This document shows, in pieces, positions 1-64,000 of a stretch of 64,000 bases of DNA. The stretch spans positions 62,001-126,000 of the forward strand of contig JAUCBJ010008109.1 in assembly GCA_032718475.1 (NCBI GenBank), read 5' to 3'. Both the position numbers and the translations under genes were made by a program. This DNA comes from Nemertoderma westbladi. Lineage: Eukaryota > Animalia > Xenacoelomorpha. Numbering within the stretch: the first letter of the stretch is position 1; the number at the start of each line of letters is the position of its first letter. Below the pieces are notes generated by a model. The model did not search any database. It was not told the DNA's origin and worked only from the letters and a program-made list of their open reading frames with translations.

Positions 1-3000
1 CTCACAGTTACAATGGATGTAAAACAAAGGGATGGACTCACAGTTACAATGGATGTAAAACAAAGGGATGGACTCACAGTTACAATAGATTGCATGTAAA
101 ACAAAGGGATGGACTCACAGTTACAATGGATGTAAAACAAAGGGATGGACTCACAGTTACAATGGATGTAAAACAAAGGGATGGACTCACAGTTACAATA
201 GATGTAAAACAAAGGGATGGACTCACAGTTACAATGGATGTAAAACAAAGGGATAGACTCACAGTTACAATGGATGTTAAACAAAGGGATGGACTCACAG
301 TTACAATGGATGTAAAACAAAGGGATGGACTCACAGTTACAATGGATGTTAAACAAAGGGATGGACTCACAGTTACAATAGATTGCATGTAAAACAAAGG
401 GATGGACTCACAGTTACAATGGATGTAAAACAAAGGGATGGATAGACTCACAGTTACAATGGATGTTAAACAAAGGGATGGACTCACAGTTACAATGGAT
501 GTAAAATAAAGGGATGGACTCACAGTTACAATAGATTGCATGTAAAACAAAGGGATGGACTCACAGTTACAATGGATGTAAAACAAAGGGATGGACTCAC
601 AGTTACAATGGATGTAAAACAAAGGGATGGATAGACTCACAGTTATAATAGATGTTAAACAAAGGGATGGACTCACAGTTACAATGGATGTTAAACAAAG
701 GGATGGACTCACAGTTACAATGGATGTAAAACAAAGGGATAGACTCACAGTTACAATGGATGTTAAACAAAGGGATGGACTCACAGTTACAATGGATGTT
801 AAACAAAGGGATGGACTCACAGTTACAATGGATGTTAAACAAAGGGATGGACTCACAGTTACAATGGATGTTAAACAAAGGGATGGACTCACAGTTACAA
901 TGGATGTTAAACAAAGGGATGGACTCACAGTTACAATGGATGTAAAACAAAGGGATAGACTCACAGTTACAATGGATGTTAAACAAAGGGATGGACTCAC
1001 AGTTACAATGGATGTTAAACAAAGGGATGGACTCACAGTTACAATGGATGTTAAACAAAGGGATAGACTCACAGTTACAATGGATGTTAAACAAAGGGAT
1101 GGACTCACAGTTACAATGGATGTAAAACAAAGGGATAGACTCACAGTTACAATGGATGTTAAACAAAGGGATGGACTCACAGTTACAATGGATGTTAAAC
1201 AAAGGGATGGACTCACAGTTACAATGGATGTAAAACAAAGGGATAGACTCACAGTTACAATGGATGTTAAACAAAGGGATGGACTCACAGTTACAATGGA
1301 TGTTAAACAAAGGGATGGACTCACAGTTACAATGGATGTTAAACAAAGGGATGGACTCACAGTTACAATGGATGTTAAACAAAGGGATGGACTCACAGTT
1401 ACAATGGATGTTAAACAAAGGGATGCACTCACAGTTACAATGGATGTAAAACAAAGGGATGGACTCACAGTTACAATGGATGTAAAACAAAGGGATGGAC
1501 TCACAGTTACAATGGATGTAAAACAAAGGGATGGAATCACAGTTACAATGGATGTAAAACAAAGGGATGGACTCACAGTTACAATGGATGTAAAACAAAG
1601 GGATGGACTCACAGTTACAATGGATGTAAAACAAAGGGATGGAATCACAGTTACAATGGATGTAAAACAAAGGGATGGACTCACAGTTACAATGGATGTA
1701 AAACAAAGGGATGGACTCACAGTTACAATGGATGTAAAACAAAGGGATAGACTCACAGTTACAATAGATTGCATGTAAAACAAAGGGATGGACTCACAGT
1801 TACAATGGATGTAAAACAAAGGGATAGACTCACAGTTACAATAGATTGCATGTAAAACAAAGGGATGGACTCACAGTTACAATGGATGTAAAACAAAGGG
1901 ATGGACTCACAGTTACAATGGATGTAAAACAAAGGGATGGAATCACAGTTACAATGGATGTAAAACAAAGGGATGGACTCACAGTTACAATGGATGTAAA
2001 ACAAAGGGATGGACTCACAGTTACAATGGATGTAAAACAAAGGGATGGAATCACAGTTACAATGGATGTAAAACAAAGGGATGGACTCACAGTTACAATG
2101 GATGTAAAATAAAGGGATGGACTCACAGTTACAATGGATGTAAAACAAAGGGATGGACTCACAGTTACAATGGATGTAAAACAAAGGGATGGACTCACAG
2201 TTACAATGGATGTAAAACAAAGGGATGGAATCACAGTTACAATGGATGTAAAACAAAGGGATGGACTCACAGTTACAATGGATGTAAAACAAAGGGATGG
2301 ACTCACAGTTATAATGGATGTTAAACAAAGGGATGGACTCACAGTTACAATGGATGTAAAACAAAGGGATGGACTCACAGTTACAATGGATGTAAAACAA
2401 AGGGATGGAATCACAGTTACAATGGATGTAAAACAAAGGGATGGACTCACAGTTACAATGGATGTAAAATAAAGGGATGGACTCACAGTTACAATAGATT
2501 GCATGTAAAACAAAGGGATGGACTCACAGTTACAATGGATGTAAAACAAAGGGATGGACTCACAGTTACAATGGATGTAAAACAAAGGGATGGAATCACA
2601 GTTACAATGGATGTAAAACAAAGGGATGGACTCACAGTTACAATGGATGTAAAACAAAGGGATGGACTCACAGTTACAATGGATGTAAAACAAAGGGATG
2701 GAATCACAGTTACAATGGATGTAAAACAAAGGGATGGACTCACAGTTACAATGGATGTAAAACAAAGGGATGGACTCACAGTTACAATGGATGTAAAACA
2801 AAGGGATGGACTCACAGTTACAATGGATGTAAAACAAAGGGATGGACTCACAGTTACAATGGATGTAAAATAAAGGGATGGACTCACAGTTACAATAGAT
2901 TGCATGTAAAACAAAGGGATGGACTCACAGTTACAATGGATGTAAAATAAAGGGATGGACTCACAGTTACAATGGATGTAAAACAAAGGGATGGATGGAC

Positions 3001-6000
3001 TCACAGTTATAATAGATTGCATGTAAAACAAAGGGATGGACTCACAGTTACAATGGATGTAAAACAAAGGGATGGACTCACAGTTACAATGGATGTAAAA
3101 CAAAGGGATGGACTCACAGTTACAATGGATGTAAAATAAAGGGATGGACTCACAGTTACAATGGATGTAAAATAAAGGGATGGACTCACAGTTACAATGG
3201 ATGTAAAACAAAGGGATGGACTCACAGTTACAATAGATTGCATGTAAAACAAAGGGATGGACTCACAGTTACAATGGATGTTAAACAAAGGGATGGACTC
3301 ACAGTTACAATGGATGTTAAACAAAGGGATGGACTCACAGTTATAATGGATGTAAAACAAAGGGATGGACTCACAGTTACAATGGATGTTAAACAAAGGG
3401 ATGGACTCACAGTTACAATGGATGTAAAATAAAGGGATGGACTCACAGTTACAATGGATGTAAAATAAAGGGATGGACTCACAGTTACAATGGATGTAAA
3501 ACAAAGGGATGGATAGACTCACAGTTACAATGGATGTAAAACAAAGGGATGGACTCACAGTTACAATGGATGTTAAACAAAGGGATGGACTCACAGTTAC
3601 AATGGATGTAAAACAAAGGGATGGACTCACAGTTACAATGGATGTAAAACAAAGGGATGGACTCACAGTTACAATAGATTGCATGTAAAACAAAGGGATG
3701 GACTCACAGTTACAATGGATGTAAAATAAAGGGATGGACTCACAGTTACAATGGATGTAAAACAAAGGGATGGACTCACAGTTACAATGGATGTTAAACA
3801 AAGGGATGGACTCACAGTTACAATGGATGTTAAACAAAGGGATGGACTCACAGTTACAATGGATGTAAAACAAAGGGATGGACTCACAGTTACAATGGAT
3901 GTAAAATAAAGGGATGGACTCACAGTTACAATGGATGTAAAACAAAGGGATGGACTCACAGTTACAATGGATGTAAAACAAAGGGATGGACTCACAGTTA
4001 CAATGGATGTAAAACAAAGGGATGGACTCACAGTTACAATGGATGTTAAACAAAGGGATGGACTCACAGTTACAATGGATGTTAAACAAAGGGATGGACT
4101 CACAGTTACAATGGATGTAAAACAAAGGGATGGACTCACAGTTACAATGGATGTTAAACAAAGGGATGGACTCACAGTTACAATGGATGTAAAACAAAGG
4201 GATGGACTCACAGTTACAATGGATGTAAGTATAAAGGGATGGACTCACAGTTACAATGGATGTTAAACAAAGGGATGGTCTCACAGTTACAATGGATGTA
4301 AAACAAAGGGATGGACTCACAGTTACAATGGATGTAAAATAAAGGGATGGACTCACAGTTACAATGGATGTAAAATAAAGGGATGGACTCACAGTTACAA
4401 TGGATGTAAAACAAAGGGATGGATAGACTCACAGTTACAATGGAGTGGATGTTAAACAAAGGGATGGACTCACAGTTACAATGGATGTTAAACAAAGGGA
4501 TGGACTCACAGTTACAATAGATTGCATGTAAAACAAAGGGATGGACTCACAGTTACAATGGATGTAAAACAAAGGGATGGACTCACAGTTACAATAGATT
4601 GCATGTAAAACAAAGGGATGGACTCACAGTTACAATGGATGTTAAACAAAGGGATGGACTCACAGTTACAATGGATGTAAAACAAAGGGATGGACTCACA
4701 GTTACAATGGATTGCATGTAAAACAAAGGGATGGACTCACAGTTACAATGGATGTTAAACAAAGGGATGGACTCACAGTTACAATGGATGTAAAACAAAG
4801 GGATGGACTCACAGTTACAATGGATGTTAAACAAAGGGATGGACTCACAGTTACAATGGATGTTAAACAAAGGGATGGACTCACAGTTACAATGGATGTT
4901 AAACAAAGGGATGGACTCACAGTTACAATGGATGTAAAACAAAGGGATGGACTCACAGTTACAATGGATGTTAAACAAAGGGATGGACTCACAGTTACAA
5001 TGGATGTAAAACAAAGGGATGGACTCACAGTTACAATGGATGTAAAATAAAGGGATGGACTCACAGTTACAATGGATGTTAAACAAAGGGATGGACTCAC
5101 AGTTACAATGGATGTAAAACAAAGGGATGGACTCACAGTTACAATGGATGTAAAATAAAGGGATGGACTCACAGTTACAATGGATTGCATGTAAAACAAA
5201 GGGATGGACTCACAGTTACAATAGATTGCATGTAAAACAAAGGGATGGACTCACAGTTACAATGGATGTTAAACAAAGGGATGGACTCACAGTTACAATG
5301 GATGTTAAACAAAGGGATGGACTCACAGTTATAATGGATGTAAAACAAAGGGATGGACTCACAGTTACAATGGATGTTAAACAAAGGGATAGACTCACAG
5401 TTACAATGGATTGCATGTAAAACAAAGGGATAGACTCACAGTTACAATGGATGTAAAACAAAGGGATGGACTCACAGTTACAATGGATGTAAAATAAAGG
5501 GATGGACTCACAGTTACAATGGATGTAAAATAAAGGGATGGACTCACAGTTACAATGGATGTAAAACAAAGGGATGGACTCACAGTTACAATGGATGTAA
5601 AACAAAGGGATGGACTCACAGTTACAATAGATTGCATGTAAAACAAAGGGATGGACTCACAGTTACAATGGATGTTAAACAAAGGGATGGACTCACAGTT
5701 ACAATGGATGTAAAATAAAGGGATGGACTCACAGTTACAATGGATGTAAAACAAAGGGATGGACTCACAGTTACAATAGATTGCATGTAAAACAAAGGGA
5801 TGGACTCACAGTTACAATGGATGTTAAACAAAGGGATGGACTCACAGTTACAATGGATGTAAAATAAAGGGATGGACTCACAGTTACAATGGATGTAAAA
5901 CAAAGGGATGGACTCACAGTTACAATAGATTGCATGTAAAACAAAGGGATGGACTCACAGTTACAATGGATGTTAAACAAAGGGATGGACTCACAGTTAC

Positions 6001-9000
6001 AATAGATTGCATGTAAAACAAAGGGATGGACTCACAGTTACAATGGATGTTAAACAAAGGGATGGACTCACAGTTACAATGGATGTAAAATAAAGGGATG
6101 GACTCACAGTTACAATGGATGTAAAACAAAGGGATGGACTCACAGTTACAATAGATTGCATGTAAAACAAAGGGATGGACTCACAGTTACAATGGATGTT
6201 AAACAAAGGGATGGACTCACAGTTACAATGGATGTAAAACAAAGGGATGGACTCACAGTTACAATGGATGTAAAATAAAGGGATGGACTCACAGTTACAA
6301 TGGATGTAAAATAAAGGGATGGACTCACAGTTACAATGGATGTAAAATAAAGGGATGGACTCACAGTTACAATGGATGTAAAATAAAGGGATGGACTCAC
6401 AGTTACAATGGATGTAAAACAAAGGGATGGACTCACAGTTACAATGGATGTAAAATAAAGGGATGGACTCACAGTTACAATGGATGTAAAATAAAGGGAT
6501 GGACTCACAGTTACAATGGATGTAAAACAAAGGGATGGACTCACAGTTACAATAGATTGCATGTAAAACAAAGGGATGGACTCACAGTTACAATGGATGT
6601 AAAACAAAGGGATGGACTCACAGTTACAATGGAGTGGATGTTAAACAAAGGGATGGACTCACAGTTACAATGGATGTAAAACAAAGGGATGGACTCACAG
6701 TTACAATAGATTGCATGTAAAACAAAGGGATGGACTCACAGTTACAATGGATGTAAAACAAAGGGATGGACTCACAGTTACAATGGATGTAAAATAAAGG
6801 GATGGACTCACAGTTACAATGGATGTAAAACAAAGGGATGGACTCACAGTTACAATAGATTGCATGTAAAACAAAGGGATGGACTCACAGTTACAATAGA
6901 TGTAAAACAAAGGGATGGATAGACTCACAGTTACAATGGATGTAAAACAAAGGGATGGACTCACAGTTACAATGGATGTAAAACAAAGGGATGGACTCAC
7001 AGTTACAATGGATGTTAAACAAAGGGATGGACTCACAGTTACAATAGATTGCATGTAAAACAAAGGGATGGACTCACAGTTACAATGGATGTTAAACAAA
7101 GGGATGGACTCACAGTTACAATAGATTGCATGTAAAATAAAGGGATGGACTCACAGTTACAATGGATGTAAAACAAAGGGATGGACTCACAGTTACAATA
7201 GATTGCATGTAAAACAAAGGGATGGACTCACAGTTACAATAGATGTAAAACAAAGGGATGGACTCACAGTTACAATGGATGTTAAACAAAGGGATGGACT
7301 CACAGTTACAATAGATTGCATGTAAAATAAAGGGATGGACTCACAGTTACAATGGATGTAAAACAAAGGGATGGACTCACAGTTACAATAGATTGCATGT
7401 AAAACAAAGGGATGGACTCACAGTTACAATGGATTGCATGTAAAACAAAGGGATAGACTCACAGTTACAATAGATGTAAAACAAAGGGATGGATAGACTC
7501 ACAGTTACAATGGATGTAAAACAAAGGGATGGACTCACAGTTACAATGGATGTTAAACAAAGGGATGGACTCACAGTTACAATAGATTGCATGTAAAACA
7601 AAGGGATGGACTCACAGTTACAATGGATTGCATGTAAAACAAAGGGATAGACTCACAGTTACAATAGATGTAAAACAAAGGGATGGATAGACTCACAGTT
7701 ACAATGGATGTAAAACAAAGGGATGGACTCACAGTTACAATGGATGTTAAACAAAGGGATGGACTCACAGTTACAATAGATTGCATGTAAAACAAAGGGA
7801 TGGACTCACAGTTACAATGGATGTAAAACAAAGGGATGGACTCACAGTTACAATAGATTGCATGTAAAACAAAGGGATGGACTCACAGTTACAATAGATG
7901 TAAAACAAAGGGATGGACTCATAGTTACAATGGATGTTAAACAAAGGGATGGACTCACAGTTACAATAGATTGCATGTAAAATAAAGGGATGGACTCACA
8001 GTTACAATGGATGTAAAACAAAGGGATGGACTCACAGTTACAATAGATTGCATGTAAAACAAAGGGATGGACTCACAGTTACAATAGATGTAAAACAAAG
8101 GGATGGATAGACTCACAGTTACAATGGATGTAAAACAAAGGGATGGACTCACAGTTACAATGGATGTTAAACAAAGGGATGGACTCACAGTTACAATAGA
8201 TTGCATGTAAAACAAAGGGATGGACTCACAGTTACAATGGATGTTAAACAAAGGGATGGACTCACAGTTACAATAGATTGCATGTAAAATAAAGGGATGG
8301 ACTCACAGTTACAATGGATGTTAAACAAAGGGATGGACTCACAGTTACAATAGATTGCATGTAAAATAAAGGGATGGACTCACAGTTACAATGGATGTAA
8401 AACAAAGGGATGGACTCACAGTTACAATAGATTGCATGTAAAACAAAGGGATGGACTCACAGTTACAATAGATGTAAAACAAAGGGATGGACTCACAGTT
8501 ACAATGGATGTTAAACAAAGGGATGGACTCACAGTTACAATAGATTGCATGTAAAATAAAGGGATGGACTCACAGTTACAATGGATGTAAAACAAAGGGA
8601 TGGACTCACAGTTACAATAGATTGCATGTAAAACAAAGGGATGGACTCACAGTTACAATAGATGTAAAACAAAGGGATGGATAGACTCACAGTTACAATG
8701 GATGTAAAACAAAGGGATGGACTCACAGTTACAATGGATGTTAAACAAAGGGATGGACTCACAGTTACAATAGATTGCATGTAAAACAAAGGGATGGACT
8801 CACAGTTACAATGGATGTAAAACAAAGGGATGGACTCACAGTTACAATGGATGTAAAACAAAGGGATGGACTCACAGTTACAATGGATGTAAAACAAAGG
8901 GATGGACTCACAGTTATAATAGATTGCATGTAAAACAAAGGGATGGACTCACAGTTACAATGGATGTAAAACAAAGGGATGGACTCACAGTTACAATGGA

Positions 9001-12000
9001 TGTAAAACAAAGGGATGGACTCACAGTTATAATAGATTGCATGTAAAACAAAGGGATGGACTCACAGTTACAATAGATTGCATGTAAAACAAAGGGATGG
9101 ACTCACAGTTACAATGGATGTAAAACAAAGGGATGGACTCACAGTTATAATAGATTGCATGTAAAACAAAGGGATGGACTCACAGTTACAATGGATGTTA
9201 AACAAAGGGATGGACTCACAGTTACAATGGATGTAAAACAAAGGGATGGACTCACAGTTACAATGGATGTAAAACAAAGGGATGTACTCACAGTTATAAT
9301 AGATTGCATGTAAAACAAAGGGATGGACTCACAGTTATAATAGATTGCATGTAAAACAAAGGGATGGACTCACAGTTACAATGGATGTTAAACAAAGGGA
9401 TGGACTCACAGTTACAATGGATGTAAAACAAAGGGATGGACTCACAGTTACAATGGATGTAAAACAAAGGGATGGACTCACAGTTACAATGGATGTAAAA
9501 CAAAGGGATGGACTCACAGTTACAATGGATGTTAAACAAAGGGATGGACTCACAGTTACAATAGATTGCATGTAAAACAAAGGGATGGACTCACAGTTAC
9601 AATAGATTGCATGTAAAACAAAGGGATGGACTCACAGTTACAATGGATGTTAAACAAAGGGATGGACTCACAGTTACAATGGATGTTAAACAAAGGGATG
9701 GACTCATAGTTACAATGGATGTAAAACAAAGGGATGGACTCACAGTTACAATGGATGTAAAACAAAGGGATGGACTCACAGTTATAATAGATTGCATGTA
9801 AAACAAAGGGATGGACTCACAGTTACAATGGATGTAAAACAAAGGGATGGACTCACAGTTACAATGGATGTAAAACAAAGGGATGGACTCACAGTTATAA
9901 TAGATTGCATGTAAAACAAAGGGATGGACTCACAGTTACAATGGATGTAAAACAAAGGGATGGACTCACAGTTATAATAGATTGCATGTAAAACAAAGGG
10001 ATGGACTCACAGTTACAATGGATGTAAAACAAAGGGATGGACTCACAGTTACAATGGATGTAAAACAAAGGGATGGACTCACAGTTATAATAGATTGCAT
10101 GTAAAACAAAGGGATGGACTCACAGTTACAATGGATGTAAAACAAAGGGATGGACTCACAGTTACAATGGATGTAAAACAAAGGGATGGACTCACAGTTA
10201 CAATGGATGTAAAACAAAGGGATGGACTCACAGTTACAATGGATGTAAAACAAAGGGATGGACTCACAGTTACAATGGATGTTAAACAAAGGGATGGACT
10301 CACAGTTACAATAGATTGCATGTAAAACAAAGGGATGGACTCACAGTTACAATAGATTGCATGTAAAACAAAGGGATGGACTCACAGTTACAATGGATGT
10401 AAAACAAAGGGATGGACTCACAGTTACAATGGATGTAAAACAAAGGGATGGACTCACAGTTACAATGGATGTAAAACAAAGGGATGGACTCACAGTTACA
10501 ATGGATGTTAAACAAAGGGATGGACTCACAGTTACAATAGATTGCATGTAAAACAAAGGGATGGACTCACAGTTACAATAGATTGCATGTAAAACAAAGG
10601 GATGGACTCACAGTTACAATGGATGTAAAACAAAGGGATGGACTCACAGTTACAATGGATGTAAAACAAAGGGATGGACTCACAGTTACAATGGATGTAA
10701 AACAAAGGGATGGACTCATAGTTATAATGGATGTAAAACAAAGGGATGGACTCACAGTTATAATAGATTGCATGTAAAACAAAGGGATGGACTCACAGTT
10801 ACAATGGATGTTAAACAAAGGGATGGACTCACAGTTACAATGGATGTTAAACAAAGGGATGGACTCACAGTTACAATGGATGTTAAACAAAGGGATGGAC
10901 TCACAGTTACAATGGATGTTAAACAAAGGGATGGACTCACAGTTACAATGGATGTTAAACAAAGGGATGGACTCACAGTTACAATGGATGTAAAACAAAG
11001 GGATGGACTCACAGTTATAATAGATTGCATGTAAAACAAAGGGATGGACTCACAGTTACAATGGATGTTAAACAAAGGGATGGACTCACAGTTATAATAG
11101 ATTGCATGTAAAACAAAGGGATGGACTCACAGTTACAATGGATGTTAAACAAAGGGATGGACTCACAGTTACAATGGATGTTAAACAAAGGGATGGACTC
11201 ACAGTTACAATGGATGTAAAACAAAGGGATGGACTCACAGTTATAATAGATTGCATGTAAAACAAAGGGATGGACTCACAGTTACAATGGATGTAAAACA
11301 AAGGGATGGACTCACAGTTATAATAGATTGCATGTAAAACAAAGGGATGGACTCACAGTTACAATGGATGTTAAACAAAGGGATGGACTCACAGTTACAA
11401 TGGATGTAAAACAAAGGGATGGACTCACAGTTATAATAGATTGCATGTAAAACAAAGGGATGGACTCACAGTTACAATGGATGTTAAACAAAGGGATGGA
11501 CTCACAGTTACAATGGATGTTAAACAAAGGGATGGACTCACAGTTACAATGGATGTAAAACAAAGGGATGGACTCACAGTTATAATAGATTGCATGTAAA
11601 ACAAAGGGATGGACTCACAGTTACAATGGATGTTAAACAAAGGGATGGACTCACAGTTACAATGGATGTAAAACAAAGGGATGGACTCACAGTTACAATG
11701 GATGTAAAACAAAGGGATGGACTCATAGTTATAATGGATGTAAAACAAAGGGATGGACTCACAGTTATAATAGATTGCATGTAAAACAAAGGGATGGACT
11801 CACAGTTACAATGGATGTTAAACAAAGGGATGGACTCACAGTTACAATGGATGTTAAACAAAGGGATGGACTCACAGTTACAATGGATGTTAAACAAAGG
11901 GATGGACTCACAGTTACAATGGATGTTAAACAAAGGGATGGACTCACAGTTACAATGGATGTTAAACAAAGGGATGGACTCACAGTTACAATGGATGTAA

Positions 12001-15000
12001 AACAAAGGGATGGACTCACAGTTATAATAGATTGCATGTAAAACAAAGGGATGGACTCACAGTTACAATGGATGTTAAACAAAGGGATGGACTCACAGTT
12101 ATAATAGATTGCATGTAAAACAAAGGGATGGACTCACAGTTACAATGGATGTTAAACAAAGGGATGGACTCACAGTTACAATGGATGTAAAACAAAGGGA
12201 TGGACTCACAGTTACAATGGATGTAAAACAAAGGGATGGACTCACAGTTATAATAGATTGCATGTAAAACAAAGGGATGGACTCACAGTTACAATGGATG
12301 TAAAACAAAGGGATGGACTCACAGTTACAATAGATTGCATGTAAAACAAAGGGATGGACTCACAGTTACAATGGATGTAAAACAAAGGGATGGACTCACA
12401 GTTATAATAGATTGCATGTAAAACAAAGGGATGGACTCACAGTTACAATGGATGTTAAACAAAGGGATGGACTCACAGTTACAATGGATGTAAAACAAAG
12501 GGATGGACTCACAGTTATAATAGATTGCATGTAAAACAAAGGGATGGACTCACAGTTACAATGGATGTTAAACAAAGGGATGGACTCACAGTTACAATGG
12601 ATGTAAAACAAAGGGATGGACTCACAGTTACAATAGATTGCATGTAAAACAAAGGGATGGACTCACAGTTACAATGGATGTAAAACAAAGGGATGGACTC
12701 ACAGTTATAATAGATTGCATGTAAAACAAAGGGATGGACTCACAGTTACAATGGATGTTAAACAAAGGGATGGACTCACAGTTACAATGGATGTAAAACA
12801 AAGGGATGGACTCACAGTTACAATGGATGTAAAACAAAGGGATGGACTCACAGTTACAATGGATGTAAAACAAAGGGATGGACTCACAGTTACAATGGAT
12901 GTAAAACAAAGGGATGGACTCACAGTTACAATGGATGTTAAACAAAGGGATGGACTCACAGTTACAATGGATGTAAAACAAAGGGATGGACTCACAGTTA
13001 CAATGGATGTAAAACAAAGGGATGGACTCACAGTTACAATGGATGTAAAACAAAGGGATGGACTCACAGTTACAATGGATGTTAAACAAAGGGATAGACT
13101 CACAGTTACAATGGATGTAAAACAAAGGGATGGACTCACAGTTATAATAGATTGCATGTAAAACAAAGGGATGGACTCACAGTTACAATGGATGTAAAAC
13201 AAAGGGATGGACTCACAGTTACAATGGATGTAAAACAAAGGGATGGACTCACAGTTACAATGGATGTAAAACAAAGGGATGGACTCACAGTTACAATGGA
13301 TGTTAAACAAAGGGATGGACTCACAGTTACAATGGATGTAAAACAAAGGGATGGACTCACAGTTACAATGGATGTAAAACAAAGGGATGGACTCACAGTT
13401 ACAATGGATGTAAAATAAAGGGATGGACTCACAGTTACAATGGATGTAAAATAAAGGGATGGACTCACAGTTATAATGGATGTAAAACAAAGGGATGGAC
13501 TCACAGTTACAATGGATGTTAAATAAAGGGATGGACTCACAGTTATAATGGATGTAAAACAAAGGGATGGATAGACTCACAGTTACAATGGATGTAAAAC
13601 AAAGGGATGGACTCACAGTTACAATAGATTGCATGTAAAACAAAGGGATGGACTCACAGTTACAATGGATGTTAAACAAAGGGATGGACTCACAGTTACA
13701 ATGGATGTAAAACAAAGGGATGGACTCACAGTTACAATGGATGTAAAACAAAGGGATGGACTCACAGTTACAATGGATGTAAAACAAAGGGATGGATAGA
13801 CTCACAGTTACAATGGATGTAAAATAAAGGGATGGACTCACAGTTATAATGGATGTAAAACAAAGGGATGGACTCACAGTTACAATGGATGTTAAATAAA
13901 GGGATGGACTCACAGTTATAATGGATGTAAAACAAAGGGATGGACTCACAGTTACAATAGATTGCATGTAAAACAAAGGGATGGACTCACAGTTACAATG
14001 GATGTAAAATAAAGGGATGGACTCACAGTTATAATGGATGTAAAACAAAGGGATGGACTCACAGTTACAATGGATGTTAAATAAAGGGATGGACTCACAG
14101 TTACAATGGATGTAAAATAAAGGGATGGACTCACAGTTACAATGGATGTAAAACAAAGGGATGGACTCACAGTTACAATGGATGTAAAACAAAGGGATGG
14201 ACTCACAGTTACAATAGATTGCATGTAAAACAAAGGGATGGACTCACAGTTACATTGCATGTAAAACAAAGGGATGGACTCACAGTTACAATAGATTGCA
14301 TGTAAAACAAAGGGATGGACTCACAGTTATAATGGATGTAAAACAAAGGGATGGACTCACAGTTACAATGGATGTTAAACAAAGGGATGGACTCATAGTT
14401 ATAATGGATGTAAAACAAAGGGATGGACTCACAGTTACAATGGATGTTAAACAAAGGGATGGACTCACAGTTATAATGGATGTAAAACAAAGGGATGGAC
14501 TCACAGTTACAATGGATGTTAAACAAAGGGATGGACTCACAGTTACAATGGATGTAAAATAAAGGGATGGACTCACAGTTACAATGGATGTTAAACAAAG
14601 GGATGGACTCACAGTTACAATGGATGTTAAACAAAGGGATGGACTCACAGTTACAATGGATGTAAAATAAAGGGATGGACTCACAGTTACAATGGATGTT
14701 AAACAAAGGGATGGACTCACAGTTATAATGGATGTAAAACAAAGGGATGGACTCACAGTTACAATGGATGTAAAACAAAGGGATGGACTCACAGTTACAA
14801 TGGATGTAAAACAAAGGGATGGACTCACAGTTACAATAGATTGCATGTAAAACAAAGGGATGGACTCACAGTTACAATGGATGTAAAACAAAGGGATGGA
14901 CTCACAGTTACAATGGATGTAAAACAAAGGGATGGACTCACAGTTACAATGGATGTAAAACAAAGGGATGGACTCACAGTTACAATGGATGTTAAACAAA

Positions 15001-18000
15001 GGGATGGACTCACAGTTACAATGGATGTAAAACAAAGGGATGGACTCACAGTTACAATGGATGTTAAACAAAGGGATGGACTCACAGTTACAATGGATGT
15101 TAAACAAAGGGATGGACTCACAGTTACAATGGATGTAAAACAAAGGGATGGACTCACAGTTACAATGGATGTTAAACAAAGGGATGGACTCACAGTTACA
15201 ATGGATGTTAAACAAAGGGATGGACTCACAGTTACAATGGATGTAAAACAAAGGGATGGACTCACAGTTACAATGGATGTAAAACAAAGGGATGGACTCA
15301 CAGTTACAATGGATGTTAAACAAAGGGATGGACTCACAGTTACAATGGATGTAAAACAAAGGGATGGACTCACAGTTACAATGGATGTTAAACAAAGGGA
15401 TGGACTCACAGTTACAATGGATGTTAAACAAAGGGATGGACTCACAGTTACAATGGATGTAAAACAAAGGGATGGATAGACTCATAGTTACAATAGATTG
15501 CATGTAAAACAAAGGGATGGACTCACAGTTACAATGGATGTTAAACAAAGGGATGGACTCACAGTTACAATGGATGTAAAACAAAGGGATGGACTCACAG
15601 TTACAATGGATGTAAAATAAAGGGATGGACTCACAGTTACAATGGATTGCATGTAAAACAAAGGGATGGACTCACAGTTACAATGGATGTAAAACAAAGG
15701 GATGGATAGACTCACAGTTACAATGGATGTAAAACAAAGGGATGGACTCACAGTTACAATGGATGTAAAACAAAGGGATGGACTCACAGTTACAATGGAT
15801 GTAAAACAAAGGGATGGACTCACAGTTACAATGGATGTAAAACAAAGGGATGGACTCACAGTTACAATGGATGTAAAACAAAGGGATGGACTCACAGTTA
15901 CAATGGATGTAAAACAAAGGGATGGACTCACAGTTACAATGGATTGCATGTAAAACAAAGGGATGGACTCACAGTTACAATGGATGTTAAACAAAGGGAT
16001 GGACTCACAGTTACAATGGATGTAAAACAAAGGGATGGACTCACAGTTACAATGGATGTAAAACAAAGGGATGGATAGACTCACAGTTACAATGGATGTT
16101 AAACAAAGGGATGGATAGACTCATAGTTACAATGGATGTAAAACAAAGGGATGGACTCACAGTTACAATGGATGTAAAACAAAGGGATGGACTCACAGTT
16201 ACAATGGATGTAAAACAAAGGGATGGACTCACAGTTACAATGGATGTAAAACAAAGGGATGGATAGACTCACAGTTACAATGGATGTAAAACAAAGGGAT
16301 GGACTCACAGTTACAATGGATGTAAAACAAAGGGATGGACTCACAGTTACAATGGATGTAAAACAAAGGGATGGACTCACAGTTACAATGGATGTAAAAC
16401 AAAGGGATGGACTCACAGTTACAATGGATTGCATGTAAAACAAAGGGATGGACTCACAGTTACAATGGATGTTAAACAAAGGGATGGACTCACAGTTACA
16501 ATGGATGTAAAACAAAGGGATGGACTCACAGTTACAATGGATGTAAAACAAAGGGATGGACTCACAGTTACAATGGATTGCATGTAAAACAAAGGGATGG
16601 ACTCACAGTTACAATGGATGTTAAACAAAGGGATGGACTCACAGTTACAATGGATGTAAAACAAAGGGATGGACTCACAGTTACAATGGATGTAAAACAA
16701 AGGGATGGATAGACTCACAGTTACAATGGATGTTAAACAAAGGGATGGATAGACTCATAGTTACAATGGATGTAAAACAAAGGGATGGACTCACAGTTAC
16801 AATGGATGTAAAACAAAGGGATGGACTCACAGTTACAATGGATGTAAAACAAAGGGATGGACTCACAGTTACAATGGAGTGGATGTTAAACAAAGGGATG
16901 GATAGACTCACAGTTACAATGGATGTAAAACAAAGGGATGGACTCACAGTTACAATGGATGTTAAACAAAGGGATAGACTCACAGTTACAATAGATTGCA
17001 TGTAAAACAAAGGGATGGACTCACAGTTACAATGGATGTTAAACAAAGGGATGGATAGACTCACAGTTACAATGGATGTAAAACAAAGGGATGGACTCAC
17101 AGTTACAATGGATGTAAAACAAAGGGATGGACTCACAGTTACAATGGATGTTAAACAAAGGGATGGACTCACAGTTACAATGGATGTAAAACAAAGGGAT
17201 GGACTCACAGTTACAATGGATGTAAAACAAAGGGATGGACTCACAGTTACAATGGATGTAAAACAAAGGGATGGACTCACAGTTACAATGGATGTAAAAC
17301 AAAGGGATGGACTCACAGTTACAATGGATGTAAAACAAAGGGATGGACTCACAGTTACAATGGATGTAAAACAAAGGGATGGACTCACAGTTACAATGGA
17401 TGTAAAACAAAGGGATGGACTCACAGTTATAATGGAGTGGATGTTAAACAAAGGGATGGACTCACAGTTACAATGGATGTTAAACAAAGGGATGGACTCA
17501 CAGTTACAATGGATGTAAAACAAAGGGATGGACTCACAGTTACAATGGATGTTAAACAAAGGGATGGACTCACAGTTACAATGGATGTTATACAAAGGGA
17601 TGGACTCACAGTTACAATGGATGTAAAACAAAGGGATGGACTCACAGTTACAATGGATGTAAAACAAAGGGATGGACTCACAGTTACAATGGATGTAAAA
17701 CAAAGGGATGGACTCACAGTTACAATGGATGTTAAACAAAGGGATGGACTCACAGTTACAATGGATGTAAAACAAAGGGATGGACTCACAGTTACAATGG
17801 ATGTTAAACAAAGGGATGGACTCACAGTTACAATGGATGTAAAACAAAGGGATGGACTCACAGTTACAATGGATGTAAAACAAAGGGATGGACTCACAGT
17901 TACAATGGATGTAAAACAAAGGGATGGACTCACAGTTACAATGGATGTTAAACAAAGGGATGGACTCACAGTTACAATGGATGTAAAACAAAGGGATGGA

Positions 18001-21000
18001 CTCACAGTTACAATGGATGTAAAACAAAGGGATGGACTCACAGTTACAATGGATGTAAAACAAAGGGATGGACTCACAGTTACAATGGATGTTAAACAAA
18101 GGGATGGACTCACAGTTACAATGGATGTAAAACAAAGGGATGGACTCACAGTTACAATGGATGTTATACAAAGGGATGGACTCACAGTTACAATGGATGT
18201 AAAACAAAGGGATGGACTCACAGTTACAATGGATGTAAAACAAAGGGATGGACTCACAGTTACAATGGATGTAAAACAAAGGGATGGACTCACAGTTACA
18301 ATGGATGTAAAACAAAGGGATGGACTCACAGTTACAATGGATGTAAAACAAAGGGATGGACTCACAGTTACAATGGATGTAAAACAAAGGGATGGACTCA
18401 CAGTTACAATGGATGTAAAACAAAGGGATGGACTCACAGTTACAATGGATGTTAAACAAAGGGATGGACTCACAGTTACAATGGATGTAAAACAAAGGGA
18501 TGGACTCACAGTTACAATGGATGTTAAACAAAGGGATGGACTCACAGTTACAATGGATGTAAAACAAAGGGATGGACTCACAGTTACAATGGATGTAAAA
18601 CAAAGGGATGGACTCACAGTTACAATGGATGTAAAACAAAGGGATGGACTCACAGTTACAATGGATGTTAAACAAAGGGATGGACTCACAGTTACAATGG
18701 ATGTAAAACAAAGGGATGGACTCACAGTTACAATGGATGTAAAACAAAGGGATGGACTCACAGTTACAATGGATGTAAAACAAAGGGATGGACTCACAGT
18801 TACAATGGATGTTAAACAAAGGGATGGACTCACAGTTACAATGGATGTAAAACAAAGGGATGGACTCACAGTTACAATGGATGTAAAACAAAGGGATGGA
18901 CTCACAGTTACAATGGATGTAAAACAAAGGGATGGACTCACAGTTACAATGGATGTAAAACAAAGGGATGGACTCACAGTTACAATGGATGTAAAACAAA
19001 GGGATGGACTCACAGTTACAATGGATGTAAAACAAAGGGATGGACTCACAGTTACAATGGATGTAAAACAAAGGGATGGACTCACAGTTATAATGGAGTG
19101 GATGTTAAACAAAGGGATGGACTCACAGTTACAATGGATGTTAAACAAAGGGATGGACTCACAGTTACAATGGATGTAAAACAAAGGGATGGACTCACAG
19201 TTACAATGGATGTTAAACAAAGGGATGGACTCACAGTTACAATGGATGTTATACAAAGGGATGGACTCACAGTTACAATGGATGTAAAACAAAGGGATGG
19301 ACTCACAGTTACAATGGATGTTAAACAAAGGGATGGACTCACAGTTACAATGGATGTTATACAAAGGGATGGACTCACAGTTACAATGGATGTTATACAA
19401 AGGGATGGACTCACAGTTACAATGGATGTAAAACAAAGGGATGGACTCACAGTTACAATGGATGTTAAACAAAGGGATGGACTCACAGTTACAATGGATG
19501 TTATACAAAGGGATGGACTCACAGTTACAATGGATGTAAAACAAAGGGATGGACTCACAGTTACAATGGATGTTAAACAAAGGGATGGACTCACAGTTAC
19601 AATGGATGTTAAACAAAGGGATGGACTCACAGTTATAATGGAGTGGATGTTAAACAAAGGGATGGACTCACAGTTACAATGGATGTAAAACAAAGGGATG
19701 GACTCACAGTTACAATGGATGTTAAACAAATGGATGGACTCACAGTTACAATGGATGTAAAACAAAGGGATGGACTCACAGTTACAATGGATGTTAAACA
19801 AAGGGATGGACTCACAGTTACAATGGATGTAAAACAAAGGGATGGACTCACAGTTACAATGGATGTTAAACAAAGGGATGGACTCACAGTTACAATGGAT
19901 GTTATACAAAGGGATGGACTCACAGTTACAATGGATGTAAAACAAAGGGATGGACTCACAGTTACAATGGATGTTAAACAAAGGGATGGACTCACAGTTA
20001 CAATGGATGTTATACAAAGGGATGGACTCACAGTTACAATGGATGTTATACAAAGGGATGGACTCACAGTTACAATGGATGTAAAACAAAGGGATGGACT
20101 CACAGTTACAATGGATGTTAAACAAAGGGATGGACTCACAGTTACAATGGATGTTATACAAAGGGATGGACTCACAGTTACAATGGATGTAAAACAAAGG
20201 GATGGACTCACAGTTACAATGGATGTTAAACAAAGGGATGGACTCACAGTTACAATGGATGTTAAACAAAGGGATGGACTCACAGTTACAATGGATGTTA
20301 TACAAAGGGATGGACTCACAGTTACAATGGATGTAAAACAAAGGGATGGACTCACAGTTACAATGGATGTTAAACAAAGGGATGGACTCACAGTTACAAT
20401 GGATGTTAAACAAAGGGATGGACTCACAGTTACAATGGAGTGGATGTAAAACAAAGGGATAGACTCATAGTTACAATGGATGTTATACAAAGGGATGGAC
20501 TCACAGTTACAATGGATGTTAAACAAAGGGATGGACTCACAGTTACAATGGATGTAAAACAAAGGGATGGACTCACAGTTACAATGGATGTTAAACAAAG
20601 GGATGGACTCACAGTTATAATGGATGTAAAACAAAGGGATGGACTCACAGTTACAATGGATGTAAAACAAAGGGATGGACTCACAGTTACAATGGATGTA
20701 AAACAAAGGGATGGACTCACAGTTACAATGGATGTTAAACAAAGGGATGGACTCACAGTTACAATGGATGTTAAACAAAGGGATGGACTCACAGTTACAA
20801 TGGATGTAAAACAAAGGGATAGACTCACAGTTTCAATGGATGTTAAACAAAGGGATGGATAGACTCATAGTTACAATGGATGTAAAACAAAGGGATGGAC
20901 TCATAGTTACAATGGATGTAAAACAAAGGGATGGATAGACTCACAGTTACAATGGATGTAAAACAAAGGGATGGACTCACAGTTACAATGGATGTAAAAC

Positions 21001-24000
21001 AAAGGGATGGATAGACTCACAGTTACAATGGATGTTAAACAAAGGGATGGACTCACAGTTACAATGGATGTTAAACAAAGGGATGGACTCACAGTTACAA
21101 TGGATGTAAAACAAAGGGATGGACTCACAGTTACAATGGATGTAAAACAAAGGGATAGACTCATAGTTACAATGGATGTAAAACAAAGGGTTGGACTCAC
21201 AGTTACAATGGATGTAAAACAAAGGGATAGACTCATAGTTACAATGGATGTAAAACAAAGGGTTGGACTCACAGTTACAATGGATGTAAAACAAAGGGTT
21301 GGACTCACAGTTACAATGGATGTAAAACAAAGGGATGGACTCACAGTTACAATGGATGTAAAACAAAGGGATGGACTCACAGTTACAATGGATGTAAAAC
21401 AAAGGGATGGACTCACAGTTACAATGGATGTAAAACAAAGGGATAGACTCATAGTTACAATGGATGTAAAACAAAGGGTTGGACTCACAGTTACAATGGA
21501 TGTAAAACAAAGGGATGGACTCACAGTTACAATGGATGTAAAACAAAGGGATGGACTCACAGTTACAATGGATGTAAAACAAAGGGTTGGACTCACAGTT
21601 ACAATGGATGTAAAACAAAGGGATGGACTCACAGTTACAATGGATGTAAAACAAAGGGATGGACTCACAGTTACAATGGATGTAAAACAAAGGGATAGAC
21701 TCATAGTTACAATGGATGTAAAACAAAGGGTTGGACTCACAGTTACAATGGATGTAAAACAAAGGGATGGACTCACAGTTACAATGGATGTAAAACAAAG
21801 GGTTGGACTCACAGTTACAATGGATGTAAAACAAAGGGATGGACTCACAGTTACAATGGATGTAAAACAAAGGGATAGACTCATAGTTACAATGGATGTA
21901 AAACAAAGGGTTGGACTCACAGTTACAATGGATGTAAAACAAAGGGATGGACTCACAGTTACAATGGATGTAAAACAAAGGGATGGACTCACAGTTACAA
22001 TGGATGTAAAACAAAGGGTTGGACTCACAGTTACAATGGATGTAAAACAAAGGGATGGACTCACAGTTACAATGGATGTAAAACAAAGGGATGGACTCAC
22101 AGTTACAATGGATGTAAAACAAAGGGATAGACTCATAGTTACAATGGATGTAAAACAAAGGGATAGACTCATAGTTACAATGGATGTAAAACAAAGGGTT
22201 GGACTCACAGTTACAATGGATGTAAAACAAAGGGATGGACTCACAGTTACAATGGATGTAAAACAAAGGGTTGGACTCACAGTTACAATGGATGTAAAAC
22301 AAAGGGATGGACTCACAGTTACAATGGATGTAAAACAAAGGGATAGACTCATAGTTACAATGGATGTAAAACAAAGGGTTGGACTCACAGTTACAATGGA
22401 TGTAAAACAAAGGGATGGACTCACAGTTACAATGGATGTAAAACAAAGGGATGGACTCACAGTTACAATGGATGTAAAACAAAGGGTTGGACTCACAGTT
22501 ACAATGGATGTAAAACAAAGGGATGGACTCACAGTTACAATGGATGTAAAACAAAGGGATGGACTCACAGTTACAATGGATGTAAAACAAAGGGATAGAC
22601 TCATAGTTACAATGGATGTAAAACAAAGGGTTGGACTCACAGTTACAATGGATGTAAAACAAAGGGATGGACTCACAGTTACAATGGAGTGGATGTTAAA
22701 CAAAGGGATGGACTCACAGTTACAATGGATGTAAAACAAAGGGATGGACTCACAGTTACAATGGATGTAAAACAAAGGGATGGATAGACTCACAGTTACA
22801 ATGGATGTAAAACAAAGGGATGGACTCACAGTTACAATGGATGTAAAACAAAGGGATGGATAGACTCACAGTTACAATGGATGTAAAACAAAGGGATGGA
22901 TAGACTCACAGTTACAATGGAGTGGATGTTAAACAAAGGGATGGACTCACAGTTACAATGGATGTAAAACAAAGGGATGGACTCACAGTTACAATGGAGT
23001 GGATGTTAAACAAAGGGATGGACTCACAGTTACAATGGATGTAAAACAAAGGGATGGACTCACAGTTACAATGGATGTAAAACAAAGGGATGGACTCACA
23101 GTTACAATGGATGTAAAACAAAGGGATAGACTCATAGTTACAATGGATGTAAAACAAAGGGTTGGACTCACAGTTACAATGGATGTAAAACAAAGGGATG
23201 GACTCACAGTTACAATGGAGTGGATGTTAAACAAAGGGATGGACTCACAGTTACAATGGATGTAAAACAAAGGGATGGACTCACAGTTACAATGGATGTA
23301 AAACAAAGGGATGGATAGACTCACAGTTACAATGGATGTAAAACAAAGGGATGGACTCACAGTTACAATGGATGTAAAACAAAGGGATGGATAGACTCAC
23401 AGTTACAATGGATGTAAAACAAAGGGATGGATAGACTCACAGTTACAATGGATGTAAAACAAAGGGATGGATAGACTCACAGTTACAATGGATGTTAAAC
23501 AAAGGGATGGATAGACTCACAGTTACAATGGATGTTAAACAAAGGGATGGATAGACTCACAGTTACAATGGAGTGGATGTTAAACAAAGGGATGGACTCA
23601 CAGTTACAATGGATGTAAAACAAAGGGATGGACTCACAGTTACAATGGATGTAAAACAAAGGGATGGACTCACAGTTACAATGGATGTAAAACAAAGGGA
23701 TGGATAGACTCACAGTTACAATGGATGTAAAACAAAGGGATGGACTCACAGTTACAATGGATGTAAAACAAAGGGATGGATAGACTCACAGTTACAATGG
23801 ATGTAAAACAAAGGGATGGATAGACTCACAGTTACAATGGAGTGGATGTTAAACAAAGGGATGGACTCACAGTTACAATGGATGTAAAACAAAGGGATGG
23901 ACTCACAGTTACAATGGATGTAAAACAAAGGGATGGACTCACAGTTACAATGGATGTAAAACAAAGGGATGGACTCACAGTTACAATGGATGTAAAACAA

Positions 24001-27000
24001 AGGGATGGATAGACTCACAGTTACAATGGATGTTAAACAAAGGGATGGATAGACTCACAGTTACAATGGAGTGGATGTTAAACAAAGGGATGGACTCACA
24101 GTTACAATGGATGTAAAACAAAGGGATGGACTCACAGTTACAATGGATGTAAAACAAAGGGATGGACTCACAGTTACAATGGATGTAAAACAAAGGGATG
24201 GATAGACTCACAGTTACAATGGATGTTAAACAAAGGGATGGATAGACTCATAGTTACAATGGATGTAAAACAAAGGGATGGACTCACAGTTACAATGGAT
24301 GTAAAACAAAGGGATGGACTCACAGTTACAATGGATGTAAAACAAAGGGATGGACTCACAGTTACAATGGATGTAAAACAAAGGGATGGATAGACTCATA
24401 GTTACAATGGATGTAAAACAAAGGGATGGACTCACAGTTACAATGGATGTTAAACAAAGGGATGGACTCACAGTTACAATGGATGTAAAACAAAGGGATG
24501 GATAGACTCATAGTTACAATGGATGTAAAACAAAGGGATGGACTCACAGTTACAATGGATGTAAAACAAAGGGATGGACTCACAGTTACAATGGATGTAA
24601 AACAAAGGGATGGAATCACAGTTACAATGGATGTAAAACAAAGGGATGGACTCACAGTTACAATGGATGTTAAACAAAGGGATGGACTCACAGTTACAAT
24701 GGATGTAAAACAAAGGGATGGACTCACAGTTACAATGGATGTAAAACAAAGGGATGGACTCACAGTTACAATGGATGTAAAACAAAGGGATGGACTCACA
24801 GTTACAATGGATGTAAAACAAAGGGATGGATAGACTCACAGTTACAATGGATGTTAAACAAAGGGATGGATAGACTCACAGTTACAATGGAGTGGATGTT
24901 AAACAAAGGGATGGACTCACAGTTACAATGGATGTAAAACAAAGGGATGGACTCACAGTTACAATGGATGTAAAACAAAGGGATGGACTCACAGTTACAA
25001 TGGATGTAAAACAAAGGGATGGATAGACTCACAGTTACAATGGATGTTAAACAAAGGGATGGATAGACTCATAGTTACAATGGATGTAAAACAAAGGGAT
25101 GGACTCACAGTTACAATGGATGTAAAACAAAGGGATGGACTCACAGTTACAATGGATGTAAAACAAAGGGATGGACTCACAGTTACAATGGATGTAAAAC
25201 AAAGGGATGGATAGACTCACAGTTACAATGGATGTTAAACAAAGGGATGGATAGACTCATAGTTACAATGGATGTAAAACAAAGGGATGGACTCACAGTT
25301 ACAATGGATGTAAAACAAAGGGATGGACTCACAGTTACAATGGATGTAAAACAAAGGGATGGACTCACAGTTACAATGGATGTAAAACAAAGGGATGGAT
25401 AGACTCATAGTTACAATGGATGTAAAACAAAGGGATGGACTCACAGTTACAATGGATGTTAAACAAAGGGATGGACTCACAGTTACAATGGATGTAAAAC
25501 AAAGGGATGGATAGACTCATAGTTACAATGGATGTAAAACAAAGGGATGGACTCACAGTTACAATGGATGTAAAACAAAGGGATGGACTCACAGTTACAA
25601 TGGATGTAAAACAAAGGGATGGAATCACAGTTACAATGGATGTAAAACAAAGGGATGGACTCACAGTTACAATGGATGTTAAACAAAGGGATGGATAGAC
25701 TCACAGTTACAATGGATGTAAAACAAAGGGATGGATAGACTCACAGTTACAATGGATGTAAAACAAAGGGATGGACTCACAGTTACAATGGATGTAAAAC
25801 AAAGGGATGGACTCACAGTTACAATGGATGTTAAACAAAGGGATGGACTCACAGTTACAATGGATGTTAAACAAAGGGATAAACTCACAGTTACAATGGA
25901 TGTTAAACAAAGGGATGGACTCACAGTTACAATGGATTGCATGTAAAACAAAGGGATGGACTCACAGTTACAATGGAGTGGATGTAAAACAAAGGGATGG
26001 ACTCACAGTTACAATGGATGTTAAACAAAGGGATGGACTCACAGTTACAATAGATTGCATGTAAAACAAAGGGATGGACTCACAGTTACAATGGATGTAA
26101 AACAAAGGGATGGACTCACAGTTACAATGGATGTTAAACAAAGGGATGGACTCACAGTTACAATGGATGTTAAACAAAGGGATGGACTCACAGTTACAAT
26201 GGATGTTAAACAAAGGGATGGACTCACAGTTACAATGGATGTTAAACAAAGGGATGGACTCACAGTTACAATGGATGTTAAACAAAGGGATGGACTCACA
26301 GTTACAATGGATGTTAAACAAAGGGATGGACTCACAGTTACAATGGATGTTAAACAAAGGGATGGACTCACAGTTACAATAGAGTGGATGTTAAACAAAG
26401 GGATAGACTCACAGTTACAATGGATGTAAAACAAAGGGATGGACTCACAGTTACAATGGATGTAAAACAAAGGGATGGACTCACAGTTACAATGGATGTT
26501 AAACAAAGGGATGGACTCACAGTTACAATGGATGTAAAACAAAGGGATGGATAGACTCATAGTTACAATGGATGTAAAACAAAGGGATGGACTCACAGTT
26601 ACAATGGATGTAAAACAAAGGGATAGACTCACAGTTACAATGGATGTAAAACAAAGGGATGGACTCACAGTTACAATGGATGTTAAACAAAGGGATGGAC
26701 TCACAGTTACAATGGATGTAAAACAAAGGGATGGACTCACAGTTACAATGGATGTTAAACAAAGGGATGGACTCACAGTTACAATGGATGTTAAACAAAG
26801 GGATGGACTCACAGTTACAATGGATGTAAAACAAAGGGATGGATAGACTCATAGTTACAATGGATGTTAAACAAAGGGATAGACTCACAGTTACAATGGA
26901 TGTAAAACAAAGGGATGGACTCACAGTTACAATGGATGTAAAACAAAGGGATGGACTCACAGTTACAATGGATGTTAAACAAAGGGATGGACTCACAGTT

Positions 27001-30000
27001 ACAATGGATGTAAAACAAAGGGATGGACTCACAGTTACAATGGATGTTAAACAAAGGGATGGACTCACAGTTACAATGGATGTTAAACAAAGGGATGGAC
27101 TCACAGTTACAATGGATGTAAAACAAAGGGATGGATAGACTCATAGTTACAATGGATGTTAAACAAAGGGATGGACTCACAGTTACAATGGATGTAAAAC
27201 AAAGGGATGGATAGACTCATAGTTACAATGGATGTTAAACAAAGGGATGGACTCACAGTTACAATGGATGTAAAACAAAGGGATGGACTCACAGTTACAA
27301 TGGATGTTAAACAAAGGGATGGACTCACAGTTACAATGGATGTTAAACAAAGGGATGGACTCACAGTTATAATGGATGTTAAACAAAGGGATGGATAGAC
27401 TCACAGTTACAGTGGATGTTAAACAAAGGGATGGACTCACAGTTACAATGGATGTTAAACAAAGGGATGGACTCACAGTTACAATGGATGTTAAACAAAG
27501 GGATGGATAGACTCATAGTTACAATGGATGTAAAACAAAGGGATGGATAGACTCACAGTTACAATGGAGTGGATGTTAAACAAAGGGATGGACTCACAGT
27601 TACAATGGATGTTAAACAAAGGGATGGACTCACAGTTACAATGGATGTTAAACAAAGGGATGGACTCACAGTTACAATGGATGTTAAACAAAGGGATGGA
27701 CTCACAGTTACAATGGATGTTAAACAAAGGGATGGATAGACTCACAGTTACAATGGATGTTAAACAAAGGGATGGATAGACTCATAGTTACAATGGATGT
27801 AAAACAAAGGGATGGATAGACTCACAGTTACAATGGAGTGGATGTTAAACAAAGGGATGGACTCACAGTTACAATGGATGTTAAACAAAGGGATGGACTC
27901 ACAGTTACAATGGATGTTAAACAAAGGGATGGATAGACTCACAGTTACAATGGATGTTAAACAAAGGGATGGATAGACTCATAGTTACAATGGATGTAAA
28001 ACAAAGGGATGGATAGACTCACAGTTACAATGGAGTGGATGTTAAACAAAGGGATGGACTCACAGTTACAATGGATGTTAAACAAAGGGATGGATAGACT
28101 CACAGTTACAATGGATGTTAAACAAAGGGATGGATAGACTCACAGTTACAATGGATGTTAAACAAAGGGATGGATAGACTCATAGTTACAATGGATGTAA
28201 AACAAAGGGATAGACTCACAGTTACAATGGATGTTAAACAAAGGGATAGACTCACAGTTACAATGGATGTAAAACAAATGGATAGACTCATAGTTACAAT
28301 GGATGTAAAACAAAGGGATGGACTCACAGTTACAATGGAGTGGATGTTAAACAAAGGGATGGATAGACTCACAGTTACAATGGATGTTAAACAAAGGGAT
28401 GGACTCACAGTTACAATGGATGTTAAACAAAGGGATGGACTCACAGTTACAATGGATGTAAAACAAAGGGATGGACTCACAGTTACAATGGATGTTAAAC
28501 AAAGGGATGGACTCACAGTTACAATGGATGTAAAACAAAGGGATGGATAGACTCACATTTACAATGGATGTTAAACAAAGGGATGGACTCACAGTTACAA
28601 TGGATGTAAAACAAAGGGATGGATAGACTCACAGTTACAATGGATGTTAAACAAAGGGATGGACTCACAGTTACAATGGATGTTAAACAAAGGGATGGAC
28701 TCACAGTTACAATGGATGTAAAACAAAGGGATGGATAGACTCACAGTTACAATGGATGTTAAACAAAGGGATGGATAGACTCACAGTTACAATGGATGTT
28801 AAACAAAGGGATGGACACATAGTTACAATGGATGTAAAACAAAGGGATGGATAGACTCACAGTTACAATGGATGTTAAACAAAGGGATGGACTCACAGTT
28901 ACAATGGATGTTAAACAAAGGGATGGACTCACAGTTACAATGGATGTAAAACAAAGGGATGGACTCACAGTTACAATGGATGTAAAACAAAGGGATGGAC
29001 TAATAGTTACAATGGATGTAAAACAAAGGGATGGATAGACTCACAGTTACAATGGATGTTAAACAAAGGGATGGATAGACTCACAGTTACAATGGATGTT
29101 AAACAAAGGGATGGACTCACAGTTACAATGGATGTTAAACAAAGGGATGGACACACAGTTACAATGGATGTAAAACAAAGGGATGGATAGACTCATAGTT
29201 ACAATGGATGTAAAACAAAGGGATGGACTCACAGTTACAATGGATGTAAAACAAAGGGATGGACTCACAGTTACAATGGAGTGGATGTTAAACAAAGGGA
29301 TAGACTCACAGTTACAATGGAGTGGATGTTAAACAAAGGGATGGACTCACAGTTACAATGGATGTAAAACAAAGGGATAGACTCATAGTTACAATGGATG
29401 TAAAACAAAGGGATGGACTCACAGTTACAATGGATGTAAAACAAAGGGATGGACTCATAGTTACAATGGATGTAAAACAAAGGGATGGATAGACTCACAG
29501 TTACAATGGATGTTAAACAAAGGGATGGATAGACTCATAGTTACAATGGATGTTAAACAAAGGGATGGACTCACAGTTACAATGGATGTTAAACAAAGGG
29601 ATGGACTCACAGTTACAATGGAGTGGATGTTAAACAAAGGGATAGACTCACAGTTACAATGGATGTTAAACAAAGGGATGGACTCACAGTTACAATGGAT
29701 GTAAAACAAAGGGATGGACTCATAGTTACAATGGATGTAAAACAAAGGGATGGATAGACTCACAGTTACAATGGATGTTAAACAAAGGGATGGATAGACT
29801 CATAGTTACAATGGATGTTAAACAAAGGGATGGACTCACAGTTACAATGGATGTTAAACAAAGGGATGGACTCACAGTTACAATGGAGTGGATGTTAAAC
29901 AAAGGGATGGACTCACAGTTACAATGGATGTAAAACAAAGGGATGGACTCACAGTTACAATGGATGTTAAACAAAGGGATGGACTCACAGTTACAATGGA

Positions 30001-33000
30001 TGTAAAACAAAGGGATGGACTCACAGTTACAATGGAGTGGATGTTAAACAAAGGGATGGACTCACAGTTACAATGGATGTAAAACAAAGGGATGGACTCA
30101 CAGTTACAATGGATGTAAAACAAAGGGATGGACTCACAGTTACAATGGATGTAAAACAAAGGGATGGACTCACAGTTACAATGGATGTAAAACAAAGGGA
30201 TGGACTCACAGTTACAATGGATGTTAAACAAAGGGATGGACTCACAGTTACAATGGATGTAAAACAAAGGGATGGACTCACAGTTACAATGGAGTGGATG
30301 TTAAACAAAGGGATGGACTCACAGTTACAATGGATGTAAAACAAAGGGATGGACTCACAGTTACAATGGATGTAAAACAAAGGGATGGACTCACAGTTAC
30401 AATGGAGTGGATGTTAAACAAAGGGATGGACTCACAGTTACAATGGATGTAAAACAAAGGGATGGACTCACAGTTACACTGGATGTTAAACAAAGGGATG
30501 GACTCACAGTTACAATGGAGTGGATGTTAAACAAAGGGATAGACTCACAGTTACAATGGATGTTAAACAAAGGGATGGACTCACAGTTACAATGGATGTT
30601 AAACAAAGGGATGGACTCACAGTTACAATGGATGTTAAACAAAGGGATGGACTCACAGTTACAATGGATGTAAAACAAAGGGATGGACTCACAGTTACAA
30701 TGGATGTAAAACAAAGGGATGGACTCACAGTTACAATGGATGTTAAACAAAGGGATGGACTCACAGTTACAATGGATGTAAAACAAAGGGATGGACTCAC
30801 AGTTACAATGGATGTAAAACAAAGGGATGGACTCACAGTTACAATGGATGTTAAACAAAGGGATGGACTCACAGTTACAATGGATGTTAAACAAAGGGAT
30901 GGACTCACAGTTACAATGGATGTAAAACAAAGGGATGGACTCACAGTTACAATGGATGTAAAACAAAGGGATGGACTCACAGTTACAATGGATGTTAAAC
31001 AAAGGGATGGACTCACAGTTACAATGGATGTAAAACAAAGGGATGGACTCACAGTTACAATGGATGTTAAACAAAGGGATGGACTCACAGTTACAATGGA
31101 TGTTAAACAAAGGGATGGACTCACAGTTACAATGGATGTTAAACAAAGGGATGGACTCACAGTTACAATGGATGTAAAACAAAGGGATGGACTCACAGTT
31201 ACAATGGATGTTAAACAAAGGGATGGACTCACAGTTACAATGGATGTAAAACAAAGGGATGGACTCACAGTTACAATGGATGTAAAACAAAGGGATGGAC
31301 TCACAGTTACAATGGATGTTAAACAAAGGGATGGACTCACAGTTACAATGGAGTGGATGTTAAACAAAGGGATGGACTCACAGTTACAATGGATGTTAAA
31401 CAAAGGGATGGACTCACAGTTACAATGGAGTGGATGTTAAACAAAGGGATGGACTCACAGTTACAATGGATGTAAAACAAAGGGATGGACTCACAGTTAC
31501 AATGGATGTTAAACAAAGGGATGGACTCACAGTTACAATGGATGTAAAACAAAGGGATGGACTCACAGTTACAATGGATGTTAAACAAAGGGATGGACTC
31601 ATAGTTACAATGGATGTAAAACAAAGGGATGGATAGACTCACAGTTACAATGGATGTTAAACAAAGGGATGGACTCACAGTTACAATGGATGTTAAACAA
31701 AGGGATGGACTCATAGTTACAATGGATGTAAAACAAAGGGATGGACTCACAGTTACAATGGATGTAAAACAAAGGGATGGATAGACTCACAGTTACAATG
31801 GATGTTAAACAAAGGGATGGACTCACAGTTACAATGGATGTTAAACAAAGGGATGGACTCATAGTTACAATGGATGTAAAACAAAGGGATGGATAGACTC
31901 ACAGTTACAATGGATGTTAAACAAAGGGATGGACTCACAGTTACAATGGATGTTAAACAAAGGGATGGACTCACAGTTACAATGGATGTTAAACAAAGGG
32001 ATGGACTCACAGTTACAATGGATGTTAAACAAAGGGATGGATAGACTCACAGTTACAATGGATGTTAAACAAAGGGATGGACTCACAGTTACAATGGATG
32101 TTAAACAAAGGGATGGACTCATAGTTACAATGGATGTTAAACAAAGGGATGGACTCACAGTTACAATGGATGTTAAACAAAGGGATGGATAGACTCACAG
32201 TTACAATGGATGTTAAACAAAGGGATGGACTCACAGTTACAATGGATGTAAAACAAAGGGATGGACTCACAGTTACAATGGATGTAAAACAAAGGGATGG
32301 ATAGACTCACAGTTACAATGGATGTTAAACAAAGGGATGGACTCATAGTTACAATGGATGTTAAACAAAGGGATGGACTCACAGTTACAATGGATGTTAA
32401 ACAAAGGGATGGATAGACTCACAGTTACAATGGATGTTAAACAAAGGGATGGACTCATAGTTACAATGGATGTAAAACAAAGGGATGGACTCACAGTTAC
32501 AATGGATGTAAAACAAAGGGATGGATAGACTCACAGTTACAATGGATGTTAAACAAAGGGATGGACTCACAGTTACAATGGATGTTAAACAAAGGGATGG
32601 ACTCACAGTTACAATGGATGTAAAACAAAGGGATGGATAGACTCACAGTTACAATGGATGTTAAACAAAGGGATGGACTCACAGTTACAATGGATGTTAA
32701 ACAAAGGGATGGACTCATAGTTACAATGGATGTAAAACAAAGGGATGGATAGACTCACAGTTACAATGGATGTTAAACAAAGGGATGGACTCACAGTTAC
32801 AATGGATGTTAAACAAAGGGATGGACTCACAGTTACAATGGATGTTAAACAAAGGGATGGACTCACAGTTACAATGGATGTTAAACAAAGGGATGGACTC
32901 ATAGTTACAATGGATGTAAAACAAAGGGATGGATAGACTCACAGTTACAATGGATGTTAAACAAAGGGATGGACTCACAGTTACAATGGATGTTAAACAA

Positions 33001-36000
33001 AGGGATGGACTCACAGTTACAATGGATGTAAAACAAAGGGATGGATAGACTCATAGTTACAATGGATGTTAAACAAAGGGATGGACTCACAGTTACAATG
33101 GATGTTAAACAAAGGGATGGACTCACAGTTACAATGGATGTTAAACAAAGGGATGGATAGACTCATAGTTACAATGGATGTAAAACAAAGGGATGGATAG
33201 ACTCACAGTTACAATGGAGTGGATGTTAAACAAAGGGATGGACTCACAGTTACAATGGAGTGGATGTTAAACAAAGGGATGGATAGACTCACAGTTACAA
33301 TGGATGTTAAACAAAGGGATGGACTCACAGTTACAATGGATGTTAAACAAAGGGATGGACTCACAGTTACAATGGATGTAAAACAAAGGGATGGACTCAC
33401 AGTTACAATGGATGTTAAACAAAGGGATGGACTCACAGTTACAATGGATGTAAAACAAAGGGATGGACTCACAGTTACAATGGATGTTAAACAAAGGGAT
33501 GGACTCACAGTTACAATGGATGTAAAACAAAGGGATGGATAGACTCACAGTTACAATGGATGTTAAACAAAGGGATGGACTCACAGTTACAATGGATGTT
33601 AAACAAAGGGATGGACTCACAGTTACAATGGATGTAAAACAAAGGGATGGATAGACTCACAGTTACAATGGATGTTAAACAAAGGGATGGACTCACAGTT
33701 ACAATGGATGTTAAACAAAGGGATGGATAGACTCATAGTTACAATGGATGTAAAACAAAGGGATGGATAGACTCACAGTTACAATGGATGTTAAACAAAG
33801 GGATGGACTCACAGTTACAATGGATGTTAAACAAAGGGATGGACTCATAGTTACAATGGATGTAAAACAAAGGGATGGATGGACTCACAGTTACAATGGA
33901 TGTAAAACAAAGGGATGGACTCACAGTTACAATGGATGTTAAACAAAGGGATGGACTCACAGTTACAATGGATGTTAAACAAAGGGATGGACTCACAGTT
34001 ACAATGGATGTAAAACAAAGGGATGGACTCACAGTTACAATGGATGTTAAACAAAGGGATGGACTCATAGTTACAATGGATGTAAAACAAAGGGATGGAT
34101 AGACTCATAGTTACAATGGATGTTAAACAAAGGGATGGATGGACTCACAGTTACAATGGATGTTAAACAAAGGGATGGACTCACAGTTACAATGGATGTT
34201 AAACAAAGGGATGGATAGACTCATAGTTACAATGGATGTTAAACAAAGGGATGGACTCACAGTTACAATGGATGTAAAACAAAGGGATGGACTCATAGTT
34301 ACAATGGATGTTAAACAAAGGGATGGATAGACTCATAGTTACAATGGATGTTAAACAAAGGGATGGACTCACAGTTACAATGGATGTAAAACAAAGGGAT
34401 GGACTCACAGTTACAATGGATGTTAAACAAAGGGATGGACTCCCAGTTACAATGGATGTTAAACAAAGGGATGGACTCACAGTTACAATGGATGTTAAAC
34501 AAAGGGATGGATAGACTCATAGTTACAATGGATGTAAAACAAAGGGATGGATAGACTCACAGTTACAATGGATGTTAAACAAAGGGATGGACTCACAGTT
34601 ACATTGCATGTAAAACAAAGGGATGGATAGACTCACAGTTACAATGGATGTTAAACAAAGGGATAGACTCACAGTTACAATGGAGTGGATGTTAAACAAA
34701 GGGATGGACTCACAGTTACAATGGATGTTAAACAAAGGGATGGACTCATAGTTACAATGGATGTAAAACAAAGGGATGGATAGACTCACAGTTACAATGG
34801 ATGTTAAACAAAGGGATGGACTCACAGTTACAATGGATGTTAAACAAAGGGATGGATAGACTCATAGTTACAATGGATGTAAAACAAAGGGATGGATAGA
34901 CTCATAGTTACAATGGATGTAAAACAAAGGGATGGATAGACTCACAGTTACAATGGAGTGGATGTTAAACAAAGGGATGGACTCACAGTTACAATGGATG
35001 TTAAACAAAGGGATGGACTCATAGTTACAATGGATGTTAAACAAAGGGATGGACTCACAGTTACAATGGATGTTAAACAAAGGGATGGACTCACAGTTAC
35101 AATGGAGTGGATGTTAAACAAAGGGATGGACTCACAGTTACAATGGAGTGGATGTTAAACAAAGGGATGGACTCACAGTTACAATGGATGTAAAACAAAG
35201 GGATGGACTCACAGTTACAATGGATGTTAAACAAAGGGATGGACTCATAGTTACAATGGATGTAAAACAAAGGGATGGACTCACAGTTACAATGGATGTT
35301 AAACAAAGGGATGGACTCACAGTTACAATGGATGTAAAACAAAGGGATGGACTCACAGTTACAATGGATGTTAAACAAAGGGATGGACTCACAGTTACAA
35401 TGGATGTTAAACAAAGGGATGGACTCACAGTTACAATGGATGTAAAACAAAGGGATAGACTCACAGTTACAATGGATGTAAAACAAAGGGATGGACTCAC
35501 AGTTACAATGGATGTAAAACAAAGGGATGGACTCACAGTTACAATGGATGTAAAACAAAGGGATGGACTCACAGTTACAATGGATGTAAAACAAAGGGAT
35601 GGACTCACAGTTACAATGGATGTTAAACAAAGGGATGGATAGACTCATAGTTACAATGGATGTAAAACAAAGGGATGGACTCACAGTTACAATGGATGTT
35701 AAACAAAGGGATGGACTCACAGTTACAATGGATGTAAAACAAAGGGATGGACTCACAGTTACAATGGAGTGGATGTTAAACAAAGGGATGGACTCACAGT
35801 TACAATGGATGTTAAACAAAGGGATGGATAGACTCACAGTTACAATGGATGTTAAACAAAGGGATGGATAGACTCACAGTTACAATGGATGTTAAACAAA
35901 GGGATGGATAGACTCACAGTTACAATGGATGTAAAACAAAGGGATGGATAGACTCATAGTTACAATGGATGTAAAACAAAGGGATGGATAGACTCATAGT

Positions 36001-39000
36001 TACAATGGATGTTAAACAAAGGGATGGACAGACTCACAGTTACAATGGATGTTAAACAAAGGGATGGACTCACAGTTACAATGGATGTTAAACAAAGGGA
36101 TGGATAGACTCACAGTTACAATGGATGTAAAACAAAGGGATGGATAGACTCATAGTTACAATGGATGTAAAACAAAGGGATGGATAGACTCATAGTTACA
36201 ATGGATGTTAAACAAAGGGATGGACAGACTCACAGTTACAATGGATGTTAAACAAAGGGATGGACTCACAGTTACAATGGATGTTAAACAAAGGGATGGA
36301 CTCATAGTTACAATGGATGTTAAACAAAGGGATGGACTCACAGTTACAATGGATGTTAAACAAAGGGATGGACTCACAGTTACAATGGAGTGGATGTTAA
36401 ACAAAGGGATGGACTCACAGTTACAATGGATGTAAAACAAAGGGATGGACTCACAGTTACAATGGAGTGGATGTTAAACAAAGGGATGGACTCACAGTTA
36501 CAATGGATGTAAAACAAAGGGATGGACTCACAGTTACAATGGAGTGGATGTTAAACAAAGGGATGGACTCACAGTTACAATGGATGTAAAACAAAGGGAT
36601 GGATAGACTCACAGTTACAATGGATGTAAAACAAAGGGATGGACTCACAGTTACAATGGAGTGGATGTTAAACAAAGGGATGGACTCACAGTTACAATGG
36701 ATGTAAAACAAAGGGATGGATAGACTCACAGTTACAATGGAGTGGATGTTAAACAAAGGGATGGACTCACAGTTACAATGGATGTAAAACAAAGGGATGG
36801 ACTCACAGTTACAATTTATGTTAAACAAATGGATGGACTCACAGTTATAATGGATGTTAAACAAAGGGATGGACTCACAGTTACAATGGATGTAAAACAA
36901 AGGGATGGACTCACAGTTACAATTTATGTTAAACAAATGGATGGACTCACAGTTACAATGGATGTAAAACAAAGGGATGGACTCACAGTTACAATGGATG
37001 TAAAACAAAGGGATGGATAGACTCACAGTTACAATGGAGTGGATGTTAAACAAAGGGATGGACTCACAGTTACAATGGATGTAAAACAAAGGGATGGACT
37101 CACAGTTACAATTTATGTTAAACAAATGGATGGACTCACAGTTACAATGGATGTAAAACAAAGGGATGGACTCACAGTTACAATGGATGTAAAACAAAGG
37201 GATGGACTCACAGTTACAATTTATGTTAAACAAATGGATGGACTCACAGTTACAATGGATGTAAAACAAAGGGATGGACTCACAGTTACAATGGATGTAA
37301 AACAAAGGGATGGATAGACTCACAGTTACAATGGAGTGGATGTTAAACAAAGGGATGGACTCACAGTTACAATGGATGTTAAACAAAGGGATGGACTCAC
37401 AGTTACAATGGAGTGGATGTTAAACAAAGGGATGGACTCACAGTTACAATGGATGTAAAACAAAGGGATGGACTCACAGTTACAATGGATGTTAAACAAA
37501 GGGATGGACTCACAGTTACAATGGATGTAAAACAAAGGGATGGACTCACAGTTACAATGGATGTAAAACAAAGGGATGGATAGACTCATAGTTACAATGG
37601 ATGTTAAACAAAGGGATGGACTCACAGTTACAATGGATGTTAAACAAAGGGATGGACTCACAGTTACAATGGATGTTAAACAAAGGGATGGATAGACTCA
37701 TAGTTACAATGGATGTAAAACAAAGGGATGGACTCACAGTTACAATGGATGTAAAACAAAGGGATGGATAGACTCATAGTTACAATGGATGTTAAACAAA
37801 GGGATAGACTCATAGTTACAATGGATGTTAAACAAAGGGATGGACTCACAGTTACAATGGATGTTAAACAAAGGGATGGACTCACAGTTACAATGGATGT
37901 TAAACAAAGGGATGGATAGACTCATAGTTACAATGGATGTAAAACAAAGGGATGGACTCACAGTTACAATGGATGTTAAACAAAGGGATGGACTCACAGT
38001 TACAATGGAGTGGATGTTAAACAAAGGGATGGACTCACAGTTACAATGGATGTAAAACAAAGGGATGGATAGACTCATAGTTACAATGGATGTAAAACAA
38101 AGGGATGGATAGACTCATAGTTACAATGGATGTTAAACAAAGGGATGGACTCACAGTTACAATGGATGTTAAACAAAGGGATGGACTCATAGTTACAATG
38201 GATGTTAAACAAAGGGATGGACTCACAGTTACAATGGATGTTAAACAAAGGGATGGACTCACAGTTACAATGGAGTGGATGTTAAACAAAGGGATGGACT
38301 CACAGTTACAATGGATGTAAAACAAAGGGATGGATAGACTCATAGTTACAATGGATGTTAAACAAAGGGATGGACTCACAGTTACAATGGATGTAAAACA
38401 AAGGGATGGACTCATAGTTACAATGGATGTTAAACAAAGGGATGGACTCACAGTTACAATGGATGTAAAACAAAGGGATGGACTCATAGTTACAATGGAT
38501 GTTAAACAAAGGGATGGACTCACAGTTACAATGGATGTAAAACAAAGGGATGGATAGACTCACAGTTACAATGGAGTGGATGTTAAACAAAGGGATGGAC
38601 TCACAGTTACAATGGATGTAAAACAAAGGGATGGACTCACAGTTACAATTTATGTTAAACAAATGGATGGACTCACAGTTATAATGGATGTTAAACAAAG
38701 GGATGGACTCACAGTTACAATGGATGTAAAACAAAGGGATGGACTCACAGTTACAATTTATGTTAAACAAATGGATGGACTCACAGTTACAATGGATGTA
38801 AAACAAAGGGATGGACTCACAGTTACAATGGATGTAAAACAAAGGGATGGATAGACTCACAGTTACAATGGAGTGGATGTTAAACAAAGGGATGGACTCA
38901 CAGTTACAATGGATGTAAAACAAAGGGATGGACTCACAGTTACAATTTATGTTAAACAAATGGATGGACTCACAGTTACAATGGATGTTAAACAAAGGGA

Positions 39001-39873
39001 TGGACTCACAGTTACAATGGATGTTAAACAAAGGGATGGATAGACTCACAGTTACAATGGAGTGGATGTTAAACAAAGGGATGGACTCACAGTTACAATG
39101 GATGTAAAACAAAGGGATGGACTCACAGTTACAATGGATGTAAAACAAAGGGATGGACTCACAGTTACAATGGATGTAAAACAAAGGGATGGACTCACAG
39201 TTACAATGGATGTTAAACAAAGGGATGGACTCACAGTTACAATAGATTGCATGTTAAACAAAGGGATGGACTCACAGTTACAATGGATGTTAAACAAAGG
39301 GTGGATGGACTCACAGTTACAATGGATGTAAAACAAAGGGATAGACTCACAGTTACAATGGATGTTAAACAAAGGGATGGACTCACAGTTATAATGGATG
39401 TTAAACAAAGGGATGGACTCACAGTTACAATGGATGTAAAACAAAGGGATGGACTCACAGTTACAATGGATGTAAAACAAAGGGATGGACTCACAGTTAC
39501 AATGGATGTAAAACAAAGGGATGGACTCACAGTTACAATGGCATGTAAAACAAAGGGATGGATAGACTCACAGTTACAATGGATGTTAAACAAAGGGATG
39601 GACTCACAGTTACAATGGATGTTAAACAAAGGGATGGACTCACAGTTACAATGTTGCATGTTAAACAAAGGGATGGACTCACAGTTACAATGGATGTAAA
39701 ACAAAGGGATGGACTCACAGTTACAATGGATGTTAAACAAAGGGATGGACTCACAGTTACAATGGATGTAAAACAAAGGGATGGACTCACAGTTACAATG
39801 ATTGCATGTTAAACAAAGGGATGGACTCACAGTTACAATGGATGTTAAACAAAGGGATGGACTCACAGTTACA
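1..39873. repeat. 36-bp satellite array (~1,050-1,100 monomers, open at window start). Consensus + strand GGATGGACTCACAGTTACAATGGATGT(A/T)AAACAAAG, with 40-bp and 41-bp length variants
   Basis: Direct reading: uninterrupted head-to-tail monomers from base 1 to 39873. 40-bp variant carries GGATGGATAGAC; 41-bp variants carry ATAGATTGCATG or ATGGAGTGGATG. Copy number estimated from length divided by ~36.5 bp. Confidence 0.99.
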
Positions 39874-40040
39874 CGAGGGCAAACCGAACTGGGTGCAATC
39901 GCGTTCCTCCTTATTGTCTCCAACGCAATTATTTTCCGATTGATTTCCGCCCGTCACACAAACCCGCCGGCGACTTTGGTAACTAAGTTTGCCACACGTT
40001 GTGTTGCACGGGCCCCAATCCCACCACTCGGTCCACGAAC
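39867..40040 (-). CDS. Coding exon 6: TSP1 repeat 4 (GSWTEWWDWGPCNTTCGKLSYQSRRRVCVTGGNQSENNCVGDNKEERDCTQFGLPSCN); not shown in the ORF track
   Basis: Manual translation of the reverse strand: ggcAG acceptor at 40041-40042, 174 bp, phase 1-1, six Cys and WxxWxxW. Donor T|GTGAGT at 39861-39866 lies inside the terminal satellite monomer. Confidence 0.92.
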
Positions 40041-41280
40041 CTGCCGAGTTACATTATTATTTCATTTAGTTTTATGTCAATCAATTGGTAACGATTCCTG
40101 CTCGCTCTCCACAATTTAATAGTTTTAATACTTTTAGTTTTAATTGTTTTAAAATAAAGTTGGACAAGTTCTACTAGATCTAAATTATACAGCTGGATTT
40201 ATAGTATTATTATATAATATGGCAGTGATTTTCTTTTTCTCCGTATAATTTTACATGAGGAATTTTTTTAGACTCTAAATTAATTTTCATGCCCCTTTTT
40301 ATTCAAACTGTCAGGCTGAGGATTTCTGGACTTCCTGATAGTCGATTTCTAAATTATTAAATTTAGTGAGTAAGGAAAGGAACAGGTTTCAGCGGTAGTC
40401 TTTTTTTATTTACACCAGTTTGGTAGTGCTTGATACCGAAACGTAAATCATGAAATAAAACGAAGTAATAAAGTAAAAAGGACATTACAAAAGTTATACC
40501 CATTTAATTGAATTGCTATACACTAGTGTTACATAAATCGATACAAACTTGTTGCTATAATAAATTTTATTCTCTGCTAAATCTATTTATTCTGTAAAAA
40601 ATGATTTTTTTTAAATGGGTCACCAAACCGAACCTACTGTTTGGAAATTAACAGGTAGGAAACGGCGTTATCTGATACAACTACACTGTGTGTGCCAACA
40701 GCCAGTGATTGTGTGTCGAGATTGCACTGTCCTCGGGGACTGACAGTTTCTGCTACCGGTACCGGTGGTATGGGAGAGCCAGGCCATGGGAGAGCGCTGT
40801 CCTGAGATTCACCTTTAACATGTAGGCCTACAACTACAGTACAACCTAATCGATAAACCGCCATCTCTTCATAACCCGTACGAAAATCGCCCGAGGCATT
40901 GCGTTACCGTTAACTAAATACGTTATCGTTAGTTTCAAGTTGTCCCCTTGGACGTCAACTCCAACTGATGTTGTTTGACAGTTTCCGAATGCGTAAACCC
41001 AAATAATTACAACGCGAGCGAACGAATAACCATTAATTGACAAGGTGAGATTTGTGGTGCGTAGCGTCCATACTTACACCAACTATCAACTATCATCAGC
41101 GTATACCGATGCACCTAGCAGACCGTGTACCGTACCAGAGTGTACCAGAGTGTTCAAACCAAAATTAATCCGATGTACAGTAATTGTAATTTAACCTAAA
41201 AACGTAATTATTATTCTGCTGTTTATGTGTTTGCTTCTTTTTATTTGTGTATATTTTTTTGTCCTCTGTCTCCCAACCTT

Positions 41281-41340
41281 TAGGTCATGAGTTCGAGCCC
41301 TAGTAAAGGAATACCAGTTTTCGTCTAGTTGTTAACTCTT
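41281..41340 (+). mobile_element. Fragment of a tRNA-derived SINE (B-box region)
   Basis: GGTCATGAGTTCGAGCCC...CAGTTTTCGT resembles GGTCGTGGGTTCGATCCT...CAGTTTTCGT of the SINE at ~49480. Confidence 0.45.
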
Positions 41341-41628
41341 AATGAATTATGAGTTCTGAGAATTTGTGAATTATGAGGGAAAATAATAGTGAGAGTATTC
41401 GATGTAGGGAGTTAGTCTGTGGCGTCCTGTCCGCCTTACAGGTAACAGCCAAGATAATTCTTTGTCAATGTTTCTTAATTCACATTCACGGATAAATTTA
41501 CCTTTATTTTCAAGTATCAGAAAGTTTTCTATAAATACAAACCGGCAGTACTAAATACTTTCAGTTTGGTTTTAGCCATTTAGTCATCTTATATGCCTAA
41601 ACTATTAAACCTTTAAAAAATTATTTAC

Positions 41629-41808
41629 CTCTACAACTATCAGCATGCCAACATTTCGTAGATTCCATTTGGGTCTGATTGCCATGGGAACAGGGTTTCC
41701 CACCGTATCTGGGTGATGGTGAGGTGCATGTACGAGATCTATGGACTAAACTTTCTCCACAGGAGACTGGGCATGATGACCAAGACGACCAATGGGACCA
41801 ACCGCCGT
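41629..41808 (-). CDS. Coding exon 5: TSP1 repeat 3 ([18 protein letters not shown]...[17 protein letters not shown]...SCR)
   Basis: ctAG acceptor at 41809-41810, G|GTAAAT donor; 180 bp, phase 1-1; canonical TSR motifs. Confidence 0.95.
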
Positions 41809-42048
41809 CTAGTTTATAGAGGTACATTAATGAGTTATAATTAATAGGAGTTCTAATTAAAGCTAATTGTCTCGTAGTTTATAAAAGTTTAAAAAATGTT
41901 TGAAAAGGAAGGCACTCTGGGGCCTTTGTGCAGCAAAAGTTCAACCATCTTAACGAACACTTATAATTATACTATGGTTAGTTACTATACTGGCTTGCGA
42001 TACACCCAAACACCCCCCCCCACCATCGAAATAATATTATTCCCTTAC

Positions 42049-42225
42049 CTATTGGACACGGCGTTCTGATTGGACAATGCATGGTTTCCGAGCTGGGTCC
42101 CGGACACTCCTTACCGCCCTCTAGCGGTGAAGGTGAGTTACATAATCGTATTCGTGTCTTCGTTGTAGCACCGCATGACGGCGTACACTCAGAGAATTCT
42201 CCCCAGACAGACCAACCACCATCAA
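42049..42225 (-). CDS. Coding exon 4: TSP1 repeat 2 (VDGGWSVWGEFSECTPSCG...RIRLCNSPSPLEGGKECPG...CPI)
   Basis: tgcAG acceptor, G|GTAAGG donor; 177 bp, phase 1-1; canonical TSR motifs. Confidence 0.95.
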
Positions 42226-43487
42226 CTGCAACATCAGACCAAATGGCAAAGCCCATTTAGATTTAAAACATAATTTTTTTAAAAACTTAAAATATTCAAT
42301 AACCACGACCCCCCCCCCCCCCCCCCCCGTATCTATAATAATAATACCCATAATATATATATACTTACTATACGCGTACTTACTATATATTACTAATAAT
42401 ACTAACATCCGTATCTATAATTCTGAAGATTTGGGCACGCCTTCTATCGTTGTCTGACGATAACGAATAACATAATAATAACAACATTAACTATAACAAT
42501 AACATAACGAATAATATCGTAAACGAATTTATCTTGAACTGAATCTGAATCTGAATCTTGAACAAAGACGCAATACTACTAGGATCGGCATGCTGCATTG
42601 CAGCTGCATTTTTAAGAATGCTGTGCCGGCTTGTCGACAAAATTGCACCGCCACAACTCCCTATCACCCATAACATTTGCTAGATCATCCGCATCTTTAA
42701 GGCCAGTGTCCTTTAAGATGCGTCTCAAAAAGTCATGGGCTGTCCACCATGCTTATTCACTCCATGAGGCTGCCAAAGTAAAAGATTATGCACTGGCTGG
42801 CCCTCACGGCGAAAGCAATGCCTTTTAAAGCGGAGTCGGCTTTGTTCAAGTGTCAAGCTTGGGGGGAACCAATGAGACACCTCCAATGTTATATAGTGTC
42901 TGGTTGGAGATGTGTGCATTGTACTTGACACAATGAACCCGGTGTAGCATTCTTGTGAATGTGCCATCCAGAGATTTGGTGTCCTCAGCAGTTAGATCCC
43001 AGCATGGACTCCCATAGAGGAGTACTGGAACTACCGCTGCTCTAAATAATCGGACCTTAAGTTTTCGATTAATTCTCTGTGACTTCCAAATCCTGGAAGG
43101 CCTATTCAAGGCTGCCCATGCCTTTCCCTTACGTATTCGAAGGTCCTCACCTGACTTCCGGATCCATGATCCCAGGTAACAGAAGTCGTCCACATGCTCA
43201 AGCATACCATCCTTTGTTTGACCTTATGCTCATCCGCTCAGTGACTTGCCGAGGACCTTCAAAGTTAACTGTCAGAATTTTGGTCTTTTTGGAGTTAATA
43301 AAAAGACCAACACTAGAATCTGTCTGTTCTAATGAGCTGAGTAGCAGTTGGGCTCCCTCTAGTGATTTTGAGAGTTTTCCCAGCATTCTTAAAAATGCAG
43401 CTGCAATGCAGCATGCCGATACTAGTAGTAGTAGTAGAGAGTTCTCCTAAGTCATCAGCAAAGTCTAGATCAGTTAAGTACTTGGCA

Positions 43488-43811
43488 TTTATTATAGGAA
43501 GGGATCTAGGGGTCGAACCTCGATTTATTTTACCGAAAATAACTTATCTTTTATTGGCGCAATTGTAGGACTAATCCCATCACATGCGTACTTTTTAACC
43601 GGGTATTGTACAAATTTAGGGATCGCGTAATTTTTCTTGAAATTAAAATCTCATATCTCTCCAAACCACGTAGGCGTTTCGACCTTACTGGGTCTCATCA
43701 GCGTGGTGTCGGATTCTAGCCTAGCCTAGATCCCTTCCTATAATAAATGTATAATAACAAACACCTCGAAAAATACAGCAAACACCTCGAAAAATACAGC
43801 TTGCCAACACA
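43488..43811 (-). mobile_element. Penelope-like or retrozyme-like insertion with a 13-bp target-site duplication
   Basis: TAAGTACTTGGCA repeated at 43475-43487 and 43812-43824; 25-bp perfect inverted repeat at 43486-43510 / 43725-43749; contains a hammerhead core. Confidence 0.65.
43665..43707 (-). ncRNA. Minimal type I hammerhead ribozyme motif (probably degenerate)
   Basis: Reverse strand reads ACCACG-CTGATGA-GACC cagtaa GGTC-GAAA-CGCC-TA-CGTGGT: conserved core, 6-bp stem I, 4-bp stem II. Stem III is one base off the usual GAAACGCGT of Penelope hammerheads. Confidence 0.7.
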
Positions 43812-43859
43812 TAAGTACTTGGCAGGACTTCCTCGACTTCTGGACTTCTATACACTACA

Positions 43860-44380
43860 AAGACGCAACTATGAACTGGGCCTCTAGCGTCAAAGAGACC
43901 CTAAATTGGTTAGGATTGAGTTGGGCTTGGGAGGAACATGAGGTATGGTTCGGAATGGTTTTCGAGGTTCAGCCAGACAGATTATATTTGACCAGTACGT
44001 ACAGACAGGCATGGTGGGCAAATATAAATGTGTCACCAAGGTGAGACTTTACACTAAAGACCTGTTCGGTACAGAATTGTATTTGTGTTACCCCTCCTTA
44101 AAGCTGGCGATGGTGGAGCTACGCCGAAGCGAGCGACAGGAGCCTTCCGAGTGATTGTGTCGAGTCTGTAACTCTGGAGAAATTGAGGATTAACTCCATT
44201 TTTTACTGATTTGTCCCGCATACAGAACACTAAGAATCTAATTTATAAAAATGCATTATCAATTATTTCCAGCCGTTTTTAAGTATCGCAAATTATTATC
44301 ATCCCAGTCCAGATCTGAAGTGAATAATAAATCTATCTCTATCAATCAGTAAGGCTTTCAAACTCAGAAATAAATTGATA
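43860..44380 (+). mobile_element. Decayed C-terminal fragment of an RTE-X-like non-LTR retrotransposon ORF2
   Basis: Translated pieces NWASSVKETLNWLGLSWAWEEHEV, KVRLYTKDLFGTELYL and CRVCNSGEIED*LHF..ICPAYRTLR (C-terminal zinc-knuckle motif), with stops and frameshifts. Confidence 0.6.
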
Positions 44381-44713
44381 TTGCTATAGTCGAATTTACT
44401 TAACCTATATCAATTGATTGTAACTACTAAAATGTATGATGTACAATTTATGTTATTTCTTTGTGAATTAATTGTGCATTTGGGAATTGTATTTCTTCTT
44501 AGAGGTGGAGCTTACAATGTTTATGTAATACCCAGCTGGGAGGTGACCACAATGTAACTCGCTTTTAAATCTTTGTTTTCCGTGTCCTCCTATCTCCACA
44601 ACCTCATAATAATTATAGTTCGCCAATTTTGTATATTACACATGAGATTCATTCAATGACACTAAAAAAATATATATTTATTTTATAGAGTGATAATATC
44701 GTTAGCGAAATGT

Positions 44714-45559
44714 AAGTTACAACATATGTTACTAAGTTACAACATTGTTACTAAATTACAACATATGTTACTAAGTTACAACATATGTTACTAAATTACG
44801 ACATATGTTACTAAGTTACGACATACGTTACTACGTTACGACATACGTTACAACATATGTTACTAAGTTACGACATATGTTACTAAGTTACAACATATGT
44901 TACTAAATTACGACATATGTTACTAAATTACGACATATGTTACTAAGTTACGACATACGTTACTACGTTACGACATACGTTACTACGTTACGACATATGT
45001 TACTAAGTTACGACATATGTTACTAAGTTACAACATATGTTACTAAATTACGACATATGTTACTAAATTACGACATATGTTACTAAGTTACGACATATGT
45101 TACTAAGTTACAACATATGTTACTAAATTACGACATATGTTACTAAGTTACAACATATGTTACTAAGTTACGACATATGTTACTAAGTTACAACATATGT
45201 TACTAAATTACGACATATGTTACTAAATTACGACATATGTTACTAAGTTACGACATACGTTACTACGTTACGACATACGTTACTACGTTACAACATATGT
45301 TACTAAGTTACGACATATGTTACTAAGTTACAACATATGTTACTAAATTACGACATATGTTACTAAATTACGACATATGTTACTAAGTTACGACATATGT
45401 TACTAAGTTACGACATACGTTACTACGTTACGACATATGTTACTAAGTTACGACATATGTTACTAAGTTACAACATATGTTACTAAATTACGACATATGT
45501 TACTAAATTACGACATATGTTACTAAGTTACGACATATGTTACTAAGTTACGACATATG
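44714..45559. repeat. 20-bp minisatellite (~42 copies), AGTTAC(A/G)ACATATGTTACTA, in intron 3 beginning ~20 bp after the exon-3 donor
   Basis: Direct reading; the unit contains the palindrome (A)ACATATGT(T). Confidence 0.97.
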
Positions 45560-45581
45560 ACAGTTAAAACTAAGAACTCAC

Positions 45582-45734
45582 CGGGGCAAGGATTGGGTAA
45601 GAAGCATGGACGCAGTTGTTTCGTGTCTCCCGTACATAGAGGAGATGGAGTCCTGAGACATTGTCGGTAGCGTGTCTCCCATCCAGTACCACAAGAAGAA
45701 GAACAGACACCCCAATCCATCCACTCTCCCCAAT
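45582..45734 (-). CDS. Coding exon 3: TSP1 repeat 1 (DWGEWMDWGVCSSSCGTGWETRYRQC...QLRPCFLPNPCP)
   Basis: gtttAG acceptor, G|GTGAGT donor; 153 bp, phase 1-1; WxxWxxW, CSxSCG and RxRxC motifs. Confidence 0.93.
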
Positions 45735-45906
45735 CTAAACATAAACATATATTGTGAACACTAGCAACTGTGCTTGCACAAGTATGATCTCCTGAGGTTA
45801 ATAGCTTTTGGTCGCTGAAGATCTTTTTTTAAAGATTAAAGCCCAGACAATTAATTATAAATGGACAGTCACAGTTTGTTGGTAAACTGATATTTATCTC
45901 ACTAAC

Positions 45907-46239
45907 CTTCTTTAGACTGTCGAGGGATTTTGTTGGCTATTGAAACCGTTTTCTCATTGTGTTCTGTTGTAATCCATTCGGTTTCCGTTCTATTACTTTC
46001 TTTTCGAAGTTCCTCGACAAATTTGCTCATCTCTTGTATAATTAACCGCGTATTCTTATGTGGAACGTGGTTAGGAACACAGGAACGGCAGCCAATCCCG
46101 TTCTTATGTTCCGCATAGGCCGCACTGCTGAATATCTCGCAACACGTAGTGTAGTTAAGTTGTTTGTAATGGAGTCCAACTTTACGACATGGTTGTTTTT
46201 TATAAGCCTTATATCGGTTAAAACAAGCGCCTCCATCAA
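45907..46239 (-). CDS. Coding exon 2: properdin-type TB domain (CFNRY..C..CC..AY..CRSC) plus ~57-aa linker
   Basis: Acceptor ttttAG at 46240-46241, donor G|GTTAGT at 45906; 333 bp, phase 1-1, lies within ORF 45902..46327. Six-Cys spacing resembles the N-terminal TB domain of properdin. Confidence 0.85.
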
Positions 46240-46356
46240 CTAAAACACAAAATAATATAATCGAACCTAAATATGTGAGTGTCATATAATGTAAACAGGA
46301 GATCATTATAATGATTGACCCTACCATACCCGGTCAATCAGCCGTTGTGCTCGAAA

Positions 46357-47125
46357 CCCTTTACTACTGCCAGTATCAGGAGATTCATGTGGGAGGGTGT
46401 CGCAGGCTGCACCCCTTATACTGCCAGTAGCGGGGATCCATGTTGGAGGGTGTGGCTGGCTGAATGAACCTCTTATCACTTCCAGTAGAAAGGGGTCCTT
46501 GTGGGAGGGTGTGGTAGGCTGCACCCCTTATCACTGCCACTAACGGGGGATCCATGTTGGAGGGTGTGGCAGGCTGCACCCCTTATAACTGCCACTAACG
46601 GGGGATCCATGTTGGAGGATGTGGCAGGCTGCACCCCTTATCACTGCCACTAACGGGGGATCCATGTTGGAGGGTGTGGCAGGCTGCACCCCTTATCACT
46701 GCCAGTAGCAGGGATCCATGTGGGAGGGTGTGGCAGGCTGCACCCCTTATCACTGCCAGTAGCAGGGATCCATGTGGGAGGGTGTGGCAGGCTGCACCCC
46801 TTATCACTGCTAGTAGCAGGGATCCTCGTGGGAGGGTGTGGCAGGCTGCACCCCTTATTACTGCCAGTAGCAGGGATCCTTGAGGGAGGGTATGGCAGGA
46901 TGCACCCCTTATCACTGCCAGTAGCAGGGATCCATGTGGGAGGGTGTGGCAGGCTGCATCCCTTATCACTGCCAGTAGCAGGGATCCATGTGGGAGGGTG
47001 TGGCAGGCTGCACCCCTTATCACTGCCAGTAGCATGGGGATCCATGTGGGAGTGTGACAGGCTGCACCTCTTATCACTGCCAGTAGCATGGGGATCCATG
47101 TGGGAGTGTGACAGGCTGCACCCAT
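46357..47125. repeat. 54-bp GC-rich minisatellite (~14 copies), GGGATCCATGTGGGAGGGTGTGGCAGGCTGCACCCCTTATCACTGCCAGTAGCA, in intron 1
   Basis: Period measured 46711 to 46765; direct reading. Confidence 0.95.
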
Positions 47126-47934
47126 TGTAGAAACTGCGGCTGCCCTTATTTATCAATATAGGAAATATTGGTTTTCTTTTTGGAGTTATTACAGCCCTGG
47201 TGACTAAATGAGAAAACAACAAGTTCTTTATTATCAATTAATTTCTGCCACTAGGGCCATCGTCAGGATATAAATCAAACAAACACAGACGGAAACCACA
47301 CCGACTACATACAGTTGCTTATATTTACAGTACAGGTTTACGATATATTTATCAAGTTAGACTCATAATTTTTTATTGGTGTTTTGGGTGAATGAGTGAT
47401 TTCATATTATTATAACATTGGTTGGGCACAGCTATGCAAACCTTTCATTGTGACGAGTAGTGGTGTTGTTGGAAATGAAGCACCGCCGGTGCCGATCTGC
47501 TGACTTTATGCCGCAAAGTAATTTGTTGCGATGGTCCGGTATTATTCCCAGTGGCCTGGAGTTAAACTCCGCATTGGATTTTAAACTCTTTCCGCATTCA
47601 CATCGAGGTGGGAGAGGTGCTTGATTAGAGGAGCGATGGGCTTAGAAGGCACACCCCTGAGGACTAGCTAATGGATAGCCCAATAAGGATCCCTGGGTGT
47701 GAATGCAACAACCCCGTGGTTCTATTCGAAATTAACATGCAAAGTACGCCGTCACCGCCGCACAGTTTATTGTCCTAATCTGGCGTTTAAATCAGCTTCG
47801 AAATACTATGAACTAATTAATTTGTGGAAATTCAGTCGAAGTCCCACAGTCACTGTCAATTATGATGAATTTTCTGACCCAAAGTATCTTTCTCTTAGAT
47901 TTATATAAAACTAGTATTTTTATTCTAGTATATC

Positions 47935-49470
47935 TACAACTCCACACCATTACCACCACCCCTACCTTTACTACCTCCACCTCTACCCTTTCTACAACCT
48001 CACACCCTTACCACCACCCCTACATGTACTACCCCCTCCCCATATCTACCCCTTCTACAACCTCACACCCTTACCACTACCCCTACTTATACTACCCCGC
48101 ATCTACCTTTTCTACATCCTCACACCCTTACCACCACCCCGCATCTACCCTTTCTACAACCTCACAGCCTTACCACCACCTCCACATCTACCCTTTCTAC
48201 AACCTCACACCCTTGCCACAACCCCTACCTATACCACCTCCACCTCTACCCTTTCTACAACCTCACACCCTTACCACAACCCCTACCTATACCACCTCCA
48301 CCTCTACCCTTTCTACAACCTCACACCCTTACCACCACCCCTACATGTACTACCCCCTCCCCATATCTACCCCTTCTACAACCTCACACCCTTGCCACAA
48401 CCCCTACCTATACCACCTCCACCTCTACCCTTTCTACAACCTCACACCCTTACCACAACCCCTACCTATACCACCTCCACCTCTACCCTTTCTACAACCT
48501 CACACCCTTACTACAACCCTACCTATAACGCCTCCACCTCTACCCTTTCTACAACCCCACACCCTTATCACCACCCCTACCTATACCACCTCCACATCTA
48601 CCCTTTCTACAACCTCACACCCTTGCCACAACCCCTACCTATACCACCCCGCATCTACCCTTTCTACAACCATGACCTACTCTATATAGTAGGTCATGCT
48701 ACAACCTCACACCCTTACCACCGCCCCGAACCTATACCACCTCCACATCTACCCTTTCTACAACCTCACACCCTTGCCACAACCCCTACCTATACCACCT
48801 CCACCTCTACCCTTTCTACAACCTCACACCCTTACCACAACCCATACATATAATACCTCCACCTCTACCCTTTCTACCCTTACCACCACCCCTACCTATA
48901 CCACCTCCAACTCTACCCTTTCTAGAATCTCACACCCTTACCACCACCCCTACCTATACCACCCCGCATCTACCCTTTCTACAACCTCACAGCCTTACCA
49001 CCACCCCTACCTATACCACCCCGCATCTACCCTTTCTACAACCATGACCTACTCTATATAGTAGGTCATGCTACAACCTCACACCCTTACCACCGCCCCG
49101 AACCTATACCGCCGCAACCTCTACCCTTTCTACAACCCCACACCCTTACCACCACCCCTACCTATACCGCCCCCATATCAACCCCTTCTAAAACCTCACA
49201 CACTTTCCACCACCCCTACCTATACCACCCACATCTACCATTTCTACAACCCCACACCCTTACCACCACCCCTACCTATACCGCCCCCATATCAACCCCT
49301 TCTAAAACCTCACACCCTTACCCCCACCCCTACTTATACCACCCCCATATCTACCCCTTCCACAACTCCACACGCTTACCACCACCCCTACCTATACCAC
49401 CTCCACCTCTACCCTTTCTACAATCTCACACCCTTACCACAACCCCTACCTATAACGCCTCCACCTCCAC
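47935..49470. repeat. C-rich compound minisatellite (ACCCTTTCTACAACCTCACACCCTTACCAC...CCTACCTATACCACCTCC; ~55-60 bp degenerate units), intron 1
   Basis: Direct reading; almost no G on the + strand; includes a ~372-bp internal duplication. Confidence 0.93.
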
Positions 49471-49477
49471 ACCTAGG

Positions 49478-49651
49478 TTCCTCCTTGGTGTAGTGTTTGC
49501 ATTGAAATAACATCTCTCTGGAGGTCGTGGGTTCGATCCTCACATGGGCCAGGGCAGTTTTCGTTTCGGTACGAATGCTTTAAAGGGTTGTGCGTAATGT
49601 AATCCCTTGCCTAGCGGTCGAAGAAAATTTACTTTTTTTACTTTTTTACTT
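49478..49651 (+). mobile_element. tRNA-derived SINE
   Basis: A-box-like TGGTGTAGTG (49486), B-box GGTTCGATCC (49530-49539), short body and an (ACTTTTT)n tail at 49628-49651. No cloverleaf or CCA end. Confidence 0.75.
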
Positions 49652-49654
49652 TGC

Positions 49655-49920
49655 CCATTCTACAACTCCCACACCCTCACCACCACCTTACCTTACCCTA
49701 CCCACCCATACCACCTAACCTTACTACAACCCCCACACCCTCACCACCACCCTACCCTTACCCTTGCCCTACCCACCCATACCACCTAACCTTACTACAA
49801 CCCCCACACCCTCACCACCACCCTACCCTTACCCTACCCACCCAACCTTACTACAACCCCCACACCATTACCAGCACCCCCACACCCTTTACCACCACCC
49901 CCACCCTTACCACCACATCC
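49655..49920. repeat. C-rich minisatellite related to the 47935-49470 block, abutting the exon-1 donor
   Basis: Units such as ACTACAACCCCCACACCCTCACCACCACCCTACCCTTACC, by direct reading. Confidence 0.88.
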
Positions 49921-49937
49921 TAACTCATAATTCTTAC

Positions 49938-50004
49938 CTGGTAGGATAAATTCGGTACATATAACAATTCCTATAGACAAAATAATTAACTTTTTAAAAT
50001 TCAT
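49938..50004 (-). CDS. Coding exon 1: signal peptide MNFKKLIILSIGIVICTEFILP
   Basis: ATG at 50004, basic N-region followed by a hydrophobic core, donor CAG|GTAAGA at 49937. Phase 1 joins to (V)DGGACF of the next exon. Confidence 0.8.
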
Positions 50005-51183
50005 AATTAAAACATTTTTATCATCTCGTAAATTAATTTGAAGCCACGAATGTAAAAGAGTTCTGAAGCGAATTTACTGACGGCATACGAATTTGAGACA
50101 GAGAGACAGTTAGGCTATTATTACAATTATATTTGGTTTGTAAGAAAATAAAAAGACATTGATTTCCCTTTGGATTAGCGCGGAACGTAATTAATAATAT
50201 GGGGGTTGAGTTCGGCAAAGATGAAAGATAAACGATACGGATTGAACCAAAAGGCCTAGCTATATTACCTGTAGCTGTAAAAGGTTAACTAAACGAGATT
50301 CTCGCATCCTCAGGTTGTGATTGGCTACACTAAATGATATATCGAAGTATGAACTGGTCGCTAATTGGGTGATAATGACTTCCAATGTGTTCTGAGATGC
50401 TTTCCTGTGCAGCATCTTTAGGTATTCCAATATTCCTACTGGAGTGCTAAGTTAATAATATATTAATGTAGCGGTTCTAGCTTTAAAGAGGTACAATTTT
50501 ACGGCTTGTGATGTAGATAAAAGAAGTACGTAGCGGAATACGAACAAACTGCTACATGCCAAACCGGCGCCCGTGATAATTGAATGAAACACACAAATCG
50601 GGTGGATCCAGAAAGGCAACCTCAACTATAAGTAAGTGCAGTTAACCAGATCTTGTAGTCTCAACATGACGTATTGACTTCCGCCCCTGGCCATTTATTC
50701 TATTGAATAAATACACCATGTTGTAGAACATTTTGTTTATGTTTAAATATCCACCAACTAGTAAGTGTACATTGCTAACAGGCTGGTATGAATACCTATT
50801 GGTAATATTTAGGTCCGGGTGAACGGGAAAGAGGATTCATTGTGTATCTATTTCTTTAACGTACTATATAAGTGGCAAAAAAAGTAAGAAGAAAGCAAGA
50901 CAAAAAATGTTCCTTTTTGCCACCACATATGTCGTTTTATTTGTTGCAAGTCTTCACACTTTTATCTGAGCCTATTTCAGCATAAATGTCTTCCATCGAA
51001 GCTTCTTCAATAGTGAAATACCCTTATATAAAGCAAAATAACATGCAGTATATAGCCCTATTATGATATTATCATATTCTAGAATATATTAATTAATTAA
51101 CAAACATTTGGTGTTCGAAAATTAGAATTAAAACTTGAACTAAAACATATAAATAGTAAAATATATAATGTTATGCTGTAAAA

Positions 51184-51243
51184 TAAATACTATTACTATT
51201 ATTACTAATTAATACTTATTATTATAATTAAATACTGTACTTG
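51184..51243. repeat. 60-bp AT-rich direct repeat, left copy
   Basis: Identical to 63234-63293 (TAAATACTATTACTATT...AATACTGTACTTG). Confidence 0.95.
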
Positions 51244-54200
51244 GTGGGAAGAAATATCTTTTAAAAACATTCAGTAAGGGCGGCGTCGAGTGAGGTGAAT
51301 TCGCCGCCCCTCTAAAGGACGCAGTCTACATACTGGACGCGTAGTTACTGCGAAAACGGTGTTCCCCCCCCATTCGACCTATTTCCAGCCGTACGATTTT
51401 CTCGATTTTTCGAGGGGAGACGCGTAATGCCAAAAAAATAAGATTCTTCAGAGCTTTTAGCGAATCTATCGGTTTGACGGACATTACGGACAATTGTCCG
51501 TCGGCTCCGCTCGAATTCACCATTAGGGTCTATGTAAAAAAAATTAAATCTCGCCTGTACGGACTAGGCGTCGCCCGGAATCTAAAGAGGGTTTAAAAAT
51601 TAGATTTCACATATTTTTGTTTGAAAAATTAAGTCGATCGTTTTCCAGCTAATGTCCGTCAAACTCGAGAAAACGGACAAAATGACTTTGCGGGATCCGC
51701 TATAACTCGGCTAATATTAATCGTACGGAGACGAAAGTAACGAGGGTGGATAGGGAAAGAGTGGTACTACATTCGTATCGAATGGGGGTAAGATATTTAT
51801 AAATATTTCGGGTGGAAAAAGGGGCCTGAACTTTTCCGTTTTTGTCCGTCATTTTTATATGATTAATATTTCCGAAATTTTTAATTCGAAAACGCTAGTA
51901 GGAATCTGCCAATTCTTTTTCGGAAGTCGTAACAGACCACATCGGCTACATTCCTATCGAATGGGGGTACAAAAAATATGTCGGCAAAAGGGTCCAAAAA
52001 GGGCCAGAAACTGATAAAGGATTTATAACTAATAACTTTTTAATTATTGACTCTAGAAGGTTAAGGTACATTTTATACGGTTAATATTGATGCGGGCAAT
52101 CCAAATATTCGATTGGTTTTGCTGCGCAAATGATATAAAAAAAATGAGGGCCAATATTACAATTTTGCGTTTCAAACTCGCTGCGCGGGCACACGTCTAT
52201 CTCGAAAACTACTCAATGTCTGGTAAACGTATTTAAACATTATTATAGAGCGTTAAATTATCTATCTTTCAGCGTTAGTTACAACGCCGTAGCTATTATA
52301 CAACTGGTGCGGCACACGATCGTGTGAAATAAAATATTTATAAAAAGGGGCAAAAAAAATTTTTTTTTTAATAAATCGCTACTCCATTATAATTTAGCGT
52401 ATTGCGCCAAAATTAGATTTAAAATTTAGCAAATTACCTCCGCTATCTTTTTTCTTATCATTTATAATTAAAATTAAGAATTTTAAGGGCCGAAAAATAT
52501 CGCGTAAATTTGGCCCTTTTTTTTCATTTTTTTTGGGGCCAAAAATGACCCCCTCTCAAAAGATAGAAAAAAAAATTACGGCAAAGAATATACCAATTTT
52601 ATTGAATTTGGACCACCAGAACCGAAGTTAGAGCGATTTTAGTGAAAAAATAAAAATATTTTTTTTTTGCAAAAAATTAAGAATGGCCTATATTGGTTTT
52701 CGAACCCGCGAACTTAGGTTTCATTAACGTAATTGATAACCAGTAGACCATGTGACCAAGTGATTTTGAAATTTTCGAATGACTATTTTTAAACATCAAT
52801 AACTTCGGTTCTACTGGGCCGTTTGATCTGAAACTTTTTTCATTGGATAGAGGATAGATTGTAATATGTGAAATAGGATACAACTTGGGAAAAGACGCAT
52901 GTGCACTTAGTGCAAAATGCACTTAAATAGTGCACATTTTTTCGATATTTCAAACACTGTTATTTCCAATTCTATTGATCGTAGAATGTTATTACTAGGG
53001 TTAAAATGTAGTTTGGAGTGATTTCTAACTATAATCTTAACATTTGTTTAACTTTTTATGTCTATAAAGTGACTTAAAATGTCCATGAATATGGTCCAAA
53101 ATCGCAAATGTCGCGATTTATAAAATTTGATTTTTGACACTTTTAGCGACTGACACTTGATCATGCACCATCGTAGATCGGTAGAGAATAGACATAAGTG
53201 TGTTAAATAGGAACCACCTTTAGGATCTGCTCAAGTGCACTTGTGCAAATATGGGTGCAAATGTGCAATTTTTTTTAATAAGGTCAAATGGTGTATTATT
53301 GGGTTCTTTTCGTTGTAGATAATTTATTTTCATATTAATATGTTGTATGGACCTTACTGAGCGCATTAAGAGTATGTGTACAAATAACCGGTCCTTATAA
53401 GGGTTCGATTGTATAAATTAATAATAAATAAGGTTGTAATATTCTAAAAACCAGTGTGATCTTAAATGAACTTTAAACAATAAATAGAGATCAGATAACA
53501 AATGGACCAGACAATTTATTAAAAAACTCGAACCTTTTCGGACTTAATATATTGCTTCAATTTTAATCATCAGTGGATATTTGGGGGAAGTTAGATAAAC
53601 TGCATTTATGCAGTGAATCTAACTTCCCCCTTCATGATATAATATAACAAAGACACACTCTTTGGAGGACCTGTTGTTTACTATGTAGACTTTGTTCAAC
53701 CTAAAAAACTTAAGTCAGATTAACAATATTATCCTGTAAAATTTCTAAGCAAGGACTGGTATGAATAATGCTGATCTTCGAACAATGGTTCTGTAATTAA
53801 ATTTTATTACTTCAAAATTTATACGGATTTACCAGTGAAAGAAACCTAGAATCCATTATCACAATGTAACAGTATCAATAACCATATTTATTCTATGTAG
53901 ATCATAAGAGAGACATCCTTGATTCATATATTATAATTTCCGAGCTGAAATGTTTCAGTGACTATAACTTACAGACTTCGTATTATGTACAAACGACTGA
54001 GTAGTATATATGAATATTAATGGGTTACCAGTATATAGAACGAGTGTAGACTGGGAGCGAAAATATATTACATACAATTTCGAGTAATATAAAATTAACG
54101 AGTCCAGTTCGTCTCCCCTCGTGTCATTCGACGCATACCCCCCCCCCCCCCCCCCCCCTCCACGCTTTTCCCTTTACATCGTAGTCTTTCTTAAAGTATA

Positions 54201-57200
54201 ACTTCATTTTGGGTCCACCTTGGTGGGAAGAAATATCTTTTAAAAACATTCAGTAAGGGCGGCGTTGAGTGAGGTGAATTCGCCGCCCCTCTAAAGGACG
54301 CAGTCTACATACTGGACGCGTAGTTACTGCGAAAACGGTGTTCCCCCCCCATTCGACCTATTTCCAGCCGTACGATTTTCTCGATTTTTCGAGGGGGGAC
54401 GCGTAATGCCAAAAAAATAAGATTCTTCAGAGCTTTTAGCGAATCTATCGTTTTGACGGACATGACGGACAATTGTCTGGTTTTTTTGTCTTTTTTTCAC
54501 TAGGACTCTTAAAAAACCTCTATTTGACGCATCCAGAGACACCGAGAATCGAAAGAGGGGGTCTAAATTAGACGTTTCCACATCTTGGAATACCCCGCCT
54601 CCGGGCTTGTTTTCCGTCTATTGTCCGTCAAAGTTGAAAAAACGGACAAAATGACTTTGCGGGATCCGTAATAACTCGGCTACTATTTATCGTACGGGAA
54701 CGAAAGTAACGCGGTTGCAACGAGGAAGAGTGGTACTACCTTCGTATCGAATGGGGGTAAGATATTTAATAAAATTTCGGGTGGAAAAAAGGGGCCGTAA
54801 ATTTCTACGTTTTTGTCCGTCTTTTTTCGAAATTTTATTTCCGAAATGTTTAATTTGACAACGCGGGTAGGATTCCACTAATTCTTTTTTGAAACTCGTA
54901 GAAGACCATTGGGGCTACGTTCCTATCAAGTGGGGGTACAACAAATATGTCAACAATAGGGGCCAAAGAGGGCAAGAATATGTAAAATAGTTTTTATCGA
55001 ATAATTTTTTATTTTTCACTTTAGTTGGTTAAGGTACATTTTATACAGTCAATATCGATACGGGGAATTCAAATATGCTATCGGTTTTGCTCCGCGGACG
55101 CTATTAAAAAAATGAGGGCCAAAAATAAAATTTCGCCCTTCAAACTTGCTTCGCGGGAAATCGTCTAGCTCGAAAACTACTTAACTTACGGGAGATTTGT
55201 TTACACAGACTTATAGTGCGTTAAATTATCTATCTAACAGCGTTAGTTACAGCGCATTAGCTTTTATACAACTGCTGCGGCAGACGATCGTGTGAAATAA
55301 AATATTTTAAAAAAGGGACGAAAAAATTTTTTTTTTTAATAAATCGCTACTCTATGATAATTTAGCGTATTGCGCCAAAAGTACATTTAAAATTTAGCAA
55401 ATTACCTCAGCTATCTTTTTTCTTAACATTTATAATTAAAATTACGAATTTTAAGGGTCGAAAAATATTACGTAATTTTGGCCCTTTTTTTTCATTTTTT
55501 TTGGGGCCAAAAATGACCCCCTCTCAAAAGGTAGAAAAAAAAATTACGGCAAAGAATATACCAATTTTATTGAATTTGGACCACCAGAACCGAAGTTAGA
55601 GCGATTTTAGTGAAAATATAAAAAAAAAATTTTTTACAAAAAATTAAGAATGGTCAATATTGGATTTCGTACCCGCGAACTTAGGTTTCATTAACGTGAT
55701 TGATAACCACTAGACTATGTGACAAAGTGAATTTGAAATTTTCGAGTGACTATTTTAAACATCAATAACTTCGGTTCTACTGGGCCGTTTGATCTGAATC
55801 TTTTTTCATTGGATAGAGGATAGATTGTAGTGTGTGAAATAGGATACAACTTGGGAAAAGACGCATGTGCATTTAGTGCAAAATGCACTTAAATAGTGGA
55901 CATTTTTTCGATATTTCAAACACTATTATTTCCAGTTCTATTCATCGTAGAATGTTATTACTTGGGTTAAAATGTAGTTTGGAGTGATTTCTAACTATAA
56001 TCTTAACATTTGTTTATCTTTTTATGTCTATAAAGTGACTTAAAATGTCCATGAATATGGTCCAAAATCGCAAATGTCGCGATTTATTAAATTGGATTTT
56101 TGACACTTTTAGCGACTGACACTTGATCATGCACCATCGTAGATCGGTAGAGAATAAACATAAGTGTGTTAAATCTGAACCACCTTTAGGATCCGCTAAA
56201 GTGCACTTGTGCAAATATGTGTGCAAATGTGCAATTTTTTTTAATATGGTCAAATGGTGTATTATTGGGTTCTTTTCGTTGCAGATAATTTATTTTCATA
56301 TTAATATGTTGTATGGACCTTACTGAGCGCATTAGGAGTATGTGTACAAATAACCGGTCCTGATAAGGGTTCAATTGTATAAATTAATAATAAATAAGGT
56401 TGTAATATTCTAAAAACCAGTGTGATCTTAAATGAACTTTAAACAATAAATAGAGATCAGATAACAAATGGACCACACAATTTATTAAAAAACTCGCACC
56501 TCTTCGGACTTAATATATGGCTTCAATTTTATTCAACAGTAGATATTTGGGGGAAGTTAGATGAACTGCATTTATGCAGTGAATCTAACTTCCCCCTTCA
56601 TGATATAATATACCAAAGACACACTCTTTGGAGGACCTGTTGTTTACTATGTAGACTTTGTTCAACCTAATCAACTTAAGTCAGATTAACAATATTATAC
56701 TGTAAAATTTCTAAGCAATTATAGTGGTATGAATAATGCTGAACTTCGAACTATGGTTCTTTAATTAAATGTTATTACTTCAAAATCTATATAAGGATTT
56801 ACCAGTGAAAGAAACCTAAAATCCATTATCACAATGTAACAGTATCAATAAATATATCTATTATATGTAGATCGTAACAGAGACAGCCTCAATTCACGTA
56901 TTCACGTTTCCGAGCTGAAATGTTTTGGTGACTATAACTTACAGATTTCATATTATGTACAAACGACTGAGTAGTATATATTAATATTAATGGGTCACCG
57001 GTATATAGAACAAGTGAACACTGTGAGCGAACATATATTACATAAAATTTAAAGTAATATAAAATTAACGAGTCCAGTTCGTCTCCCCTCGTGTCAACCG
57101 ACCCATACCCCCATCCTCCCCCCTCCCTCCACGCTTTTCCCTTTACCTCGTGGTCTTTCGTCAAGTATATCTTTATTGAGGGGCCCACCTTGGTGGGAAG

Positions 57201-60200
57201 AAACATTTTTTAAAAACATTCAGTAAGGGCGGCGTTGAGTGAGGTGAATTCGCCGCCCCTCTAAAGGACGCAGTCTACATACTGGACGCGTAGTTACTGC
57301 GAAAACGGTGTTCCCCCCCCATTCGACCTATTTCCAGCCGTACGATTTTCTCGATTCTTCGAGGGGGGACGCGTAATGCCAAAAAAATAAGATTCTTCAG
57401 AGCTTTTAGCGAATCTATCGGTTTGACGGACAGTACGGACGATTGTCCGTTTTCTTCACGCGAATTCACCATTAGGGTCTATGTAAAAAAAATTAAATAT
57501 CGCCCCTACCTGCTAGAGGTCGCCCGGAATCGAAAGAGGGTCTAAAAATTAGATTTCACATATTTTTGTTTTAAAAATTAAGTCGATGGTTTACCGGCTA
57601 ATGTCCGTCAAATTCGAGAAAACGGACAAAATGACTTTGCGGTTTTCACTATAAGTCGGATAATATTAATCGTACGGAGACAAAAGTAACACGTCTGGAT
57701 ATGAGAAGAGTGGTACTACGTTCGTATCGAATGGGGGTAAGATATTTTTTAATATTTCGGGTCGTAAAAGGGGCCGTAACTTTTCCGTTTTTGTCCGTCA
57801 TTTTTATATAATTAATATTTCCAAAATTTTTAATTCGGAAACGCTAGTAGGAATCTGCCAATTCTTTTTCGGAAGGCGTAACAGACCACAGGGGCGACAT
57901 TCCTATCGAATGGGGGTACAAAAAATATGTCGGCAAAAGGGTCCAAAAAGGGCCAGAAAGTGATAAAAGGTTTATAACTAATAACTTTTTTATTTTTGAC
58001 TCTACATGGTTAAGGTACATTTTATACGGTTAATATCGATACGAGGAATTCAAATATTCGATTGGTTTTGCTGCGCAAATGATATAAAAAAAATGAGGGC
58101 CAATATTAAAATTTCGCGTTTCAAACTGGCTGCGCGGGAACACGTCTAGCTCGAAAACTACTCAACGTCTGGGAGACGCATTTAAACATTCTTATAGAGC
58201 GTTAAATTATCTATCTTTCAGCCTTAGTTACAACGCCGTAGCTATTATACTACTGGTGCGGCAGACGATCGTGTGAAATAAAATATTTATAAAAAGGGAC
58301 GAAAAATTTTTTTTTTTTAATAAATCGTTACTCTATTATAATTTAGCGTATTGCGCCAAAAGTACATTTAAAATGTAGAAAATTACCTCCGCTACCTTTT
58401 TTCTTAACATTTATAATTAAAATTATGAATTTTAAGGGCCCAAAAATATCGCGTAATTTTGGCCCTTTTTTTCATTTTTTTTTGGGGCCAAAAATGACCC
58501 CCTCTCAAAAGATAGAAAAAAAAATTACGGCAAAGAATATATCAATTTTATTGAATATAGACCACCAGAACCGAAGTTAGAGCGATTTTAGTGAAAAAAT
58601 AAAAATTTTTTTTTTTGCAAAAAATTAAGAATGGCCAATATTGGATTTCGTACCCACGAACTTAGGTTTCATTAACGTGATTGATAACCACTAGACTATG
58701 TGACCAAGTGAATTTGAAATTTTCGAGTGACTATTTTTAAACATCAATAACTTCGGTTCTACTGGGCCGTTTGATCTGAATCTTTTTTCATTGGATAGAG
58801 GATAGATTGTAGTGTGTGAAATAGGATACAACTTGGGAAAAGACGCATGTGCACTTAGTGCAAAATGCACTTAAATAGTGGACATTTTTTCGATATTTCA
58901 AACACTATTATTTCCAGTTCTATTGATCGTAGAATGTTATAACTTGGGTTAAAATGTAGTTTGGAATGATTTCTAACTATAATCTTAACATTTGTTTATC
59001 TTTTTATGTCTATAAAGTGACTTAAACTGTCCATGAATATGGTCCAAAATCGCAAATGTCGCGATTTATTAAATTGGATTTTTGACACTTTTAGCGACTG
59101 ACACTTGATCATGCACCATCGTAGATCGGTAGAGAATAGACATAAGTGTGTTAAATAGGAACCACCTTTAGGATCCGCTAAAGTGCACTTGTGCAAATAT
59201 GGGTGCAAATGTGCAATTTTTTTTAATAAGGTCAGATGGTGTATTATTGGGTTCTTTTCGTTGCAGATAATTTATTTTCATATTAATATGTTGTATGGAC
59301 CTTACTGAGCGCATTAAGAGTATGTGTACAAATAACCGGTCCTTATAAGGGTTCGATTGTATAAATTAATAATAAATAAGGTTGTAATATTCTAAAAACC
59401 AGTGTGATCTTAAATGAACTTTAAACAATAAATAGAGATCAGATAACAAATGGACCAGACAATTTATTAAAAAACTCGAACCTTTTCGGACTTAATATAT
59501 TGCTTCAATTTTAATCATCAGTGGATATTTGGGGGAAGTTAGATAAACTGCATTTATGCAGTGAATCTAACTTCCCCCTTCATGATATAATATACCAAAG
59601 ACACACTCTTTGGAGGACCTGTTGTTTACTATGTAGACTTTGTTCAACCTAAAAAACTTAAGTCAGATTAACAATATTATCCTGTAAAATTTCTAAGCAA
59701 TGACTGGTATGAATAATGCTGATCTTCGAACAATGGTTCTGTAATTAAATTTTATTACTTCAAAATTTATACAGATTTACCAGTGAAAGAAACCTAGAAT
59801 CCATTATCACAATGTAACAGTATCAATAACCATATTTATTCTATGTAGATCATAAGAGAGACATCCTTGATTCATATATTATAATTTCCGAGCTGAAATG
59901 TTTTAGTGACTATAACTTACAGACTTCGTATTATGTACAAACGACTGAGTAGTATATATTAATATTAATGGGTTACCGGTATATAGAACGAGTGTAGACT
60001 GGGAGCGAAAATATATTACATACAATTTCGAGTAATATAAAATTAACGAGTCCAGTTCGTCTCCCCTCGTGTCATTCAACGCAACCCCCCACCCCCCCCC
60101 CCCCCCCCTCCACGCTTTTCCCTTTACATCGTAGTCTTTCTTTAAGTATAACTTCATTTTGGGTCCACCTTGGTGGGATAAATATTTCTCCATTTGACGC

Positions 60201-62620
60201 AACACCGCCGCGGCCGCTATGAGGGAGGTGAATACCGCGGCCGCTCCTAAAGCCGCAGGCCATCGCTAACTATATAGGTTAACTTGGGATTCTGGGGGAC
60301 TTTTCGATGAAGGAACTGACCAAATTTTTTTATTTTCTCACCAGGGGAGCGGCTCGGAATTCTAAGATATTAGCAACTCTAACATTATTAAATCTAACCC
60401 TTCGACGGACACGGCGGACAAAAAACCGTCATTTTTTCGACAATTTTAAAATTTTTTTGAAAGGCGCTCTACAGTGGCTCGAAAAAACCCTAGGTTATTG
60501 CTTAGCCGACGCCGGGATACGATAGAAGGGATTAATTAGTGAATTCGTTTTTTTTTTCAAAAAAGATTACCACGCCTTTTTTCCGAAAATGTCCGTCAAA
60601 GTTGAAAAAAACGGACAAAATGACTTTGCGGGATCCGCTATAACTCGGCTAATATTAATCGTACGGGGACGAAAGTAACGCGGTTGGAAAGGGGAAGAGT
60701 GGTACTACCTTCGTATCGAATGGGGGTAAGATATTTATTAAAATTTCGGGTGGAAAAAGGGGCTGTAAATATGTACGTTTTTGTCCGTCTTTTTTGGAAA
60801 ACTTATTTCCGAAATGTTTAATTCGACAACGCGGGTAGGAATCCACTAATTCTTTTATGAAACTCGTAGAAGACCATTGGGGCTACGTTCCTATCGAATG
60901 GGGGTACAAAAAATATGTCGGCAATAGGGGCCAAAAAGGGCCAGAATTTGTAAAGTAGTTTTTATCGAATAATTTTTTATTTTTAACTTTAGTTGGTTAA
61001 GGTACATTCTATACAGTCAATATCCATACGGGGAATTCAAATATGCTATCGGTTTTGCTCCAAGGATGATATTAAAAAAATGATGGCCAAAATTATAATT
61101 TCGCGCTTCAAACTTGCTTCGCGGGAAATCGTCTAGCTCGAAAACTACTTAACTTACGGGAGATTTGTTTACACAGACTTATAGTGCGTTAAATTATCTA
61201 TCTAACAGCGTTAATCACAGCGCCGGAGGTATTATAAAACTGGAGCGGCAGGCGATCGTGTGAAATATAATATTTATAAAAAGGGACGAAACATTTTTTT
61301 TTTTAACAAATCGCTATTCCATTATAATTTAGCGTATTGCGCCAAAAGTACCTGTAAAAAGTATCAAATTAACTCCGCTATCTTTTATCTTAACATATAT
61401 AATTAAAATTACGAATTTTAAGGGTCGAAAAATATCGCGTTATTTTGGCCCTTTTTTTTAATTTTTTTGGGGCCAAAAATAACCCCTTCTCAAAAGATTA
61501 AGAAAAAAATTACGGCAAAGAATATACCAATTTTATTGAATTTGGACCACCAGAACCGAAGTTAGAGCGATTTTAGTGAAAAAATTAAAATAATTTTTTT
61601 TGCAAAAAAATTAAGAATGGTCAGGTCAATATTGGATTTCGAACCCGCGAACTTAGGTTTCATTAACGTGATTGATAACCACTAGACTATGTGACCAAGT
61701 GAATTTGAAATTTTCGAGTGACTATTTTTATACATAAATAACTTCGGTTCTACTGGGCCGTTTGATCTGAAACTTTTTTCATTGGATAGAGGATAGATTG
61801 TAGTGTGTGAAATAGGATAAAACTTGGGAAAAGACTTATGTGCACTTTGTGCAAAATGCACTTAAATAGTGAACATTTTTTCGATATTTCAAACACTATT
61901 ATATCCAGTTCTATTCATCGTAGAATGTTATTTTTTGGATTAAAATGTAGTTTGGAATGATTTCTAACTATAATCGTAACATTTGTTTAACTTTTTATGT
62001 CTATAAAGTGACTTAAAATGTCCATGAATATGGTCCAAAATCGCAAATCCAGATTTATTAAATTGGATTTTTGACACTTTTAGCGAATGACACTTGATCA
62101 TACACCATCGTAGATCGGTAGAGGATAAACATAAGTTTGTTAAATAAGAGCCACCATTACGATCTGCTAAAGTGCATTTGTACAAATAAGTGTGCAAAAG
62201 TGCAAATTTTTTAATAAGGTCAAATTATATAGTATTGGGTTATTTTCTTTGCAGATACTTTATTTTCATATTAATATGTTGTTTGAACCTTACTGAGCGC
62301 ATTAGGGGATATGCGTACAAATAACCGGCCCTTATGAGGCTTCGATTGGGTAAATTAATAAAACATAAGGTTGTATAGTATAATATTCTAAAAACCAGTG
62401 TGATATTAAATGCACTTTAAATAATAAATAGAAATCAAATAACAATTGGACCACACAATTAAAAACTCGCACAATTTTGTACTTATTATATCGCTTCAAA
62501 TTAATTCAACAGTGGATATTTGGGGGAAGGGGGAAGTTACAGTGTGCATTCGGGGGAAGTTTGGTGAACTGCATTTATGCAGTGAATCCAAACTTCCCCC
62601 TTTGATATATCATATACTTA
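51240..62620. repeat. Four tandem ~2.98-kb non-coding units (starts 51240, 54219, 57189, 60169); probably a tandemised non-autonomous DNA or rolling-circle element
   Basis: Each unit starts at CTTGGTGGGA; periods 2979, 2970 and 2980 bp. Shared hairpins, a poly-C tract and degenerate ~175-bp internal modules; no transposase ORF seen. The element class is inference only. Confidence 0.9.
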
Positions 62621-63233
62621 AGACATGCTAGGGTGACGGGGAAATATTTGTTACTGTCACACTTTGCTTCCATTTATCCTATCCTTTATTATTACCCCAG
62701 TCAGATAAGAGATAATAAATCAGTAAAAACTAAACTAAACTGTCTTTCATGCAAACAAATTTCTAACTAAAGACGGGTGAATGACCATGACCATGGAAAT
62801 AATTTTAAATATAATTAATTGTATATCAACTATTTGGGGAGGCTTCCAAGTTAAACCCGAAAACAATTATTTTGTTACATAGTAAATAACGTTGTATGTT
62901 CTTCTTCCTCTCATAATAAAATATAAATGGAATATCTCAGATAGCTATGCCCTGTAACATTTCACAACCAAAATATTTAAGTGTGAAAAGTGTAGGCCTA
63001 CCACACTCCGCCCAAACAACCGCAAACGCATAGCAAACAAATTTAACAAAAGGTTACATACATGTTGGGTTCATGACGAGATGAGTGAAAATTGATCGCG
63101 TAATATAAAGTAAAAAATTAAGAGACGGGCTGGCTTTCCTCCACTTTCTTACCCAATGGATATGTTGTTGTAATAATTTAATATTGGGGCAGCTTTCTCT
63201 CGTTAGCGCGATATTACTATTACTATACTATAC

Positions 63234-63293
63234 TAAATACTATTACTATTATTACTAATTAATACTTATTATTATAATTAAATACTGTACTTG
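63234..63293. repeat. 60-bp AT-rich direct repeat, right copy
   Basis: Identical to 51184-51243; itself flanked by GTTAGCGC at 63202-63209 and 63293-63300. Confidence 0.95.
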
Positions 63294-63418
63294 TTAGCGC
63301 ATTTGATAAAAATATGTTCTTTCAATCTCAATTTAGTATATTTTGACTCTTTACAGACTGTTCCGAAATCACATGCAGATAGGCTTTATATTGCTGGTCT
63401 GATACAATGGGCGGAATG

Positions 63419-63533
63419 GCGCTAGTATACCTTCAACGAAGGGCCGCTCACGGAGTTGCGCTAGTATACCTTCAACGAAGGGCCGCTCACGGAGTTGCGC
63501 TAGTATACCTTCAACGAAGGGCCACTCACTGGA
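63419..63533. repeat. 39-bp tandem repeat x3 (GCGCTAGTATACCTTCAACGAAGGGCCGCTCACGGAGTT)
   Basis: Direct reading; small hairpin CCTTC-AAC-GAAGG in each unit. Confidence 0.92.
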
Positions 63534-64000
63534 TTGATTTAAGTTACCCTTTAATCCTTCTTATGTATTGATTTGCTCTATGATTTATTTAGTTCGATAC
63601 GGTATTTGATTATCTATTGTATTTAACTGAGATATGATACCGGGAGGGTATGGCAACGCAGTATAACAAGCAAATGACTGACTAATTAATTATGTAAGGA
63701 CTCGAGTCTAGCACTAGTGTTTCCCTTTAGGAGAAACGTATTGTAACTTGTCTTTATGTCTAATTATATTGATAATGCTACCGTAATCAATTTGTGACAA
63801 CTCTCAATCGTGATATATTTAATAATAAGAGCTTTGCTTATAATAATGGTCTGAGATATCGCTATATATTAATTATTTAGTGAATCAGAGGTAAAGACAA
63901 CACACAAATTTAATGCAATTGTCCAGATTATCACTGATACTTAATTATAGTGACCCACCTGTTGTGGCGCGTGTAAAACTTTCTTGATTCTGTAATATCG

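What the first reader, a model, noticed from the sequence alone, without database searches (positions are those of the whole stretch)
1..39873. A 40-kb satellite made of ~1,000 tandem copies of the gene's own 5' splice site
Seen: on the minus (sense) strand exon 6 ends ...CCC TCG TGT AAC T|GTGAGTCCATCCCTTTGTTTAACATCCAT. The monomer is exactly the last 7 exonic nt (TGTAACT) plus the first 29 intronic nt, and the array stops precisely inside the exon at 39873. Most monomers therefore carry the same -7..+6 donor context as the authentic site, matching GTRAGT. The consensus monomer has no YAG acceptor (its only AG is inside GTGAGT) and no sense-strand AATAAA. Inference: the satellite arose from the exon/intron junction, and intron 6 is at least 39.8 kb of U1 snRNP-binding sites. 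This could act as a decoy or U1 sponge, a telescripting platform protecting a giant intron, or a source of length-variable donor choice; at minimum it is a natural test of how a donor is picked among ~1,000 near-identical ones.
Basis: partly seen in the sequence, partly recalled or inferred. Interest (0 to 1): 0.9.

Follow-up and report, generated by a model that had tools for sequence, protein, structure and literature searches.

The report
Giant splice-donor minisatellite, over 1,000 copies
A 36-base piece covering the end of an exon and its splice signal is copied more than 1,000 times (40 kb) into the next intron of a gene, yet the one transcript seen is spliced within the first copy; it is likely a harmless runaway repeat of a kind known from a few human genes, notable for its size.

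Summary
The array is real: 1,071 monomers fill 1-39873, and 926 carry the exact -7..+6 context of the exon 6 donor of a thrombospondin-type-1-repeat gene. DNA contigs of two samples run from exon 6 into monomer 1, so it is no misjoin. A spliced contig joins exons 3-6 and leaves the window inside monomer 1 for new sequence: a downstream exon exists and the first copy serves as donor. One DNA contig leaves the repeat exactly at a monomer end, the mark of a 36-bp tandem duplication. Rough depth modelling fits one or two window-sized arrays, not a dispersed satellite. No sign of selection on the donors: 86 copies lost GT. The layout is known: human F7, IFI6, CBS, ABCA7 and amphioxus 'mirages'. This scan noted it before in other genomes (up to about 377 copies). 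New here is scale. Global sponge and telescripting roles are unsupported; a local U1-rich condensate, as at chicken LL2R, stays open.

The parts
1..39873 (-). Minisatellite array, at least 1,071 monomers of 36/40/41 nt; runs off the window start; all but its first 7 nt lie in intron 6
39838..39873 (-). Monomer 1: exon 6 end plus intron start; holds the donor that is used; 250 of 1,071 monomers are identical to it
39861..39869 (-). Likely authentic donor, intron starting GTGAGT at 39866 (phase 1). A weak GT at 39862 would give the same mRNA and is not excluded
39825..39833 (-). Second donor copy (intron start 39830): the only other one whose use would keep the frame (+12 residues)
39793..39795 (-). 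First in-frame stop on read-through; any donor from the third on would include it
30479..30481 (-). Single monomer variant with a CAG acceptor-like end, 7 nt before the next donor copy
29000..29002 (-). Second single YAG variant, in a GT-dead monomer
39867..40040 (-). Exon 6, TSP1 domain 4
   Evidence: Pfam PF00090; in spliced contig
41629..41808 (-). Exon 5, TSP1 domain 3
42049..42225 (-). Exon 4, TSP1 domain 2
45582..45734 (-). Exon 3, TSP1 domain 1
   Evidence: loose end of the spliced contig equals 45583-45612
45907..46239 (-). Predicted exon 2, cysteine-containing region without a family match
   Evidence: open frame and GT-AG ends; no credible relative
49938..50004 (-). Predicted coding part of exon 1; hydrophobic N-terminus, signal-peptide-like by eye
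   Evidence: no signal-peptide predictor run

Best explanation
The array is a splice-donor minisatellite: a 36-bp stretch across the exon 6 / intron 6 boundary stands in more than 1,000 tandem copies, likely from one tandem duplication and neutral expansion, and the gene is still spliced within the first copy, likely because the most upstream donor is chosen first. Shown: array, junction in two samples, a spliced transcript leaving at monomer 1. Inferred: birth by duplication of exactly this unit; growth by slippage or unequal exchange; donor choice by exon definition or 5'-to-3' scanning as in human F7; tolerance because the monomer offers no acceptor and no poly(A) signal, so the inner donors have no exon to close, and because use of the third or a later donor would add a stop codon and likely trigger decay.
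For: Junction: contigs of X1 (39846-40318) and X3 (39847-41700, 12 other letters, another sample and study) run 27-28 nt into monomer 1. Transcript: one 1,461-nt contig of X4 covers exons 4, 5, 6 with two GT-AG joints, continues into exon 3, and leaves the window at 39863 with 283 nt still to go. Birth: one X1 contig leaves the repeat at 39838, the last base of the unit, for 255 or more unique letters. Neutral turnover: variants sit in local domains, the longest exact repeat is 16 monomers, no higher-order period stands out; donor sites +1..+6 carry 0.016 substituted copies per site against 0.009 elsewhere, and 86 of 1,071 copies lost GT. One locus: depth corresponds to 0.7-2.1 window arrays. 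Precedent: F7 pseudo-sites are functional but only the most upstream is used (PMC1557585).
Against: One transcript contig from one run of unknown tissue; that run is labelled 'DNA?' and is judged RNA from exon-only cover. Contigs drop rare forms, so minor use of inner donors is unseen. The array length in that individual is unknown (one 66-nt repeat contig). The far-end contig appears in 1 of 3 runs laid and its link to this locus is inferred. The array seems similarly large in two individuals, which persistence by function would also give. In ABCA7 longer alleles do change splicing and expression (PMC5954066), so 'neutral' may be too strong.
Confidence: 0.72

Rival explanations
1. The nascent intron, with about 49 donor words per 2 kb and no acceptor or poly(A) signal, loads U1 snRNP along 40 kb and nucleates a local splicing-factor condensate that slows or tunes transcription of this gene, as proposed for chicken LL2R.
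For: 974 donor words in 39.9 kb against more than 5 per 2 kb in LL2R, which does gather splicing factors (bioRxiv 10.64898/2026.03.19.712899). Array RNA is weakly structured over the first 251 nt (z +2.3). Intron 1 also holds 52 GTRAG words.
Against: No conservation of the donor positions. The donor lacks exonic pairing to U1 (5.5 of 11 on a crude count against 8-10 for three other donors of the gene). No direct test was possible.
Confidence: 0.12
2. Array length acts as a dial on gene output or isoforms: longer alleles raise use of the second donor (+12 residues) or unproductive splicing, as with the ABCA7 VNTR.
For: The second donor keeps the frame, later ones add a stop. ABCA7 shows one-unit retention and length-linked exon skipping.
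Against: Only the monomer-1 form was seen in X4 (2 contigs laid). No allele-length data.
Confidence: 0.1
3. A pre-existing dispersed or centromeric satellite landed at the exon end, or the assembly misjoined it.
For: Tandem arrays are common in this window (introns 1 and 3, upstream 3-kb units). No whole genome was available to search.
Against: Junction in two samples; only two unique-flank contigs in X1, both in register with the unit; depth fits 0.7-2.1 window arrays; irregular variant map unlike a collapsed or copied assembly.
Confidence: 0.04
4. A global U1 sponge, or a telescripting platform that protects a giant intron.
For: Sheer number of donor words.
Against: No AATAAA or ATTAAA in the array to mask, and the array itself is what makes the intron long. 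About 1,000 sites on a few nascent transcripts are small against a U1 pool of order 10^5-10^6 per cell (recalled figure for mammalian cells).
Confidence: 0.02

Closest known systems
Human F7 intron 7 37-bp VNTR (PMC1557585; abstract, synopsis, introduction and passages read)
   Same: First monomer spans the exon-intron boundary (4 exonic + 33 intronic nt); identical donors follow; only the most upstream is used.
   Different: 5-9 copies against at least 1,071 here. The same paper lists IFI6 (6-16), CBS, LMNB2 and PDGF with 10-26 copies, two of which also use the next two donors.
Human ABCA7 intron 18 25-bp VNTR (PMC5954066; passages read)
   Same: Unit begins with the donor GT; kilobase-scale array; the next unit can serve as cryptic donor.
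   Different: Longest allele in the passages read is 9,711 bp (about 390 units by my division); one-unit retention shifts the frame there but keeps it here; length effects are shown there, untested here.
Amphioxus 'mirage' minisatellites (PMC3087553; passages read; the Adh3 paper itself was not held)
   Same: Tandem duplications of exon-intron boundaries in an invertebrate; reported not to disturb regular splicing.
   Different: 3-6 units of about 150 bp in the globin genes; far smaller arrays.
Chicken LL2R array (bioRxiv 10.64898/2026.03.19.712899; abstract, sections 22 and 29 read)
   Same: Single-locus transcribed tandem array with donor excess and few poly(A) signals.
   Different: Non-coding unit from a retrotransposon promoter, 360 copies of 446 bp, about tenfold lower donor density; condensate shown there, untested here; this array lies in a spliced coding gene and derives from its own donor.
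Satellite-filled gigantic introns of Drosophila Y genes (PMC11207136; search listing only)
   Same: Intron made long by tandem repeats.
   Different: Hundreds of kb to Mb; that their satellites are simple repeats not built from splice donors is recalled, not checked here.

Membership tests
Splice-donor-spanning minisatellite (F7 type / 'mirage') | First monomer spans an exon-intron boundary of a real gene | tested here: met
   Monomer 1 at 39873-39838 overlaps TSP1 exon 6; junction in two DNA samples; splice falls inside it
Splice-donor-spanning minisatellite (F7 type / 'mirage') | Donor sequence reiterated in tandem in the intron | tested here: met
   926 of 1,071 monomers carry the exact -7..+6 context
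Splice-donor-spanning minisatellite (F7 type / 'mirage') | Most upstream donor is the main one used | tested here: met
   One spliced contig from one run leaves at monomer 1; minor forms not visible
Splice-donor-spanning minisatellite (F7 type / 'mirage') | Copy number varies between alleles | tested here: inconclusive
   Depth ratios of two samples are alike within the error of the model; no allele lengths
Splice-donor-spanning minisatellite (F7 type / 'mirage') | Inner donors work when the first is lost | not testable with these tools
   Needs minigenes, as in PMC1557585
Dispersed or centromeric satellite DNA | Many loci or very high genome copy number | tested here: not met
   Rough: 760-2,220 copies per single-contig depth; two unique-flank contigs in X1; no genome to search
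Dispersed or centromeric satellite DNA | Regular higher-order repeat | tested here: not met
   Best lag match 0.26 against baseline 0.18, spread over many lags; longest exact repeat 16 monomers
LL2R-type architectural repeat RNA | Donor excess over acceptors and few poly(A) signals | tested here: met
   974 donor words, 2 YAG, 0 poly(A) hexamers
LL2R-type architectural repeat RNA | RNA retained at the locus and gathering splicing factors | not testable with these tools
   Needs RNA-FISH and immunostaining
LL2R-type architectural repeat RNA | Independent non-coding transcription unit | tested here: not met
   Array lies in an intron of a spliced coding gene
Intron gained by duplication of exonic sequence | Unit equals exon sequence on both sides of the new intron and supplies an acceptor | tested here: not met
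   Transcript beyond 39863 and the far flank are unlike the monomer; consensus monomer has no YAG

The most novel reading that the evidence does not exclude
A protein-coding gene has turned its own 5' splice site into a 40-kb polymer of about 970 U1 sites that builds a U1-rich condensate on the nascent transcript and sets the gene's output by array length, while the first donor still wins.
Probability: 0.12. Interest if true: 0.75.

Novelty: new member of a known kind. Interest (0 to 1): 0.42.

Why it matters
It pushes a known oddity to an extreme: correct splicing past about 970 identical downstream donors over at least 40 kb, roughly four times the length of the longest such allele in the papers read here (ABCA7, 9.7 kb). 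It shows that upstream-first donor choice holds at that load, and offers a natural system to test whether donor density alone gathers U1 into condensates or slows transcription. It does not show a new mechanism.

Tried and rejected
No whole genome is held, so exon 7 and other copies of the monomer could not be located. No RNA holder was listed by label; X4 turned out to hold a spliced contig. X4 holds one repeat contig at depth 27.6 beside the mRNA contig at 35.3, although the commonest 31-mer stands 676 times in the array; contigs cannot give RNA levels, so this is not used as evidence. Monomer core in metagenome contigs: 0 matches. Exon 6 there: 1 distant TSP1 locus at 43%, no orthologue. 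Homologue searches: exon 2, 0 of 12 candidates; 2 hits among representatives, a repetitive protein and a LIM protein, judged spurious; exon 6, 1 unnamed TSP1 protein at 37%. The Atlas gave no answer. Rfam 38000-64000: 0. My first exon 2 and 3 coordinates were off by 2 nt and were corrected; U1 counts for those two donors are void. Read-through as a terminal exon (stop at 39795) rejected: the transcript goes on elsewhere. Selection against acceptors not shown: 2 of 26 substitution types make a YAG, about 2.4 expected; both are single copies, low power. GT-dead copies are mostly proximal (78 of 535 against 8 of 536), but the first 37 monomers are intact and copies are not independent.

Full report
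Observation. Tandem Repeats Finder gives one array from 1 to 39873, period 36, 1072.3 copies, 92% matches. Decomposition on the minus strand yields 1,071 whole monomers of 67 types; 926 begin with the exact -7..+6 context of the exon 6 donor and 250 are identical to monomer 1. The sense strand has 974 GTGAGT words, 2 YAG and no AATAAA or ATTAAA. A shuffled monomer contains GTRAGT in 0.7% of trials. Lack of YAG (43% of shuffles) and of poly(A) signals (99%) is ordinary. The array runs off the window start, so 39.9 kb is a minimum.

The gene. Six predicted minus-strand exons from 50004 to 39867 give 361 codons without a stop, every intron GT-AG and phase 1. Exons 3-6 each encode one TSP_1 domain above the Pfam cut-off. 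Exon 2 has no credible relative. Exon 1 looks like a signal peptide by eye. The product is likely a secreted thrombospondin-type-1-repeat protein of an animal (inference); the organism was not determined.

Is the junction real? Four runs of the same coded organism were laid. X1 and X3, from different samples and studies, each have a contig running from exon 6 27-28 nt into monomer 1, about as far as a 31-letter-word contig can go into a repeat. X3 differs from the window at 12 letters over 1.8 kb, so it is not the assembled haplotype. X2 has no cover there. The variant map is irregular, with local domains and no exact repeat longer than 16 monomers, as in a real minisatellite.

Which donor is used? 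X4 is labelled 'DNA?' but covers exons and not introns. One 1,461-nt contig joins exon 4 to 5 and 5 to 6 at GT-AG introns, and its upstream loose end equals the end of exon 3. The 642 nt before exon 4 leave room for exons 1-3 plus about 90 nt. Downstream it matches the window to 39863 and then goes on for 283 nt of other sequence. The 30 letters shown continue the exon 6 frame without a stop while the other two frames each hit one (read by eye). So a downstream coding exon exists and the splice falls in monomer 1. The match runs 4 nt (GTGA) past the proposed donor. Either exon 7 begins with these letters, or the intron starts at a weak GT at 39862; both give the same mRNA. I put about 85% on 39866, from the perfect +1..+6 match and the phase-1 pattern (inference). 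Use of the second donor would add 12 residues in frame; any later one would include a stop at 39795.

Origin and number of loci. On a 77-nt reference around monomer 1 (X1, X3, X4), X1 showed two contigs with long unique flanks: the exon 6 one, and one that leaves the repeat at 39838, the last base of the unit, for 255 or more letters. Start and end in register are what a tandem duplication of this exact 36-bp stretch leaves. X3 showed no such far end, and the link of that contig to this locus is inferred. A simulation of word depth from the window's own array puts the summed depth in X1 and X3 at 0.7-2.1 window arrays, 760-2,220 copies per single-contig depth. The tool warns that such depth is no copy number, so this is an order of magnitude only; it speaks against a large dispersed satellite and suggests a big array in both individuals.

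Is it under selection as a donor array? Donor positions +1..+6 carry 0.016 substituted copies per site, other sites 0.009; 86 of 1,071 monomers lost the GT. YAG-making changes arose about as often as expected (2 of 26 types) and stayed single. Copies are not independent, so these are weak tests, but none points to function.

Mechanism. Shown: array, junction, splice in monomer 1. Inferred: duplication of the boundary, expansion by slippage or unequal exchange, and upstream-first donor choice. In human F7, identical downstream donors work when the first is mutated yet do not compete with it (PMC1557585; abstract, synopsis, introduction and passages). Here the inner donors also have no acceptor upstream to define an exon, and no poly(A) signal ends the transcript early. 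That explains why this unit could grow without breaking the gene.

Comparison. The layout is a described class: F7, IFI6, CBS, LMNB2, PDGF (listed in PMC1557585), ABCA7 with alleles up to 9,711 bp in the passages read (PMC5954066), and amphioxus 'mirages' (PMC3087553 passages). Five literature searches showed no such array of this size in their listings; most subscription journals are outside the library and no supplements were read. Notes of this scan, unchecked, report the same layout in other genomes, up to about 377 copies; I had reached the reading before seeing them. Donor density here is about 49 per 2 kb against more than 5 there, so a local condensate is a fair, untested possibility. 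Telescripting has nothing to mask within the array, and a global sponge is unlikely on numbers (recalled U1 abundance).

Verdict. Observation confirmed, interpretation partly supported. New member of a known kind, extreme in size. Interest 0.42.

Noticed in passing
window 47924-49940: G-rich (sense strand) 58-bp array and related repeats starting just behind the exon 1 donor; intron 1 holds 52 GTRAG words on the sense strand against 1 on the other. A second donor-rich intron in the same gene; whether it derives from the donor was not shown.
   Followed up: partly
window 44713-45559: 20-bp array of about 43 copies starting about 20 nt behind the exon 3 donor, not including it.
   Followed up: no
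window 46366-47123: 54-bp array of about 14 copies ending about 125 nt before the exon 2 acceptor.
   Followed up: no
window 51200-63300: Four tandem units of about 2.98 kb, 80-98% alike, with a 48-bp palindrome and a GC-rich hairpin seen by eye; possibly a tandem non-autonomous transposon.
   Followed up: no
window 42574-43560: Broken reverse-transcriptase-like (LINE) fragment in intron 3 (weak DUF6451 match below cut-off), with a 50-nt, 98% inverted repeat at 42574-42623 and 43381-43430.
   Followed up: no
window 1-39873: Three of the commonest substitutions (monomer positions 2, 8, 24; 48, 85 and 45 copies) are all TGT to TAT on the sense strand; may be a mutational signature or three chance events that spread.
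   Followed up: no
window 30479-30481: One T-to-G change turns a monomer end into a CAG behind a pyrimidine tract, 7 nt before the next donor: every monomer is one change from a 7-nt micro-exon, which would shift the frame.
   Followed up: partly
window 45907-46239: Exon 2 encodes a 110-residue cysteine-containing region with no credible family or relative.
   Followed up: partly
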